In this document: positions 1 through 64,000 of the stretch, piece by piece
Position numbering within the stretch: the stretch's first letter is position 1
Layout: each line of letters begins with the position of its first letter
Source: Marsupella aquatica
Taxonomy: Eukaryota > Plantae > Marchantiophyta
Direction: 5' to 3'
Assembly (NCBI GenBank): GCA_973895155.1
Contig: OZ316895.1
Span: forward strand, 742,435 to 806,434
Length of the DNA: 64,000 nt
The notes under the pieces: generated by a model
The model's database searches: none
What the model saw: the letters and a program-made list of their open reading frames with translations, nothing else
What the model was told of the DNA's origin: nothing
Made by a program: the position numbers and the translations under genes

Positions 1-302
1 CTAGATAAGTACCCGATTCAGATCGAAAATTACAAGTCTCTTCTGAACCGGTGACTTCTTTGCCGATGGATTAGGCACCATCTGTACCTGTGATTTTTGT
101 GCCGCAGGGTTTGGAGAACGTACTAGAACGGTCTATTTGTTTCCTGCCTCCGGATGATCACCGGACTTCCGGACTGGTGCCTTCGATACTCGATTAGGGG
201 GTTTCGGGATAGGCTTCTGTAAAACATTAAGAAATGAAAATAAGTTTATAACGCGAATGGTCGCGTGACTACAAAGAGAGACACTAAAATGAAGTGTATT
301 AC

Positions 303-1090
303 CTGTACAAGACGGTCGTTCAGTGCTGGAATTCCGCCGGAAATGTCAATCATAGCAGCACGGATCCCGGTAACTAGGTTACTTGCGGACGTCAGCTTGC
401 GGAAGTCCATGTCAAATAACGACAAGACTATCTCCCTACGGAATTTCTCAATTTGATCCGCGGCAAAATTAATTCTGTTTCCTTGACACAAGCACTTGGC
501 GTATCTCAAGATAAACACACCACAACTGTGGCCGTCACTCTGGTGAGGAATATCATTCCGATATATCCGTTCCCAACCTGAGAGATCCAAGTTGACACCA
601 GTTCTCTAGCCAATTTCGTCGGCGTAGTACTTCCCAACAATATCTAGCACCCCAGGATTTTGTCGATTATGAACTAGAGAATCTAGGTACTCCAGCCATT
701 TCTCCTTCGGATACAAGACTACCAATGACCAATGTTCTTTCACAGCATTGTGTACTGGAAAGACCAGTTTGTCGTATTCACTGATTTTTAGCGGAAACTC
801 CTTTGTCCAAGCTGCTCTCTCCTCGTCGAAAATGGTAGGATCCATGGAGAGAAGCTCAAAATGGTGTGTTGGAAGAATTTGACAAGGTCTGAATTTCCAA
901 CTCTATCGAGAATCAGTTCGAGAAAACTCAAATAAGCGTTAATTATATCATCGGTGAGCAACTCGCGCGGTCTCAAACACATCATATGTTTCCTCTTGAT
1001 CGAGTGTTGTAAGAACTTGGTCAATAGCTCTTCCATATCCTTAGAAGGATCAAGGCATTGATCTATTCGACTAGCCAAATTTTCAAAAAA
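303..1090 (-). pseudogene. Ulp1/peptidase C48 SUMO-protease domain exon
   Basis: Contains LTDDIINAYL, FPVHNAVKEHWSLVV (catalytic His), YLDSL (Asp) and PHQSDGHSCGVF (oxyanion Gln, catalytic Cys). Split by one frameshift and one TAG. Confidence 0.9.
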
Positions 1091-1139
1091 CTGCAAAAAA
1101 CAGAGATTTCAGTACGCCTTCAAATAACGTACTGAGGTT

Positions 1140-4100
1140 TGTGATGCCTAGACAGGAATCACTCGGCCGGTTAAGTGGGTAAAGCAGGAAGGCACCCTAG
1201 GAACACCTTAGTATAGTGACAAAACAAGGAAAATATAAACAATTAGGGGCAACCATGGAACCCGGGCAGAGGCCGGAGGTAAGGCTAAGGGTGAAAACCC
1301 GATTAGGGTTAGGGCGCGTTAAGCGTCGGCGGCTAGGAAGGATCAACGGGAAGAAGGACCGGCAGAGGAGAGGGGTAAGGAGCGCTTGCAGGAGATGGTG
1401 GCTCATTTGCGAGCACGAACTAGGCAGACGACTACGGGAGGCCAACTACTGTCAGCTGCTTAGGCAAGCACTCGGGGAGAGAGTAGATACCGACGATCGA
1501 CCTAAGGAGGGTATGAGCAACGTCAATCAAGCGGCACATTTCTGGGGATGCCTGTTCGAACGGGCAACTGAGTACATCAAGACTTACGAGGACGAGGAGT
1601 CAGAAAGGGCAGCTCGAGAACGGCAGGAGCTCGCTCGATTGTGGGAGCTGCAGAAGACGGCTTTCTTAGGAGGCGAACTCATCAAGGACGAGTTCCTGTG
1701 GATGCCTACTTCCAATCAACTCGACGATCTTCTGTTTTGCAAAGACAGCGTCGTCGGCATCCGAGAGGCCATCAAGAACTGCAACGACATACACTGGGAA
1801 TTAAAGGGTAGCACGGAAAGGTGGACCCAGGCAACGGTGCTAGGAGAAACCTCCACGGCAGCAGAGATGAAGAGGAAGGGAGCCATCAACGATGAAGCCA
1901 CCCCGGCAAAAAGAACGAGGTCGGCGGCACCAAAGAAGCCAGCCGAGCAGCAGAGCAGGAGGCAGGGAGAAGCCGAAGAGGAGGAGGTCGATCCCATCAA
2001 GGCCATTCCAACCAGGGATGACACCTGGAAGGGCTGGGCGGCAACCCTACCGGTGGAGGTGCAACTACATTTTGCACGGGAGGAGGATGCATGCTTTACG
2101 GCCATGCAGACCAAGAAGTACCAAGGCTTCATGGCCGGATCCGGCTTGGAGGCCTTTGTAAGATTACCATGGCTGAAGCCGGAGGTACCGGAGTCAGACC
2201 TATTAGAATTCGTGGGGTCATGGGAACCCGAGACCAATTGCACGAGGATATATGGGAGGGATTTCTATCTTACTCCCAAGGTAATTGCCGAAGTGTTTGG
2301 CTTGCCGATAGGCAATAAGACCAAAGTTGATACCAGGAAGACCTTGCCTGACAAGGAGTTCCGGTCGTTCCCCGGGCCATCAACGAAGAATGGCTTCTTC
2401 CGGAACACCTGCACCAACCCGCACATAGGAGAGATGATCGACTTCTTGCGGGTGACCATGCATTGTAACTTGCCGAGGGCAGAGATCGGCAAGGCACAGG
2501 TCTATCTGGCAGAAAGGCCAGACCCAAGCTGGGACTACAACGGGTACCTCCTCAACCAATTGAAGAAGATCTTAAAGGAGGAGCAGCAGGTAATCGGCAT
2601 GGGGAGCGTGTCGCGGCTTGGCTATCACATGCCGCTGTTGTGCCGGTATGCCAGAGGTCAGACTTTTGCCCCGGTACTTCCCCTGCAGGTAAGGGCACCC
2701 GAGGAAGCTCCAACGCCGAGGCCGTTGGCTGAGAAGCCTCCACCACCTGTTAGTCCTACGATCGAGCAGGTGTTTAGGCCCAGGAAGGAAGACTTGTCGA
2801 TGCAGCAACCAGACATGCAGAGTCTGCTGAAACTACTGGAGAAAGAAAAGAAATTGGCATCGGCAACAACAACGGCAACGGCAACAATGCAGGACACTAC
2901 TACAGAGGTAGGCCTACACCGGCTCACAAGAGAAAACCCCTTTGCTGGAAACAAGGAGAGAATCAGGCCGGAATCCAAGCCAGGTGTTCGAATGTACATG
3001 GGAACCTCAAGCTCCGAATCTGAGGCAGAATTGCCTGAAGCTCCTACCGACGAAGAGGAGAGGGAGAAGCCGGACGTCCAAGAAGTAGAGGAGGCAGTGG
3101 AGGACTGCAGCCATGATAATTCCGGCTATGGGTCGGACCATCACGTTCCAGGAGTAAGGACCTATGGCCGGTTTGTCCCCACACTTCCAAGGGTAGTGCG
3201 AGGGGACCCCAACCAGCAGAGTAGCCCTGAGTCTCCCCCACCAGATGTTGCTCCCCCGAGCTTCGACGACATAAAACAGACGGTGCAGGAATTTCAGGAG
3301 CGAATCAAGCAGGAGGAAGAGGTCGCCCTGGCTAAGGAAAAGGATTTACCAGGAGGAGATTGGCCGGAGGACATCAGGCGGCTAGCCGAAAAAGGAAGCA
3401 AACCTCTAGCCACGATTGAAGAGATCCGCAGGACGGCTTGGGAGCAGAGGCCACGATGGGCGATGCCGATCACTTCTACTTACTCCACCTACGCTAAGAA
3501 TAGAGCCATGGAGTATGGTGAGATGTGTGGGGAACTTGAGCTCGGCATCTTTGGAGAGGAGTTGGAGATAGGACCCTTTTTCCATAGGGAGCAGTTGGAG
3601 AAGCACCAATTAGAAGAAGCGGTGGCTTTAGAGAGAAGCAAGAAGGACGAGGTCATTCGGCGGCTTAGGAGGATGGAAGCCGAGATTGAAGATCTAAGGG
3701 CGGCCAAGAAAGCCCAAGATGAACTGCGGATTAAACGACATGAGCTGAACATCATGCAGGGGCAGTTGGACACCGCGCAGGCTGATAATCAGAATATCAA
3801 GGATAAACTGACTCAGACGCAGGAAGAGTTGGCCGACACGATCAAAGAGAGGGAGAAGTGGAAGCAAGAGCTGAAGAATACAGAGGAGGCCCACATAACA
3901 GCCAACAGCCGGGCCATGGCGGAGACCCAAAGAAAGGAATGGGCGTTGAAAGGGGAGCTCGAGAAAATCCGCGGAGCCCTTGAGCAGAAGGAGGTCGAGT
4001 TAGGGAAATCCTATCAAGGGATTATGGCGCTGCAGCAGGAGCTTGCGTCCCTGACGGCCAGCTTCAAGGCCGACCTAAGGGAGAAGGACGAGATGCTCGA

Positions 4101-5790
4101 ACAGACTTACGCCAAGATGAACCAGATGGAGTCTGTCATCATTGTAGAGCTCGACAAGGAGCTAAGAGCAACCCAGGAGGAGAGGGCTACCTTGAAGAAG
4201 GAATTGGAGGAAGCCCACAGGGAGCAGGAGGAGGCCAAAAACGAGCTGGAGGGGGCACATAAGGACCTGGATGAAACCCAAGAGGAGTTGGAGGAAATCA
4301 CGAGGAAGATGGAGAACCTACAGCGGCGGGCCGACAACCAAACAGAGCGGCTGAAGAAACAAGCCGCAGTATTTAAATGCTTAGCTGCAGCAGGTCCATC
4401 TCCCGTTGGGACAAACCAGTTACCAGGGGTGGTAATTGCCGAAGGACAAGCCGCGCCAACTGCACCAGTGCCGGAAGTAAGTGGGAAGGGGAAGGGACCA
4501 GCTGCCGAGCCACCAACGAAGAAGAAGCGGAAACCTTCAGGGTCAAGGAGTAATACGACTTCACAGGCCGTGGTGATCAAGGAGGTAGACCCAGCACCGA
4601 CCCCAGACAGGGTCACGGCTAAGGATCCAACTACCCTAGGGGAAGGGGAGGCCGAAGCCGAGGGAGTGGCTGAAGCCGAAGCCGTGGGAGTGGCTGAGGC
4701 CGAAGCCATGGGTATTGCCGAGGCCGGTGTCGAGGCTGAAGCCGAAGGTGGACCCAGTCAGGCCGATGGAGAGTTGACTCAGTCAAGGGCAGGTAATCTG
4801 TCAGTAGGCGGGCCAACGGCAGTGGCTGAGGAGGAAGTGTTGGGGGCGTCCATTGAGGATCCACCACCGGTGTCGTGACGGTGCAAGGGCGCCGTTCCTT
4901 TTAGGGAGGGCGGACGTGGAGGGAGGAGGCGTGAGTGGGCAGGGCGGGCGCGGATCTCCACGTTTAGGATTAGGATCAGAACCAGGAGCGGCCCTGACAC
5001 TTAGCTTAGTGGGATTGCGGTCCCACTGGTAGGAGCAACACTTGTGCTCCTGCCTTGCTGTACATAGGTAGATTCGGGCAAGTAGATGACTGTCAGGTAG
5101 ATTAGGCTTACGATGCAAAGAATGGCGGATCCACTACCAGGATAAGTACCTGGGCAGCGGGGAGCTCAGGGCCTCTTCTTTAGCAAGTTTTTAGTTTGCA
5201 CCAGCCGGGCTGGGATCAAGTAGTACGAGAAGCTCTCGGTTAGTCATACAGTGACCCTTGTGTATATTCATGTTTCCTCATGCCTAAGAGCTGAATAGAG
5301 TTGGCCTCACGGCTTAGTTCGCAGAACTTGTGTATGAGATGTACTGTTTGTATGGCAAGTGCATGGTATGACTCAGTCAGAATGAGTCATTTTGCTATTT
5401 GTGTGTCGCATTAACTTGTGTGAAGAGTGCCCACATCAACAGAAGGAAGGAAAGTAAGCAAGGGAGTGAGAGTTGGATGTGTCGAGCTGAGAGAGGTCTT
5501 AGCGGCTTAACCAAGCCTATTGGGGATCATTCCGGCGGCGGAATCCAAACATACCTAACAAGAAGACAGGGGAAGACAGGGGAAGGCCTATATTAGGCCG
5601 GCTACGTATCTCATGACCCGATGAAGGATCTGTCCAGTATATGTGTGTAAAATGTTAATAGTAGTAGCAGAAGGTTAGCAGCGTCCCATGCCGCTAAGCC
5701 GCGGAAACGGCCTCGCCAAGCACGAAACCTGCGGGAATCGGCTTGAGCTGGGGGGTTTCTTGGGTTTAGGGAGCCATGGGACGCACCACA
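1140..5790 (+). mobile_element. Solo-LTR-like element family A, copy 1 (4651 bp), inside an intron of the multidomain gene
   Basis: Starts TGTGATGC and ends GCACCACA (short imperfect inverted ends). 5-bp TSD AGGTT at 1135-1139 and 5791-5795. No gag/pol and no internal direct repeats. A second copy lies at 14285-18943. Confidence 0.9.
1513..4878 (+). CDS. LTR-borne protein (~1121 aa from ATG 1513; frame open from 1216) with a plant-retrotransposon accessory-ORF-like domain and a long coiled coil
   Basis: Intact ORF. The segment GLEAFVRLPW..LLEFVGSW..IYGRDFYLTPKVIAEVFGLP (~2128-2312) resembles plant mobile domain/Transposase_32/Athila-ORF1-like motifs. Heptad-rich region at ~3590-4370. TATAAA at 1234-1239. 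Confidence 0.75.
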   Translation: MSNVNQAAHFWGCLFERATEYIKTYEDEESERAARERQELARLWELQKTAFLGGELIKDEFLWMPTSNQLDDLLFCKDSVVGIREAIKNCNDIHWELKGSTERWTQATVLGETSTAAEMKRKGAINDEATPAKRTRSAAPKKPAEQQSRRQGEAEEEEVDPIKAIPTRDDTWKGWAATLPVEVQLHFAREEDACFTAMQTKKYQGFMAGSGLEAFVRLPWLKPEVPESDLLEFVGSWEPETNCTRIYGRDFYLTPKVIAEVFGLPIGNKTKVDTRKTLPDKEFRSFPGPSTKNGFFRNTCTNPHIGEMIDFLRVTMHCNLPRAEIGKAQVYLAERPDPSWDYNGYLLNQLKKILKEEQQVIGMGSVSRLGYHMPLLCRYARGQTFAPVLPLQVRAPEEAPTPRPLAEKPPPPVSPTIEQVFRPRKEDLSMQQPDMQSLLKLLEKEKKLASATTTATATMQDTTTEVGLHRLTRENPFAGNKERIRPESKPGVRMYMGTSSSESEAELPEAPTDEEEREKPDVQEVEEAVEDCSHDNSGYGSDHHVPGVRTYGRFVPTLPRVVRGDPNQQSSPESPPPDVAPPSFDDIKQTVQEFQERIKQEEEVALAKEKDLPGGDWPEDIRRLAEKGSKPLATIEEIRRTAWEQRPRWAMPITSTYSTYAKNRAMEYGEMCGELELGIFGEELEIGPFFHREQLEKHQLEEAVALERSKKDEVIRRLRRMEAEIEDLRAAKKAQDELRIKRHELNIMQGQLDTAQADNQNIKDKLTQTQEELADTIKEREKWKQELKNTEEAHITANSRAMAETQRKEWALKGELEKIRGALEQKEVELGKSYQGIMALQQELASLTASFKADLREKDEMLEQTYAKMNQMESVIIVELDKELRATQEERATLKKELEEAHREQEEAKNELEGAHKDLDETQEELEEITRKMENLQRRADNQTERLKKQAAVFKCLAAAGPSPVGTNQLPGVVIAEGQAAPTAPVPEVSGKGKGPAAEPPTKKKRKPSGSRSNTTSQAVVIKEVDPAPTPDRVTAKDPTTLGEGEAEAEGVAEAEAVGVAEAEAMGIAEAGVEAEAEGGPSQADGELTQSRAGNLSVGGPTAVAEEEVLGASIEDPPPVS

Positions 5791-6779
5791 AGGTTGTAGC
5801 CTAAGGGTTGTAGCCTCAGAAAATAGAAACAATAACAGATCAATAATAAAATAATGACGTCTATAATAGAAACTTTAAGCTTATAGCTTGCGAATGACCT
5901 TTGGATTGGGTGGATCCGGCCTTTTCACAGCTGATCTCTTGGGTGCCTCAATCGCAACAACATCCTTCAGCCCTCCTCGAGACCGCAGTGATCGCTCCAC
6001 CGGACCAGTTTGCGAAGGTTGGAGCGATGAGGCGGGAAGACCTTCAAATGGTTGTGGCATTTGATTCAAATATTCCACAATCTAGGAATCCGATTCCAAA
6101 ATATCCGGTGCCACAATTTCTACGCGAGTCACCTCTGCAATATATCGGGGTCGAGACCACGAACCCGGTCGCGTCAAGTCAGCTGTTAGTCTCTTAACGA
6201 CTTGAGCCAAGTCTGGTGCCAAAAACATTCCCAGGTCTTGCACTCGATTCTTGGAAAAGCGGACATTATTGATGATTGTCTCCATTCTGGATGCAGTGGC
6301 AGTCTTCTCCTCGGTAATCAAAAGACCCTTCCAATATTGCAAAGCAAGGACTGCCTGGACTCGGAGCTGCTCCGGTGAATATTTATTCCAATCATCCAAC
6401 GAGACCGTACTTAAGGGTGGATCGTTAAATTCAAACTCCGGGCGAAGAAAATAGTCTAATATTTTCTTCTTAACTGCAACTGAGGGTGAAGAAGGCTTTT
6501 TCAAATTCAGCCTTATTTTCGGTAGATGTTGTGCCTCAGGAATAAGCGAAAGATCCTTGGCCCTCTCGGCCTCCTTCCTCACTGCCTCCAGTCTTGCGGC
6601 TTCTTCTCTCTCCAGTCTTGCGGAATCGACCTTTTCCGCCTCCAACTTCTCCGCCTCCATCCTCTCCGGTCTTGCGGTCTCGTCCACCATCCTCTCGGCC
6701 AGCAGCCTCTCAGCCGCCACACTCTCCGCCTTGGCCCTATTTTCCTCTGTCACTAAAAGGACTCTCACAGCCTCCGTGT

Positions 6780-7395
6780 TCTCGGCCTCCGCTTTCTCCG
6801 CCTGGGCTTTCTCAGCCTGGGCTTTCTCAGCCTGGGCTTTCTCAGCCTCCGCTTTCTCCGCCTGGGCTTTCTCAGCCTCCGCTTTCTCCGCCTGGGCTTT
6901 CTTAGCCTGGGCATTCTCAGCCTGGGCTTTCTCAGCCTCCGCTTTCTCCGCCTGGGCTTTCTCGGCATCCGCTTTCTCCACTTGGGCTTTCTCAGCCTCC
7001 GCTTTCTCCGCCTGGGCTTTCTTAGCCTGGGCTTTCTCAGCCTGGGCTTTCTCAGCCTGGGCTTTCTCGGCATCCGCTTTCTCCGCCTGGGCTTTCTCGG
7101 CATCCGCTTTCTCCGCCTCGGCTTTCTCCTTCTTCTTCGCGGCAGTTGCTTTTCTAGCTGCTGCCTTTTTCTTCTTAACCTCCTTCTTTTGAAGCTCCTC
7201 TTGCCGGGCCGCCTCTTGTCGGGATGCCTCCTCCTGCCGGGCCGCCTCCTTCTTTTGAAGCTCCTCTTGCCGGGCCGCCTCCTGCCGGGCCGCCTCCTTC
7301 TTTTGAAGCTCCTCTTGCCGGGCCGCCTCCTGCCGGGCCTCCTCCTGCCGGGCCGCCTCCTCTCTGGCCTCCTCCTGCCGGGCCGCCTCCTCTCG
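6780..7395 (-). repeat. Coding minisatellites: 15-bp AEKAQ/AEKAE units (~6780-7130) and 18-bp EEAARQ-type units (~7190-7395)
   Basis: Tandem GCCTGGGCTTTCTCA and CCTCCTGCCGGGCCG units within ORF 6082-7572. Confidence 0.95.
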
Positions 7396-10300
7396 GTCCA
7401 CCTCATGTCGAGGCTCCTGTGTGGCCTCTTCATCAGAGTCCTCAGCATCCTCGGAACCCTCCATCTCCTCATCCTCTTCATCAGCGTCCTCAGCGTCCTT
7501 CATCTCCTCTCCGTCACTCTCTTCATCTCCTCTATTGTCAGAATCTCCGACATCGTTCTGCGTATCGGTCATCCACTTTGGATCTTGGTCATTGACATCC
7601 CCATCCGCGTCACCTTCCGCGTCACCTTCCCCTCACCATCCGCATCACCATTGCTCCCTGCATCCTCAACATTGAAGCTGCAGTCGACTTGATCTGAATA
7701 AAATCAAATCATTTGATAAGAATGACTCACGCGCATATTCGCGTGAAAAGAAATGTTATGAATGTCCACGCGCATGTTCGCGTGACGCAATAAAAAGTAA
7801 GAGGTTTCAAAAGTAACTTACCTTGGATTGGCCCACTAGGGTACTCCGTTGGTCGAATATACAATCAATCGGAATCTTCAGAGAGTGCATACTCTTGCAA
7901 TAATTGATTACAAATATTATCAGGGATATGTTGTTCGTGGAGGACATCCAAAACATCAGCCCTGAGAGCAGTTACGGATGGACGGTACTTCATTAATTTA
8001 TCTATACATTTTTCTATACTAGCCCGTACTGGGTCAATCAATGACAGCGTTGTATCAATTGTCACCGTGGTGTGTTGCAAGAAACAAGACAACTCCCTAT
8101 GCGTTGCCACAGGGCAGTAATATTTTACATTGGATCCAACATCCTGTAAAAAAAACCGAAATTAGTTCACAATATTAATTGAGAATATAATAATCTAAAT
8201 AATCTTAAAATCGAAACCCCAAAATATAAATCTCAAAACTTACCATTAAGCACTGGATCAAGTTCGTTCCCTCACCGAAGCATATAGCCCATTCCCCACA
8301 TTGGACGAATTGACTAACAATACTTTCAAAGAATGGAAGTATCTTTTCTGGGGAAGGTGTCGTGAACTCGCCGCTCTCTTCAAAATTGGCTATCTTCTCA
8401 ATCTGATATTTGGAGACCAATTGGAACTCGAGGGCTTGTGGATCGCCCATTGTGCTGAAGGCCAAGCTGTGAAAAGCGTAGGTTACAATAAGCTTCTTCT
8501 CCTTCGGCCGCTTCTGAATATAATGGCTATCGACAGCAACGTAGTGTGTGTACTTCCCTAATTCCCGTTTGATTAAGTAAGACTCAACGGGAGAGGCTAC
8601 AATAATAACCACATGGTGTGGTTTTGCCCCTATCTCGCTAGTAGCACGAAATAACCCCTCATAGAATGAGCAATTTGGCGGACGCAAATCTCCCATTGAT
8701 GAGGGATCAAAATAAATCAAGCTCGCAAGGTTCTTGTCTTCACGTATGATACAGTCTGCAAACCCAACATTTTGTATATCCTGTAGGGATTGCAATTTCA
8801 GCCTCTCACCGATCGGCCGCACTAGTTGGTTTCCTTGACTATCAACTGATTTCTGTATTCCTTCCACCAACCTGTAGAATATAGGGTCGATCTCCTTCAA
8901 CAAATTATCATTACTAATATTTACATTTAAGCACTTCTTCAGATAACCACTCAACGCATCTCTCAACTGCTTCAGCACCATCTTGTCGAGCTTAAAGCGA
9001 TCAATCATTCCTTTGACCCGCAATTTCCGCGCTGAATCTGTCAGACTTTTCAGCTTCGTCCGGGTGGATGTTTCCCCGTTGAGTTTACTCAATAATAAAA
9101 TCTCAAACTCAACTTTCGTCTTCTTCTTTATACAGAATTGCTCCAAACTCATGCTGGTCGTTGACAACACTGGAGCCTCAGAGGACTTCCTTGCCTTCCC
9201 AGATTTCACTTTGATGTTTCGGTTTTTGAGTATAGACAGTCTTCCGCTCAACATATATTCCGCTGCCTTTCGAAGAACCGAGTCTGAGCACCCTTGACAA
9301 GAACGGAATGTCTTCTTTAGAAGATGATAAGCACACGGATTATCCGCAATTTTGACGGCGTCCCTCTGTAAAATTCCGTTGTAAATTACAAGCTCTCCTG
9401 TCCTTGATAGTTCGTAGACCTCCATCCACTTCTTGAATGTTTTGTCCTCCATTGTAAAGAGAAACAGAGCCAATTCTCCAAATTTCATCATTTCGTTCTT
9501 CCCCATTTGAGCCCATGGGCAAACAAAACTCGGAGCTCTCATAAATACCTGAAAAACAATGGAAACATGACAATTCTAAGCTTGACGCGACCGTTCGTGT
9601 GACAAAAGTTTATACGATAATGTGATCGAAGAGGGTTATTTATATACCTTCCAATTTGAATGACGATAATGTGATCTAGGCCGCCCAAATGAGTTCCAGA
9701 TATTACGACACTGTCGTACAATGGTGAGAAACTGTCCTTCTTCCATTGATGTTTGATGACAGTGGTTCAGAGCTTTCGATAATCCCATCAAATGAACATT
9801 ATTGTCGTTGTTGAGCGTTACCCAAAACATTACAGCTTCTACAGTACCGCAAGCGTCTCGTACAACTTGGCTGACTTTGTCGTCCTCTCTTAGCAATTTG
9901 TATGCCATTATTGTGTGCTGGCCTCCGAGTATCCAGAAATGACTGGTCATAATGTCCTCCTCCTTTGGCGATGAATCGTAGGGTGTCCCATTGTAGTCGG
10001 GATCTCTGTCGGCCTCCAACTGAACCCACTTCACAGGGACTAAAAAGTAGCATCGCTTCTCAAACTTTATAGCCGAATGAGAGAGGAGTGAATTCTTTAG
10101 CCTATCTGTGTAATCCTGATTCCACTCTCGGCACTTGATGTGGTCCTGTGCAAGATGACAACGTGATGTCTCAACAAAAAATGACTTGTTGTTAAATATA
10201 TTCACAGCACTATATTCTTTGAGGAAAGAATCGAACATAGCCCCGACATTCGCTGAGGTAATTACTTTCGGAAGATTCTCCGCCAAGTATACTTCAACCT

Positions 10301-10961
10301 TGCTCACTGGCGGGGCCTTTCCCAAGCGAAATCCCTGGTTGAAAGGAACTCTCTGGAACTCAAGTACGTCAATAATGTATTGACAAATCAAATCTCCCGT
10401 TGATGCCTCTGGATCGGAAGGATATCCCACACTAGTAACCTTTTCCAAGGCGTGCCTTGCACCTAGAAGATCATTGATTCTGGGCTGATTGAAGGTTACA
10501 TATTGCGTTCGATCTAAACAAATGCTTATTTTGTCTTCCTGCTGGTCGTCGCTGACTAGCAGAACCAATCCCTCTGTACACTCTTTAACTTTCATGTTCT
10601 TCTCAAAGAAACACCCGAGAATTTTTGATCTCTCCAAAACTGTAGCTTTATCATTTCTTGCCACCACAAGACGGACAGCCCCATTGCGAACGACTATTCC
10701 AAAATTGGATATCTCAGTCGATTCAAAGAGATGGATACTCTTTGTCTCCGTTGTTCTCTCTCTGATTGACTTTCCTCGATATGCAAGTATGGATGTCTCC
10801 GCGGGAGTCATTTTTGTCTTGGTTTTCTTTCGAGAAGCAGCTTTAGACGAGTCTCTTTTCCGCTTTGAGGTTCCGGCAGGATCCATTCTGAAACAGACAA
10901 ATATTGAAAGTTAAATGTTTATTATAAAATACTAACACGCGCATGGTCGCGTCATGCCGAA

Positions 10962-11492
10962 TTACATTTTAGGAACATTTATCCTGACCCAATCTTCTCG
11001 CTCATCTTTATCTAACCAAAACCAAAGGTTCCTAAACGTGTCAAGTTCAGATCCTTCAAATCCACCCAAAATGTCCAGTGGCGGGAGAGTTCTAATGGAT
11101 TCTGTAAATCTTAATGCTACACTCTGTGAAGTCAAATGCCTTCGAAGCGATTCATATCCTGGTCTATCAGTGAAGTCGTAAGCTACCAAGGTGACCGTCG
11201 CCCAAGTACTACTATAAGTAACTATGTGGCACCACTTCTTACTGACTGTTCGAATGGCGATCAAGTCCATGACCCGATTTTTAATCGCAGTATCCGACAA
11301 ATTCCCAAGATAGTGGAAAAACTCTTTGACTAATGGCCAAATATATTTCTCGACAATATCGTCCGAAAGACCGGATATCAGGTCTTCAGCTTGACTCCAT
11401 ATCATGTTTCGGTTCATAACCTTTGCATGTGCAATGCGCTCCATCATCATTTGACGATGAGATTTTCGATTCATGTCAAAGGACTGCAGCAT
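10962..11492 (-). CDS. F-box-like protein, paralog 3 (intact, ~170-176 aa)
   Basis: LISGLSDDIVEKYIWPLV...IAIRTVSKKWCHIV...W matches the F-box pattern LPGLPDD(I/L)...LRxVSKxW. Confidence 0.65.
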   Translation of the reverse strand: MLQSFDMNRKSHRQMMMERIAHAKVMNRNMIWSQAEDLISGLSDDIVEKYIWPLVKEFFHYLGNLSDTAIKNRVMDLIAIRTVSKKWCHIVTYSSTWATVTLVAYDFTDRPGYESLRRHLTSQSVALRFTESIRTLPPLDILGGFEGSELDTFRNLWFWLDKDEREDWVRINVPKM

Positions 11493-11526
11493 AATATGGA
11501 AAAGATTAAGAACAAGAACCTATCCA

Positions 11527-12093
11527 TTAAGAACTGGGACCACCGAGATTCTGAGAAAATCTACCAAACCTTTCGATTAGGACATCTCGTTCTTCCTCAT
11601 CTAAATTGTTATATTTGTTCGTAAACAATGCGATTTTGTCAGAAGTAGTAGTCCCAAGAACAGATATTTTTGGAAGCATAGAAATATCCTGTCGAATAAC
11701 TCGACAGACTGAGTCAAACTCCAACTCGTCAGTTTTGGGTATGTCGTAAAGAGCATCATTTGCGACATCGACAATCCGGTTTGCTTGTTTGAGGATAGCC
11801 CATAACCTTGTATTTGTAACTAAAAAGTTCCACTTCTTGCTACAAGCTCCAAGCCGAATAAGGTCTCGGACCCTATCGATAACCAAATCGTTATCGAGGT
11901 GTCGATATCCACGCAATCTTTCAATTGAAATAAAGTGTTCGTAGAGTATTGGCCAAATGTTTGAAATGACCAAAACATCTGGTATTCCTCCAATGAGACT
12001 AGAGGAGGTTTCATCCAGCGTATCCCATATTGTTTTCTATTTCTTTTCATGAGATGAAAGGAAATCTCGAGCCTCATTCAAAAGTTGGCTCAT
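11527..12093 (-). pseudogene. F-box-like protein, paralog 2 (one in-frame TAG near the N-terminus)
   Basis: ATG at 12093 gives MSQLLNEARDFLSSHEKK*KTIWDTLDETSSSLIGGIPDVLVISNIWPIL...IRLGACSKKWNFLV, in frame with ORF 11527-11973. Confidence 0.65.
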
Positions 12094-12227
12094 CCTGCTT
12101 TTATCATATCACAAAACATTGTTAGAAGACATACGACGCGCTTGGTCACGTAAGTTAACTAGAATTCCTTAAAAGCGTAGATGTCACCCTCAAGGTATCC
12201 AACTTCGTGGCATCTGACTATAAATTT

Positions 12228-12739
12228 CTATTTTTCAAGAGGGTGAAGAGCATCGTAAGTCTTCGTGAAGAGTTTCCTAAGATCTCTGGATATTGACCCC
12301 ATGAATTTAATTCTTGGGTATTTCTGGAAGAAACTTTGAACTGTCGATGAGAGAGACTCATTTCCGATCGGTTTAGTAGGATTTCCTGGGAAAGCCAAAT
12401 CTAATAAACTCAACTTGATTACACCCAGAAGATAAGTATTCCCAACAAGGTGGCGCCATCTACGACACACCGAAGATAGTCCTACAAACTCATCCAATTC
12501 CTTTATTGAGAAATTTCCTGCATTAGCCGAGGAATTAAAGTCTCCTGGATCCGAGGCCATATCAATTCCACGACAATGAAATCTGGAAGTCCAGGTAGTA
12601 GTGTTTCAACAAATATAGAATATCCCGCCAGTAGACCATCTTGGCTTCTGTCCAAAACGTCAAATATTGGGCATAGATATCTGAAGCTCTCCAGACCAGG
12701 TTCGCCCATGACTCTTTTCAGCCAAATGATATATCCCAA
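12228..12739 (-). pseudogene. F-box-like protein, paralog 1 (frameshifted)
   Basis: LLPGLPDFIVVELIWPRI in ORF 12503-12739 continues after a frameshift into GLSSVCRRWRHLVGNTYL in ORF 12228-12560. Confidence 0.65.
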
Positions 12740-12849
12740 AGATTATTTTCACGCGACTGGTTGCGTCTACAAATCAGAATGCATAAACAATTCTTTGAGA
12801 GACTGATTTTTTCGGGTCACAACGTGACAAATCATAAATGTTGCTTCGT

Positions 12850-13600
12850 CCTCTAACAGAACCAGTCAATGAGAGAGCAACCTCAGATGCAACTGGTCGC
12901 GTCAACTGAACCTAAACAACTATATCCACTGAACCTTCCTTGTGGAGATTTGGATATGGTACGCGCTCAGTAAATCTATCCAGTTTCCTTCTCACACGCG
13001 ACTGGTCGCGTCAAATGGTCCTAAAAGGAACCTTACCTCCTCTAACAGAACCAATCAATGAGAGATCTACGTCAGACGCGACTAGTCACGTCAACTGGTC
13101 CTAAAAGGAACCTTACCTCCTCTAACAGAACCAGTCAATGAGAGAGCAACCTCAGACGCGACTGGTCGCGTCAACTGAACCTAAACAACTATATCCATTG
13201 AACCTTCCTTGTGGAGATTTGGATATAGTACGTGCTCAGTAAATCTATCCAGTTTCCTTCTCACACGTGACTGGTCGCGTCAACTGGTCCTAAAAGGAAC
13301 CTTACCTCCTCTAACAGAACCAATCAATGAGAGATCTACGTCAGACGCAACTAGTCACGTCAACTGGTCCTAAAAGGAACCTTACCTCCTCTAACAGAAC
13401 CAGTCAATGAGAGAGCTACCTCAGACGCGACTGGTCGCGTCAACTAAACCTAAACAACTATATCCATTGAACCTTCCTTGTGGAGATTTGGATATGGTAC
13501 GCGCTCAGTAAATCTATCCAGTTTCCTTCTCACACGCGACTGGTCACGTCAACTGGTCCTAAAAGGAACCTCACAGTATTTTCACGCGACTGGTCACGTC
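12850..13600. repeat. Tandem array with a 269-bp higher-order unit (80+80+109 bp), each subunit carrying an ACGCGACTGGTCGCGT palindrome
   Basis: Palindromes start at 12887, 12996, 13076, 13156, 13265, 13345, 13425, 13534 and 13584. The period of 269 is seen in 12996/13265/13534. Confidence 0.95.
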
Positions 13601-14284
13601 AACAGCTCAAACAACTTTTGGACAATAGGAGAATACAGTGATACAACTGTGATTACTGACCCGTACGGACAAGGAAATCCAAGTAAGCATGATTTCATTC
13701 ATTTGTATTCATTCATTTGTATTCATTCATGAACTTTACAATAATTCAGATGTTTGAGCTCTGTCATTGTGAAACTATTATATATCAAAAGTTTAGAGAA
13801 TGATCCAGCTAAGATGATTCAATTTAGTAGTCTACTGGTTGTATTCGTCAATTAAAGGATTCAATGTAATGAGATTCACATAACATGAGAGTTTATATGA
13901 TTAAATTCACAGCGTGCAAGTTTGTAATGACTTACTTAAGACGATTCAGGTTGTATTTTAATTAGTGAGTTTGTATGATTCACACATATTTGAGTTTACA
14001 AACAAACCGCATTATGAAAACTGTGCTTAACAATCAAGAGAAATTTTAGCAAACCACAATCAACACCAGCAGAAAATGTAGAAATTACACCTGAATTCTG
14101 AAAAATTGATGTAATCGTCTAAGAGATTGACGTCCAAGCACTTGAAGACCTTGCTGCGGCATTCCAGAAAGTAAATAAAGATTGAAGATATTAATATGCT
14201 AAGCAACAACAACACAGCTTCTATACTTCTATACATAGAGCTTCGCTGCCACCAATTGAATAACATGTGCTTAATGCTAAGGAG

Positions 14285-17200
14285 TGTGGTGCGTCCCATG
14301 GCTCCCTAAACCCAAGAAACCCCCCAGCTCAAGCCGATTCCCGCAGGTTTCGCGCTTGGCGAGGCCGTTTCCGCGGCTTAGCGGCATGGGACGCTGCTAA
14401 CCTTCTACTACTACTGTTAACATTTTACACACATATACTGGACAGATCCTTCATCGGGTCATGAGATACGTAGCCGGCCTAATCTAGGCCTTCCCCTGTC
14501 TTCCCCTCCGTCTTGTTAGGTATGTTTGGATTCCGCCGCCGGAATGATCCCCAATAGGCTTGGTTAAGCCGCTAAGACCTCTCTCAGCTCGACACATCCA
14601 ACTCTCACTCCCCTGCTTACTTTCCTTCCTTTTGGTTGATGTGGGCACTCTTCACACAAGTTAATGCGACACACAAATAGCAAAATGACTCATTCTGACT
14701 GAGTCATACCATGCACTTGCCATACTAACAGTACATCTCATACACAAGCTCTGCGAACTAAGTCGTGAGGCCAACTCTATTCAGCTCTTAGGCATGAGGA
14801 AACATGAATATACACAAGGGTCACTGTATGACTAACCGAGAGCTTCTCGTACTACTTGATCCCAGCCCGGCTGGTGCAAACTAAAAACTTGCTAAAGAAG
14901 AGGCCCTGAGCTCCCCGCTGCCCAGGTACTTATCCTGGTAGTGGATCCGCCATTCTTTGCATCGTAAGCCTAATCTACCTAACAGTAATCTACTTGCCCG
15001 AATCTACCTATGTACAGCAAGGCAGGAGCACAAGTGTTGCTCCTACCAGTGGAACCGCAATCCCACTAAGCTAAGTGTCAGGGCCGCTCCTGGTCCTGAT
15101 CCTAATCCTAAACTTGGAGATCAGCGCCCGCCCTGCCCACTCACGCCTCCTCCCTCCACGTCCGCCCTCCCTAAAAGGAACGGCGCCCTTGCACCGTCAC
15201 GACACCGGTGGAGGATCCTTAATGGACGCCCCAACGCTTCCTCCTCAGCCACTGCCATAGGTTCATTCTCTGACAGATTACCTGCCCTTGACTGAGTCAA
15301 CTCTCCATCAGCCTGACTGGGTCCACCATCGGCGTTGGCATCGGCTCGGGAATCGGTTACGGCCTCAGCCTTGGCTACGGTCTCCCCGGCCTGCTCAAGA
15401 GGTGGATCTGGAATACTGGCCTCATTACTGAGTAGTTCGGCTTGGGCCGCACCACCCCCACCTGTGATGATAGTGGGATCTATTGCCGTATTCATGCCGG
15501 AGGATGGTGCTGGTTCTACCTCCTTGGTCACCACGGCTTGTGGAGTCGGATTACTCCTTGACCCTGAAAGTTTCCGCTTTTTCTTCTTTTCTGGTTCGGC
15601 AGCTGGTCCCTTCCCCTTCCCACTTACTTCCGGCACTGGTGCAGGTGGCGCGGCTTTTTCTTCGGCCAGTACCACTCCTGGTAACTTAGTTGCCCCAATT
15701 GGAGTTGGGCCTGAGGAAGACAAGCACTTAAATACTGCGGCTTGTTTCTTCAGCCGCTCCGTTTGGTTGTCGGCCCGCCGCTGGAGGTTCTCCATCTTCC
15801 TCGTGATTTCCTCCAACTCCTCCTGGGTCTCATCCAGGTCCTTGCGTGCCTCCTCTAGTTCCTTCTGGGCTTCCTCCCATTCTTGTTTCAAGGTAGTCCT
15901 CTCCTCCCGGGTTGCTCTTAGCTCCTTGTCGAGCTCTGCAATGATGACAGACTCCATCTGGTTCATCTTGGCGTAAGTCTGATCGAGCATCTCATCCTTC
16001 TCCCTTAGGTCGGCCTTGAAGCTGGCCATCAGGGACGCAAGCTCCTGCTGCAGCGCCATAATCCCTTGATAGGATTTCCCTAACTCGGCCTCCTTCTGCT
16101 CAAGGGCTCCACGGATTTTCTCGAGCTCCCCCTTCAACGCCCATTCCTTTCATTGGGTCTCCGCCATGGCCCGGTTGTTGGCTGTTATGTGGGCCTCCTC
16201 TGTATTCTTCAGCTCTTGCTTCCACTTCTCCCTCTCTTTGATCGTGTCGGCCAACTCTCCCTGCGTCTGAGTCAGTTTATCCTTGATATTCTGATTATCA
16301 GCCTGCGCGGTGTCCAACTGCCCCTGCATGATGTTCAGCTCATGCCGTTTAATCCGCAGTTCATCTTGGGCTTTCTTGGCCGCCCTTAGATCTTCAATCT
16401 CGGCTTCCATCCTCCTAAGCCGCCGAATGACCTCGTCCTTCTTGCTTCTCTCTAAAGCCACCGCTTCTTCTAATTGGTGCTTCTCCAACTGCTCCCTGTG
16501 GAAAAAGGGTCCTACCTCCAACTCCTCTCCAAAGATGCCGAGCGCAAGTTCCCCACACATCTCACCATACTCCATGGCTCTATTCTTAGCGTAGGTGGAG
16601 TAAGTAGAAGTGATCGGCATCGCCCATCGCGGCCTCTGCTCCCAAGCCGTCTTGCGGATCTCTTCAATCGTGGCTAGAGGTTTGCTTCCTTTTTTGGCTA
16701 GCCGCCTGATGTCCTCCGGCCAATCTCCTCCTGGTAAATCCTTTTCCCTAGCCAGGGCTGCCTCCTCTTCCTGCCTGATTCGCTCCTGAAATTCCTGCAC
16801 CGTCTGTTTTATGCCGTCAAAGCTCGGGGGAGCAACATCTGGTGGGGGAGACTCAGGGCTACTCTGCTGGTTGGGGTCCCCTCGCACTACCCTTGGAAGT
16901 GTGGGGACAAACCGGCCACAGGTCCTTACTCCTGGAACGTGATGGTCCGACCCATAGCCGGAATTATCATGGCTGCAGTCCTCCACTGCCTCCTCTACTT
17001 CTTGGACGTCCGGCTTCTCCCTCTCTTCGTCGGTAGGAGCTTCAGGCAATTCTGCCTCAGATTCGGAGCTTGAGATTCCCACATACATTTGAACACCTGG
17101 CTTGGATTCCAGCCTGATTCTCTCCTTGTCTCCAGCAAAGGGGTTTTCTCTTGTGAGCCGGTGTAGGCCTACCTCTGTAGTAGTGTCCTGCATTGTTGTC

Positions 17201-18943
17201 GTTGCCGTTGTTGTTGCCGATGCCGATTTCTTTTCTTTCTCCAGTAGTTTCAGCAGACTCTGCATGCCTGGTTGCTGCATCGGCAAGTCCTCCTTCCTGG
17301 GCCTAAACACCTGCTCGATCGTAGGGCTAATAGGTGGTTGAGGCTTCTCAGCCAATGGCCTCGGCGTTGGAGCTTCCTCGGGTGCCCTTACCTGCAGGGG
17401 AAGTACTGGGGCAAAAGTCTGACCTCTGGCATACCGGCACAACAGCGGCATGTGATAGCCAAGCCGCGACACGCTCCCCATGCCGATTACCTGCTGCTCC
17501 TCCTTTAAGATCTTCTTCAATTGGTTGAGGAGGTACCCGTTGTAGTCCCGACTTGGGTCTGGCCTTTCTGCCAGATAGACCTGTGCCTTGCCGATCTCTG
17601 CCCTCGGCAAGTTACAATGCATGGTCACCCGCAAGAAGTCGATCATCTCTCCTATGTGCGGGTTGGTGCAGGTGTTCCGGAAGAAGCCATTCTTTGTTGA
17701 TGGCCCGGGGAACGACCGGAACTCCTTGTCAGGCAAGGTCTTCCTGGTATCAACTTTGGTCTTATTGCCTATCGGCAAGCCAAACACTTCGGCAATTACC
17801 TTGGGAGTAAGATAGAAATCCTTCCCATATATCCTCGTGCAATTGGTCTCGGGTTCCCATGACCCCACGAATTCTAATAGGTCTGACTCCGGTACCTCCG
17901 GCTTCAGCCATGGTAATCTTACAAAGGCCTCTAAGCCGGATCCGGCCATGAAGCCTTGATACTTCTTGGTCTGCATTGCCGTAAAGCATGCATCCTCCTC
18001 CCGTGCAAAATGTAGTTGCACTTCCACCGGTAGGGTTGCCGCCCAGCCCTTCCAGGTGTCATCCCTGGTTGGAATGGCCTTGATGGGATCGACCTCCTCC
18101 TCTTCGGCTTCTCCCTGCCTCCTGCTCTGCTGCTCGGCTGGCTTCTTTGGTGCCGCCGACCTCATTTTTTTTGCCGGGATGGCTTCATCGTTGACGGCTC
18201 CCTTCCTCTTCATCTCTGCTGCCGTGGAGGTTTCTCCTAGCACCGTTGCCTGGGTCCACCTTTCCGTGCTACCCTTTAATTCCCAGTGTATGTCGTTGCA
18301 GTTCTTGATGGCCTCTCGGATGCCGACGACGCTATCTTTGCAAAACAGAAGATCGTCGAGTTGATTGGAGGTAGGCGTCCACAGGAACTCGTCCTTGATG
18401 AGTTCGCCTCCTAAGAAAGCCGTCTTCTGCAGCTCCCACAATCGAGCGAGCTCCTGCCGTTCTCGAGCTGCCCTTTCTGATTCCTCGTCCTCGTAAGTCT
18501 TGATGTACTCAGTTGCCCGTTCGAACAGGCATCCCCAAAAATGTGCCGCTTGATTGACGTTGCTCATACCCTCCTTAGGTCGATCGTCGGTATCTACTCT
18601 CTCCCCGAGTGCTTGCCTAAGCAGCTGACAGTAGTTGGCCTCCCGTAGTCGTCTGCCTAGTTCGTGCTCGCAAATGAGCCACCATCTCCTGCAAGCACTC
18701 CTTACCCCTCTCCTCTGCTGGTCCTTCTTCCCGTTGATCCTTCCTAGCCGCCGACGCTTAACGCGCCCTAACCCTAATCAAGTTTTCACCCTCAGCGTCC
18801 TTACCTCCGGCCTCAGCCCAGGTTCCATGGTTGCCCCTAATGGTTTATATTTTCCTTGTTTTGTCCCTATACTAAGGTGTTCCTAGGGTGCCTTCCTACT
18901 TTACCCACTTAACTGGCCGAGTGATTCCTGTCTAGGCATCACA
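14285..18943 (-). mobile_element. Solo-LTR-like element family A, copy 2 (4659 bp), inverted relative to copy 1
   Basis: Ends TGTGGTGC...GCATCACA. 5-bp TSD AGGAG at 14280-14284 and 18944-18948. Near-identical to 1140-5790 along most of its length. Confidence 0.92.
15121..18567 (-). pseudogene. LTR-borne coiled-coil ORF of copy 2, interrupted
   Basis: Same protein as 1513-4878, with AGA>TGA at 16150-16152 and a frameshift near the 3' end. Confidence 0.85.
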
Positions 18944-20849
18944 AGGAGCTCATTATGTCGAGTTAAAAAGACTCTTTCAGAAGTACAATCAAAGCTGTGG
19001 ATAGGCAAACTGAGCATGAATAAAAGCGCACTAAACCTGAAGATTCAAAGAGGTGAAACAAACCTGAATGTTGAATGGAAGGAGCTAAAACAAGCTGCCA
19101 AAAAGTAGTTCGAGCTGCTGAAACACGTTGATCGAGCTGATATGAGCTTAAAATTGGTTGACACGAGCTGATACAAGCACTCCCAAAAAGCTAGCTGCAA
19201 CGAACTAGCAAACTAGAAGTGAATACAAGTTGTAAATGCGAGCTGCAATGCGCCAACAAGCTCCTGGTCAAAACGATGGACAACTACTAAGAGCTGCAAC
19301 GCGCCGACAAGCACCTGACCACAACGAACGAGCTGCAACGACAAAAATGAAATCCAGGGCAGGAGCGAGAGCGAGAGTAAGAGCAACGAGAGCGAGAGCA
19401 AGAGCGACGAGAGCAGGCGCGCGAAAGTCTAGGGAGCGAGAAACAACAACAATGAACAATGAACTCGAGACCGTGGGCACCGACACTAAGGAAGGACTAA
19501 TTAGGGTATTTTTTTAGCATAACCCTAATAACAGCCTAGCGACATGAAGGTTCCAGATGATCTCCCGTACACTCCACCATCGACTGAACAAACTATGCAA
19601 TCGTGAAAAAAATATTACCGGATTCCTTTTGATTTGCCGTACTAAAGGAGATTTCTATTTGATCACCAATTTGAAATTTAAACCGGTAATTATGCAACTG
19701 CGAAAGATTATTAGTGGGGACCCCCGGATCCGGATCCGGATCCGTATCTTCACTATATCTGCCAATTCAAATCCAAAATATGAACGAACGACAACTTTCT
19801 CACGATCGTTCCATCACGTAGTGGAGGCAAACTTCAAAATCATTCCATTTTGGTAGTGGAGACCGTCGGATCCGGATCCGTACTCCACTCTCTATCTTGC
19901 TAATTCAAACCCTTACTCTAAACAACATAAAATGATTCTCACGGTCGGGGAGAACCGATATTCAAAATCAATCCTGTACAATGATTCTCACGACTGGAGA
20001 CTCAACCAATTTTCAAAATCAAAATCGAGTCCAAATGAACACATCCTCCATGGAGTCAATAGACTGATCTCATTGCTCACGGATCATTCTTCATTTTCAG
20101 TTTCTCCTGACCAGGATACTAGCTGGGCTCTCAGCGGAGGCTGATTCAAGGCACATTTGAGGTGGAGCAGATTGGATCATTCGACTATTCCAGTCGGAGG
20201 CGGAGCTCATTCAAGCAACGCTGGCGCAGTTCTTGTTGTATCACCTTCAATCTTGGGGAGAGCACATCCGATCAAGCGGGAGAGTTGCAACAAAGCGAGA
20301 TGACAAAGATTTAGAACCTCCATAGTCTGCCTCATTCATCGAAGCATTCTAACAGACCAACAAAGAGCGGCTATTCTGAAATCACTGTCTGGTCGAGGAT
20401 TTTGATCTTGATATGATCAACAAGTTGTCATTCTCTGGTGGTGGGATTCGGTCACGATACTCAAGGAAATTGGAGTTCAAAGGAGGAGGCTTAGTTGGCT
20501 GGGACGAGGAGGAGGCTACGTTGGAAGGAAGAGGCTTGGCTGGGAGGAGGGTTTCCGCCAACATCGGAGGGTTGCCGCCAATATTGCTGAGACCACACGC
20601 AACTGAATAACTTGTAAGTATCAATCAGCATTAATTCCACAATAAATGAGGAGAGTAGTTGCCTTAAATCACGCATTCAATGCATGAATTGAGTCAATGA
20701 AGTTATGGTCCAATTTCTCACTCCGATTTTGATCAATCCGTGTTTCAAGTCCAATACAGAAGCAATGTATCAGAAGTACTAGTAGAGGATCCGAATGAAT
20801 TCTCTAGTCTAAAATTGTATGGCGGACGCGTATAGTTGTCCGTACGTTT

Positions 20850-21800
20850 TGCTATTGTTTATTGTAGTCGACGGCCTAGCAAAACGAAACGTAATCGAGG
20901 TCCATTTTTCAGATCTTCCTGATCTCAACTTGTTAGTAGGATGACCTGTTTTTTGGTTACACATGTAGTTCATCACGCGCACAGTCGCGTGAACCAATTT
21001 ATCTCGTGTCTTTTGATATTGTTTATTGTAGTCGACAGCCTAGCGAATTGGCCAGCAATCTATTTTAAAACCAACGTCTTCATTTCATCACGTGCACGGT
21101 CGCGTTAATGTTTTAGAGGTCAGCAAAAGCTCTGCACTCTCAGACGTAATCGCCCTTTATTTCTCATATCTTCCTGATCTCAACTTGTTAGTAGGATGAC
21201 CTGTTTTTTGGTTACACATGTAGTTTATCACGCGCACAGTCGCGTGAACCAATTTATCTCGTGTCTTTTGATATTGTTTATTGTAGTTGAAAGCCTAGCG
21301 AATTGGCCAGAAATCTATTTTGAAACCGAGTTCTGATTCACGCGACCGGTCGTGTTAATGTTTTAGAGGTCAGCGAAAGCTCTGCACTCTTAGACGTAAT
21401 CGCCCTTTATTTCTCAGATCTTTCTGATCTCAACTTGTTAGTAGGATGACCTATTTTTTGGGGTACACATGTAGTTCATCACGCGCACAGTCGCGTGAAC
21501 CAATTTATCTTGATATTGTTTATTGTAGTCGACTGCCTAGCAAATTGGCCAGAAATATATTTTAAAACCGAGGTCTTCATTTCATCACGCGCCCGGTCGC
21601 GTTAATGTTTTAGAGGTCAGCGAAAGCTCTGCACTCTTAGACGTAATCGCCCTTTATTTCTCAGATCTGCCTGATCTCAACTTGTTAGTAGGATGACCTG
21701 TTTTTGGTTACACATGTAGTTCATCAAGCGCACAGTCGCGTGAACCAATTTATCTCAGGTCTTTTTGATATTGTTTATTGTAGTCGGCAGCCTAGCGAAT
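20850..21800. repeat. Tandem array, ~250-bp unit x ~3.7, with two ACGCG-N6-CGCGT palindromes per unit
   Basis: Repeated GATCTCAACTTGTTAGTAGGATGACC blocks. Palindromes at 20975, 21090, 21230, 21340, 21481, 21587 and 21726. Confidence 0.93.
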
Positions 21801-22005
21801 TGTCAGTCAGAGGAATCTTCTTTTTTCCCTTGATTGCAAAAATGGTTACATCGATCCCGAAGGACTTCGGATGTGGAATCCATATCCACTAGCACTATCC
21901 AGGAATTTAAGCTACACAGTATCTATAACAAGTTCTAACTTGAACTACTCTTGAATCTGTAGTTCTAATCTTCGACTACTCAAAATATTGTTGACTTCGA
22001 TCGAG

Positions 22006-22548
22006 TCAGTCATTCCAAGATGAAGGCATCCACTCATCGGTGTCTGGTGTGGATTCCCTTGAATCCAGAAATTCTTCCTTTGCCCAAGTCCTAACGTCCA
22101 TAGATTTTCTCGGCTTGCTCTTTCTGTAATACAAATCAGAATCTTCGTTCATCTCTAATTGCCTTTTCTTTGGTGCGTCCACTTTCTTGGCCTCCTTCTT
22201 GACTGTCTTAGCGTCTGCTGCTGCTTCCCCCGAAATGGATTTGACGCATGCTCTGGCCTTCAACTTCTCCCCCCTCAAAATGGATTCCACGAGGGCTTTG
22301 CCCTTTAACTTCTCCCCTGATGCCATCTTTGTAGTCATCTCTGTCGGATTGGTCTCCATATGATCTTCCATCGACAAATGTGGCGAACAATGTCGTCTCT
22401 CACAAAACATTTGACCCGATTTAGTCACCGTAAACATTATATTACATCGCTGACACATTCTTTAAGGAGTGCCACGAATTTGATACGTCGAACCTTCTAA
22501 ATCGTCCGTCGGAACATCCTCATTCTTCGAGCTCAGCGGAGTAGTCAT
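22006..22548 (-). pseudogene. Small Cys-rich (possible Zn-binding) cargo ORF with one in-frame stop
   Basis: MTTPLSSKNEDVPTDDLEGSTYQIRGTP*RMCQRCNIMFTVTKSGQMFCERRHC followed by a basic/acidic tail. No family recognised. Confidence 0.4.
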
Positions 22549-22864
22549 CGCCCTTCAAACAAGAGATGCTGACCGAGACTAAGAATTGGAAATGAGAGAG
22601 TTGATGTGCGAATAGATTATCCAATAGCCAGAAAGTGGAATGCGTGGGGGAATGAGCAATAGGGATCATCTCAATGCTTTATACTGTTTAGTCTCCACTA
22701 GTCATTGTACATAGTGGTTTCTAGAAGAGGGTGCGTGTTTGACTGGCGCGTATTAGAATTGGCGGGAAGTTCAGTTGTCCTCTAATTATGGCTTTAATTT
22801 CACGTTTGGCGACCGCCCCGAGAATACTGATTGCTAGTGAAGTACTGAGATTTCTTATGAAGGT

Positions 22865-23600
22865 CAGTAGTTACTGACTGTCCGGTGTCCACTCATTTTT
22901 CCTGAGTGGAGTTGAAATGATTGTTTGTAATCGATTGTAGTCGTTCTCATTCACTTGAAATGACTGACGAACCATGCATTATCTTTACCGGTATGTGTGA
23001 TGCCTTTAGATCCGTAATTGTATCTTCCTGTCTCGCGCGCAATTGTATCTTACTTATGAAGTACCAATTACGAGCTATAGTTTGGGCCTAGCCTTCTAGC
23101 TTCTACGTCGTAGACCCTGTACCCTCTGACTAAGGTCACGCAACATGCCTTTAGATCCGTAATTGTATCTTCCTGTCTCACGCGCAATCATATCTTACTT
23201 ATGAAGTACCAAGTATGAGCTAGAGTTTGGGCCTAGCCTTCTAGCTTCTACGTCGTAGACCCTGTTATCCCTACACCCTCTGACTAAGGTCACGCGACTA
23301 GTCGCGTGCAGGGCAGTGCATTGACTACATTCTGCCTACTTATTGACGGTTGTGACAGGACAATGCAGTTCACGAACGTTTTACTGGCGCTTATTAGCAC
23401 TACTATCCTCAATAGTTACTGACTGTCCACTCATTTGTTCTGAGTGGATGTGAAATGATTGATCGTAATCGATTGTGGTCATTCTCATTCATTTGATATG
23501 ACTGACGGACCATGCATAGTCTGTTGCCGGTATGTGTGGTACCTCTAGGGTCACGCGACCAGTCGCGTGTAGCGCAGTGCATTGACTACATTCTGCTTAT
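22865..23600. repeat. Nested duplications upstream of the transposase (~146-bp tandem pair at ~23000-23290; ~135-bp block at ~22868 and ~23413)
   Basis: ATGCCTTTAGATCCGTAATTGTATCTTCC occurs twice and TAGTTACTGACTGTCC...CCGGTATGTGTG occurs twice. Palindromes at 23292 and 23553. Confidence 0.85.
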
Positions 23601-25863
23601 TGACCGACGTGACAGGACAGTGCAGTGAAATTGACGGACGTGACAAGACTGTACGCTTACAGTGATATTCTCTGATGTGCAGGATCATAATTATTATGGT
23701 GACATCGACAGTCTGGATCAGGGAAGGCGGACAAGTTATTATAGGCATACGTGAGAAACAGGTTGGAAAAGGTCGCGTGATAAGTCTTGATCCTTCCAGG
23801 GTTTGTCACAATGTTCCTCTTGGGGCGGACAGAGTTCTTCTTCTATTGGAGGAAGTTTTTGACGAGACCATTCTATGCGAAGATGGCAAACTTTTGAAGG
23901 ACATGATTGGGGGTTACCTTGTATGGGAAAGGAATCAGCTTTTTCGAGCTCCCATGGAATCGGAGGATGTGTTTGGCACTGTTGGTGATGATCAAGATCC
24001 AGTCAATCAAAATTCTGATGGGAACAACCATAATGAGAGTCGGTCTGGTGTGGAAGTAGTTTTACCAAAGGCCTTGTGGATGGGCATGCCTGTAAAGGTG
24101 GTGGATGAGAACAAGTTGATTTTTGCAGTGGCAACTATACATGTTCTAGATCCTATAGTGAAGCTTGGGGATGTCACCCTTGGGAATACACATGTGGGAA
24201 TTCTGATCAACGATTTTGTCGAGGGAGCTACCATAGATCATCTGAAGCATAGAGATTGCTTAAAAGCTTGGTCGATGGACCAACTCATTGCCAAGGATGG
24301 CAACTTGTTGTCTTTCCACAACATCAGGCAAGCTATGGGAGGGAACACATCTCCAACAAGTGGCAAGCGGTCCTACGTCCATAAAAGTAGGAAAAGAAAG
24401 AGTCCATCTTCCCAGACATCTAGAAGAGACACATCTTTGGCACGTCAAGATGTGTTGTTGATAAACACTAAGGACTGTTGTAGTGAACATTGTTGCCAAT
24501 ATTTGGACCGCAACTTGGCTATGGCAATTAGGCAAAAGTGGTGGTCAAAATCTTTTGCGGAGCGCAAGGAGGAGGTAATCAAGGCTATTAAAAATACAAT
24601 ACACTTGGGTACTAGAGAAAGGATTCTAGCAGTGGAGGGCAAAGTATTGTGCTTGGAGGCATGGAGAATCATTCATTCAAGAGGAAAGACTCAATTTTAT
24701 GCCTTGAAGAAGACTGTGATGGCTGGAATGAACATAGGTACCCATGGTAATGTTGGAAAAAGGCGTATGTCCGAGAAAGTATCTCTAGCATTCATGTCAA
24801 TGAAAGAGATTATTGAGGAGGCAGCTGATCATCATCCAGCCAAGTTGAGAACCATGGCAGATAATACAAGGATGGTTTTGAGGGAATTGCCAACAAATCT
24901 TACTTGGGAGAATATTAGAAACAGGGTTAATGTTGTCAACCAGGAGGCTTGTCTTCCTCCAATTTCCCAACCCACCTTGAGTCATCTACATCAGATTTAT
25001 TTTAGGGAGTTCTCACGTCACAAAAAGGGCAACAACTTTTCAAAGTGTACAACTTGTAGTGAGTTGCTTCAACAGAAAGCAAACCTTACAGGAGCTAAGG
25101 AAGAGTTAGAGGGCCTAAGGCGTGACGAGGAGGAACATCACCAAGACCACACACAGCAAAGAATGTGCTATCATGCCTGGAGATATGAGTCCATCCATCG
25201 TCCAAAGGAAGTGTTATGCCTTATTCATGATAAGATGGATCATTCAAAGACAGCTCTCCCAAGAATGCCCTTCAATCCTAAGCATGTGGATGGTGCCCAA
25301 AAGTTCCCAATTACTGTTGTCACGTCATCGGCTGCGGCCTTAACTCAGACTTCAGCTTAGACGGGCACATCCCTCGTAAATCTGAGGGTTCGGGCAGGAA
25401 GGGAAGCACATAATGCACCTTATTCTCGTAAACTAGCGCTAAGTGCGCATACTGCTAAATACGGACACCTCCTAGGTATGGTTTGTGTTCCGCCGCCGGA
25501 ATGTACCTTAGTCGATAGCAGGATCGACCCCGGCTTAAGGGCTTCTAAGCCTTCGTGCTGTCCGCCTTTGATCCAGATTCGATGATACAGGTCCTCAACC
25601 CGTGCTCGCAACCACTTACCCGCAGGCTGCACCCTGTGCACGTCTCGGGTAGTGCGTTCGGCCTGGCGCTGCCACCCATATACGAGAAACCCACACACAT
25701 ACACGCGCACATGCATACAATCTCGATTTACATGAAGGAAAATGATGGGAAAGGATTTTACTACAAAGGGAACATATGCGTACACTTAGTTGACCCGACA
25801 GCCCCGGAATGAACAGGTTCAAGGCCGAGGGTGCACACTACAACGGAGCGCGGCTTCGCACTC

Positions 25864-26206
25864 ATCACCCTATTCATTAAAAGTGTATTTTATTTTGTTC
25901 ACTTTTAGGCCTCGAAATGTACACTTGTTGGTCTCTAAATGTACACTTTTTAACCCCAAAAGGTATACTATAGTACAATACTCTACACCTAAACAGTCAA
26001 TTGTAAACTTGAGGGAGAAAAAATAATCTTTACTAGAAGGAGTCTCATCCTAGTTCATTTATAAAAGATGAACATGGTGGTATGTCTGATGGCCATCACC
26101 TTTATTTCTTGCTCAAATGTACACTTTTAGAAAGCCAAATGTACACTTTCTATTGCCCAAATGTTCATAAATTGAATAATAATTCACTTTTAATGAATAG
26201 ATTGAT
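25864..26206. mobile_element. MITE nested in the family B solo LTR
   Basis: TIRs ATCACCCTATTCATTAAAAGTG / CACTTTTAATGAATAGATTGAT. ACTC is duplicated at 25860-25863 and 26207-26210. AT-rich interior with AAATGTACAC repeats. Confidence 0.8.
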
Positions 26207-26675
26207 ACTCGCCCGACGAGCTTAGTCCTACCCCCTCCCCTTGGTACTCTTTCATTCCCAGAGGTCGGGACTCCCCGCACATACCGCGGACACCCAACTC
26301 TGCAACTAAAAACCCCCTGCCTCTACCGAGGGGTGCACTAAATACTAAGGGCTGAGGGACGGGGTGTCCTCTCGCCGAAGATTCACTGACTAAGGTCCTA
26401 ACTAAGCTGACAGTCAGGCCGGAAACGGCTGTGTCTTATTAGAAGATCCTAATCTACGCAGGCTGGATAGCATGGCAGCGATGTTGTACCTAAGACAGGT
26501 GCCTGTCCCAAGAGCCTGACTAAGCTAGTCCTAATCCTAATCTATTCCTACTCCGCCGCTAATGCCTGGCACGCTTGCCAGAGCCGTCTAAATGGGAGCG
26601 GCCATCCCGCTGCCTTCGAAGCTTGTCATTGTCCGCCTTGAGGAGCTGGACCTGGTCCAGTAGAGATTCGTTCTC

Positions 26676-27602
26676 TCACCTCGCCGCGTCCGTCTCCTTT
26701 GTTGCCTCCTGACAAGCCTCCTCCAACTGTTGGGCGTCACTTGTCAGTTTACCCGCCAGCTGGTCCTGCTTCTCGGCCTCGGTTTGGAGCCGCGCCACCT
26801 CGGCCTGCAACATGGCTATCTCCGCCGTGTCCCGTTGGGCCCGTTCCTCGGCCTCCTCCAGGTCTTTCTGCCAGGTGACAGTTTGATTCTTCAAACTGTC
26901 AATCTGGTTCCGGAGTTGTGTAATCTCGGCCTCGTTCCCAGCTTTGGCCTGTTCGGCTAGGGCGGTAAGAGCGTGCGCCTTTGCTAACAACTCATCGGCG
27001 GCTGCAACCTTGGGTCGTAGTTTCCAAAGCTCAGCCTCTTGAGCCGCAACTTCGTTCTTTAGGTACACGGACTCCACCCGGTACCGCTCTATCCTCTGAA
27101 GGGCCTCTGACTGGGCCCGACCTGCCTTTACTACGGCAACCAACTCCTGATTGAAGAAACAGGCTACCTTCCGGGCCATGAACTCCCCGGTATCCCGGGC
27201 AATTTGATGAGAGAAATCTCCCAGAAGCCCGTTCAGAAATGTACCCAGTACGAAGAGTTCCGGGTGGTCCAGGTTGTGCCTGTCCGGAGTTGGGCACGGG
27301 CAGACGTCAACACGCGCGGGGGCCGGGGCAGTGACGTCCAACCCTGGGGACGTAACGTTGGAAGGGGCTGGAGCGTCCTCCTGTAGCAATGTCTGGTTCT
27401 CCGGAATAGCCACCGGTGGGTCTTTGGGAGAACCGGGCTCGGGTAAGACCTCCGCCGTACCGACTTCTGTACTTAGCCCGGCCTGTTGGGTCGCATCAAC
27501 GGTTGCAACACCCGACCCATCCGGTACCTCCTCGGTTACGACTACAGCTACTTGTGGAGGTGGGGTGGGTGAAGCTGGCGTGTGGACTGATGGACTGGTG
27601 CA
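26676..27602 (-). pseudogene. Pro/Ala-rich then coiled-coil ORF remnant inside the family B element
   Basis: Frame is open from ~27602 to 26676 with no upstream ATG. Heptad-like C-terminal half (EAEITQLRNQIDSLKNQ...). Confidence 0.6.
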
Positions 27603-29841
27603 CTACAAAGGGTTGGCTCCCCTTTTATACCTTGAGGGCCTGTCGATCCCCCGACGTCTCCTCGATGCCCATAGGCTGAACCGCTCACGCTTGTGGTGTG
27701 CCGGCCACTCCGCCGGTCTGAGTCAGCGCGTGTCAGTGGCCGCTTCCTTAAGTTTGTTATACGGACCCGAGGGAGGGGCCCCTCCACGCTCGTAACCCGG
27801 GTGTGCGAATAGCGACCAGCCGCCAGTCCGAACCTGAATTCCCCCTTATTGCCTAATGATATCCTACCCATAATGATTACCTAAATACTATCGTTATGCT
27901 AATAATAGCGGTCTAAGACACTCCTAACGCGCGTGCCGAGCGCAGTTAGACCGAATCACTTATTAACCGCCGTACCGGCGGCGTCACAACTGTCACTAGT
28001 ATCCTTACTCATGGTCATGGTCCCAAGGCCATAGCCCAATATCATGTTGGAGTGTGGCCAGGTGATGTCAACATCACTATTGGGTCAATTGATTCAATAC
28101 TAAGGATGTTGGAAAACCCAAATCCAATGATCAAATCACTTGTGGAGGGGCCAGACTCGACAAGTCTTTTTAAAGACCTCCTTTTTGGGAGAGCAGATAT
28201 CTTGGAGGCAAGTGTCCTTAGAGCATTTGAGGATGACATTGCCTACATCTCAAGCCTAGGTACTTTACTCACAATCCTTTAATTATTATTATTTAATAAT
28301 ATAAGCTCACACACACTGACACTCTACTTTGTGTAGTTGTTGCTCCTCCTAGCCAAGGTTTCATTAATAGGGTTTAAACCCTAAACCCTAAATTGGGGTT
28401 TAGGGTCTGACTAGGGTTTTATTTAAAAGCATTCTGAGATTGTTACATTGTGATGCAGCACCTGAGGCACCAAAGTTCAGGCCCCTTCCACGAGTATTGA
28501 AGCTACAACTGGATAATTGTGCCTCAGACAACAAGAACAGATATATGATGGCTTATTTGTCATTGTTGACGGCAAGGGAGGTGTTTGAAGAGGTTCATCT
28601 TGGTTTTATGGTGGTTGGGCATACTCATGAGGACGTTGACGGTATGTTCAGGCATTTTTCAGAGTCTATGATGCATAACCCCACATACTCATTGCCTGAG
28701 TTAATGTCCTTGTTCATGAGAGCAAGGACACCCAATGCAGTCCCACATTTTCTACAGGAGGTCCCAGATTTCAAAAACTACTTAGCTCCATTCATGTTGA
28801 AGGGCCCTGAGGCATTGGTGGGGCATTTAAAACCCAGGCTGTTTAGGTTCTATGTTCGTCATGATAGTATGCCATGCTTCCAATACAAAATGAAGTCAAC
28901 TGATCAGGGATGGTTACCCAAGGAAGGTATTGAAATGTGGTCATGGAAAGATGACAAAAGTCCTCACATCCCAATTGGGGTGCCCAAACGGCTACCAATG
29001 ATGGAGTTGAAAATGCTTCCTGACGTGCTGACAGGGTTGAAGAAGCATGTGTCATTCTTTGAGTTTATTCTAAAGCGAACAAAAGAGGAAGAACCAAAGC
29101 GACGTTGGACAACTCTCATCAATTATTGGAATGACATTGTAGATACTCTATAGGGTGAGCAGGTGCAATATGAACCTGAAGGTGCACACAACTTGGAATA
29201 CGGGTTTTAGCCTTTATCAATATGGAGAGAGCACGTTCCACCAGAATATTGAAATGTGGCATGTGAGTTGGAGGCAACAGTGGATTATGTGGGACCAGCA
29301 AAAGATAAACCTCCTGAGAGTTTTAACCCTAGGGTTGATGTTGTGAAGGGCTGTTATGTGTTGGTACGGCCGGACGACTCAGACCTGGATGTTTATCCTG
29401 TCCATATGGGGTTAGTTGTTACAGATGTGGTAGAAGGACCAGTGAATGAACAAAACCTTCTTACTCATGTATGTGGCGTTGAGTGGTTTAGACCATTTAT
29501 GGCAAAGAAGCAACGTGGTCAATCAGACTGGCAGCCAAGAGAGCGGTGGGCAGATTCTTGGGATAAGAAATGGGAACGTGATCCAGCTCCAATATACAAG
29601 GAAGCTGAGACAATAGATGTTTCCTCTGCCTTGTGGTGTTTCAAAGCACGCAAAGGACCAGTGACTGGGCTGGTAGGAATTCCAAAGAATGTTGTTGTCA
29701 AGGCAAGAGACTATCTCTTGACATGCATAGCAAGTGACAAATCCTAGACAGTAATGAAGCATGTAGTTTAGCATACAGTTTAAAAGGCAACTCAGAATAG
29801 TAGTAGCCAGAGAACTCAAGTTTAGACAAGTCTTATCGTCT

Positions 29842-30420
29842 AAGTTAGTTAGTTGGTTAGTTTATTTAAGATATAATATTAGTTAGTGGGGCCTTAGTTT
29901 GGTTATATTAAGGCATGATATTATTGACATTCAAATGAATGTCCAGTAGACATTGTAATATACAACAATCCTATTAATAAATAATAATTATAGTTACACC
30001 CTCAAGTGAACTCAACTTTCAATGATTTCTGATTTTATATGGTTCCATGCCTGATTGAGTCAAAGCAATAGAAACTAACTAATTAAAGGGTGATACTATA
30101 ATTGTAGGTCACGCACCCTGGTGCGTGTCAATCTTTTTTGTATTCAACCCTATAGTAATTAAATAGACAAGTTAGTTAGTTGGTTAGTTTATTTAAGATA
30201 TAATATTAGTTAGTGGGCCCTTAGTTTGGTGATATTAAGGCATGATATTATTGACATTCAAATGAATGTCCAGTAGACATTGTAATATACAACAATCCTA
30301 TTAATTGTTGTAAAGAAACTAATTAATTAAAGGGTGGTACTTACTATGATTGTAGGTCACGCACCCTGGTGCGTGTCAATCTTTTTTGTCTTCAACCCTA
30401 TAATAATTAAATAGACAATT
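29842..30420. repeat. Tandem duplication downstream of the transposase carrying the palindrome variant ACGCA-N6-TGCGT
   Basis: AAGTTAGTTAGTTGGTTAGTTTATTTAAG... at ~29842 and ~30169. CACGCACCCTGGTGCGTG at 30110 and 30358. Confidence 0.85.
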
Positions 30421-30635
30421 GAAACAATGAATGACAGTTTAATTAAGGATTTGTGCATGGATCAAGAGGTACTTGATGTCATTTAGTGATGCATTGTTAT
30501 AAAGATCTTGCAACAAAACATTTGAAGTTTTTGACTATCCCACCAAATGTTAAAGAGGTTGATCATTCATTAACTAATAATATTTAGATAAAATTGGAAT
30601 TAATCTAATACTTCAGTATTCCTTAAATTGGGGTT

Positions 30636-33460
30636 ATTTGGATGTCAAGTAATGTCCCCATTACTCCACCCAAACGAACCAAGATGGGACCCCAACGACA
30701 GTTGGGGATATACATCGGATTCGACTCTCCGTCCATAATCCGATATATGGAGCCTACAACTGGGGACGTTTTTAAATCTAGATTCCTAGATTGCCATTTC
30801 GATGAACATGTTTATCCACCGTTAGTAACCCCTGAACACCCACAACCACCTTTGGAGTGGGAAAGACATTCGCCATTTTGGCAAGACCTTAGAACCAATC
30901 AAGGGGAGAAAGAAGTTCAACGAATTTTACAACTCCACAAGATTGTGGAAGAACTTCCCGACGCTTTCGTTGATACATCACAAGTTAGCCGCTCACATAT
31001 CCTAGCTGCGAGAGCATCTGCCCGCATTTAATTATCAAATGAGCCGGCAAATACATCCCAGCCTCGTGCCAAACGTGGCAGACCCTTGGGATCAAAGGAT
31101 AAACAACCAAGAAGGCGTGGTTCATCTATACCACCTTCACCTAATGTTGATCATAACGAATCCACAACTCATGAGGAGATTTCTATCCACTACGCACACA
31201 CCGGCGAGATATGGGATAGAAATACTACTTCAATAGATGATGCTTTTGCATTAATGGTGGCAACACATATCACAGACGAAACACCCAAACCAATATCTAT
31301 CTTAGAATGCCAAAACAGACCAGATTGGCCTGAATGGCAAAAAGCTATAAACGGAGAATTAGATTTTCTACTAAGCAGACACACTTTTGGCCCAATCGAG
31401 CCAACACCGCAAGACGTACACCTCATTGGCTACAAGTGGACATTCGTCCAAAAAAGAAATGATAAAGGCCAAGTTGTACGCTACAAAGCACGTTTGGTAG
31501 GGAAAGGATTTACCCAACAACCGGGAATTCATTACGATGAAACTTACTCACCGGCTATGGATAGCACAACATTCTGATACCTTATCGGATTTGCCATTTT
31601 CCATAAACTACAAATGCGACAACTGGATGTTGCGACCGCATATCTATATGGAACTTTAGACACTTGTCTATACATGCGATCACCCCCCGAGTTGGAGCAA
31701 CGTCGCCGAGCTTTAGCTCAAGGCGCTAAATCGCATATCCCATATTTACATAAGATTATAACACAATTATCTCAAGTTACACCTCATGTGTCATCTACAC
31801 ATGTAACCCATAATAATGACACCGCTGTGTCAACCGTATGGAATACTCGCTGCGAACTAGCTATCCGCGTGTTGAAGGCATTATATGGCCTGAAACAAAG
31901 TGGCAGAGTATGGTATCAAAGATTTACTGATGAAATGATTACCATGGGTTTTACCCATGATGCAATTACCCCATGTTTATTTATTAAACATATGGATGAT
32001 GAATATGTCATCGTTTCTATCTATGTTGATGACTTAAATATATTTGGGACACCCCAAATTACCGAAGATACTATTACTAGTCTTAAATTAACATTTGAGA
32101 TGAAAGACCTTGGACATACAAACTTTTGCCTAGGCTTACAACTGGAGATCTTACCCACTGGCATGATGCTCCATCAGACAACACAAACTGAAAAGATCCT
32201 AAAACAGTTCAATATGAACCTAGCACACCCATTGACGTCACCAATGGTAGTACGTTCATTAGAAAACAATACTGATATTTTTCGCAAACGCGAAGAACAT
32301 GAACCACTATTAGGACCAGAAACTCCGTATCTTTCTGCGATAGGAGCATTAATGTATCTAGCAAATCAGACACGACCAGACATTGCATTTGCAGTTAACT
32401 TACTAGCTAGACATAGTGCAACTCCCACAGCCAGACACTGGAATGGAGTTAAGCACGTATTTAGATATCTACGTGGAACCACCGATACCGGGTTATTTTA
32501 CCCATTCGGTACAAACCACGAGCTCATAGGATATGTGGATGCCGGATATCTCTCTGACACTGATACCGCAAAATCCCAAACTGGATACATTTTTACCATA
32601 GGGGGTACCACTTTTTCTTGGAAAAGCGTGAAACAGACCCTAACAGCAACCTCATCGAATCACTCAGAAATCTTAGCTCTACATGAGGCTAGTCGTGAAG
32701 CCGTTTGGTTACGATCCTTTATAAACCACATCAACACTAAATGCGGCCTACCACCACTAACGAAGCCTACTAACATTTTTGAGGATAATGCAGCATGTAT
32801 ACAGCAGATCACGAAAGGATTCATCAAAGGCGATCGCGTGAAGCATATAGCTCCAAAGTTTTTCTACACCCACGAGTTACACGGAAAAGAGATCAACATT
32901 TTGCAGATCTCAAGTGCAGACAACTGTGCGGATCTCTTCACCAAATCACTATCGCCATCAGTTCACCACCGACACTGCCAGGTGATTGGACTGCGGAGCG
33001 TGCGACGCATGATGACTGTGGAGGCTGCTGCTCCACATGATGCTTGATGATGCTGACCACATAATGCTGATGACATGATGCTGACGACCTACTGTTGAGA
33101 CAAATATTAAAGCTAGATTTACTATAGCATCTAACTTTACTTAACATTGACATTTATTACGACGAGGACTGTTAGGCTGCACTCTTTTTCCTTTAGCACT
33201 CATATTTTTCTCTGCTACACTGGTAGAGTTTTTACTAAGCTAGAGTTGATAAAGGTTTTTTAACGAGGTAGTCTACCTCGATTGTACTTATATCATATAT
33301 TTCCTATGAACATGATATAATAGGTATAGTCTATGTTGTCCATATAGTTGTCACTATATATCCAAAGGGGAGTGTTAGACTCTACCTGGTGACCAGACGA
33401 CCGGACCAACCAGTCACCAGACCGGCACCACTACATGTACCAAACGCCACAGACTATACA
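30636..33460 (+). mobile_element. 5'-truncated Ty1/copia retrotransposon, Bianca-like (integrase C-terminus, RT, RNase H, PPT, start of 3' LTR)
   Basis: Contains PPKRTKMGPQRQLGIYIGFDSPSIIRY, LYGLKQSGR, YVDD and GFIKGDRVKHIAPKFFYTHEL. PPT AAAGGGGAG at 33364-33372 is followed by TGTTAG at 33373. Stops and frameshifts at ~31031 and 31577. The LTR end was not found. Confidence 0.92.
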
Positions 33461-33559
33461 TGATTCATTCTATTCTCACACTTCGCATATTTTCTTGCCT
33501 TTGATACATTTTCCTCACTTTGACATCTTTTACTCTCTTTTTACATTTTCTCACCTTGA

Positions 33560-34410
33560 TGTATTTCCCTCACCTCAACATCTTTCCCTTGCCTCAACAT
33601 CTTTCCTTCTCCTCTACATCTTGCCATCACCTCAACATCTTTTCCTCTCCTCCACATCTTGCCCTCACCTTGGCATCTTTCCGTCACATTGACATCTTGC
33701 CCTTGCTTCAAAATCTTTCGTGCAACGCACGAGCATAGGGCTTGTATTCAAATAACAGGCCTTTCCTTGGCCTAATTATAGCGTTAGGCCTATGCTTCAC
33801 TAATTGTAGCAGCAGACCTGTGCTTCACAATGCATGTTTTGGTAATTTTAGCAATCGATCTTGACTGAATTTTAGTACCTATGTTTGTAGAGGTATAACC
33901 CCTAGGGTCTTTTAGGTATTTGAGTTACATTAGCTATCATTTGACAGGAAAATATTGCAACACAATCAACTAACTTATTATATTATGCAATGCACAAATC
34001 ATGTCAAGAGGAGGCAAAAATGTTGAGGTGACACAAAGATGTCAAGGCAAGGAAAGAATGTTGAGACAAGTTTAGATGTGGGTGAGGCCTCGGGGGGTTA
34101 ACTAAGTGTATATTTTGGGGTACCACGTGCGATCCTAGCCTAATATAAATAGACCTATTTTATAAAGAAAATATTCCAAGAATATTCTCTATTTTCAATA
34201 TTAATAACCTATTTTACTTTATAAAGGGTATATATTAAAGAATATTCTATAAACATGAGTTTATAATACCTTCTTTTGCCTCCTATGCTTTTTAAAAATT
34301 TAGTTAAAATATGCCAAAAATACCTATTTTGGATCGCACGTGGTTCCTAAGATTTTTGATTGTCAACCCCCCGAGGGTGAGGCAAAGATGTCGAGTAGAG
34401 GAGAAGCTGT
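33560..34410. repeat. Degenerate short repeats (CCTCAACATCTT-like) in inverted arrangement; probable old DNA-TE remnant
   Basis: CCTCAACATCTTT units at ~33570-33700 and reverse-complement AAGATGT/ATGTTGAG units at ~34000-34400. Confidence 0.5.
34089..34375. mobile_element. MITE (287 bp) with 8-bp TSD
   Basis: TIRs CTCGGGGGGTT(A/G)AC, with the internal inverted pair CCACGTGCGATCC / GGATCGCACGTGG. TSD GGTGAGGC at 34081-34088 and 34376-34383. Confidence 0.9.
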
Positions 34411-37197
34411 CAATTGAGATTGAAGGGGGTATGGATGGATCTGACGGTGCCAGAAGACGGGCCAGAAGAATAATTATCTGATGAAGGGCTAGGATTGGTT
34501 CCCGCTTTTTCTGATTTTTCAAAGGGACAATGGACTTTTTTGGCAGGATAGAGTATTATGTAGTAGATACATAGATACTCGGGGGTCTCACTATATGAAG
34601 GCCTCCCCATCACCTGCGACATTTTTAGGCCTCAGAACCCCTAAAATTTAAGAAAATTTATATTTTTCTCAATCACTATAAAGTTTGAATATTCCAAAAT
34701 TTTGGTTAGAAGGACCCTAGCTAATGTTCTTATAAATCTCAAAATTAGATTTGAAAGACTCTATTGTTCTTTTGAGAAAATTCTTAAGTCTTCACTTTGA
34801 ACCAATAAAATGACACTATTCTTTGTTGCACATGATGTGCCATTGTTGTGGAAATGGAACCCCCAAGCATACCTCGTAACTTACACTGAATAGGCACTAC
34901 CGTACGGGGATATCAACGCATTAGTCAGTTTTGCCTGAAATGAAAATAAACAGAAAATCATTGGACAAAATGTTAGCTATAGACTAAGGGAAAATTTAAA
35001 ACATCCATTCAGTTTGTGAAAAATACACAACCCTCACGGCAGAGTAAATCTAGGCAAATATACTATGTTGTGGATTATTTGTAATAGGGAAAGGGCACAT
35101 GCCTTCATGAAAATTAGTTAGTAAAAATTATAATCACTAGTTAAAATTGGAGGCCCCATTGGAGGGCTCTACAAAACTTATCCCATACACCACCAACAAT
35201 TTTTATATGTTTTATTGCCCAGCCACACCATAATGCACCCAAGAAATGTAACATTGGACCTCATTCCAGAATCTAGCCTAAGGTCATGAAAGCAAATTGA
35301 AACAAAACCTACATTTGGGACTTAATTACATACTGCATATAACCTAGGGAAATCTCCAAACCTTATCAAGGCTTTTCCAAATGAATACATAAATGGAACC
35401 AAGTAGTGTTGTTCCACCAAAAAATTGAAAATCTGTAAGACCATTTAAATGACCTTATATTTTGTTGCGCGTGATGGGTGAGATACCACATAAATGAACT
35501 CCCCAAGCACGCACCATGCAACTTTGTTGTTCAATTTTCAGGCGGGTTTAGAAACCTGCTAAGAAACTATTGTAGCATTTCTACACATCTTACCAAGCGA
35601 AACTTTTTAATTTTTCTCCCAACTCATGGAGCATGGCTCAAAAACTTTTGAGAAAAAGCTGCACAAAATGGACCCATTTTGCGTTGTTGCGCTGTGTCAC
35701 TCAGCATTCTGGTAAAAAGTAATATTATAGTCACCTTCAATAACAATTTCTTTTTTCATTCAGCTATTTAAGATAGAACCCGAGATAGAATAATTGTCCT
35801 TTTAGTTTACTATAGGACAAAATAACAAAGTTACTTCCAGGGTAGGCCTCCTTTCAGTTCACTACAGGACAAAATATACTTTTCGATTACCAAGACAGTT
35901 GAATTATTTTCACTTCCGAAAACATTTTGCCTCAAGTTCTCAAATGTCAAACAAGGGGTTTCTTGGCACACAGGGAACCATGCAAATAATTTAGTAAGAT
36001 TCGGTTAAGGAACAGAAATTTTATCCATACACGAATCTCCGGAAATGTCCCCAGGGATGGCCAATTATAGACACTATAAGATCCACCAGAGTCACCCGCA
36101 CTCTTGAACCCACACTGAACTATACCACTTTTGTTACAATGTGTAGCTAGGTTGTGTTGCTAAAATGATGAGTAACAGTAATCAGATATTGGTTTGTCAC
36201 TCAGAATTGTCGCCTGTTTAATATAGCCATAGTTCCTTAGATCATGCTCAATCATGCACCTTTGTCCCCTTGCTTGGCAGTTGACATTGTGATATGGATC
36301 CAATGAAAACTACTATGATATACTAAAGGCTTTTTCTGCTCGATATGTACTATGTTAGACTTATCTATTAATTTTGATGTTTATGCCTGCAACGTATTTT
36401 ATGGAATAAGATTCACATCCAGCCATTATGCCCTATCATGTGCTGTTATATCACCAAGGCAACTTGAATGTTCTTCCCTAGGTCACCCATATTTTGGCAC
36501 CCTCTATTTCCCTAGGTCACCTGCTATTTGTCCAGAAGGAACTATACTTTGTCTACTGTAGTTTGTCTGGAGCCCTCAGTAGCTGGGGAATGTCTGTCAA
36601 CAGTTTTGGAAAAATCATTTGCATGATTGGAATATTGCTTGGATTAATTGACACCCTGTTTGACAATCTGGATGGCAATCGTGATGGCAATCTTAGCAAA
36701 CATTTACGCTTGGAGTGCTCAAATATATATATCTTTGCAACTTTTCTAGAGTCTTTTCTGAGTGTACATTCACAGTGTAACTAACTGTCACTCTATATAT
36801 AACCGTAGGTTGTGCCAGACAACCTTCGATGCAATCCAAGTCCGATCGCATTCGCTAACGTTTTTTCGTCTTGCCTTTTGGTACATCTGAGTGGGGCCCG
36901 CTGGTAGTGCACGATGCAAGGGACAACTTTTAAAACATCAAACTCTGACGACTGACGGGTTCTCCATAGCTAGGCCAGAGCAGCATTCAGTGAACTCCAC
37001 GTCACTCTCCAAAGGGGACATTTCCTTGCTAATGAGACTAAAGCACAGTGAGTAACGCCAGGCCACCTAATTGCATTGGGAGGCAATCGTCGATAAGGGA
37101 TGGCAACATTCATTGTCTAGCTACACAACCCACCCTGAATCCTAGAATACATGTGCATCTGAGCTAGAGTGGATGTCGAAATGCTGGCTTGACGAAG

Positions 37198-39040
37198 TTA
37201 ATGTACAGCTGGCATATAAATCCCCGACCCACGTCCATATTTCTTTAACGACGGCGCAAGCATCCCCAGGCACGTTACATATTTGCGGGAATTCTCATCC
37301 ATCACTCTTCCATCAATTGTTATGCAATAAGCTGTTCCTGGTGTAGTCGGAAGTCCACGACATGAAAGCCTCTCAAGATCCTTCTCGTGGAGCTCTCTAC
37401 CGTTTACCAGAATGCCTGTATTACCACCAGAACAAAATTTGCACATCGGGGTATTCAGTTCCATGATACATGGCGGAATTATGCCAAGGCATGGTCCAGG
37501 TTCCAAACCCCAAAACCCAGCCTGTATGTCGTACCAATAATTGCCAGGGTGAATTGGTCCTGCACATTCTTCAGCCTTTTTGACGTCGACATCGTTAATG
37601 GGTATGCCATTCACCACCACTTTCCTGCGATACTTATCGGGTTTGCTTTTTCGAAGCTGCTTGACACCCCGCTCGATACTCTTCGGTATCCTGATGTAGC
37701 CTCTAATGGCTGTAGTCGAACCTCGTGTATGCCGATCTGGCTCCTCCTGACCTTCTAGTTGACCCCTACCAATTGAAAGCTCGTCATGTCGGACAACAGT
37801 TTGCTGGAGATGATCCTCCTTCTGGCCTTCTTCATGTGCATGCGTCGGGTCTTCCTGCAGCTTCGATGCGACCTCTTGTCGTTGACGTTCTTCGCTAACA
37901 GCTGTTCATGAGAGAGTCATTTTAGTCCGAGGCAATCATCTCGTCAGTTTGGCACATATTCTGGAGGCATAAGAGATTGAGAAGTGCATGAGACTGTAGA
38001 TTACTTGTGCTGTCCCTTCTGAAATGCTATTTGCCGTACGTAATTTTACTTCCGACAATCAGATGAAAACTGACTTGGAGCACTAAAGCACTAGTGGTGC
38101 CAATTCCATCATCGTTTCTATATTTTCACCTACATTTATGAGAAAACGAAAAACTAGCTAGTATTTAGCATTACGAATTCACAGTTCTATGTGGATCGAT
38201 CGAATTCCAACGTTTTTAACTTGTTGTTCCCTTATGCTCCTTAAAGTACTTCATTCCTTCCTCGCATAATTACTGCGACAGAATTGGCACCTAGGTTCGT
38301 TTCGCCCCCGGTATTACATGTAAGTCAAGGTTTGATTTCTAAACTTTACCTTCAGAATTTGGCGAGTCAATTCCTCCATCTGCACGGAATTTTGCTAAGA
38401 ATCTCTTGGAGCTTCTTAGTAGATATCCTGTGGATCCCCTCTCGCCTGAAGTATCCTGTTTTATCGTGGATAATTCATTGGTGGCCTCCTCCAAAATTTC
38501 CCGGCATGCCTCGAAATCAGCATCACAAGAAGAGATCATTGACGAGGAACTGGTTAGTCTGTCAAATGTAGCGCCTTCACTTTCAGAATTTGAGGAGTCC
38601 GACGTTCCAGCGTCAGGCTGCAGCTTTGCCATTCGGGGCTTGGAGCCTAGCAGGAGCCAGATTGCGGATGACCTCCAACCCGGGGCAACCCGTTTGACTC
38701 TGGATGACCCATTAGTCGCCGTCTCGGAGTTGTCACGGACAAAATCTGGGTCGAAATCAATTACAGAAGAAGGGCTTGCTGACTCGGTTGCTACAGAATT
38801 GGTGTGGTCGAAGGGTACCTTTGCTTCAGTAGAAGCTTTCAGGCAGACGGAAACCCGCATCACGTCCAACGACTGACGCATAGACCTCGAAAAGGGTGAA
38901 TGCTGACTGTCCTGCAGGGCTACGGTCTGATCGAGCACCTCGGGAAATAGAGAATCATCCGGGCGATGATCAACTAGCGGCATCTCTTCTCTTGCTGCTC
39001 TTGACATGATCAAGCTTCCCTGCAGCTCTGATACTGACAT
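37198..39040 (-). CDS. EDR4-related / extra-large-G-protein-like family protein (two exons; start uncertain)
   Basis: The C-terminal domain VNGIPI..VKKAEECAGPIHPGNYWYDIQAGFWG..GPCLGIIPP..GNTGILVNGRELHEKDL..LAPS is present. Exons 39040-38350 and 37901-37198 join through a phase-1 GT-AG intron. Confidence 0.75.
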
Positions 39041-42000
39041 GGAGCCGGGTCTCCTGCTATGACTGTCCCATGGTTGATTCAGGCAAGTTTCGCATCTGCT
39101 GACCTGCTGAAGTAATCTCCTTGGAAGTCAAGATGAATTTCGAATTCATGCGTGGCGACGACGTTGTAGTGGCACTTGTTACGGTGCTATGACTTGCTTG
39201 CAGGGCAGGTAGCTTCACCGATCGATGATTAGGAAATACAGGTCTACATCGATCCATAGTCATTTGGATACCTTCGCAAAACTGTCGACCTGTGATGCAT
39301 TGGCATTATGTTCTAGAGTTGATCTCAAGCGAATCCCAAATAATGAACTAACACTCCTCCAGTTTGTTTCGACAACTGTGAGAATGATAGTCCATTGCTT
39401 GATACCTTCGCCCCCACACGCAATCTAGGAGGAACCTGGTAGAGTTGTGTCAAGTCTTTGCTCCAAGTCTGTACTTACTTCCGCGCGTTCGCTTAGCCGG
39501 CTAGAACTATATTTCTTGGTGCGTCCTCCAGTCCTCTGTGGGATGGCCGCCCCGCGGTTTACGCTGGTGGGAATTCTTATAAAAATTTCAAGGCTTTTCT
39601 GCTTCCCAAGAAGAATCGAGGTCTTTGAGACGGGCGCCAAGGACGGACTCGTGCTGACTTCAGTCTGGACAGATCGGAGCTGCGGACCGCCACCTCTGAT
39701 GGCATGCACTCGGTTGGAGCTTCAGAAATGTGATACTTTACTCCCTTGATTCAAAGGAGGATCTACATTAGTCGTTCATGAAGCCGTCATTCAATTCTAT
39801 CCAAACACGACGGAAATATGTTGTCGATCGAGTCGGCAGCTAGGGAACATCGAACGCCAGCTGTCATGCAATCGGCCATTGACATATTTGTGTCTCCACA
39901 TTCAAGGAAGGAAGTCTTTTCCTGGTAGCTTCTCCGGGGGGCTTCACAAAAGGACCAGACAACAGACGACACTTCCAAGATCTTGCTTTAGTTGATATGA
40001 GGGAGATTGTTCGTTCAGATTTCATCGCAATCACATATCAAGTGACAGGTCCATTTTCGCTTTGTAAGAAATCTCCCAATCCAACTAGAACTGAACTGGA
40101 ATGGGTCCCTCAAAATGTTAAGTGAACTAATTAACTTGACAACCGTTTTACGTCAGGAGACATCCTAAATGGACCTGATCCTGATCACGTTCTTCTAAAG
40201 GCCCCCTCAACCTTAGAACAGGAAAGGGGTCCGAAAGTTCTCACATTAAAGAAAACTTGTAAAAAAGTTGGGCACTCATTCGTAAATCGTGCCTCAACAA
40301 ATTGGAAAGCAAAGCATGGCCACTTTCCAAATCGGCCAGGCACGGTGACGATAAGATCGAGTAACTTCGAATTCAGAGCATATATTTTTAGGTCTGTAGG
40401 CTTGACAGAATGATATATGGTCTACACTTTTCACAGACATCGTTCTTCTATTTGAGTGGAGACAGGGAACAGTCGACCGACTCATCAGAGGCAACTGCAG
40501 CAGGCGGAGCCCACGGTTCTACTGTGCGAGTCGTCCATCGAGTTGGGCTCAAGTAACGACGGCCCCCTCTGTTTCTGACGCTAACTTCGTCGTTGTTCAA
40601 ATGTACAGCAATGAATCTTCTGATCCAGTCGTCTTCAGTTGACTTGTGAACATTGCGTTTCGAAACCAAGTACGCCCCACGTACTGAATCTCGAGAGCCT
40701 TTCTATATTTCCTTGAACCCAAAGAAAGATCAATTCATCGATCGAGGATCTGTGTTTCAAGACGAGGATCAATCATTCCATTGGAACAGACAGCACTCTA
40801 CGGTAGCTCAAAACGAGAACTGAAATCTCTAAACATGTCCAGATTCACGGGGACACCCTACAGTTTCAAGACAATCAACGTTGGCGAGGAGATCCACACT
40901 TGGAGAATAGGGAAGGAGGGGAGGGGCGAAGTTTGACGATTGAGTTGAGCTGGTCCCCATCTCTAACAGCCTTTTGGGTAGTGGACAGCGAGCTTTAGTG
41001 GACAAGCTTTCCTTGCAATTCTGGGTTAGAAGAGGGGAAATGTTTAGTTTTTTGTGGCTGCACGGATCCACTTTTTTTATTGAAAATGATCTCCACATAA
41101 AAATGAAAAGTTAACAAGATAATGATCTCTACATAAATTGAAAAGTCAACAAGATATTCCTCTAAGTAGTCTTGAGGAATACTCAACATTGAAAAAATGG
41201 AAACTAAACCTGAATCAGACTTTTTTCAAAACTTTCCATTGAGGGCATTTAAAATACATTCCATCAAGTTAGTTTTTTCTTAGAAAATTGAGAAAATGAA
41301 AAAATTATATGCTTTTTAGAATCCCATGGCAACATTAAATTATTTTAATATGAAAAATCTAACTTTTTCTACTCTGAGATTAAATCTTTATTAATAAAAT
41401 GATTAAATCCTTGTACTTGTATTCTTGAGTTATCTTTGAGGTCCCCAAAAAATTTTGAATAAAGTAAACTTGAATTCTATTCGAATTTAATTGTATTTTT
41501 TTCATTAATATTATTAAAAAATATAATTCAAGTTTACTTTATCCCAAAAAGGTTTATCATTTATTTTTCCATCAAGAAATGAAAAATTTTAGCTCTTGAT
41601 TTTTGTTTCGTCCTCTGTCACAAATCATATAGTATAACTTGAGAAGTTTATTCATTCCCTTTCTGATCCAGTGACGAAGTAAATGGCCACCATTTGACAA
41701 GCCGTGCGGAATGTCACCTTGGCGTGCTTTGATTTTGTTGGATAGCTTGGAAGACCTTTTCTTCCAGTGTTGTTCTTTCCGGTATTTTGTTGTTCTTTTG
41801 TGACATTACAAGAGGGCCCTTCAATATCAGACAAGTGGACAAACCTCACCCAGGAAAAGAGAACAAACTGTGTGCTCACATGAGCTAGAACCCAAACCAA
41901 CTAGTCAAAACATGAGGTCCTAAAAGAGCCACAGCAAGGCGACAGACCACCCTCTTTTCTCTTTCTTGTTCGGACCAGTCTTAAGGCCAGTGGTGATAAT

Positions 42001-42467
42001 AGGGCATCTCAAAGCTAGGTCATTAGAGAAAGGTACGGATTAATTTGTGATATATCTCATAACTAGCTCAAGTTATGGGACCCAGTTATAGAATTTAAAA
42101 AATGGGGGGAGGTAACATTGACCCGCCCCATAAGGCAGGAGTTACAATCTCACCTGTCTCATAGCATATATTCTGTTTTCCTCAATTCTTGATTAGCCAT
42201 CGCCTCAAATGCACTACCGATCACCACATCAGGAGCAAATCTCACGTGCCTTCAGTTGCGGCTTTCTGGAGTTCCAGAGTCCTGGATTTCCGGATTTCCA
42301 CCTAAAGTTGCAAGAAAGATACGGGTTAAGTGTTGAGCCTGCGGGCTTCCCTCATGGTAGCCGAAGATCAGCGCCCATAACATTTACGGGAGTTCCCATA
42401 ATACTTGAGTTATGGGAGGGCCTTATCTTGTTGAGGCCAAGCTTTGAGACGCCCTAATGGCATGGGC

Positions 42468-45400
42468 TGTTAGATATTGCTCTAGTCTTGTGACTCATGA
42501 GCTAACTACAGTTAGGCTAACTCGGGTTAGGACTTAGCTAATGTTAGCAGTAGTGCTGGTGTGCATATAGCCAGGGCTGATGCCAGACCCTGGGTGAAAC
42601 TTAGGCTCATTGTTACGGAGCTAGGTGAGAGATAGGGAGAGCTTGTGCTGTGGATGCTTGGTATGGCTGGTCGGCCTACTGTAGAGTGCAGTAAAGCTCT
42701 TGTGTGTTCACGTGGACGTAGCCTCATGTGAAGGTGAACCACGTATCTCTTTGTGTCGACTCTTGTGCGTTGGATGGTTCATGGGCTTGCCGTTGCGAAT
42801 GTCGTCTATGCTCAACAAGTGGTATCAGAGCATGCCTGGGAGGTGACAAGGTTTTTTCGTGACAGGTTTTCCAGCGTTCACTGTCGATGGTACATTCGGA
42901 GTTTCGTCGCATGAAACTCGATTGTGTGTGGCTGAGTGGATAGGTTAGTGAGAGGGCTTTCTAACGGTGGTTAGAACTTGCAGATCGGTATCCGTGGTGC
43001 GGAGGAATTGAAGTTTGCGTCGTTCAGGTTTTATTCGTGTTCGACGGGTTTTCGGGGGAGAGACCAGAGTTTGCATTTTTCAACGATGTGAGTTGTGCGG
43101 TGTTCGGGAGATCGCACATTATAGCTCAAGTTCAAGGTTGAAGCGAGCTGGTCATTTCGGTAGCTAGATTGTTGTCGAGTTGTAACTAACTGCGTCATGA
43201 CAAGAGAAGGGGGAGTTCAGGTTTTTCAGAAGCTATGGAGCTTGTTTCCATCTGAACCGAGTTTCTCTTCGTGACGTCCGACTCGGTGGAAGAAACGCGA
43301 AGTGCTACGGCTCAACGGTTTGATCGCGGCGAGGTGGTCATTTTGAGTCCGAGATTGGCACTTGATGCGGAGTGAAGGCGACACGGCGGAAATTTTCTAC
43401 TTTGCTGGAGCTGCAAACTGTGCCGGTGAAATTTGGCCACTTTTTCCGTCGGCGGTATTCACTTTTCTTGTTGGAAATAGCGGCTTTTCAAGTGAGTTTT
43501 TCAATTTTTTCCCGGGGGAGTTTTTTGAGTTTAAGGGGGTTTGTAACCCCTTGTGTGTGTACAAACACACGACTCTCCCACCTTGTGTAACGTGTATACG
43601 CCCCCCCCCCCCCCGCACCCCATTTTTCCAACACTCCGCAGCGCCAGCCAGCGCATATGCAGCGCCCGGTAGCTGCCTCCCGGACCTCTGCTGCCGCCCT
43701 GCGCCTTGCATGCCCCCGCACCCCCCTTTGACACATGTTTTGCGCCCGGCCCTTTACTGTCTGATGATGCTCAGAAGAAGTTGGGTCAATCACAAACAGC
43801 ATCTTCTTTTGGCACTGCGCTGAACGTGAACCGTGGGAGAGCAGCGCAACGCTCAAATGGGCATAACAGGTTTAGATCTACATCACGGGGGAGATCTAAA
43901 TTTAGAGGGAAATTGCAAGAGAGGAAGTCTCTTGCATGTTGGAATTGTGACAAGCCTGGCCACATGAAAAGGGATTGTCGAGTAAAGAACCCTACTGCAT
44001 CAGCTAACGCGACATCGAGCTCGCATGAGGTAGATTTACTTGATGATGATGACATATTGTGATGCCAAGGTTATGCTCTCAACGTAGTGTCAAATCCAGG
44101 TAGTGATGATTAGATTCTAGATAGTGCATGTACTTTTCACATTTGCTCTAGGAGAGATTTTTTCTGTTCTTACACGGTTTCCAATGGGTCAGTGTTGATG
44201 GGAAATAGAATCCCATGTCAAGTAGTTGGACTTGGATCTGTAAGATTTCAGATGTTTGATGGTGTTGTAAGAACGTTGAAGAATGTGAGACATATTCCTA
44301 GCATGATAAAAAATCTCATTTCACTTGAAGTTTTAGAAGCAAATGGCCATTAGTGGAGTTCTGCTAATGGTGTCCTTCAAGTTTCAACTGGTACTAAAGT
44401 TGTACGTTGTGGAGGGTAGTGTAGTCTGTGATGAAGCCAATGTAACCTTATCTCATGAGGAGACGGCCCGACTGTGGCACTTCCGTTTGGGCCACATGAG
44501 TGAAAAGGTTTGGCTATTCTTCAGAAAAAAGGATTACTTTCTAATTTGCAATCTTGTAAGTTGGAATTCTGTGAGCACTGTGTGTTGGGGAAGCAGCACA
44601 CAAAACCCTTCGGAGTTGGAACTCACATCAGCAAGGAGGTACTTGAGTATATACATAGTGATGTGTGGGGTCCAGCCCCTACTCCCTCACATTCTGACGG
44701 TTATACTATGTCACGTTCATAGACGATTACTCAAGGTATGTGTGGATATACTTTCTGCACAATAAGTCTAATATTTTTACCACTTTTAAGGAGTGGAAAG
44801 CCCAAGTTGAGAATCAGACTGGTATTAAGGTGAGATATCTTCGATCGGATAATGGCGGTGAATACAATTACGGGAAATTTGGAATGTATTGTAAGGAGCA
44901 GGAGATTACCCGCCATCTCACAACAAGTTATACTCCTCAGCAAAATTGTGGTTCTGAGAGACTCAACCAGGCAAACACTATTGGACCGCTCGAGGAGTAT
45001 GTTGAGTCAATCATGCTTACCACATGAGTTTTGGGCTGAAGTTGTCAATACTGCAGCTTATTTAGTAAATTTTTCTCCATCCAATTCTATTGGATTCTAT
45101 TAGGTATTTACTCATGGTCTAGGGTTACAACATGTAACCGTAGTTAGGCTAACCATAGTCGAAGACATGGTTAGGTTAACTAGGATGCACACTATATGCC
45201 AAGCGGTGTTTTCTTGGATAAGTGGAACTTAGGCTCATTGTTATGGAGCCACTTGAGAGATGAGGAGAGCTTACACTATGGAGACTTGGTATGGCCGACG
45301 GGCTTAGAGTTCAGTAAAGCTCTCTTGTGTGTTTCCGTGGACGTAGCCTCGAGGAGGTGAACCACGTATCTCTTGTGTCGACTACTTGCGCGTTGGATGT

Positions 45401-47681
45401 GTCATGTGCTTACCGTTACAAGTGTTGTCTATGCTCAAAAGATTCAAGACGCCATTTGAAATGAGGTATGGACGTCCAGCAGATTACTCACATCTGAGGA
45501 TTTTTGGATGTGATACTTATGTGCTTACACCTTCCCAGCTTCGATCCAAGTTGGAGTCCAAGTCGAAGAAGTGCATTTTCCTTGGCTATCAAAAAGGTGT
45601 GAAGGGTTATAGGTTATGGGATCCAGTAGCATATAAACTCATTATCAGTAAAGATGTGTCCTTTAATGAGTCCAGATCATCAAAAGAGGGGGAGAGTTCT
45701 CAGGACTCCCATACTAACAAAGGGGAAATCTTCCATCTCGGACCGGGTTGAGGGGAAGATTAGTCATGATGATGTTCATGACATGAGAGATGGAGAAGCT
45801 CTGGGCTTGAAGCTGGTTGCTATGATGAAACAAGAGGAGCATATTGTTGTTGGGGTACCTCAAATTCAACCAGTAGTAACAGCAGATCAGTCTGAGTCAT
45901 CTACTAGAAGAACTTCCAGTTGTTCTATTAGAGCTCCTACCAGGTATGGTCAATGGGCAGACTCATCTAAGCTAGATGATATTGACATTGCACCTGATGA
46001 AGATGATATGGCTTTGATCTTGGAAGAAGGAGAGCCTTCTTCGTACAGTGAGGCTTGTGCTTCAAAGCATAAGCATGAGTGGAATGCAGCAATGCAGAGG
46101 GAAATGCAATCTTTGAGTGACAACAAGACATGGGAGCTGGTGGAGCTTCCAAGAGGTCAACAAGTGGTGGACAGCAAGTGGATTTACAAGTTGAAGGAGA
46201 GTCCTTCAAAGGGTGGAGATAAGATCTACAAGGCAAGGCTTGTTGCCAAGGGATTCACTCAGGAGAAAGGAGTGGATTACAATGAGGTCTTTTCACCAGT
46301 GGCTAAGTATTCCACAATTCGGATCTTGTGTCAGCTTGTTGTGTTTTTTGGTCTGGTGATGGATCAAATGGATATTGTTACTGCTTTTCTCTATGGCAAC
46401 CTGGAAGAAATTATCTTCATGAGATAGCCAGTAGGCTTTATGAAGAAAGGCCAAGGGAACTTAGTTTGCAGATTACTCAAGTCCTTGTATGGATTGAAGC
46501 AATCTCCCAGACAGTGGAACAAGCGGTTTGATGATTTCATGTTTGCTCAAGGTTTTACAAGGATGGTGTATGATCCTTGTGTGTATACAAAATCAGTCAA
46601 GAATGATGTATTTGGTTTCATCATTCTGGTTATCTATGTGGATGACATGCTGATTGTGGCTAAAGATCAATCTGAGGTTGATAGTCTCAAGGCGAAATTG
46701 AGTGCTGAATTCAGGATGAAGGATCTTGGTAAGGCCAAGAGGATCTTAGGGATGGAGATTTTTAGGAAGTTCTCTGATACTGGACAGTTGTGCTTGAGTC
46801 AAGGCCAGTATGCGAGGAGAGTACTTGCACGATTCAACATGGAAAACTGTAAGCCAGTGAATATTCCTTTAGCTTCACATTTCAAGTTATCATCGGCTTT
46901 CTCTCCTACGGATGCTGTGGAGAAAGGTCTGATGGCTAAGATTCCTTATGAGAAGGCAGTAGGCAGTCTGATGTATTTGATGACTTGTACTAGGACTGAC
47001 TTGGCCCTAGCGATGGGCAAGGTTAGCAGATTCATGTCAAATCCAGGGAAAGCTCAATCCCGCTGATGCCATTACCAAAGTGATTCACCAAAGTGATTCC
47101 TTTGGAGAGTTTCTCAAGTCAGACACCATGCTACTTTGCAGGTTTTGCAGTTGTAGTGCAAGTAGAGATATTTAGCAATGTGTGATTATTTGTATATGGA
47201 TTACTCATTCATGTTTGACTACGGCTTAGTTCTAGTTAACCCTTGTGGTTTTTAGGGGGAGACCTGGTTTGGTGATTGTCTAGAACTTCCCGCTGAGGAT
47301 TCCATCTAGTAGCATTTAGTCCAGTCTCCACGACAAGAGTCAAGGGGGAGTTTGTTAGATATTGCTCTAGTCTTGTGACTCATAAGCTAACTACAGTTAG
47401 GCTAACTCGGGTTAGGATTTAGCTAATGTTAGCGGTAGTGCTGGTGTGCATATAGCCAGGGCTGATGCTAGACCCTGGGTGGAACTTAGACTCATTGTTA
47501 CGGAGCTAGTTGAGAGATAGGGAGAGCTTGTGCTATGGATGCTTGGTATGGCCGGTCGACCTAGAGTGCAGTAAAGCTCTTGTGTGTTCCCATGGAGGTG
47601 AACCACATATCTCTTTGTGTCGACTCTTGTGCGTTGGATGGTTCATGGGCTTGCCGTTGCGAATGTCGTCTATGCTCATCA
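42468..47681 (+). mobile_element. Defective Ty1/copia LTR retrotransposon (Tork/Tnt1-like) with both LTRs
   Basis: 5' LTR 42468-42817 and 3' LTR 47353-47681. TSD TGGGC at 42463-42467 and 47682-47686. PBS TGGTATCAGAGC (tRNA-iMet) at 42820 and PPT AAGGGGGAG at 47342-47350. Zn knuckle CWNCDKPGHMKRDC, protease, integrase (LRSDNGGEY) and RT (YVDD). Gag N-terminus and most of RNase H are missing. Confidence 0.96.
45098..45440 (+). mobile_element. Solo LTR of a related copia family nested in the integrase
   Basis: TSD GATTC at 45093-45097 and 45441-45445. Homologous to the host LTRs (GTAGTTAGGCTAAC, CTTAGGCTCATTGTTA, GGTGAACCACGTATCTC). Removal restores SNSIGF|KTPFEM. Confidence 0.92.
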
Positions 47682-50264
47682 TGGGCCATATCAACCCACT
47701 TGCGATCAGCCTGATGAATGAGTTTCAAAATGTCTCATCATAAGCAATTTGGCTTGTTCTCGAAAGTAACAACTGAATTCCCATACATCTGTCAATTCTG
47801 GATGTTGCATTGTTCTTGTAGACAATTTGTTGTCCAGGTTGAGATTGGCCCCACTTGAGAGAGTGGATCTGGGGATTATTTAGTGCATTTTTCAGATATC
47901 ACATGTGATCCTTGCAAAATTATAATATTCATACCTTTAAAAGAGATTAATGTTTCTATTTGAAAGTGAATGATCTATGTTATTGTGCAAAAGATGAAAT
48001 AAGGAATATTTTCTATTTGTGTGTTATAAACGCCAGTTTAATTGTAGTTCCAATGCTTTATCAAACATTGGTGAAATTTGGATTAAAGTACATATTGTAG
48101 ATAGCGTGTGGTTCCAAATGTTTCCATACTTTACATGTGAGGGGAGAGGAGGGAAAGGGGAGAGGGAAAGGGTTTATTAGTTAGGTTAATATCTAACTAA
48201 TAAAGTGCAAAGGCCAAGCTGGGTTCTCAACCTCCTGTCTAGAGTGAGTCTAGTAGGACACACCTGACAGGGGTGCAAACCACATGCAAAGACTGATACT
48301 CGGGTTAGTACTTATTCACTCATCACTGTTCTGAATGTCAGCTCGAATTGTATCTTATTTATTCCAAGGCTAGGTGGTGGATTCTACCAGAACAAGATCT
48401 TGTCAATTCATTTCCAGGGAAATCCTTGTAGGTAGATTTGCTGGTCGGCGAGTCCGTGAAGGCATCCTAATTAAAATTTGGGACACATAGAGAATTATCT
48501 GCAGATTGAATGGATTGAGCTGAAATGAAGATCTCATCGAATTTCAGAACTAAAATTGTACAAGGTATTCCGGATTCAAGGCTTTACAAAGTTGTCCAGA
48601 ATGCAGTACTAGGGCGTCTCAAGTTTCAGTGTTAACTCGTGAGCTATGGGTACTGACACAATCCTTGTGACTTCGAGATGTGTTCCGTAGGCTTTTGCTC
48701 AGACATACGTAAGACATGGCCATAAGGAAGCTTCAGAGGCTGGGCACAAAAACACCACAAAAAAAACACTTAACTGACAATGAGAATAGCTACTGTCAAT
48801 AACTGTAAGGTTCGAGCATGCTACGCTTCTTGATGATTGCAACCAGAGTTCCTGTGTTTCCATTGCAGTACAGCAACACTCAGGGCAGGAATACCGAGGC
48901 AGCCTGAGTTTCTTCCCAATACCCCAGAAATGCATGAACCGTTTTTCCCCACTGCTGTGCATTTCTCCAAGAAGGTTTGCAATTCTTGATTGCAACTTTC
49001 ACTGTTTCCTTTAATTAAGAATTGCAAGCATGAAACGTTATTCCTTACTGCTGTGCATTTATCCAAGGACGATTGCAGTTCTTGACTAAAGAACTGCAAG
49101 CCAAGAAGGATTGTCGTTATGGCGGAGTGAACACCGTCCTTATCTGCGGGTTTGGGCTTTCTTCTCGATGGCTTGCGCTTAGACAGGTTGCACTGTAGTA
49201 CGTTTTGGCCGTCCTTCGTCACATGCCCGGATCCTCCACTCCATCGCGTGAACGGCTCATGTTATCAACTATCCTCGGTTGAATGTGTTGTGCAGGCTCA
49301 TGTTATCAAGTATTCCTCGGTTCAGAGTGCGTTATGCAGAGTCTCATGGGCTTTGTTCCCTTCCATCTTTCTCACCAATGATTTGCCTTCTTCCTTGATT
49401 CCCCACGCCCTCATACTCAGATCTCGCTGGTAAGCCAGAATTTGCTCCCTCTTTCCAAATCCACTGCCGACTTGACCAAGGTTAACTAATGGCTTCCTAT
49501 CAATGACAAGTTTTGATTCGCTCCAAAAAGTTTCCCGAGGTGAGACGAAAAAGGCGTTCAGAAGGTCAGTTACTAGAGCCAAAATAATACGAAAAGCATG
49601 TGGATAGCACCAATCGATTGACAGACTTGTCCTTAGTTTAATTATCTCTGATTCAGGCAGGATCCATGTGATAAAAGATCTATTTAAAGATGGCCGTGCC
49701 ATTAACTGGAATACTCATCGAGCACGCCAACTCCGAATGCAGAAGAACTCTGGCTGGCAACATAGCAAACGTTGCTTTGGGTCCTTCCAAAACAGCTCAC
49801 ATGAACCTCCCATTCTGATAATAATCAACAGCCCACTTAAGATTAAAAAAAGGAACCATTTCATTTCCTGTGCAGCTGTTGAAACACCTCAGCAGTCACC
49901 TTCAGTTTCTCTAGTTCCTATACAACCTTCATGAGCACGTGCAGTTTTCGTTTCCTTGCAAAAACTGCGCTTTCTTTAAATTCAATTAAAGGAGTCCCAT
50001 GAATCACATGGTTTCCAGAGTTCCCCACCATTGTTGCCAGGCTAACTACATCAACACAACTCAAGGGTACCCTAAATCGTCCTCACCTTGTGGTGCAGGA
50101 ATAGTCCTTCGACTGACACCTGAAGCATAATTACCTCAGCAAACAGAAGATTCACGAGGACATGCTATCTTCAGGTATGTAGTCACCACAGGAAGTGCAT
50201 ACACCTCTGATTGTGGCCTATAACCGGATTCAAGGTGGCATCTAGACTACCTACCCCTGCTGAG

Positions 50265-52803
50265 TTATCTTTCTTTTAGCTCAGCTTCGAACTGCTCCAA
50301 TTTAGCTCGCACTATTGGCAAATAAGACTTGCAAATGGCATCAGTTAGCCTCCCTTTCTCCGCTGCTGGCACTCCTGACTTCTTTTCGAGATTCACTTCC
50401 ACCTACACAGATCAATGACGCCGAAACGAGTACAGTTCCTCATACTTCAATCTGGAATCAGTTTGCAAACATGCACTGAATAAACCTCAGAAAATTAGAT
50501 ATCCACTAGCTTGGGAGATATTTTTCTCACCTGCAGATCATCTAGCTCCCCATATGTGGCCTCGATTACTTTTAATGTTCCCTCCAAATCCTTTGCCTCA
50601 CCAGAGCTTTGCAACTCACCTGAACACACTCAACGAGAACAGGCACATTGTATTTTCACGACGTACTTGTTGACAAATGGCGATAGACTGAATGGTACCC
50701 TAATAAAAAACTTGAACACATTCAGCCGACTTGCACTGTATGTATCTGGTAAGACCAATTTGACTGGACTGATTAGCATTGCACTCACAACGCAATAGAC
50801 GTCCACTCTTTCGAATACGTTTCTATGAGCTCCATATGCAATAGTATCCGCGGGCGCCATTTTAAAATGACAATAACGATCCGGATTACGTATGTTGCAA
50901 TGGAAAAACTCTTAAAGCTGTACGAGTTTGCATACCTTTGAACTTGATGCAAATGTCAAAAGTGTAGCCAACTCGCTTCTTCTTCCTCACGGTAACAAGT
51001 GTTGCCTGCACCCATGTTCAAATGGGCACCCCCGCCTTGAGAAACTGACCTGAATAACTGGGTGACTAGAGATTCCCCCAGTGTGTCTCTCCCTCCTGAC
51101 CGTCAAACACACATGACTTAGGAGAGAGCCGGAAGGATAAGGCGGCACAAGTCCAGGAATTTAGATGCTGGTCTCCGCTTCTTCCTTCCTAGCTCCACTA
51201 AGATGCAGAAGGCAGATGCCTAAATAGACTTTTTCATGGCGTGTACCCAACCATCCCTGACACTGCCTTACGCTTCCATACGCTAGACAAGTGAAATCCA
51301 CTAGTAGAGCAGACTCATTAAAGGCATCAAAACTACCCTAAATAATCCGTCAATATAATAACTTTTAGAGATCGAGATGTGTGAAGACGTCAAGACACTG
51401 TCAACTGAAAAAAAAAAACAGAAAGACGCACGAAGGCATACATCTCCGGTACAGCTTGAAATTTCTGTAAAACTAGCGCTTCCGTTTGGAAAAGTTGCGG
51501 TGTCAGCACTTTGCAATAACTCCTGCAATGCAATTAAAACCGTACAGGGACATCATGAGAAAGGATACAACAATTACACATACAGCGTGTATTCACACTT
51601 GACAAAGTAAAGAGTCGAATTTCAGAAACGTCAGTAGGATATGCGAGCCTTAGGAGAGTGGCTAGACATTATCAATCCGATATGAGCCCATCCGATCTTT
51701 AAATGAGGCCCGCAATTCAACTCCCTTGCCAACTTGACAACTTCGTCCTTTCTGCAATTTTAGGGTACAGTGTAAATCTACCTTTGCGCTAAATTCTTCA
51801 TCAACATTGTGTACAGACATCCTACAATAAGTCGCAACATTAAGGAGGAGGGAAAACTGGAAGTGGCCACTCTTTCTCTAACCGTACAAATGCAGCTAAG
51901 ATGCACGTGAAAGGCAATTGCTTGCGAAAGGATAAAACATGAGAGACAAGCGTGCATCCAGAGTAACGGGGCATTTTATTTTTTATTTTTTGTGGGGGGT
52001 GGGTTGGGGGGCGGGGTTTGTTGCGGATAATCCCCAAAACACAAGCGAAGTTCCCAACCAGAACAGTTCATACCTTTACTCGATCTAAAGCCCAAGAATT
52101 CAAACTCTTCTCTTCCCAGGTGCCAGCCTGCCAAAAATCCAATTGGGTTATGAGAATCTCGTCAAAGTCATTTCGTAAGGAAAGAAGATTCCTGCATCCT
52201 GAATCGTCACCATTAAAAATAAGAACTGGGTATATTAAGAATTAAGAAACCGTCAAAGAAACGAGCATTTCTCACTTTACATTCTATAAACCAACCACCC
52301 CCCCCCCCCCCCCGCCCAAGAAGTAACTGTTCCATCTCTCAAAATTCCAGTTTTTCCCTAGCGCAGTGTCCAAACGACAATTCCAGCACAACAAACACAA
52401 CGACCAACAAAGCGTCTACAGAGATCAGCAAAAGCTGTTGAAAACTGCGGAACTGGCGACAACTTCCGAATAGTGTTCATTCACATTCACAACTAATCCC
52501 GACTCAAACTCCATGGCAAGACAGAGAGAGTCTCCAAGCTAGCTGGGAACACGAACTCGAGCGAAAAATATGAAACAGACAGACGGAGACGCTGAAATCA
52601 TTTCGAGGAAAAAAACACAAACAATTCAATGTCAGCCAAACGTGCCTCACCTGATTCCAGACTGACCCCAACGGAACAGGGCTTGAGGCATTGTTAGCAA
52701 TGTCATTGTCGGTGAGCTTCCGCGCTATGGGTGCAGGGGCCGCCTGCTGGGTATCCTGCCTCACCCAGTATGTATAACCCGACGCCTTCTTCAGCGCCTC
52801 CAT
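50265..52803 (-). CDS. Activator of Hsp90 ATPase N-terminal (Aha1_N) domain protein, six exons
   Basis: Approximate exons 52803-52651, 52128-52075, 51524-51442, 51005-50936, 50618-50531 and 50402-50265. Translation YTYWVR...GSVWNQ|AGTWEEKSLNSWA...CTGD|ATLVTVRKKKRVGYTF...LEQFEAELKER*. Confidence 0.9.
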
Positions 52804-55800
52804 CTTTCAGTCGCACCCTACCTGTTTCCTTTCTTCCTCCCGCAATTATCCGAAACTACACTGACAACAGTCTGTCTCCAATCGAACACCTGACCGACCT
52901 CAGAATGCCTTGCCCCCACAAAACTCACCAGCAAAAGCAACCACTGGCCAATTACAACTTTCCAGGTGATATCCCGACAAAGTTTACTATCTTCTGCGTC
53001 TGTGTCCTCCTTGCGCTCCGTCTGAAAAGACCAGAGTGCCTCTCCACTATCCAAGCAGCGAACGCAAACCTAGACGGAGAAGCAGGGCAACAAACAAACA
53101 AACAACAAACACACGCAGGAGGTTCTCTTTCCCTCAGCCGTCTCCGGAATATTTCCTTCCTCAGACAAGACCAAGGCCACGCCAGGCCACACTAACTTGC
53201 AGACTTTGCACCACGACAGAAAAACCACCTCCGTCCCTACTCGCCACGCCACAAGAGCCGTGCAGATTCCGTCAGTGTGAACAAGCGCAAATCTGCTGTC
53301 TGTCCACCACCACTCGTCTCTTTCTCTTCGATCAGAGTTTGCAATTCCTACAACCAAACCTCGCCAGAACTCTCTCTGTCTCCACGAGAAATTCTCCAAC
53401 AACAACAACAACAACAACAACGCAAGGACGAGCAGCCAGTGCAGCTACACTCTCTCTCGCCCTCCCCGAGTGGTCTCTCACCGTGGTGTCTCTCGAGGTG
53501 AGTGGTCCAACCACCGCGCAGGCAGGTAGCACGAGGTCCTGAATGTGTAATTGACCTCAGTTGCGAATCGGCAGCAGAGGGAGGCTGTGGGTCTTTCCCG
53601 TAACCTGGGCCTCAGAACACCAACTTCTCCTTCACCGATTCTTCGCGATAATGCGAGGGAGAGGAGAGAGCGCGAGTGTCGAGATGCGAGAGAGAGGAGA
53701 GAGCGCGAGCGTCGAGCGTCGAGATGCGAGAGAGAGAGATGAGAGAAAGCCAGAAAGGGGGCCCGGACTAGAAGCGACATAGAAAGGCCAAAAGAGACGG
53801 TGCTGAGGATGGACGAAGACATTTCTAGAGAGTGATGATGAGAAGTGGAAGTGGCCAAGGGCCGGCCTACCTGATGCGGACGAGCCTCTTCCTTATTTCC
53901 TTAGTGAACACCACGGTGAGAGACTGAATCACTTTCACTATTTTGCCACCCAAATTTTACCATTGAAAATATTGTCATCATAGTTATTTATATTAGTCCC
54001 TTCTTTGAACTTGAATAGTGAAGCACAATAAAAATATCACCAAAATATATTTTTTATTCATATTTTTTGAATGATAAATAAAATTATCATCATTTTAATA
54101 ATTATATATAATATATCATACTCTTTTCTATGCACATTTATTATGGGGTAATTGAACATATTTTTAATGTAATTAAAAATCATAACAAAAAACATGAATT
54201 ATTATTATTTGACATACATCATAATCATGAGTTTTACCATCTACATGATGAACCACTGAGTTATGATCTAGAGGTTTCACTCTAGAAACCTAGGTCACAA
54301 CCCTAGCTTATAGTTGGCATTTTATAAATAAGATTTACAAATATGCCAAGTTTTTATTTGTATTAACAAATATGCCAAGGTTTGGTATATAGATGACAAA
54401 TTCATCGCCCCATGGTCAGTCCCCACCAATAAAGATATTCCAATTGACAATATTGCCACAGTTTGCCATAGTTTTATTTGTACTTGCAAATATGCCAAGG
54501 TTTGGTATTTAGGGGGGCTTTACAAGAAGGTGGCTGCCATTAAGTGTCTCTCCATCCAAAGCAAACTGATAGCCATTTCCTTACACAGAAGTTAAGATGC
54601 CTGAACCAAAATGTGTCAGGTTTGGAAATAATCAATGCAATTCCTTGAAAAAAGCTGCCCTTTGCTCGAGTTTATTACTTGGCTTTTTAAACCACCTCAA
54701 GAGGAGCTCTACATTTTTGACAAAAAAGCTTGCCCACATCAGCAAAAAAGGGGAGCAACAAGGGGCCCACTGACAGAGAGTTGGGTAATGTTTTTGTTTG
54801 ATTGTCCCTCCAAGTTCATGTAAAGTGAAGTATGGCCAGACAGTTCCCACATATGATTGGCTAGGATTGCATCTCACACTTAGGAAAAGTGGAATTTTGC
54901 CACCGAGTCCTTGTAAAGCCACCCTTAATGACGAGTTCACCATCCCCAAGGTAAATCATATACAAAAATTGTGACATATTTGTCAATACAATAAAAATAA
55001 TGGCAATCCACAAATTGGAACAGCTGTAGTGCCAATATAGTTAAAAGCTGTAATTATGATTTACTAACCCAACAACCAAGCCGTGCAGAGTGATGTTGAT
55101 AGTGACTAGTGTTGGGTGCACTTGTTGTTGAGCCCCATCCTTCTCTCTTTAGCAGTTCTTACATTCAATTAGAAAGACTAGTCAAATGTCTTACATTATT
55201 TCACAGTTGTGTCCATTTTTTTGTGTTTACTATGATCATGTGAACAAAGCATGTCGGCTCATGGAGCAACCTAGAACATGAAGCCATTTGGATCTTATAT
55301 AAGTGTTCACCCTACTTCCCTTTAACTTTGAAAAAGAAATCCAATGAGGTTAGCATTGTCAAACATCAATGTGGAGTATCACAGAGAGCACTATTTTCTG
55401 AACTTGTCTTCCCTTCATTGAAAGTCTAACTATGGTGCCAACAAAAATGATTTCAAATTTCTCCTTGACCTCTCAATGAAACATTTTGTCCTTAGAAGTC
55501 TTAGATATATATTTCCAATGAGCCAGATTTAGTCAAGTCCCGAGTCAAGTATCAAAGCTAGAGCTCACAAATTTCTGAATTGTTTTACCCTACCTTTGCT
55601 TGAAAGCTGGCAATGTTGTCGGCAAAAAATGATTTTGCATCTCTCCCTTATCTCTTTATAAAACCTCTCATGCTTAGAATTCTAAGAAAGTGTTTGCTAT
55701 AGCTCTTCAATGACCCTAACAATGCTACAATAGATTTCATCAAATGTTCAAGAGCTCACAAATTTCTGAATTGCTGTGCCCTTCCTTGAAAGTCTATTTA

Positions 55801-55869
55801 TGTCCTCAGCAAAACCTATTTGAAAACTCTCATTCATCTAACCTTTCATGTTTGAACACTTAGAAACAT

Positions 55870-56480
55870 TCCAGAAATACTTTCCAGTGAGTCTAACATT
55901 GGTAGATTTTTTCAAGTACTAAGGATATATGAATGTTTTACTTTCTCTAGCTTGAGCCTACCTTTGGCAGATTTCACCAACTAAGGTTAAGGAGATCATG
56001 AGTTTTTGAATTTCTCTAGCTTCGAAAGCTGGGTCAAAAGCACATAGCATTGGCAGATTGAGTCAAATGCTAAGGAGATCATGAAATTTGGAATTTCTGT
56101 AGTTTTCCAATGAACCTAACATTGATACATTGTGTCAAGTACTTAGAAAATTATGAGTTTCCCAATTTTGTCAGTTTTCCCATGAACCTATTTAACATCT
56201 ACACATTTAGTCTAATTACCAAGGAAATTATGAGCTTCTGAATCTCTTTAGTTTATGAATGAGCCTCACAATGGTATATTCCGTCAAATCTTACGGAGAT
56301 TGTGAATTTTTTGAGTTTATCTTGCTTTTGAATGAGCTTACCATTCCAACTACCATTGACAAATTTAGTCAAGTACTATATAGTGGATTATAAAAGCCTG
56401 ATTTTTTCTAGTTTTCCAATGAGCTTAGCATTGATAGATTTTGTCTAACATTAAAGTGATCATGAATTTATGAAGATCAT
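55870..56480. repeat. Diverged tandem repeat, ~73-77-bp unit
   Basis: Recurring AGTTTTCCAATGARCCTAACATTG...GTCAAGTACTAAGGAGATCATGA-like units. Confidence 0.7.
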
Positions 56481-56661
56481 GAAGTGTTAAGGAGATTTGT
56501 TACTCTACTTTACAATATAATGCCCTAATAGGCGTTCCAACTATTTACATTTGTACCAATTACTTTTCTTTTTCCAAAGCTTGCCAAAAAGACAAAAGTA
56601 CAAACACTATATCACTAATAAGACATAGAGTAGGTTATTTTGTTATACCTGGAGACCCAAT

Positions 56662-57107
56662 TTTTATTTTTATTTTTATTTTATTTTTATTAATAATTAT
56701 TTTTGGAAAAAGGGGGGGCGCTGGGACCCCATCAATACCAGGCAGGGGGCGAAAGCCGCCCAAGCAAAGGAACAAAGAGGGGCAGCGCGCCCAAACAAAC
56801 CAAACCAACCTAGTCAGGCCAAATGGCCTGATACAAACACAGACGCAGACAGTACTTTAAACCTCTAGTCTGCGGATTCCTGCTCTGCTTGTAACAATGG
56901 ATGCTCTTCAATCTTTGTTGAGTCCTGATTTCACTAAGTCTATCCTTGCCCGTGGCGACGTCATTCCAATCAAGGACCTGCCCTCTAACATAGCTAATAG
57001 TCTAGAGAGGGGGAGAACCGACAACCTTCTTATAATACTTGCTAGTCTCTCTGTCGTGGTTTGGTGGCACTATCCCCATATCCGTGTGGTTTGGTGGCAC
57101 TGTCCCC
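56662..57107 (-). mobile_element. 5'-truncated non-LTR retroposed fragment (LINE/SINE-like 3' end)
   Basis: 17-bp TSD ATACCTGGAGACCCAAT at 56645-56661 and 57108-57124. (TAAAAA)n tail on - at ~56662-56690. Confidence 0.8.
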
Positions 57108-58741
57108 ATACCTGGAGACCCAATAATATAAGGACTGTAAAAAGTTTTAAAAAGACACACATTCGCTTTTCATTTTTATATCTTTTTACAGTCATTATAT
57201 TTTACTGGCCATAACTTCTCTAGTAACAAGTTATGGCCATAACTATATGGAGTAGGAGGTCACGGCCGTAACTTCTTTAGTAACAAAAAATATTGATATT
57301 TAGATTATTCTTCAAAAGTAGGGACAGGACAGGTATGGAGAGTCTAGGTATAGAGAGCCTTTCCTGTGCATACACACAGATACTCAAGGATCATTACCAA
57401 GTGACCCTTCAAGTTGCCAAAATTACACAAAAGCCCTGATAGTTCAAAATTACAAGAATAACAGGTCTCAATTTTAGCAATACATCCACATATACCGCAC
57501 TTCCGATATTGTTTGCAATTTTGCAGTGAGTATCATCCAGCATACCCCTTACCAGTCGTATGGTGGACGAGCAAATCTTGGTTTGACCTGTGCAGGCTGG
57601 AGTGCTGAAGCTGAGGCAGCATGGAGGTAGCCAAGAAGGACTGGACCAGGCAAAGAGCTTTGAAGTGTGTGCTAAAATATCTACAGTAATTTGCGTCTTC
57701 CTAATTGCACCCGGGGCTTCTTCCTAAGTGCACTCAGAGTGAGCCAACTGTACATTCTTTACAACTATTCAATGTCACCTAGCATTTGCAACTAGCAAAT
57801 GGGGATCATGTGAAGGGCCACATCATCCAAACTCTTGCAAAATCATGTCAATCCTATTGCTTTTGAGGTGGAAAGTTCTCCAAAGGAGAGATGTTGTGGA
57901 GTATAGGAGGGAAAGCCAGAAAGGCCCTCATAAGTAAGAAGAGTGGAGAAGGAAGATATATCAAAGTGCCATAAAACATGAACACCAAACCGGGAGACAT
58001 GGTCCCAAAGGCAAAGCAACCCAAGAAAGGGAAGGGAGGGAAAAGGCAGCAAGAAGACCAAAGGGGTCAAACTGAAGGAAGAGTATAATGAGTGACGTAC
58101 TATTGGAACTATTTTACTCATATTTTCACATCCAAGAACCTTTACAAAGTGAGCATGTTAAACGCATAGATTTTTAAGGTTGGGATTGCAAAACCCCCTT
58201 ATGGTATATTTGCTGTAACTTCATTGTCTTAATCCCGCTTGTGCATTGAGACCTCATGTGCTAGTGCCAAACTTAGGTGTACTCAACCTGGGACATCAAC
58301 ATTTCCAACCTTATTGTATTTTGGTTTTGGTTATTCATTTTGTTCCATTAATCTATCATTTTTTGAGTTTATTGTCAGTAAGAAATCATGGCCAGCTGAA
58401 ACTCAGCCCTGACCAATCATGGCTCAAAGTCAGACTCAACCCTCACTGGATAACTTTACTAAGCAATAAGGATCAGCAACTGGCAACCCTTAATTAAAAT
58501 CTCCATAAACCCAACAATGAAAGTCAGCTACTCTATAATGTCTTCCATATATAGATCCAATCTGTAACAAAATATATACCCAGTCCTTGGAAGTCATATT
58601 GAATGGGTTGAACCGGATTTTTGCAGCGGGTAACCCAGTCCTTGGAAATCCCATTCAACGAGTTGACCCTGATTTTTTGCATTTTGTTTAGTGGGTTTCC
58701 TGAACTTCCTTACACTTACCAACCTCTACCTCAAGAGAATT

Positions 58742-59187
58742 GAGCATCTCCAACCCAACCGGGTTTTGTTACTGCAACAACTAGCATCTCCACCCCAATG
58801 GGGTTTTGTTTAGGGTTAGGGTAATTGGGAATGACCAAATCCTGTAAAGAAAATGCTAAATCAGGTCCAACCCATTTATTGGAACACTATCAGGTTTTCA
58901 GGTACAGGGTTTTTTGGTTATTGAATTTGTACATGGAAAACATTATACACTAGTTGACTCCTTACTGGCTTGGTTAGTGGATTTTCAAGATTTCAATCTC
59001 CAATTGTGTACCTGCTGTTTGGGGTAATTACCAGTCAAGGTTGCTTTTCAATTGCACATGATAGATATGTAAAGGAACTAAAAGGACATTATTTTGAGTC
59101 TGTATTTCAAGTACCCAGTAAGTAAGACCCCCATTGGATTGGAGCATGTACCCAGTAAGTAAGACCCCCATTGGATTGGAGATGCTC
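58742..59187. mobile_element. Tourist/PIF-Harbinger-like MITE remnant
   Basis: GAGCATCTCCAACCCAA at 58742 and TTGGATTGGAGATGCTC followed by TTA at 59171-59190. Further partial copies at ~58783 and ~59385. The left TSD is not clean. Confidence 0.6.
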
Positions 59188-61406
59188 TTAGGGTTGGGCA
59201 AAACCCTACTAGGGCATGTCAACACTGCGCCATAAAGGAGATACGGGCAGGGACACAACAAGGACATAACTCTTTCCGGGCTATATACTTGCGGCTACCT
59301 AAATACTTGCCCTATAATAAGAATCTTATTTTGAAGCTATAAAACTTTTATTATGGCTGAACTTTGACACACCCTATTGGTGGGTTGGAGATGCTTTTAG
59401 GGGGTGGGAGAGGCTCTTTACTCTTTAGGGTGGAGACCCAGGCAAAATCTCAGCAACCAGCAAAAAGTAAATTCTCCACAGAAATGTCCAGAACGCTAGT
59501 GCTAGTGAGCTGACTAGTGGCAAAACTTGTAAACATACTCAGTGAGAAGTAACACTTTCCATTTGCGCTTCCTCATAATCGGCTGCATCTGCTTCGAGAC
59601 ATTTTCCAACAGCTTCCGTGCATCGCCATCTCTCTCCAGAGTTTTAGTTTCCCATACTGTACTTCACACAATTCCCCCCTTCAATCGACGCGATCGGCAT
59701 CACTCCTTGTCCTCCTGTAGTGTCCTATCTTATTACAATTCACCTCCCAACTCGAAATCTTCTCTGGATACACCCACTCAATCCTTCAGAGCTTCAAGAG
59801 CTTTCCCCTTTACGTAGTCTATGCAAACTTGAGAAATTCAATGCTCCCAAATACGACTTCAAACACTTTCGGAGGTGGATCGTTTATCTTACGATCTCGT
59901 CGTCCTGCTGCGCCAGGATCCTAACAAGTCGTACCAAGTCCTTTTCAGTCTGAAGTCTGGAGCGCTCATCCCACGAAGAATCAGGAGAGCTCTCTACTAT
60001 ACAGTTGGCGCGCCTTTAGCAATGACAAGCATCCTGTTGCAATATGCCTCCAGATTCTGGATAATTTAATAAGCATCATTCTGTAGAACGTTGGTACCAG
60101 TGATGACTCATATCAGAGACTGACACTCAGCAGGCTTGAAAACTTTAGTGGAACCAGCCCTAAGGTGGTTTCCGATCACTTCCCTGCCCTTCCCTTCATA
60201 CCCAACACTTTTTGACATGCGGCGGGACCTACCAACACAGGGGCTCACTCGCTGAATGCTGAGGCGGGCATGCAACAATAGATTTTTCCGAGAATGATGT
60301 CACCCTCAAAGATGACACTGCGATGAGTACGTATACAATCTCGCTCGATTTCTCTCTTGATTGCGTTTCTTAACCTGATCCTTGTCCCGGAATATTTGTG
60401 CTGGGAAACCAGATCCGGATATGCTCGTGCATGCTCCGGAGCACCTCAACTTCAGTGCATCATGTTAAGGAACTTCCCTTGCTCGTTCAACACATACATT
60501 CGAAGAGAATGTTCTAACTTGGGGACTTCGGTTTCCCTAAGATGTAGCTCGAGCTGTTCGACTTGCTATCGGCCATCGTGCTGTGTGGTTCTGTAGGAGA
60601 TGACAATTGTTTTCTAAAGCCCAGCTGGAAGATTTGAAAATTGCGGTGCCCCGTAGCGTGCAGATCACATTTGCACATGGTTCTGAATTGAGCATAGTTG
60701 TACAATTACAGTTCATGTTTTAAACCTAGCTGGGAGATTGCTGTGCCTCTGAGTAGCCAGATCTCACTTCAGGTCGATTGGAGAAGTACAATAGATTTTC
60801 TAAGACCTAGCTGGGAAATCTGAAAATGTCCGTGCCTGAGAAGGTCAGATCTGAATTGAGGATGGTTGCAGAAGTTGAGTAGAGAGGAAGAAGAGTGGCA
60901 GTCAGAGCGATTTGTTGGGGGCAGGCATCGGTGCTATTCTTGAAACTGGCTGCTATGCTGTAGGGAGTAGCGAATGAGGCTCTGCTGCAAGCCGTGTACG
61001 TACGCTGAGATGTCGAGTGACTACGGTCTGTGGCAGCATGACATTCGATTTCTGTCCCGAAATGTCGAACATGAAGGCTGACGTTGCTAAATGGTCGGAA
61101 GAGCTTGTCTCATGTGGCCTAACTGTTTAGAACAAGAGAGAGCCGGTGTGAACCCGAGCCTACGTGGCCACTGATGACTCATCACTCCAACAGGTGAGAC
61201 ACAGTAGTCACAAAGTACGGAGACAGGAGGCGTCCAACCAGAGCTGTTGAGAAGAGCGATGGCGTGAGGAGAAGACCCCACAGGAACTAGCAAGTGAGCA
61301 GGACCGGACAGAGAGTAGTATTATTTGGAAAGAAGACGATTGTATGTGATATAGTGCTCTCGTTTTGCTGCCATCGTGGGGACGGACAGAGAGTGAGCGA
61401 GAGAAG

Positions 61407-64000
61407 ATGGGGAAGCCTATCCAGTTCCAGCAGGAGGAAGAGCATCAATCGACAGTGGATGATCCGGGGGTCGAAGATCACGACACAGACAGCAAGCTGT
61501 TGAAGCTGCTGAAAGACTTGGATCCATGGACCGCTTGGGCGTATAATCCGCATACAGTTACTGTCCTGGTTTTGGGTTCTTGCTTTGTTATGTGAGTACT
61601 CCAATCCTGCACATCAATTTCTGGCATGAAGGGCTCCACTGGAATCAGTTAGACATCTTTGCCTCCATCAAGGCTTGGTTTCCTGCACAGGTTTGGTCGA
61701 GCAGGAGGGATTTTGGAGTTTTCGTTACGCTGCAGTGGTCAAGTTTTAACTAAGCGTTGTGGATTTCGTATACACCATGTATCTTCTTTTCTTTCCGCTG
61801 AATGCTGACTTAGTTCTGGATTTTCAGTTGGGCAAGTGGTGCACTCCAACCACAGGAGCAGGGAAAGGATCCTGTTGCAAATACGAAAGTGTGAGTCAGT
61901 GAGGGTTCTTCTTTTCCTTGCGCTGGAATTAAGGAGTAGCATTTGATGTTTGGAGACCAGATGAAGTTGTCGTCTGCTGTGGTGAATCTCTCTGAATCAG
62001 ATCGTTTCGGAGTTCCGACGAAAATTCAGGAGATATTGATATAAGGCTAAACATGTTTAGCCTATCCCGTTAATTCTGTTTCCATCCATGTTTCTCTTAT
62101 CACCACGAATTGGCATATGGCTAAGCTTTATCAGAGTTTAGAACTCTAAGCTAGTGACCTGAGGTGTTATCGAGACAGTGCATGGCCGAAATGTCTTCAA
62201 ACTAATGCACGATAATATGATTATACATGCAGCGGTGTTTGGGCTGTTGTAGCTGTTTTACTGGGCTACTTCACTCTTCAAGCACCACCGACGTAAGTCG
62301 TTCAGATGATGTCTGCACCACGTGGATTTCTACCTGATTATGTTCTCGTCAACAAGATATGTTGCATTGCTAGTCTGGTTTGGTGATGATAGAGTTTGCA
62401 AAGGGGTAGCTTGAAGTAATTGCTTCTTGAATTACCCGAATTCTAACCCTCAGATTTACGCAGGATATTAATACGACCCCATCCTGCTTTCTGGCGCCTA
62501 GTTCATGGCATAGCTGTGGTCTACCTCCTCTTCTTAACGTTCCTTTTGTTTCAGGTATATATCGTTTGCCCTGGCAAGCGGGACTTTTATTATAACTGCC
62601 TCTTGACTGTTTTGGTAGACCGTTTCAATTCAAAACTCTGACATTGATTCTGTTTGTAAAACAGACTCGAGATGGTGCCCAGCAATTCATGAAGTTCTTA
62701 CATCCTGATCTTGGAGTGGGTATGACTGCCACATCCCCAAATCTAGGAATCCGTACAGCCGTTTGGGTCACTGATTGTAGTGATGACTTGCAGATGTCAC
62801 AAACATTTGAGTATCAGAAGTTTGTCAGACCCACAAAGTTACAGATTGGGATTTGACAATCAATTTTGATTCGTATAAATGTTTTACAGAGCTTGAAGAG
62901 AGGACATATGGCGCTGACTGCCGAATATATACACCAGAAAATCCAGACAGCAAGATTGCCAATGTCAAGGTATGTCCTGCAACTTGGGCTTCCACAATAA
63001 GGACCAGGTTTCCCCAAATGTGTCATATCCTGGAAGGGCACGGTCCATAACATAACGGTCATTTTTGCTAGCACTAGTCTTGGGCAAGTCTGTAACAATC
63101 CAACTCTCTGTTGTTTCCCTGGGCACTGTGAACATCATTTAGCCGTGTGCTTTTGCAGGACACCTTATTTGATGAATTTGTTATTGCACACATCCTTGGT
63201 TGGTGGGGTAAATCTATCATGGTCCGCAGCCAAGCTCTATCTTGGATGCTATCAATCGGCTTTGAGATGATGGAGGTATAAATGCAGAATTCATTAATTA
63301 TTCTTGCTATTCATCTTGCTCACTTCTAGAGATTCGTTTCTACGTCACATTGAAGTTTACTTGTTCAATACCCCTTCATTGGATAGCAACGCAGCTGAAG
63401 ATGGAAGAAGCACTGGGCAAGAGTAGTTTATTTCCTGTCACAAGTCCACCATGTTACTTGTGAAGAGCTTTAAATTTGCGTATCGCAATCCAGGTGACTT
63501 TCAATCATATGTTGCCAAACTTCAATGAATGTTGGTGGGACAGCCTTATCCTTGATATAGCAATTTGCAACTTTCTAGGTATGATCACTCGATTCTGGAA
63601 TTGCTGGCTCATGTTTTTTGATAACAAAATAAAATGACAAGTCCGGATACTTGAGATTTTCGGACCTGGAAATGCCTCGAGAGGGAGCAAATAATTCTCT
63701 CAAGGGTAACTTATATGTTGGCGTATTTGTTCCGAGCAGTGTTTAAACCTTGTGTGGTTATTCTTGAATCTCGTGCGTTACGTTCACTCTCGCTTATGCA
63801 GTAGGCTTTCTATTGAGGTCATTCTTGTCGAATTCTCAGGCATATGGGCTGGATTAAGAACTGTACGCTATTTTGAGGGAAAAACATATGCATGGGTGGG
63901 ATTGAGCCGGCAGCCTACCATGTTTGGCAAGGTATTTGGGATCTTACTTACCAACCGCTGTGACAGGCTTCATACGTGTGTTTGAAGTGGGCTTTGTATG
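61407..64000 (+). CDS. PSS1: Phosphatidylserine synthase (base-exchange type), first nine exons; continues beyond the window
   Basis: Exons encode [95 protein letters not shown] and [22 protein letters not shown], with GT-AG introns. Confidence 0.96.

Follow-up and report, generated by a model that had tools for sequence, protein, structure and literature searches.

A giant Sola1-like transposon carrying a dispersed 20-bp palindrome and a ParB-fold accessory protein as candidate binder

The window, by which we mean the whole 64-kb stretch of DNA analyzed, contains a giant, multi-copy, Sola1-like DNA transposon with a transposase gene and, on the opposite strand, a spliced accessory gene (Table 1). 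The transposase has DUF7869 as its only Pfam match, contains the three aspartate words HDKMD, LDNC and HTHEDVD in a frame that stays open across insertion 3, and is presumably Sola1-like, as judged by likeness and the presence of these words. Apart from DUF7869 and C48, no Pfam family exceeded its cut-off in the frames of the element. The inferred right end reads ...GGGGTT at 30635 and is followed by ATTT and then by a copia-type element, into which the giant transposon appears to have inserted. Sola1 elements make a 4-bp target duplication with a preference for AWWT (PMC3845634), beside which the ATTT can be set for the one end that the window shows; likewise for one end only, GGGGTT agrees with the AACCG-CGGTT termini of Sola1-1_Ec32 in four of five letters. 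Loose ends at 30654 indicate that other contigs have a different continuation of the copia sequence, and contig depth (used here for evenness alone and not as a copy number) is even over 7.4–14 kb, 19–25 kb and 28–30.6 kb. The three LTR insertions reported by an earlier sequence-only reading, with TG..CA ends and 5-bp duplications, are real; a loose end at 14283 runs on into the sequence past insertion 2, and contigs of runs X2 and X3 contain an insertion 3-free joint from 25312 to 27989.

Table 1. Features of the giant transposon in the 64-kb window.
Feature	Position	Strand	Remarks
Giant DNA transposon	1..30635		left end outside window; ~18.7 kb minus its three insertions
Palindrome	249..268		in predicted intron 217-302 of minus-strand gene; splice in frame ~27 codons
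Ulp1/C48 SUMO-type protease region	303..1090	-	stops in this copy
Insertion 1	1140..5790	+	TG..CA ends; 5-bp duplication; 1225-aa open frame
Low-complexity coiled/repeat exon	6082..7693	-	
Two palindromes	7727..7785		in predicted intron 7694-7821
Exon: helical region after ParB fold, then possible methylase fold	8244..9548	-	
Palindrome	9583..9602		in intron 9549-9647; junction spanned in the liverwort gene models P0028 and P0045
Exon: PH-like and ParB/Srx folds (predicted)	9648..10887	-	PH-like, residues 37-190; ParB/Srx, ~232-402
Palindrome	10935..10954		in predicted intron 10888-10965; frame kept by splice
Three F-box-like repeats	10966..12605	-	below Pfam cut-off
Palindrome	12136		possible intron 12095-12187; splice did not keep frame in window copy
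Site 12751 and first tandem array	12749..13601		nine sites in array; 5' of minus-strand gene
Insertion 2	14285..18943	-	inverted near-copy of insertion 1; missing from other copies
Second tandem array, unrelated to first	20973..21743		unit ~250 bp; seven sites
Small Cys-rich open frame	22009..22461	-	no family assigned
Last two intact sites	23290..23570		duplicated block directly upstream of transposase
Transposase gene	23699..29747	+	DUF7869 (Pfam PF25273, E 2e-37); no full site
Insertion 3	25318..27988	-	TG..CA ends; 5-bp duplication; missing from other copies
Two subterminal copies	30109..30376		one CpG lost per arm; stretch with CpG o/e 0.06

The palindrome ACGCG-N6-CGCGT is present at all 28 coordinates previously listed for it, and a motif scan of the window gives 13 exact copies, 23 at ≤1 mismatch and 33 at ≤2 mismatches. 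All 23 copies with at most one mismatch fall within 251–23568, against an expectation of 0.26, and none of 100 shuffles reaches 23. The earlier statement that the insertions and the DNA from 30.4 to 64 kb are free of copies is right at 0–1 mismatch (none in 12 kb of LTR insertions and none in 33.6 kb of flanking DNA) and wrong at two mismatches, where five additional matches occur at 4948 (in insertion 1), 19407, 31478, 31721 and 38678, the last three of them beyond 30.4 kb; none of the five is recovered in a search with the extended motif described below. The spacer, formerly described as freely varying, is constrained: 88 of 90 spacer letters in 15 independent contexts fit MMYRKK, a consensus drawn from the same sites on which it was tested, so that its p-value is optimistic. 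The motif is thus better written as a 20-bp degenerate palindrome, WSACGCG-MMYRKK-CGCGTSW, which has 27 matches at ≤3 mismatches (0.21 expected), all within 249–30376, with site 12136 narrowly missing this threshold. As had been noticed, most mismatches are CpG transitions (18 of 20 in the arms). At 12891 and 21353 the arms are restored by the sequence of other copies of the element. The distance from one ACGCG arm to the other is 11 bp, or one helical turn.

The possibility that the motif has no binding function, being a side effect of tandem duplication or else a tiny mobile repeat, draws on the location of 16 of the 28 copies in the arrays, to which duplicated blocks add 4. We consider it very improbable, as the sites occur with unrelated flanks in 12 contexts or more and retain four CpGs each where the rest of the window has a CpG o/e of 0.55–0.66. 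In 66 pairwise comparisons, the flanks of 12 unrelated contexts were as dissimilar as shuffled sequences (median score 14 vs. 14; best pair 22 vs. a null 99th percentile of 22), which bears out the unrelated flanks described before, and we reject a small repeat with conserved flanks.

A host factor, for instance a CGCG-box factor such as those of the CAMTA family or an intron-enhancer factor, or else the small Cys-rich protein encoded at 22009–22461, might read the sites. The CGCG within the arms and the lack of an assigned family for the small frame are compatible with such a reader, as is a polarity of the spacer on the plus strand that is no requirement for a strict homodimer (T stands at position 11 in 13 of 14 contexts, with position 6 being A or C equally), a polarity resting on ~4–6 independent sites. 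This explanation nevertheless seems unlikely in view of the absence of 0–1 mismatch sites from the flanking DNA and the insertions, and the fixed 11-bp arm spacing is not a known feature of CGCG-box factors.

With regard to placement, 27 of the 28 copies are non-coding in an element with a coding share of 57%, and among independent contexts only 1 of 15 is coding (p 7e-5). Non-coding placement therefore holds as first described apart from the copy at 6159, which has two mismatches and lies in an open reading frame, in the low-complexity exon at 6082–7693; the count of three site-bearing introns has to be raised to five predicted introns, the intron at 8144–8243 of the minus-strand gene having no palindrome. 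The amplification of sites in two unrelated tandem arrays is upheld, and the first array is built from a 269-bp unit made of 80-bp subunits. A half-site is found at 23772, and the two subterminal copies lie 260–520 bp from the right end.

These last positions would suit a model in which the transposase or its N-terminal modules bind the sites, either for synapsis or for self-activation, and transposases can indeed be sequence-specific activators, as stated in 10.64898/2026.08.24.746577. Section 4 of the same source describes TnpA of Arabidopsis Spm, which resembles the present case in being element-encoded and in having clustered CpG-containing motifs, and which shows CG hypomethylation; there both the sites and the hypomethylation are terminal, whereas here the intact sites are internal. 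The transposase model is disfavored because the best sites are internal (26 of 28 copies) and the subterminal ones the most decayed, whereas TnpA and transposase sites cluster at the termini. As far as the right end, the only one inside the window, allows a judgment, we regard binding by the transposase as unlikely, and slightly more so than a host or Cys-rich reader.

A further candidate is the product of the accessory gene. A confident AlphaFold model of its ParB exon (pLDDT 84.8) gave a Foldseek result in which the best 10 rows were all ParB, PadC or Noc (probability 0.96–1.00, E 0.011–0.05, none reaching E 0.001), and VIA-align returned KorB (Z 8.0, rmsd 4.4, 114 aligned), PadC (7.8) and SerK (7.3), where a Z of 7–8 is close to the tool's stated noise ceiling. 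When aligned by profile with 7 bacterial sequences of ParB/Noc type, it also beat 40 of 40 shuffles. The three methods agree, with no single score being strong, on the presence of a predicted ParB/Srx nucleotide-binding fold, and the ParB-like protein of the sequence-only reading is accordingly real at the level of the fold. A relative of this protein is found in the liverwort Calypogeia, and P0045 is a liverwort relative. The region following the fold, a putative helix-turn-helix, scored 13.5 in isolation, a value matched by 6 of 40 shuffles, and the whole-domain alignment shows colinear helices there. Sequence searches of PDB, NCBIfam, PHROGs and phage genomes (tblastn) gave nothing significant; in PHROGs, 2 of 14 proteins listed the ParB-like phrog_1033, with E values of 0.1 and 0.56.

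Within the ParB/Srx fold GGQHT replaces GxRR and aligns to AGERR, and all 17 homologue rows (~11 clusters) have T or S in place of the GxxR arginine of Box II, as do P0045 and the window. Mutation of this arginine to alanine abolishes nucleotide binding, as described in 10.1101/2025.10.10.680097 and PMC10770331. A canonical ParB/parS clamp with CTP-dependent loading and subsequent spreading, in extension of the parS-like reading proposed earlier, would be in keeping with the fold, with the retained Box I arginine and Box III-like asparagine position and with the 16-bp length given for parS in PMC8494293, but because the arginine needed for nucleotide binding is T or S throughout the family we give it hardly any weight. 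No ParA was found among 31 scanned frames, the left part of the element lying beyond the window.

The exon at 8244–9548 continues across the intron at 8144–8243, matches P0001 at 52%, and possibly contains a degenerate beta-class N4/N6 DNA methylase fold. This lead comes from Atlas (PF01555 at 0.77); an hhalign alignment to methylase is colinear and not significant, with 6 of 100 shuffles as good and the HMM scoring the reversed sequence higher. In that uncertain alignment the window and P0001 have DPSS/DCSV for DPPY and FGEG/FSEG for FxGxG, and the structure predicted for the exon at 8208–9542 from 2 sequences has a pLDDT of 31. The Ulp1 region, where Pfam PF02902 exceeds its cut-off twice, in separate pieces with E 1.5e-4 and 1.5e-6, is likely the far end of the same minus-strand gene, a link to the ParB exons that we infer. 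A search for longer fused homologues found none, which is weak evidence. Of 39 candidates for sister elements in a metagenome scan, 2 loci remained and neither was accepted: L001 matches by chance, on the shadow frame of a bacterial response regulator, and the weak match of L002 covers 1.2 kb and lacks the arms; scans of viral contigs were empty.

The base composition of the element changes sharply near the transposase. With the sites masked, the fraction of C followed by G is 0.161 before and 0.055 after a change point at 23786–24798, a roughly three-fold drop (lnLR 31.4 vs. ≤9.8 in 200 shuffles) that falls 0.2–1.2 kb past the last intact site. The step is also seen for CpG at codon junctions (58/258 before vs. 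14/147 after, p 0.001) and for NCG codons (46/260 vs. 7/185, p 5e-6), and the transposase has a CpG o/e of 0.28–0.35. The step fits long-term shielding from methylation, and other explanations exist: gene history or gene-body methylation accounts for it equally well because the transposase gene starts at this same place. The densest array is CpG-poor once its sites are masked (o/e 0.41, 13 CpG), and insertion 3 (o/e 0.87) and the flanking copia element (0.82) are CpG-rich without having sites. The window copy is C-to-T mutated at the sites and elsewhere in every context (12 CG, 10 CHG and 11 CHH, from 33 hand-picked variants, 15/33 aside), and therefore is not itself protected.

It is probable that some protein encoded by the element binds the palindromes, and the ParB-fold protein is, by a small preference, the one that we favor. 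That the palindromes are its docking sites and that its binding keeps host silencing off is a proposal on which we are evenly balanced; taken overall, anti-silencing as the outcome in place of self-repression has somewhat less than an even prospect. The ParB/Srx-fold protein would dock as a fixed dimer and not as a CTP-driven sliding clamp, the one-turn arm spacing suiting a two-fold symmetric binder, and the helical region after the fold may read the sequence. The methylase-like part, presumably catalytically dead, and the F-box-like and Ulp1 parts could serve as tethered effectors or scaffolds. The bound protein would keep the accessory gene, along with the two predicted promoter regions, unmethylated and unsilenced by the host, with the CpG step as a possible record of long-term protection.

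Alternatively, the ParB-fold protein may bind and repress, with KorB-like operators damping two divergent promoters and the CpG step reflecting gene history. The top VIA-align match, KorB, is a plasmid transcriptional repressor, arrays lie upstream of both genes, and the predicted enzyme motifs are degenerate as in a pure binder. Operators, however, need no deep intronic copies at distances from the promoter of as much as 12 kb (251, 7729), and the long-range action of KorB uses CTP, according to the title of a structure entry, whereas the Box II arginine is missing here. We consider repression unlikely, if a shade less so than a host or Cys-rich reader.

Returning to anti-silencing by the ParB-fold protein, its fullest form would be a second, independently evolved land-plant anti-silencing system, in which a bacterial or phage ParB-methylase fusion lost both chemistries and became a sequence-specific tether, bringing arms of the F-box-like and SUMO-protease kind to the CpG-rich palindromes in the introns and promoters of its own element and keeping ~14 kb unmethylated long enough for the three-fold CpG step; this we put forward as a doubtful but possible scenario. 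If true, a bacterial partition fold would have found a second use in plants, as a module that targets chromatin and whose recognition site is long and specific.

According to the earlier reading, Arabidopsis VANDAL transposons code for a Ulp1-like protein. The term 'Ulp1' has 0 occurrences in the available text of the VANC papers PMC5735166 and PMC10398659, which report proof of binding and methylation loss for VANC in Arabidopsis. The earlier comparison with VANC is apt insofar as both systems, as those texts describe VANC, have a family-enriched short motif in introns and upstream regions that is amplified in tandem repeats (here within the window). It fails for the element itself, which is not a VANDAL, its transposase matching the Sola1-like DUF7869 and not a Mutator-like family; the VANC motifs are moreover given as 8–9 bp, non-palindromic and co-oriented, the transposase is unrelated and the protein, judged by Pfam scans, appears to be so too, and both binding and demethylation are predictions in the present case.

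ParB-methylase accessory genes have already been hypothesized to be self-binders in algal Sola1 and Plavaka elements. Sola1-1_Ec32 of Ectocarpus has an opposite-strand ParB and N4/N6 methylase accessory gene for which self-binding and self-modification are proposed (PMC12477816). Compared by description and not by sequence, the two are alike as giant elements of (here presumed) Sola1 type with an accessory gene opposite the transposase, a ParB-like domain followed by a (here possible) methylase-like domain, an AACC/GGTT-type end and a (here possible) 4-bp duplication. They differ in that the present host is of land-plant type, the product is longer, having PH-like and F-box-like parts, repeats and likely a Ulp1 part, the methylase motifs are degenerate if the alignment holds, and dispersed sites are identified here, 'palindrom' occurring 0 times in the main text of PMC12477816. 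For PAG3 of red-algal Plavaka elements, the Bostrychia preprint (10.1101/2025.02.11.637652) describes an N-terminal ParB-like domain with proposed self-binding. PAG3 too is a transposon accessory gene and adjoins tandem inverted-repeat arrays, but its elements have an EnSpm/Plavaka transposase and a 2OG oxygenase effector, and its repeats are described there as adjacent arrays and not as intronic sites. The same preprint names VANC as the sole proven case of a protein from a transposon binding and modifying the element that encodes it.

The algal ParB-fold accessory genes are thus a proposed second class, one without a defined site or functional trace, and the present element makes that proposal testable by offering a 20-bp candidate site, P0045 as a liverwort relative, and CpG decay that differs between parts of one element. 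We found no earlier publication of the land-plant case, the intron-wide sites or the CpG step; our literature search returned nothing on palindromes within introns of Sola1 or ParB-carrying transposons from land plants, and the repeat-layout figure of the Bostrychia preprint may bear on this. ParB-methylase loci are noted in phages and bacteria (Iyer 2016, PMC4738411; 10.1101/2025.10.10.680097), and neither the available text of PMC4738411 nor that on Marchantia DN4MT1 (10.1101/2021.02.12.428880) gives a direct link to the accessory gene.

Bacterial ParB/parS, KorB and VirB share with the present system the (here predicted) ParB/Srx fold and a palindromic site of similar length, and bacterial ParB/parS differs from it by the Box II arginine, lost here, and by ParA, absent from the scanned frames. 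The site sequence is unrelated to the parS consensus. Within this bacterial family VirB is a ParB-type anti-silencer, as described in PMC10770331.

Every one of the 28 copies of the palindrome ACGCG-N6-CGCGT listed in the sequence-only reading is present at its coordinate, and the observation as a whole was confirmed and also refined. Thirteen copies are exact and 23, spanning 251-23568, have at most one arm mismatch, compared with 0.26 expected; up to two mismatches give 33, namely the 28 and five others outside the wider consensus. The arms of the proposed 16-bp motif hold, but the true site is wider, a 20-bp degenerate palindrome WSACGCG-MMYRKK-CGCGTSW centered on a pyrimidine-purine step. 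Allowing three mismatches, it occurs 27 times where 0.21 would be expected, always inside 249-30376. The claim that LTR-type insertions and the sequence beyond 30.4 kb lack copies is true at up to one mismatch but not at two, where one match lies in an insertion and three past 30.4 kb, all off the wider consensus. As had been noted, arm mismatches are mostly CpG transitions (18 of 20), and at 12891 and 21353 the consensus letter is present in contigs of other element copies. The flanks of 12 unrelated contexts likewise share no similarity, which rules out a small mobile repeat as the source of the palindrome. On the + strand the spacer has a polarity, with T at position 11 in 13 of 14 independent contexts and A (7) or C (7) at mirror position 6, and keeps one orientation over 23 kb.

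All but one of the 28 sites are non-coding (see table). The reported intronic location stands, but the predicted introns number five rather than three. One short intron of the accessory gene (the spliced minus-strand gene of the element) has no palindrome, and the transposase gene has no full palindrome; an isolated half-site GTCGCGTGA lies within the first transposase codons. Since the arms lie one helical turn apart around a degenerate symmetric center, and copies are placed wherever coding allows, we infer that the palindromes are a predicted dimeric protein site kept by selection. At site 7729, which shares its intron with a second palindrome at 7768, 10 bases (7730-7739) are absent in about one-tenth of contig depth in two sequencing runs (X1 and X2).

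Features of the element and its surroundings, in window positions
Feature	Position	Palindromes	Remark
TG..CA insertions 1, 2, 3	1140-5790, 14285-18943, 25318-27988		interrupt element; 5-bp duplications
Predicted introns with palindromes		6	five introns; intron status of 12136 least certain (splice without kept frame)
Upstream of accessory gene		10	
Between the two genes		9	
Near right end		2	
Accessory-gene introns removed	10888-10965, 9549-9647, 8144-8243		predicted, GT-AG
Small Cys-rich open frame	22009-22461		minus strand; between second array and transposase
Transposase frame start	23699-24300		+ strand
Half-site	23772-23780		
AAACCCT repeats in predicted transposase-gene intron	28377-28402		
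Host-like gene	37198-39127		minus strand

The left 30.6 kb of the window form one multi-copy unit, with contig depth of one order along it in runs X1-X3; insertion 3 and the flanking copia are about ten-fold deeper. At least insertions 2 and 3 are missing from other copies. Insertions 1 and 2 are inverted relative to each other, 84-98% identical and 4.65 kb long with TG..CA ends, and both contain an extended open frame, of 1225 aa in insertion 1, with no Pfam family over cut-off; such length and gene content would be unusual in solo LTRs. The right end was set at 30635 because the copia sequence beyond has a different continuation in other contigs. Its terminus, GGGGTT followed by ATTT, resembles the AACCG-CGGTT ends of Sola1-1_Ec32, which has a 4-bp duplication (PMC12477816, excerpts), and the AWWT target preference of Sola1 elements (PMC3845634, excerpts), so the element, judged from this end only, is likely Sola1-like. 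The transposase matches DUF7869. Its frame start encodes two similar beta-rich modules reminiscent of the plant Tnp1/EnSpm C-terminal domain, for which a Pfam scan of this stretch gave no match. The small Cys-rich frame has zinc-finger-like Cys/His spacing and no Pfam or PHROG family.

With three of its predicted introns removed, the accessory gene reads through 1040 residues without a stop, and the 9549-9647 junction is read through in the liverwort gene models P0028 and P0045; the window copy carries stops and frameshifts. Its product comprises, in order, F-box-like repeats (below Pfam cut-off), a PH-like fold (structural match, Z ~5), a ParB/Srx fold, a helical region, a methylase-like region, a low-complexity repeat exon and a Ulp1 protease, which sits past insertion 1 and which we infer to be part of the gene. 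After it, window 1-60 (minus strand) encodes KRLVIFDLNRVLI, which we take to recall the first motif of HAD/FCP1-type phosphatases, and a further chromatin-related domain of the gene may lie past the window. Among 1.84 billion representatives, 32 match the ParB exon; the named relatives among 20 clusters looked up are three proteins, all from the liverwort Calypogeia fissa (P0045, 32% identity), which makes a non-seed land plant the likely host. P0021, which looks spurious, and P0025 were excluded from the alignments. Behind the methylase-like reading stand an Atlas lead, a colinear, non-significant alignment to 32 YhdJ-type sequences (31 of 156 kept after redundancy filtering) and an Ectocarpus precedent (PMC12477816, in part); where the sequences align, the catalytic words are degenerate.

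The ParB-exon structure model is confident, and its best structural matches, with modest scores, are ParB, PadC, Noc, KorB, SerK and sulfiredoxin. GGQHT of the accessory protein aligns to AGERR of ParB, and the last Box II arginine (of GxxR) is replaced by T/S in all 17 homologue rows covering the position. Since this arginine is needed for nucleotide binding (10.1101/2025.10.10.680097; PMC10770331; both in part), its loss suggests that the protein would bind the palindromes statically. A helix-turn-helix after the ParB fold was sought by alignment and none was demonstrated.

The ParB-fold protein, which would dock on the palindromes as a dimer, is the best candidate for the predicted binder on three grounds: palindromes of this kind are what its family reads, intact copies track its gene and the promoters and not the terminus, and algal elements show the same pairing (PMC12477816; 10.1101/2025.02.11.637652; excerpts of both). 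Other candidate binders would be the transposase, some host factor or the product of the small Cys-rich frame. The earlier interpretation, an element-encoded, probably ParB-like protein that marks or protects the element, is supported in part.

Anti-silencing is the favored outcome of binding by the ParB-fold protein, given a step in CpG content and a layout of sites like that for VANC, the anti-silencing protein of Arabidopsis VANDAL transposons (PMC5735166, in part); alternatively, binding may repress the element. With palindromes masked and insertions taken out, CpG observed/expected is 0.84-0.97 across the accessory exons, the Ulp1 region and most of the spacers. The transposase exons have 0.28-0.35, and the right end, whose two palindromes have both lost CpGs, has 0.06. 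The change point lies 0.2-1.2 kb past the last intact palindrome, and the contrast persists at codon junctions and NCG codons. Against reading the step as a methylation trace, however, the transposase gene starts at the same place, the first array and the following stretch are low (0.41, 0.52), and insertion 3 and the copia are CpG-rich without palindromes. In the window copy itself, C-to-T changes have accumulated in every context, a pattern expected of a silenced copy (12 CG, 10 CHG and 11 CHH; 33 hand-picked from about 80 displayed, of more than 1,300).

The self-binding concept itself is published as a hypothesis for Ectocarpus Sola1-1 (PMC12477816) and red-algal Plavaka (10.1101/2025.02.11.637652), both in excerpt. 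Literature searches listed no example from a land plant, no sites spread through the introns of such a gene, no Ulp1/F-box extension and no CpG step, a result that supplementary material could alter. A predicted transposase-gene intron holds plant telomere-like AAACCCT repeats at 28377-28402. The host-like gene, without a Pfam match, has a C-terminal part that we take to recall plant EDR4/extra-large G-protein-like proteins.

Follow-up and report, generated by a model that had tools for sequence, protein, structure and literature searches.

A 20-bp palindrome, TCACGCGACCGGTCGCGTGA, is confined to one element within the window (the whole 64,000-nucleotide stretch of Marsupella aquatica DNA analysed here), where it lies almost wholly in introns, spacers and tandem arrays. 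The host element is a giant, multicopy, cut-and-paste DNA transposon of the Sola type, and its accessory gene is predicted to encode a ParB-type fold and a SUMO-type protease. We regard as evenly balanced the reading that this is a ParB/parS-like and VANC-like system of self-recognition and anti-silencing, in which the protein would bind the element's own palindrome. The features of the region are as follows.

<1..216, minus strand: exon 6, a Pro/Lys linker whose last residues before the window edge are KRLVIFDLNRVLI
303..1090, minus strand: exon 5, Ulp1/C48 protease, with a frameshift near 850 and a stop at 608 in the present copy; catalytic His ~734, Asp ~683, Gln and Cys ~545–525, from alignment with SENP2 and SENP1
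1139..5794: LTR-like nested insertion (TG..CA, 5-bp target duplication, very high copy) inside intron 4, outside the gene proper
5899..7693, minus strand: exon 4, acidic stretch, EEAARQ and EKAQA peptide repeats and linker; frameshift near 7625 and stop at 6084 in the present copy
7822..8143, minus strand: exon 3, closing the MTase-like region, with a stop at 7867–7865 in the present copy
8244..9548, minus strand: exon 2 (aa 414–848), a helical region that may bind DNA and a degenerate N4/N6 MTase-like region of the beta class; motifs DPSS at 8708 and FGEGT at ~8280 (homologues P0001, P0002)
9648..10886, minus strand: exon 1 (aa 1–413), basic N-terminus, PH-like beta domain (aa ~36–188, nt 10781–10325; AF2 model) and ParB/Srx-fold domain (aa ~231–380, nt 10196–9749, GGQHT near 9920; AF2, Foldseek, VIA-align)
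250 (intron 5), 6158 (exon 4), 7728 and 7767 (intron 3), 9584 (intron 1): single palindrome sites in the ParB gene, from the position weight matrix (PWM)
10936 (just upstream of the ParB start) and 12135 (between F-box-like ORFs): single palindrome sites outside the gene (PWM)
10962..12742, minus strand: three ORFs in tandem that are related to one another and have weak F-box-like stretches; element cargo upstream of the ParB gene
12750..13600: tandem-repeat array with 10 palindrome sites
20889..21802: ~255-bp tandem array, unrelated to that at 12750..13600, with 7 palindrome sites
22864..23626: repeats that precede the transposase and contain two palindrome sites with a perfect core (23291, 23552)
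23666..29747, plus strand: Sola-type DDD/E transposase gene with DKMD, LDNC and GHTHEDVD motifs, stops, CpG-depleted
25313–27988: 2.68-kb nested insertion in the transposase; empty site 25312/27989 in three of four runs
29842..30418: repeat lying downstream of the transposase; its two palindrome sites (30110, 30358) are weaker

The transposase matches PF25273 (DUF7869) with E 2e-37, and its frame is open across the empty site of the 2.68-kb insertion. DUF7869 and the three listed motifs together presumably denote a Sola (Sola1) transposase. The accessory gene points away from it (minus versus plus strand), and the element exceeds 18.6 kb when nested insertions are excluded. Contig depth is flat and high along the whole element: in run X1 it is 402–492 for the cargo and 698–729 for the transposase against 13.6 for a flanking 6.4-kb contig, and in run X2 661–848 and 1260–1454 against 33–35. 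Accessory gene and transposase are both multicopy, and the F-box-like ORFs (Pfam E 0.002–0.02, below the cut-off; mutual blastp E 9e-13 to 0.02) have a depth like that of the ParB gene. Transposase depth is ~1.6 times cargo depth (depth not being equal to copy number), so the cargo may be missing from some copies. The location on a Sola-like transposon proposed in the first-pass annotation is supported by the DUF7869 transposase opposite the gene, the empty sites and the matching high depth. Termini (TIRs, 4-bp target duplication) were not found in the window, the left end lying beyond position 1. A 5'-truncated Copia piece begins at ~30637.

With up to two mismatches allowed, the palindrome occurs at 23 sites in the 18.6-kb element and at none in the other 33.4 kb; 15 Markov simulations give a mean of 0.13 and a maximum of 1. 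The PWM, which was trained on 16 element sites and is to that extent circular, finds 28 sites of at least 15 bits in 15 flank clusters, the sites within arrays not being mutually independent. It finds none in the 45 kb of the window that is not element, the three nested insertions included; the best score outside is 6.8. All but one of the 28 lie outside ORFs, though ORFs make up 59% of the element; 21 are in repeats, and three of the five introns of the ParB gene contain the palindrome. In the motif, two inverted half-sites stand at a strict distance on either side of a spacer that is conserved and itself palindromic, and enrichment is seen at 6-bp spacing only. Each half-site is, we assume, a CGCG box of CAMTA type. 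Metagenomes yielded 120 single-site matches, which were taken as chance, and none was element-like by blastn.

The accessory gene has six exons on the minus strand. It had been proposed that its ORFs splice into one frame through five phase-consistent GT–AG introns once stops and frameshifts are read through, and all five introns are found in place, AT-rich (63–78%) and in phase. The spliced protein comprises ~1890+ aa in the window, and since the frame remains open beyond the protease up to the window edge (position 1), the gene is incomplete here. At junction 5899/1090 the predicted intron exists, but as one of ~150 nt; the 4.8-kb length is owed to the 4.65-kb TG..CA insertion, for which an empty site (1139/5814) is present in two of four runs (X2, X5), and a natural 4.8-kb intron was rejected.

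Homologues support the first two junctions. Among 16 rows aligned, all 10 that reach junction 1 read [WF]-x-V and then diverge, as expected for a common phase-0 GT donor. Homologues P0027 and P0030 run in-frame across it, and P0001 terminates at junction 2, showing the same VSF read-through; none of the homologues found spans junctions 3–5. P0022 (3247 aa, a secretion-tail repeat protein) was left out of the alignment as a spurious match. Cargo homologues have 19–62% identity and a common intron position, which indicates that the cargo module is old. Against phages, P0001 gives only E≥2. An origin of the gene from an endogenous giant virus was rejected, given its spliceosomal introns, a depth matching that of the transposase and no viral genes seen.

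The present copy is broken and dead. It has stops at 7867–7865, 6084–6082, 608–606, 135–133 and 3–1 (the window edge) and frameshifts near 7625 and 850. Stop 608–606 is a sense codon in the high-depth contigs of three of four runs and stop 135–133 in those of all four; the remaining breaks have no counterpart among the differences (40 of 878) or indels (12 of 42) listed against these contigs. The join from the ParB–MTase part to Ulp1 crosses two stops and one frameshift in this copy. It is likely that the ParB-type fold and the SUMO-type protease belong to one chain.

A ParB/Srx fold in exon 1, expected at aa ~240–390, is supported at the level of structure prediction by an AlphaFold model (pLDDT 83.4) in which it occupies aa ~231–380. 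Foldseek returns ParB/Noc/PadC/sulfiredoxin-type structures in all 20 rows listed down to rank 24 (probability 0.66–1.00; best E 8e-3, no match at E≤0.001). In VIA-align the top 7 of 48,161 chains, KorB among them, belong to the ParB/Srx superfamily, with Z 5.4–7.5, where values below 8 are in the range that VIA itself calls common. Atlas gives DUF3723 at 0.95 and ParB_N at 0.91. The canonical ParB/Srx signature is a conserved N-terminal Arg and a strand-G-x-H-R nucleotide motif, in which the Arg has a role. Both the peptide and the motif quoted previously are present, the latter as ILGGQHTIMA. Across homologues Arg253 is kept and the motif is [IV][LIV][GD]GQH[TS], with Thr or Ser (GQHT/GQHS) in the place of the motif Arg. 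The function proposed earlier, that of a nucleotide-dependent DNA clamp or nuclease, is at most a candidate. Searches of the accessory protein against Pfam, PHROGs and PDB sequences gave no ParB match and no MTase match; none of 2989 longer candidate proteins matched exon 1, and neither metagenome nor viral contigs contained a related locus. The first-pass annotation lacked the PH-like domain, the palindrome array and the CpG contrast described below.

The proposed C48 protease is supported. PF02902 matches two pieces of exon 5 at 22.1 and 28.1 bits (cut-off 20.7), the best matches are SENP1/SENP2/Ulp1 (E 1.8e-7 to 4.5e-3), and the His-Asp-Cys triad and oxyanion Gln are kept, EHW, YLDS and PHQSDGHSCG aligning with SENP2 and SENP1. 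At the end of exon 6, KRLVIFDLNRVLI resembles what we take to be the first motif of HAD/NIF phosphatases; a Pfam search gave no match for it.

The MTase-like domain fared less well. Atlas offers a sub-threshold lead (0.85; PF01555, N6_N4_Mtase, on all 10 rows listed), and in hhalign the motif order is collinear with beta-class MTases, but not significantly so: probability is 0.2–0.4 and the score is no better than that of shuffled controls, with a profile of only 2–3 sequences. The global hhalign run gave a degenerate 7-column alignment, whose controls are not comparable. The catalytic (D/N/S)PP(Y/F) motif, DPPY, is replaced by DPSS, DCSV and DSTL in all three family members, and the SAM loop DPFxGSG (FxGxG) by ICFGEG (FGEGT) or VCFSEG (FSEGK) in both of two. 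These losses are shared among the members and so do not reflect decay of the present copy; to judge from its motifs, the domain is probably catalytically inactive.

Synonymous CpGs are kept in the motif-rich cargo genes and lost in the motif-free transposase. The ratio of synonymous NNC|G to NNT|G is 77:139 in the cargo versus 14:102 in the transposase (p=2.6e-6; non-G control, p=0.73), and CpG o/e drops from ~0.9 to ~0.3 directly after the last strong palindrome site. This footprint fits protection of the cargo from CpG methylation. CpG retention also occurs in one Copia ORF (0.94), in an ORF of a nested insertion (0.75) and in host ORFs (0.75), and the cargo values could therefore be due to age or origin.

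ParB, Noc and KorB are CTPase clamps that close as dimers and slide, and they recognise palindromic sites through an HTH domain that follows the ParB domain. By analogy, a dimeric accessory protein would bind the palindrome here, as ParB and KorB bind parS and operators, and may then spread along the DNA. Its tethered Ulp1 could strip silencing factors close by of SUMO and, in addition or instead, the protein on the DNA could shield CpGs from host methylation, as do VANC and the Ulp1-bearing KIU on VANDALs; the MTase-like domain would be a non-catalytic relic or a DNA-contact module. VANC is likewise an accessory protein with peptide repeats, whose family-specific motif is found within introns, in tandem repeats and ahead of the transposase (PMC5735166), and KIU is described as VANC plus Ulp1 (PMC13317346); local methylation loss is reported for both in the portions of these sources consulted. 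The Marsupella element shares an element-specific motif in non-coding DNA that is amplified in tandem repeats. However, VANC and KIU belong to the Mutator superfamily of eudicots and, as far as these portions go, have 8–9-bp asymmetric motifs in one orientation and no ParB fold (PMC5735166, PMC13317346). Here, exons 1–4 have no Pfam match to a VANC-type domain and the transposase is of the DUF7869, not the MULE, type. With a 20-bp palindrome and a ParB fold, any likeness would be convergent, and the comparison concerns mode of action only, not homology.

Other explanations of the palindrome and its neighbours differ in what binds and to what end. One rival, which we consider doubtful, gives the palindrome a different binder (the Sola transposase, some other cargo product or a transcription factor of the host) and has ParB–Ulp1 acting without regard to sequence, for instance as a general deSUMOylase aiding transposition. 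Such a binder would accord with the many ParB-less transposons that carry Ulp1 domains (PMC13317346), with sequence-specific self-activation by a transposase as described in the consulted part of a 2026 preprint (10.64898/2026.08.24.746577), and with the fact that no DNA-binding domain was identified in the ParB protein, whose exon 2 structure model (three sequences) had a pLDDT of 34. The strict spacing of the inverted pair and its conserved spacer nevertheless suit a dedicated dimeric binder, the sites lie deep within the element, including ParB-gene introns and the position just upstream of its start, and ParB genes adjoin inverted-repeat arrays in an unrelated transposon superfamily (bioRxiv 10.1101/2025.02.11.637652, available text). 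An unlikely variant has the palindrome-bound clamp serving transposition mechanics, bridging or compacting the ~20-kb element, joining its ends or choosing targets while Ulp1 clears SUMOylated intermediates, the CpG contrast marking younger or foreign cargo. The great length of the element, the established spreading and bridging of bacterial ParB (in the sources as consulted) and the other young CpG-rich elements in the window agree with this, but the cargo module is old, and the motif follows the VANC layout and does not cluster at the ends.

An MTase-like domain that is active in intact copies, writing a 4mC/6mA self-mark at or near the palindrome, appears very improbable given the degenerate DPPY and SAM loop shared by family members, despite the Atlas rows, the collinear motif order and the Ectocarpus precedent (PMC12477816, in its accessible portion). 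Slightest of all is the chance that the locus is a patchwork of decayed genes, with the palindrome a by-product of tandem duplication. The five stops, two frameshifts and nested insertions, and the siting of most palindromes in repeats, speak for it, but the motif is met again in 15 flank contexts that are unrelated to one another, unique introns included, the empty sites and the even depth point to a single repeated unit, and intron positions are common to homologues; this explanation is already largely refuted.

The preferred ParB/parS-like reading has precedents. The architecture had been thought undescribed on Sola elements, but Sola1-1_Ec32 of Ectocarpus, a giant Sola1 of 21.5 kb, has an accessory gene opposite the transposase that encodes a ParB-like domain followed by an N4/N6 MTase, and its authors propose self-binding and self-modification (PMC12477816). 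That protein has 1104 aa, no protease reported in the part of the paper available and an MTase predicted to methylate (PMC12477816), whereas the present one has ~1890+ aa, a PH-like domain, degenerate MTase motifs, a repeat linker, Ulp1 and a defined palindrome; the comparison is by description, not sequence. Plavaka PAG3 of red algae resembles it in a transposon-borne ParB-like protein, adjacent tandem inverted-repeat arrays and proposed binding of its own element, but is of the EnSpm/Plavaka superfamily, with a 2OG-oxygenase effector, MTase-SET as a separate gene, and neither Ulp1 nor any mention of SUMO or protease in the text available (bioRxiv 10.1101/2025.02.11.637652). Chlorophytes and chytrids have ParB-HTH/MTase fusions, SUMO going unmentioned in the accessible text (Iyer et al. 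2016, PMC4738411), and Iyer et al. 2011 is cited for green-algal cases (PMC12477816). Bacterial ParB, Noc, KorB, PadC and sulfiredoxin (PDB 7bm8, 7ol9, 8qa8, 6ryk, 3hy2) share the ParB/Srx fold; identity with them is 6–16%, and the accessory protein differs in fold insertions, the replaced motif Arg, no ParA and fusion to eukaryotic domains. Fungal DUF3723 (PF12520) forms the nearest named language-model clusters (0.95; 179–186 of 256 features in common), a feature similarity only, with no HMM match.

In the searched literature, to which Repbase, subscription papers and the Ectocarpus and bioRxiv supplements do not belong, the Ectocarpus paper alone places ParB on Sola, and neither a ParB–Ulp1 fusion nor a land-plant case was found; these supplements may bear on novelty. 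As ParB with MTase on Sola1 is published and Ulp1 capture is common, the novelty of the architecture was overrated; what is new is the 20-bp palindrome array and the CpG contrast.

More broadly, and tentatively, a ParB/parS-type module may serve eukaryotic cut-and-paste transposons as a self-recognition platform with a lineage-swapped effector: a DNA MTase in brown algae, a 2OG-oxygenase in red algae and, in land plants, a SUMO protease and perhaps a phosphatase as well. In this element the module would load at the 20-bp palindrome, spread as a sliding clamp and keep the element unmethylated, as a second, independently evolved plant anti-silencing system. The element offers a precise candidate site in the 28-copy palindrome and a confidently modelled ParB domain. 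If the proposal is true, ParB-bearing transposons would extend to land plants, the SUMO proteases carried by so many transposons would have a possible job, and a programmable protein–palindrome pair that keeps plant DNA unsilenced could be useful for transgene expression.

Six minus-strand exons make up the ParB gene, which starts at 10886 and extends to the edge of the window. The first-pass annotation had joined separate ORFs into one frame through five phase-consistent introns, and all five start with GT, end with AG, are AT-rich and keep the frame. Junction 4 (5899/1090), read there as a single intron, contains a GT–AG intron of ~150 nt, and the remaining length is a nested TG..CA insertion of 4.65 kb, accompanied by a target duplication of 5 bp; contigs joined across its empty site are present in two of four public sequencing runs. 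The copy in the window is dead: it has five in-frame stops (7867, 6084, 608, 135 and 3), and its frame shifts near 7625 and near 850. Among the 40 differences listed of 878 between the window and high-depth contigs of these runs, the stop at 608 is a sense codon in three of the four runs and that at 135 in all four.

Exon 1 (aa 1–413) was the query of a full HMMER search, in which 32 proteins, including one spurious match, passed E<=0.001; ten homologues checked for names had none, and were for the most part Logan singletons. Sixteen homologue fragments were aligned; each of the 10 extending as far as junction 1 (9648/9548) has [WF]-x-V there and diverges beyond, a sign of a phase-0 donor common to the homologues. 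Two fragments (P0027 and P0030) run in frame from exon 1 into exon 2 at 37–39% identity, and the end of a third (P0001, 52% identity) coincides with junction 2 (8244/8143). Junctions 3–5 (7822/7693, 5899/1090 and 303/216) are covered by no homologue or RNA found, so the predicted fusion of ParB to the protease rests on phase and continuity.

The AlphaFold2 model of exon 1 (33 sequences) is confident (mean pLDDT 83.4, pTM 0.51). All 20 Foldseek matches listed, to rank 24, are ParB, Noc, PadC, sulfiredoxin or Atu1540 (probability up to 1.00), with a best E of 8e-3 and no match at E<=0.001. VIA-align of the model, matching at aa ~231–380, placed PadC first of 48,161 chains (Z 7.5, rmsd 3.0, 98 aligned) and KorB second (Z 7.2, rmsd 3.9, 114 aligned), and the top seven also include a serine kinase, Atu1540, a ParB-N domain, sulfiredoxin and SbnI. 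A language-model search with exon 1 gave DUF3723 (0.95) and ParB_N (0.91). The three methods agree in suggesting a ParB/Srx fold, which the aligners place at aa ~231–380 with modest Z (under 8). The homologues have GGQHT or DGQHS, with no Arg at the position where the ParB/Srx motif carries one. Nearly all remaining VIA-align rows are PH/PTB/FERM domains (aa 36–188, Z 4.0–5.2), which points to a PH-like domain overlooked by the first-pass annotation.

The C48/Ulp1 assignment of the protease was borne out by a PF02902 match above cut-off, in two pieces, by matches to SENP1/2 and Ulp1 structures, and by the presence of His, Asp, Gln and Cys. The MTase-like assignment is a lead only. In Atlas, a language-model feature search, 10 of the 10 matches listed are N6_N4_Mtase (0.83–0.85), and hhalign against 16–21 beta-class MTases pairs DPSS/DPPY, TPSPEK/HPTQKP and ICFGEGT/DPFMGSGT collinearly, but with a probability of 0.2–0.4, lower than that of shuffled controls. 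If an MTase at all, this region is probably inactive, because the catalytic motif is changed in all three family members seen. The minus-strand reading frame runs to the window edge, ending in KRLVIFDLNRVLI (4–45), which is reminiscent of motif I in phosphatases of the HAD/NIF (FCP1-like) type and has no Pfam match; another domain of the protein may lie beyond the edge.

The main features of the element, a putative Sola-type DNA transposon, and its nested insertions are as follows.

1139–5794 and 14285–18944, inverted to each other: 4.65-kb TG..CA unit, present twice, 94% identity
10962–12742, minus strand: three paralogous ORFs in tandem, weakly F-box-like in places, upstream of the ParB gene; element cargo
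23666–29747, plus strand (opposite the ParB gene): transposase, PF25273, E 2e-37
25313–27988: second TG..CA unit (2.68 kb), which has a 5-bp duplication and holds a coiled-coil ORF of 308 aa

The F-box-like ORFs could bring ubiquitin-ligase targeting to the element's kit. Beyond them lie tandem arrays and then the transposase, whose motifs we take to be Sola1-like. It is split by the 2.68-kb insertion; the empty site is found in three of four runs, and the frame is open across it. In runs X1 and X2, contig depth is 20–35x flank for the cargo and 40–50x for the transposase; it serves as a rough guide only, and the source of the window may itself be among these runs. No element termini were found. 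Each 4.65-kb copy has its own 5-bp target duplication and is solo-LTR-like, lacking internal terminal repeats; the unit contains an ORF of 1225 aa that has a coiled coil but no enzyme domain in Pfam. A stretch of 31 bp is common to the 4.65-kb and 2.68-kb units, and contig depth over the 4.65-kb unit is thousands of times flank.

Between the arrays and the transposase is a 151-aa ORF (22006–22461, minus strand) with a Cys/His cluster (CxxC...CxxxHC), element-like depth and no Pfam match. Telomere-like AAACCCT/TTTAGGG repeats, inverted in part, occupy 28330–28420 within an apparent transposase intron. The short repeat at 34578–34824 is present in very high copy and is sharply bounded on its left (in run X1 the flanks of 39 contigs are unrelated); it is probably a MITE. 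The gene at 37198–39900 (minus strand) is host-like, its C-terminal part resembling plant extra-large G-protein/EDR4-type proteins, with no Pfam match. Together with the Copia elements and the TTTAGGG-type repeats near 28370, it suggests that the host is a land plant.

A 20-bp palindrome, consensus TCACGCGACCGGTCGCGTGA, is repeated throughout the element. When <=2 mismatches are allowed, the 18.6 kb of element DNA contains 23 matches to CACGCG-N6-CGCGTG (mean 0.13, maximum 1, in 15 Markov simulations), and the other 33.4 kb and the nested insertions tested contain none; half-sites at other spacings gave 0–6 matches, overlapping for the most part. With a weight matrix built from 16 sites, 28 sites score >=15 bits and fall into 15 clusters by flanking sequence; outside the element the best score is 6.8. 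All but one of the 28 lie outside ORFs (p=4e-5 counting clusters): in three of the five introns of the ParB gene, 50 nt ahead of its start, within four repeat arrays unrelated to one another, and directly before the transposase. The VANC-bound motifs of Arabidopsis VANDAL transposons are distributed in the same way (PMC5735166).

At codon boundaries, C before G is retained in cargo ORFs (77 C : 139 T) and lost in the transposase (14 C : 102 T; p=2.6e-6), whereas the non-G control does not differ (p=0.73). CpG o/e falls from about 0.9 to 0.2–0.5 directly past the palindrome site at 23552. This fits lasting protection of motif-rich DNA from methylation, but is not proof, because CpG is likewise retained (0.75–0.94) in host ORFs, in the ORF of the nested insertion and in one of the Copia ORFs. 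Two Copia elements are opposite in this respect: 30637–34578 (5'-truncated) has 0.94, and ~42470–47680 has 0/58 at codon boundaries.

Alongside the predicted ParB fold and the observed protease residues, palindrome and CpG pattern, a mechanism can be proposed. The ParB-Ulp1 protein would form dimers through its ParB domain, use the helical part of exon 2 to bind the palindrome, and perhaps spread; tethered Ulp1 and occupancy would together hold silencing factors away from the element. Dimer formation, palindrome binding, spreading, deSUMOylation and demethylation jointly are the most likely reading, with about an even chance of being right. The palindrome might instead be a binding site for the transposase or for a host factor, which is rather unlikely, and a mechanical role of the ParB-Ulp1 protein in transposition is less probable again. 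Self-marking by an active MTase-like domain is very improbable.

The first-pass annotation knew of no description of this architecture on a Sola-like plant transposon, but the 21.5-kb Ectocarpus element Sola1-1_Ec32 carries a ParB + N4/N6-MTase gene, likewise opposite the transposase (PMC12477816). In red-algal Plavaka elements, a gene that combines ParB with a 2OG-oxygenase adjoins inverted-repeat arrays (bioRxiv 10.1101/2025.02.11.637652). KIU genes, anti-silencing genes of VANDALs, combine Ulp1 with VANC (PMC13317346). No ParB-Ulp1 fusion, land-plant ParB transposon or defined site with a methylation footprint was found in the literature searched, although other papers and supplements may contain an example. 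The original observation is real and for the most part correctly described, in an architecture less novel than claimed. ParB-bearing transposons are a recently noticed kind, with proposed functions. The palindrome is the more interesting part, because it makes the idea of self-recognition directly testable.

What the first reader, a model, noticed from the sequence alone, without database searches (positions are those of the whole stretch)
1..30420. A >=18-kb (excluding nested insertions) cargo-laden Sola-like DNA transposon in a plant
Seen: a DDD transposase and at least five cargo genes in divergent layout, tied together by one motif, with no ordinary host gene in 30 kb. Known: described Sola elements mostly encode only a transposase. 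Inference: this is a giant element family with its own ubiquitin/SUMO/chromatin toolkit. The ends are not visible, so unity of the region is inferred, not shown.
Basis: partly seen in the sequence, partly recalled or inferred. Interest (0 to 1): 0.78.

Follow-up and report, generated by a model that had tools for sequence, protein, structure and literature searches.

The report
Giant plant Sola1 transposon with cargo
This is a decayed copy of a large, multi-copy cut-and-paste transposon, probably of a non-flowering plant, that carries a repeated palindromic DNA motif and a predicted multi-part passenger protein (a bacterial-type ParB fold plus a SUMO protease), which likely binds the motif to help the element escape silencing, a design so far described mainly in algae.

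Summary
(1) The right end is in the window, at 30635: the element interrupts a Copia element at ATTT and ends in a terminus resembling that of related elements, some of which have 4-bp target duplications. The left end lies beyond base 1, so the element is at least 18,639 bp without its three nested inserts. (2) Much of the cargo is likely one six- or seven-exon gene on the opposite strand: PH-like and ParB folds, an unassigned region, a coiled coil, a Ulp1 protease and possibly the start of an FCP1-like phosphatase. Three weak F-box-like units and one small ORF accompany it. (3) The design is not new: a 21.5-kb Ectocarpus Sola1 with a divergent ParB-methyltransferase gene is published. Cargo and transposase have matching contig depth in two studies, and other copies lack the two nested inserts tested. 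All 23 palindrome hits lie outside exons and inside the element. This copy is broken by stops and frameshifts. Binding and anti-silencing are inferred, the methyltransferase is only a lead, and a sharp CpG step between cargo and transposase is unexplained. New variant of a known kind.

The parts
1..30635 (.). Visible part of the element (left end beyond base 1); 18,639 bp after removing three nested inserts and their duplications
30618..30635 (-). Right terminus; reads AAC-first on the minus strand, 13 of 18 identical to the terminus of related elements
   Evidence: 5 matches of this quality in the whole window on both strands, and this one falls exactly on the Copia breakpoint
30636..30639 (+). 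ATTT, the right copy of the predicted 4-bp target duplication (fits AWWT)
   Evidence: table 7: Copia contigs continue leftwards through these four letters with other sequence; left copy not in window
23696..25317 (+). Transposase, N-terminal part with first catalytic motif HDKMD (25226)
   Evidence: 26-30% identical over about 370-620 aa to full-length relatives
27994..28259 (+). Transposase, continuation after insert I3; predicted donor at 28260
   Evidence: empty-site joint 25312-27989 at depth 729/1454/3537 in X1/X2/X4
28459..29747 (+). Transposase, catalytic and C-terminal exon (DUF7869; QLDNC, HTHED); in-frame stops at 29151, 29208, 29250
9648..10887 (-). Cargo gene exon: PH-like fold (residues about 36-180) and ParB/Srx fold (about 231-380)
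   Evidence: model pLDDT 83.5; Foldseek top 16 listed rows all ParB/Noc/Srx family, best E 0.014; VIA Z 8.2 PadC, 8.0 KorB; 32 homologues
8244..9548 (-). Cargo gene exon: conserved N-terminal part, then a region with weak N4/N6 methyltransferase-like leads
   Evidence: splice in phase; P0077 joins both exons in one protein, E 4e-28; Atlas 0.77 only; no Pfam, PHROG, NCBIfam or PDB hit
7822..8143 (-). Cargo gene exon, one stop at 7867
5899..7693 (-). Cargo gene exon: acidic stretch, 15-bp repeat coiled coil, linker; frameshift near 7600, stop at 6084
303..1090 (-). Cargo gene exon: Ulp1 (peptidase C48) SUMO-protease domain; frameshift near 890, stop at 608
   Evidence: Pfam C48 E 2e-6 and 1.5e-4, both above cut-off
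1..216 (-). Cargo gene exon running off the window; ends in KRLVIFDLNRVLI, resembling the first motif of FCP1/NIF phosphatases (motif recalled)
   Evidence: no Pfam hit; weak match to the NIF gene of relative L024, E 0.016
10966..11519 (-). F-box-like unit 1; can splice in phase to the ParB exon
   Evidence: homologues P0054 and P0056 start at the ParB exon, so the fusion is uncertain
11530..12036 (-). F-box-like unit 2, paralogue of units 1 and 3
   Evidence: no in-phase splice to unit 1 among 7 donors tried
12231..12742 (-). F-box-like unit 3, frameshifted near 12536 in this copy
   Evidence: (table 4)
22009..22461 (-). 151-aa ORF with a cysteine/histidine-rich start, no family
12750..13655 (.). 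269-bp tandem array upstream of the cargo, 8 palindrome hits
20847..21802 (.). About 250-bp tandem array, 7 palindrome hits
23291..23569 (.). Two near-perfect palindromes upstream of the transposase
30110..30375 (.). Two variant palindromes in a subterminal duplication
250..10953 (.). Single palindromes in 4 of the 6 predicted introns (250; 7728 and 7767; 9584; 10936)
1140..5790 (+). Nested insert I1, TG..CA, AGGTT duplication, 1,225-codon ORF; lies in a predicted intron
14285..18943 (-). Nested insert I2, inverted 94% copy of I1, AGGAG duplication
   Evidence: empty-site joint 14278-18943 at depth 543 (X1), 588 (X2), 3 (X6)
25318..27988 (.). Nested insert I3, TG..CA, ACTGT duplication, splits the transposase ORF
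30636..33372 (+). 3' part of the Copia element that the transposon interrupts (RT at 31578-33047, purine tract 33364, LTR start 33373); flank, not part of the element

Best explanation
The region is one copy of a multi-copy Sola1-type cut-and-paste transposon of at least 18.6 kb, whose divergent passenger gene is predicted to encode a ParB-fold protein joined to a SUMO protease, and this protein likely binds the element's own palindromes to keep the element from being silenced. Shown: the transposase, the right end inside a Copia element, the three later inserts, the multi-copy depth shared by cargo and transposase, the palindromes confined to non-coding DNA of the element, the ParB fold and the Ulp1 domain. 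Inferred: the DDD transposase cuts at short AAC-first inverted ends and duplicates 4 AT-rich bases; the passenger exons form one protein; that protein loads at the palindromes in promoters and introns, as ParB does at parS, and brings deSUMOylating and possibly phosphatase and methylase-like activities to its own copies, in the manner of VANC proteins. This particular copy is dead (stops, frameshifts, an insert in the transposase) and would depend on intact copies elsewhere.
For: Depth: cargo bins 7450-12873 are 473-1156 in X1 and 1163-2498 in X2; transposase bins 749-964 and 1436-2023; the inserts are about 10 to 100 times deeper. Empty-site joints across I2 and I3. Right end at the Copia breakpoint with ATTT. 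In 42 of 55 related loci with enough flank the same kind of terminus lies 1.3-4.8 kb after the catalytic match, against 3 of 55 on the wrong strand (12 near-identical pairs among the 80 loci, so not all independent). Three of 5 independent two-ended relatives have perfect 4-bp duplications. L024/L026, an 11.3-kb two-ended relative, carries two NIF domains on the opposite strand and 21 copies of its own palindrome, all between its ends. A profile of the ParB exon hits L051, E 1e-8, on the opposite strand 5.6-6.4 kb upstream of its transposase, and L055, E 0.004, upstream of a NIF ORF. Six introns in phase; 13 of 14 homologues that reach the end of the ParB exon read into a V codon at the same donor; P0077 spans the first junction. 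Published analogues propose the same self-binding role.
Against: No left end, no left target copy, and no contig spans the unit; laid pieces are at most about 1.2 kb on the stretch. The I2 joint has only 25 letters on its short side in X1 and X2; only the shallow X6 contig bridges it by 63. Contig depth is not a copy number, no single-copy baseline was laid, and the best run may be the window's own source. CpG observed/expected is 0.85 in cargo exons and 0.31 in transposase exons (p 6e-8), with a step near 23,820 and no correlation with distance to a palindrome (rho -0.17, p 0.30). Direct tblastn with the window's cargo found 0 of 80 related loci; only 2 of 80 appear with a profile, and L051's gene is linked by adjacency, not by shown ends (a weak terminus-like match lies between it and the transposase). 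Foldseek gave no match at E 0.001. The methyltransferase has no significant hit. Ulp1 and FCP1 fusion rests on splice phase in a decayed copy. No binding, expression or methylation data.
Confidence: 0.62

Rival explanations
1. One giant Sola1 element, but the palindromes are binding sites for the transposase or for a host factor, and the passenger gene acts otherwise (for example on host SUMO or ubiquitin pathways generally) or is neutral cargo.
For: Variant palindromes lie within 530 bp of the right end and upstream of the transposase; in related loci a different palindrome sits near the right end of many copies in which no cargo was found. No CpG gradient around the motifs.
Against: Single palindromes sit in 4 of 6 introns of the passenger gene, far from either end; the gene has a ParB fold; red-algal ParB accessory genes also lie beside inverted-repeat arrays.
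Confidence: 0.24
2. A composite: a conventional 7-8 kb Sola1 element and a separate cargo-bearing element that were joined, either once in the family's ancestor or only at this site.
For: Sharp CpG step at the start of the transposase; strict motif absent right of 23.6 kb; left end unseen; cargo absent by direct search from all 80 related loci.
Against: Equal depth across the step in two studies; no left terminus-like match on the plus strand in 1-30635; no Copia 5' half in the window; relatives with divergent NIF or ParB genes. An old fusion that then spread as a unit is not excluded and would still be one element today.
Confidence: 0.11
3. A recently amplified segmental duplication or an assembly artefact that happens to hold a Sola transposase.
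For: No assembly was available to count copies.
Against: The unit stops precisely inside a Copia reading frame at a clade-type terminus; reads of four studies cover the cargo stretch.
Confidence: 0.03

Closest known systems
Sola1-1_Ec32 of Ectocarpus (PMC12477816; passages read, Fig. 1C and supplements not seen)
   Same: Giant Sola1 (21.5 kb) with an accessory gene on the strand opposite to the transposase; that gene has a ParB-like domain; nested inserts and dead transposases are common in these giant families.
   Different: Brown alga. Its 1,104-aa protein has a recognised N4/N6 methyltransferase domain, which here is only a weak lead. The passages mention no Ulp1, FCP1 or F-box part and no palindromes. 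There nested inserts are generally fixed among copies; here the two tested are absent from most other copies. No sequence comparison was possible.
Plavaka accessory gene PAG3 of Bostrychia (bioRxiv 10.1101/2025.02.11.637652; passages read, supplements closed)
   Same: ParB-like N-terminal domain in a transposon accessory gene, next to arrays of inverted repeats; self-binding proposed.
   Different: Plavaka/EnSpm transposase, red algae, partner domain a putative 2OG oxygenase.
Physcomitrella Sola1 and other Sola elements (PMC9033089 and PMC10741241, passages; PMC3845634, passages; Bao et al. 2009 not held, cited second-hand)
   Same: DDD transposase, 4-bp target duplication, AWWT preference; 45% identity to a Physcomitrium DUF7869 protein.
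   Different: Mostly 2-9 kb, some over 15 kb; no such cargo in the passages read.
VANDAL/VANC of Arabidopsis (PMC5735166; abstract read)
   Same: Works like it, by inference: a transposon-encoded protein with element-specific targets multiplied in tandem repeats.
   Different: Mutator-type element (recalled); anti-silencing shown there, untested here; no homology tested.
Sola2-Fanzor chimeras of dictyostelids (PMC3627910; passages and part 1 of 2 of Additional file 10 read)
   Same: Sola elements with a passenger gene and AWWT duplications.
   Different: Sola2 catalytic motifs (DFAENY, SDG, ATSHGK) do not match this protein; cargo is Fanzor.

Membership tests
Sola superfamily | DDD-type transposase | tested here: met
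   DUF7869 E 2e-37; D, D and E/D motifs invariant in alignment A1 or shared with four full-length relatives. That DUF7869 covers Sola transposases is recalled; no Repbase sequence was available.
Sola superfamily | 4-bp target site duplication | tested here: inconclusive
   Only the right copy (ATTT) is in the window. In relatives 3 of 5 independent two-ended elements have a perfect 4-bp duplication, one differs by 1 base, one by 3.
Sola superfamily | Terminal inverted repeats (11-1124 bp reported) | tested here: inconclusive
   Right terminus resembles the roughly 20-bp inverted ends of relatives, 13 of 18; left end outside the window.
Sola1 | AWWT target preference | tested here: met
   ATTT here; AAAT and ATAT in two relatives, TAAA in a third; flanks of 42 right ends are AT-rich but often not AWWT. 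Shared with some Sola2, so not diagnostic alone.
Sola1 | Transposase groups with Sola1 in a phylogeny | not testable with these tools
   No labelled Sola1/2/3 sequences could be loaded; support is indirect (Physcomitrella Sola is listed as Sola1; closest named hit is Physcomitrium).
Sola2 | Sola2 catalytic motifs | tested here: not met
   Compared by eye with the published Sola2 alignment: none of the three motif blocks matches.
Sola3 | TTAA target and long inverted repeats (recalled) | tested here: not met
   Target is ATTT; relatives have short ends. The feature itself is from memory.
ParB-methyltransferase accessory genes of algal transposons | ParB-like domain | tested here: met
   Top 8 VIA rows all ParB/Srx family, Z 8.2, rmsd 3.1, 99 aligned for PadC; Foldseek agrees below its significance line. 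Z near 8 is modest; the agreement of ranks carries the call.
ParB-methyltransferase accessory genes of algal transposons | N4/N6 DNA methyltransferase domain | tested here: inconclusive
   Atlas rows at 0.77 include an N6_N4_Mtase cluster (lead only); FDPSS and CFGEGT resemble degenerate motifs IV and I by eye (recalled); no hit; the region was not folded.
ParB-methyltransferase accessory genes of algal transposons | On the strand opposite to the transposase, near inverted-repeat arrays | tested here: met
VANC-type anti-silencing system | Protein binds element-specific motifs and lowers methylation of the element | not testable with these tools
   Needs binding and methylome data; the CpG test was neutral.

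The most novel reading that the evidence does not exclude
Non-seed land plants keep an old lineage of giant Sola1 elements whose single passenger protein is a self-targeting chromatin machine: a ParB clamp loaded at element-specific palindromes that carries a SUMO protease, an FCP1-type phosphatase and a methylase-like domain along its own DNA, with F-box-like partners. It would be a bacterial-style parS/ParB system working in a plant nucleus and a second, independent invention of sequence-specific anti-silencing, in a family that may still hold intact copies.
Probability: 0.25. Interest if true: 0.85.

Novelty: new variant of a known kind. Interest (0 to 1): 0.58.

Why it matters
Self-targeting accessory proteins of transposons are proven only for VANDAL/VANC (as stated in the Bostrychia preprint); the ParB-type ones of algae are untested proposals. 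This family gives a land-plant case with a defined motif, a defined end, many near-identical copies and a confident fold, so the binding claim can be tested directly. If the Ulp1 and FCP1 fusion holds, it shows which host silencing steps the element attacks. It also warns that such passenger genes can be annotated as host SUMO proteases, F-box or phosphatase genes in non-seed plant genomes.

Tried and rejected
No genome for the window, so no copy alignment and no left end. Homologue searches by word index found nothing for the transposase N-terminal part or the ParB region among longer proteins; weak evidence. First fold was of a badly chosen segment without alignment, pLDDT 36, discarded. One cargo query was out of frame; repeated correctly, no hit. 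Blind inverted-repeat scan of the 80 loci was mostly chance pairs; only the recurrent terminus was followed. DUF3723 (Starship-associated) Atlas hits at 0.91-0.92 with low recognition are read as a shared fold, not as a Starship: no tyrosine recombinase ORF was seen (best Pfam phage-integrase row E 0.1). Splicing of F-box-like unit 2 to unit 1 and unit 3 to unit 2 gave no stop-free join. L051's ORF after its ParB-like piece does not align significantly with the window's, and a three-row profile found no methylase in PDB. No Rfam match in 1-34000. No RNA holder listed; this says nothing on expression. A locus scan with the ParB alignment could not run. No complex prediction was sent. Literature searches listed no paper on a ParB/Ulp1-carrying Sola in land plants; the library lacks most subscription journals, Repbase Reports and Bao et al. 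2009, I saw only the top rows of the larger lists, and unseen supplements of the Ectocarpus and Bostrychia papers may list plant relatives.
Full report
Anatomy. Three inserts with TG..CA ends and 5-bp duplications lie at 1140-5790, 14285-18943 (an inverted copy, 94% identical to the first) and 25318-27988. Without them, 1-30635 is 18,639 bp. The plus strand carries a transposase of about 1,058 codons from 23696 to 29747: Pfam DUF7869 at E 2e-37, motifs HDKMD, QLDNC and HTHED shared with four full-length relatives, three in-frame stops. Fifteen longer relatives were found, the best 59-69% identical and unnamed, the only named one from Physcomitrium patens at 45%. The plant assignment rests on this and on the Copia flank; no genome is held.

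The right end. A Copia element begins abruptly at 30636. Contigs of other Copia copies continue leftwards through the same four letters, ATTT, with different sequence (table 7, run X4), so the transposon interrupts the Copia there. The 18 bases before ATTT, read on the minus strand, are 13 of 18 identical to a terminus that recurs in related loci. Of 80 loci fetched, 55 had enough flank; 42 of these have the terminus 1.3-4.8 kb after the catalytic match, against 3 of 55 on the wrong strand (the 80 include 12 near-identical pairs). Seven loci, five independent elements of 4.3-11.3 kb, have both ends; three of the five have a perfect 4-bp duplication (ATAT, AAAT, TAAA). In the window only 5 positions on both strands match this well; none is a plus-strand match in 1-30635, and the Copia 5' half was not found in the window. 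The left end therefore most likely lies beyond base 1. AWWT is called a hallmark of Sola1 (PMC3845634, passages) but also occurs in Sola2 (PMC3627910, passages); the Sola2 catalytic motifs do not match, and Physcomitrella Sola is listed as Sola1 (PMC9033089, table).

Unity. In X1 the cargo bins are 473-1156, the non-repeated spacer bins 605-1045 and the transposase bins 749-964; in X2 1163-2498, 1151-1968 and 1436-2023; tandem arrays are about three times and the inserts about 10 to 100 times deeper. The empty site of I3 is bridged at depth 729, 1454 and 3537 in X1, X2, X4, and that of I2 at 543 and 588 in X1, X2 with only 25 letters on the short side, and by one shallow contig with 63 letters in X6. 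So these two inserts are private to few copies. X5 and X6 hold diverged pieces of the cargo at depth under 20. Limits: depth is not copy number, no contig spans the unit, and one run may be the window's source. Among listed differences the window more often has A or T where other copies have G or C (X1: 91 A>G and 105 T>C against 39 and 61), as expected of a methylated, decaying copy (inference).

The cargo. Seven minus-strand pieces from 11519 to base 1 join in the phase of their open frames over six GT-AG introns (sites were picked by pattern from few candidates). This copy has stops at 7867, 6084, 608, 135 and 3 and two frameshifts. The exon 10887-9648 has 32 homologues; 13 of the 14 that reach its end read on into a valine codon at the same donor, and P0077 contains the end of this exon and the start of the next (E 4e-28). 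Its model (pLDDT 83.5) shows a PH-like fold (Z 4-5, middling) and a ParB/Srx fold: the top 8 VIA rows are all of that family, best Z 8.2, and so are the first 16 listed Foldseek rows, though none reaches E 0.001. The Ulp1 domain passes Pfam's cut-off in two pieces. The methyltransferase is a lead only (no support). The last exon ends in a motif like the start of FCP1/NIF phosphatases (recalled; E 0.016 to L024's gene). Three F-box-like paralogues score below Pfam's cut-off; only the first joins in phase, and homologues start at the ParB exon, so they may be separate genes.

Relatives. Direct tblastn with the window's cargo hit 0 of 80 loci. A profile of the ParB exon hit 2 of 80: L051, divergent and about 6 kb upstream of its transposase, and L055, upstream of a NIF ORF. 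L024/L026 hold two NIF domains on the opposite strand and 21 copies of a different palindrome, all between their ends. These copies are old and degenerate. The layout is thus older than this genome, though most relatives show no cargo at this sensitivity.

The palindrome. 23 strict hits, expectation 0.14, none in the inserts or right of 23.6 kb, none in exons; singles in 4 of 6 introns, two tandem arrays, two upstream of the transposase, and two variants near the right end. Against a simple protective role, CpG content does not follow distance to the motif (rho -0.17, p 0.30), but it drops from 0.85 in cargo exons to 0.31 in transposase exons (p 6e-8). This step may reflect long-term methylation of the transposase gene only, or an old fusion of two parts; it is unexplained.

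Mechanism. Shown: structure, right end, multi-copy unity of 7.5-30.6 kb by depth and joints, ParB fold, Ulp1. Inferred: cut-and-paste by the DDD transposase of intact copies; one passenger protein that binds the palindromes and acts on the element's own chromatin, like VANC (PMC5735166, abstract). I put 0.62 on this whole reading, about 0.86 on a single giant Sola1-type element whatever the motif does.

Comparison. Sola elements are mostly 2-9 kb, some over 15 kb (PMC10741241, passages). The 21.5-kb Sola1-1_Ec32 of Ectocarpus has a ParB plus methyltransferase gene on the opposite strand (PMC12477816, passages), and red-algal Plavaka elements have a ParB-like gene beside inverted-repeat arrays (bioRxiv 10.1101/2025.02.11.637652, passages). 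A review of eukaryotic adenine methylases lists ParB-HTH fusions in chlorophytes and chytrids and few such enzymes in land plants (PMC4738411, passages). Earlier notes of this scan describe the same design in four other genomes, one moss-like; they led me to the two algal papers and are not counted as support. What is added here is a land-plant family with a mapped end, recent multi-copy spread and a passenger gene likely extended by Ulp1 and perhaps FCP1. Verdict: new variant of a known kind, interest 0.58.

Noticed in passing
window 1140-5790 and 14285-18943: A very abundant 4.65-kb insert with TG..CA ends and 5-bp duplications, no internal terminal repeat pair and no RT, yet a 1,225-codon ORF without a Pfam family above cut-off (coiled coil at the end). 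Probably a solo LTR or a non-autonomous retroelement; an ORF of this size inside one is unusual. The two copies differ at 192 of 4,613 aligned bases; depth 26,000-77,000 in X1.
   Followed up: partly
window 25318-27988: A second abundant TG..CA insert, 2.67 kb, with a 308-codon coiled-coil ORF on the minus strand and an internal imperfect inverted repeat (25864-26206).
   Followed up: partly
window near 23820: Sharp fall of CpG and CHG content at the start of the transposase gene, inside one element.
   Followed up: partly
window 28370-28405: Telomere-like TTTAGGG/CCCTAAA repeats in the predicted transposase intron; part of them resembles the element's right terminus.
   Followed up: no
L024:675-11947 (and L026): Two-ended 11.3-kb relative with ATAT duplication, two tandem NIF/FCP1-like domains on the opposite strand and 21 copies of a 12-bp palindrome different from the window's.
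   Followed up: yes
L040:1458-12452, L043, L046, L049, L031: A family of about 11-kb relatives sharing a conserved 2-kb non-coding-looking left arm; no cargo ORF recognised.
   Followed up: partly
L055:9600-14300: Degenerate ParB-like piece followed on the same strand by a NIF ORF, downstream of a Sola transposase; may belong to a neighbouring element in opposite orientation.
   Followed up: partly
window 37198-39127: First host-type gene, minus strand, no Pfam hit; a GNYWYD motif recalls the plant extra-large G protein / zinc-ribbon N-terminal region (recalled).
   Followed up: no
window 42468-47681: A second Copia-like element with rearranged, partly triplicated pieces.
   Followed up: no
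window 33532-34070: A 19-bp tandem array with an inverted partial copy, just inside or after the Copia 3' LTR start at 33373.
   Followed up: no

Follow-up and report, generated by a model that had tools for sequence, protein, structure and literature searches.

A predicted beta-class amino-methyltransferase-like fold, probably without catalysis, in an accessory protein of a giant DNA transposon from the liverwort Marsupella aquatica

The window, by which we mean the whole 64,000-nucleotide stretch of Marsupella aquatica DNA that was analysed, contains a multi-copy transposable element that runs from beyond the left edge to ∼30.4 kb and measures more than 18 kb with its insertions excluded. 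Continuously raised depth, together with palindromes shared along its length, marks this extent, which within the window reaches from 249 to about 30400. For run X1, the depth is 459 on a contig identical to 8308-8704 and 13.6 on a unique contig that matches 34824-38800 exactly, and the transposase contigs reach about 700-740; taken as a rough guide, these depths point to tens of near-identical element copies. The features outside the gene of main interest are the following.

249 to 30376, no strand: 20-bp palindrome, T(C/G)ACGCG-N6-CGCGT(G/C)A, present in 30 copies that lie in introns 1 and 3, in intergenic gaps and in tandem arrays at 12749-13601 and 20973-21743
1140 to 5790, plus strand: 4.65-kb TG..CA element, solo-LTR-like, a later insertion with a 5-bp duplication, foreign to the host element
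10962 to 12605, minus strand: three short F-box-like open frames upstream of exon 1, below the Pfam cut-off
14285 to 18943, minus strand: second, inverted copy of the 4.65-kb TG..CA element, with its own 5-bp duplication
23666 to 29750, plus strand: DUF7869 transposase-like gene (PF25273, E 2e-37), split at 25318-27988, its frame continuous across the empty site
25318 to 27988, no strand: 2.67-kb TG..CA insertion inside the transposase gene, with a 5-bp duplication

Through the link of DUF7869 to Sola1, the gene on the plus strand is a candidate Sola1-type DDD transposase. The empty site of the insertion in the transposase gene was recovered as a joint, 25312-27989, in all three runs. We also considered the 4.65-kb inverted repeats as the ends of the element and rejected them, as they are separate insertions with their own 5-bp duplications and contigs join both empty sites; this 4.65-kb element is far more abundant than the host element.

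The accessory gene is a spliced, minus-strand gene that starts at 10886, with exons placed from splice signals and introns of 99, 100 and 128 bases that all have GT..AG ends. Its parts are as follows.

9648 to 10886, minus strand: exon 1, 413 aa, with a Calypogeia homologue; as a lead, its C-terminal half resembles ParB/Srx (ILGGQH)
8244 to 9548, minus strand: exon 2, 435 aa
8811 to 9548, minus strand: N-terminal part of exon 2, conserved and mostly helical, between the ParB-like and methyltransferase-like domains, assigned to no family
8244 to 8810, minus strand: exon-2 part of the beta-class amino-methyltransferase-like domain, from the first strand through motif I and the following helix (AF2 model, Foldseek, VIA)
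8697 to 8732, minus strand: degenerate motif IV (LIYFDPSS), of which the family keeps only the Asp
8265 to 8354, minus strand: motif X/I region (EKIL..F...CFGEGT), with a degenerate SAM-binding loop
7822 to 8143, minus strand: exon 3, a helical tail with an in-frame TGA at 7867-7865
6082 to 7693, minus strand: exon 4, an acidic and EKA-repeat tract whose frame shifts near 7628; other copies have one extra base there
246 to 1108, minus strand: Ulp1/C48 SUMO-protease coding segment (PF02902 above cut-off, in two pieces), with an in-frame stop at 608-606, separated from the exons by an insertion

The two motifs on which the sequence-only reading was built, NLASLIYFDPSS at 8732-8697 and SPEKILPFFESIVSQFVQCGEWAICFGEGT at 8354-8265, lie where they had been placed and in one minus-strand frame, with 114 codons between them and 126 from start to start. 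Both fall within a 456-codon open frame (8205-9575, minus strand) and sit at the end of exon 2. Two proteins of Calypogeia fissa run across both exon 1 and exon 2 and confirm that the two exons encode one protein: P0039 matches exon 1 (398 aa, 32% identity, E 1e-72) and continues into exon-2-like sequence, and P0004 spans the exon 1/exon 2 junction (E 2e-10). Exon 3 likely supplies the last strands of the methyltransferase fold, as judged by eye; it gave no significant match to P0019, and a by-eye resemblance at the motif-II position was not counted. The gene that comprises exons 1-4 probably ends with the Ulp1 segment, although we infer the join from exon 3 through exon 4 to the protease, which in the window copy is interrupted by an in-frame stop, a shift of frame and an insertion. 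Because of its in-frame stops at 7867-7865 and 608-606 and the frame change near 7628, the window copy is likely dead. Bacterial contamination was ruled out by the spliceosomal introns, the copia neighbours and the liverwort homologues.

Exon 1 gave no match in Pfam, PHROGs, NCBIfam or PDB. On Atlas feature scores alone, which favour DUF3723 (0.95, 178 shared features) and ParB_N (0.92, 126 shared features) with a recognition value of 2213 that lies under the tool threshold, we carry its ParB-like character as a lead only. The arrangement that had been proposed, a methyltransferase-like domain fused behind this exon in a transposon setting, was supported.

We predicted the structure of the exon-2 part of the domain with AF2 from 19 sequences and obtained a model with a pLDDT of 82.4 and a pTM of 0.84; with 3 sequences only, the pLDDT was 33. 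The best Foldseek match was CcrM (E 2.7e-7, TM 0.57), followed by M.BceJIV, TTHA0409, M1.HpyAVI, MboIIA, RsrI and MT-A70 proteins, and all 36 among the matches listed were beta-class or MT-A70 amino-methyltransferases. A VIA search of 48,161 chains returned permuted amino-methyltransferases at every rank from 1 to 19, including MboIIA (Z 13.1, rmsd 3.5, 164 of 192 residues aligned), CcrM (Z 12.9), PvuII (Z 11.2) and the bdelloid N4CMT (Z 11.1). The matches from both tools span model residues 4-192, whereas in VIA most unpermuted Rossmann methyltransferases cover residues ∼1-130 only, with Z up to 7.8; an alignment confined to the first 120-130 residues is what the beta-class permutation predicts for such enzymes. 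MT-A70 chains scored Z 7.6-10.4 in VIA compared to 11.0-13.1 for the best ten prokaryote-type enzymes, and in BFVD the named viral matches were headed by phage N4/N6 methyltransferases. Judging from this model, we are close to certain that the exon-2 domain adopts a beta-class amino-methyltransferase fold with motif IV before motif I. This is the domain and the permuted order that the sequence-only reading had suggested, and the Rossmann methyltransferase fold on which the suggestion hung is present in the predicted structure.

Of the two routes that had been put forward for recognizing N6_N4_Mtase, the structure search gave beta-class matches while the Pfam profile did not: none of 15 members matched PF01555 at E up to 1, and the MT-A70 Pfam family was likewise without a match. 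There was also no methyltransferase or ParB match in Pfam, PHROGs, NCBIfam, PDB sequences or by phage tblastn. Atlas gave N6_N4_Mtase clusters for the domain (0.85), which we regard as a lead only. We also compared profiles, using as the beta-class reference 34 enzymes from 75 viral-contig loci (L055 was excluded because its frame contains a stop, and loci that were partial or nearly identical were left aside). With 3 family sequences, the comparison to the 34 beta-class enzymes scored 16.5, below the reversed control at 19.1. With a 17-row family profile, a global alignment over 169 columns paired the family Asp with that of DPPY, and CFGEG with DPFxGSG. Among block shuffles, 2 of 164 and 4 of 166 attained its score of 12.3, none of them over 140 columns, and for the local profile score of 21.4 at least 7 of 266 shuffles scored higher. 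Taken bare, the motifs are not above chance. The observation rises above chance because of the fold together with the colinear global profile alignment, and the profile comparison lends modest support to a methyltransferase identity.

To ask what the family has kept, we collected relatives. A whole-library HMMER search found 25 proteins at E up to 0.001, and cluster members and a last search brought the set to 39 identifiers; the named relatives, 6 entries among 20 proteins looked up, all come from the leafy liverwort Calypogeia fissa. Twelve relatives from 9 clusters cover motif IV, all of them close and 13-46% identical in the methyltransferase-like domain (P0029, which does not cover the domain, was omitted from the alignment). 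The motif IV Asp is present in 11 of these 12 and PP(Y/F/W) in none, while the Pro of DPSS, also absent from all 12, is peculiar to the window copy. Motif I reads cF(G/S)(E/K)G instead of DPFxGSG in the 10 rows that show it, with Phe..Gly kept in 9, and the residue before it, acidic in canonical enzymes, is Cys in the family and Ile in one member. Neither (D/S/N)PP(Y/F/W) nor DxFxGxG occurs in the 37 homologues examined, many of which are fragments that stop short of the motif. By comparison, (D/S)PP(Y/F) is found in 25 of the 34 canonical enzymes, and 8 exceptions among those listed retain P-Y.

The Pro-aromatic pair of motif IV holds the flipped base. As described for the bdelloid N4CMT, changing SPPY to APPA abolishes activity (PMC8885841). 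We thus predict with good confidence that the domain is catalytically inactive, as had been suspected for the window copy, and the alignment suggests that catalysis has probably been lost across the family, not just here. The accompanying idea that relatives may still methylate found no backing, since no intact DPP(Y/F/W) appeared among the 12 close relatives aligned at motif IV and no canonical motif IV or I among the 37 homologues. Two wider searches turned up nothing: long relatives (763-2175 aa) sought by word index gave 0 of 6664 candidates, which is weak evidence, and no relative of the transposase or of either exon 1 or exon 2 appeared in the JGI metagenome and IMG/VR contigs scanned.

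The domain has not simply fallen apart. Its frames are open across the relatives, core residues are conserved and the exon end is common to them at 21-46% identity, and because of these features we infer a pseudo-enzyme kept by selection. Six surface-type residues of exon 2 (Asp281, His312, Tyr343, Tyr357, Glu391 and Glu401) are conserved in 8-10 of 9-10 rows at the same level of identity.

The second feature that sets the element apart is its palindrome, which occurs 30 times in the 18.5 kb of the host element and not once in the 12 kb of insertions and the 33.5 kb of flank; 30 Markov shuffles contained 0-3. Because we read the pattern from the element's own sequence, the fair test is this contrast with the other 45 kb. 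Twenty-eight of the 30 copies lie in the accessory arm and the central arrays, distant from the right end, and the others are at 30109 and 30357; intron 2, inside the methyltransferase domain, contains none. The two arms also differ in their CpG ratio at codon junctions, which is close to the expected level for the accessory genes (0.71-0.99) and depleted for the transposase (0.23; Fisher p 1.5e-5). This contrast fits long-term protection of the palindrome-rich arm from methylation, but it could also arise if the transposase gene carried gene-body methylation or if the two arms differed in age or origin.

A combination of this kind has been described on algal transposons. Sola1-1_Ec32 of Ectocarpus, a 21.5-kb element, is described as carrying a 1104-aa gene for a ParB-like and N4C/N6A methyltransferase protein opposite the transposase, and a class of self-binding, self-marking accessory proteins is proposed in the same report (PMC12477816). 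Compared by description, the two elements are alike in being giant DNA transposons (21.5 kb there, more than 18 kb here) with an accessory gene that lies opposite the transposase and encodes a prokaryote-type amino-methyltransferase domain; in ours, a candidate ParB-like part precedes that domain. They differ in the land-plant host of the element described here and in the acidic and repeat tract and the Ulp1 segment that follow in its gene, and our family lacks the catalytic motif throughout. In the Plavaka elements of Bostrychia, as reported, PAG2 joins an N6_N4 methylase to a SET domain and PAG3 a ParB-like domain to a 2OG oxygenase, with tandem inverted-repeat arrays beside PAG3 that are proposed binding sites (bioRxiv 10.1101/2025.02.11.637652). 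The giant size, the amino-methylase domain and the repeat arrays recur in our element, as would the ParB-like part, although according to that description the Bostrychia domains sit in separate genes, the methylase matches PF01555 and the transposase is of the EnSpm/Plavaka type.

The sequence-only reading had the module captured directly from a prokaryote by a plant transposon. Given the same ParB and methyltransferase pairing on algal transposons, it is no less probable that the module was passed down within a lineage of eukaryotic transposons. Amino-methyltransferases are described as having moved from prokaryotes to eukaryotes repeatedly, and inactive copies in DIRS1 elements are among the cases listed (PMC4738411).

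Among the beta-class DNA amino-methyltransferases, CcrM, M.MboIIA, M.RsrI, M.PvuII and the bdelloid N4CMT share with our family the fold and the permuted motif order (Z 11-13), while identity is 6-13% and the family has no (D/S)PPY, no DPFxGSG and no PF01555 match. The family is thus not among the active N6_N4_Mtase enzymes, though it is built like them. MpDN4MT1a/b of Marchantia are described as active host enzymes with TSPPY and without added domains (bioRxiv 10.1101/2021.02.12.428880), which gives another prokaryote-type beta-class amino-methyltransferase fold in a liverwort; as far as that description goes, MpDN4MT1 is stand-alone whereas our family is transposon-borne, multi-domain and without TSPPY. 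The closest functional analogue, with no homology shown, is VANC of the Arabidopsis VANDAL elements, a proven anti-silencing protein whose motifs, as described, measure 8-9 bp, are not palindromic and lie in introns, intergenic gaps and tandem repeats (PMC5735166). Both systems pair an element-encoded protein with element-specific motifs at such places; activity is proven for VANC, whereas the role of our protein is predicted and its motif is a 20-bp palindrome.

We propose that the exon-2 domain is a dead beta-class fold in a transposon accessory protein, where it would help the putative binding of the 20-bp palindromes in the service of anti-silencing, and we give this reading a rough probability of 55%. 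As the catalytic motif is absent from the window copy and from every relative collected, the domain likely grips the palindrome rather than marks DNA. The ParB-like domain of exon 1 would read the palindrome, and the dead methyltransferase fold would contribute subunit pairing and an extra DNA contact, as in the beta-class enzymes, which are described as dimers that divide labour between subunits (PMC10406627). The bound protein, with its SUMO-protease tail, would then shield the element from host silencing in a VANC-like manner, and the damaged window copy would rely on other copies. Plant DNA transposons often carry Ulp1-type proteases. The fold and the inactivity are firm, and the weak links are the binding and anti-silencing steps; the reader of the palindrome could instead be the transposase or an F-box-like product.

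The explanation that survives best beside this one, which we still think unlikely, is that the domain is a decayed leftover: catalysis would have been lost in the liverwort lineage, and the fold would persist as a spacer without a role of its own that merely connects the C-terminal tail to the ParB-like part. In all four of the closest full-length relatives the preceding region is better conserved than the domain (domain versus preceding region: 46 versus 59%, 33 versus 43%, 27 versus 33% and 24 versus 32% identity), which favours a leftover a little, and the Calypogeia gene models P0004 and P0019, which end within the domain or omit part of it, point the same way, as does the damage to the window copy. 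However, the surface-type residues listed above are kept beyond what a spacer needs, and the frames across the domain are open.

We hold it still less probable that the protein assists transposition in the way TnpA does in CACTA elements, by binding the palindromes and so joining the ends of a long element with the transposase, and has no part in silencing. ParB proteins bridge and slide on DNA, the element is more than 18 kb long, and the palindromes at 30109 and 30357 are near its apparent right end. Against this, the accessory arm and the central arrays hold the other 28 sites, away from that end, and CpG retention tracks the site-rich arm. A helper role and the anti-silencing role that we favour are not mutually exclusive.

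Least probable of all is an unusual methyltransferase that remains active (on DNA as 4mC/6mA or on RNA, through the Asp and a remodelled loop) or an inactive heterodimer half like METTL14 or MTA9, as the Asp in 11 of 12 relatives, the Phe..Gly in 9 of 10, the METTL14 and MTA9-type chains among the fold matches and the real 4mC system of liverworts, MpDN4MT1, are set against a Pro-aromatic pair missing from 12 of 12 when even the 8 listed canonical exceptions keep P-Y, an acidic residue replaced by Cys (Ile in one) before motif I, and no partner methyltransferase gene seen in the part of the element within the window.

To our knowledge, the ways in which transposons evade methylation by the host have been worked out closely for few families, VANC and TnpA among them. 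In the open-access literature we found no transposon of a liverwort or other bryophyte that carries a gene of this kind and no conserved pseudo-enzyme form in a liverwort element, and domain libraries overlook the family entirely. Taken further, the palindrome reading could mean that giant liverwort transposons possess a prokaryote-derived anti-silencing system, made of a ParB-like reader of CpG-rich palindromes, a dead methyltransferase dimer and a SUMO protease, that keeps the accessory arm free of 5mC and would be a second, independent VANC-like origin in land plants; we put this forward as a speculative extension that is appreciably more doubtful than the reading it builds on. Should the anti-silencing reading be wrong, the gene would still be a new, if ordinary, member of the algal-type cargo class. 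A land-plant family that keeps the fold and drops catalysis suggests that binding, and not marking, is under selection, and the defined 20-bp site makes the putative binding directly testable.

The CpG observed/expected ratio is 0.08-0.44 in the transposase arm of the host transposon (23700-30450) and 0.51-1.06 elsewhere (1-23700), a sharp shift within a single element. The following further features were annotated in the window:

1140-5790 and 14285-18943: 4.65-kb TG..CA element, solo-LTR-like, with 5-bp duplications
6687-7422: 15-bp tandem repeats in accessory gene exon 4, coding EKAQA/EAARQ units
10962-12605, minus strand: F-box-like open frames, three in tandem, within the transposon
23666-24300, plus strand: two unassigned repeated segments (GRVISLDP... 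type) at the start of the transposase gene
25318-27988: second abundant TG..CA element, 2.67 kb, within the transposase gene
29253-29747, plus strand: Trp-rich segment at the end of the transposase gene
30627-33047 and 45630-47066, plus strand: copia-type reverse transcriptase regions (RVT_2), both broken
42468-42817 and 47353-47681: direct repeats

The 4.65-kb element is very abundant and contains an open frame of 1225 codons (coiled-coil, weak QLQ), which is unusual for a solo LTR and matched no family above the cut-off. The 2.67-kb element carries a 308-codon coiled-coil frame on the minus strand. The second copia-type region may have the direct repeats as its LTRs.

The segments at both ends of the transposase gene gave no Pfam matches and may be chromatin- or DNA-binding domains. 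Among the viral beta-class methyltransferases collected for comparison, motif IV reads DLPY, DIPY or DVPY at loci L043-L045, L052, L063, L064 and L076.

Pfam scores for the F-box-like frames were below the cut-off; together with the segment coding for a Ulp1 SUMO protease, these frames place two ubiquitin/SUMO-pathway modules in one element.
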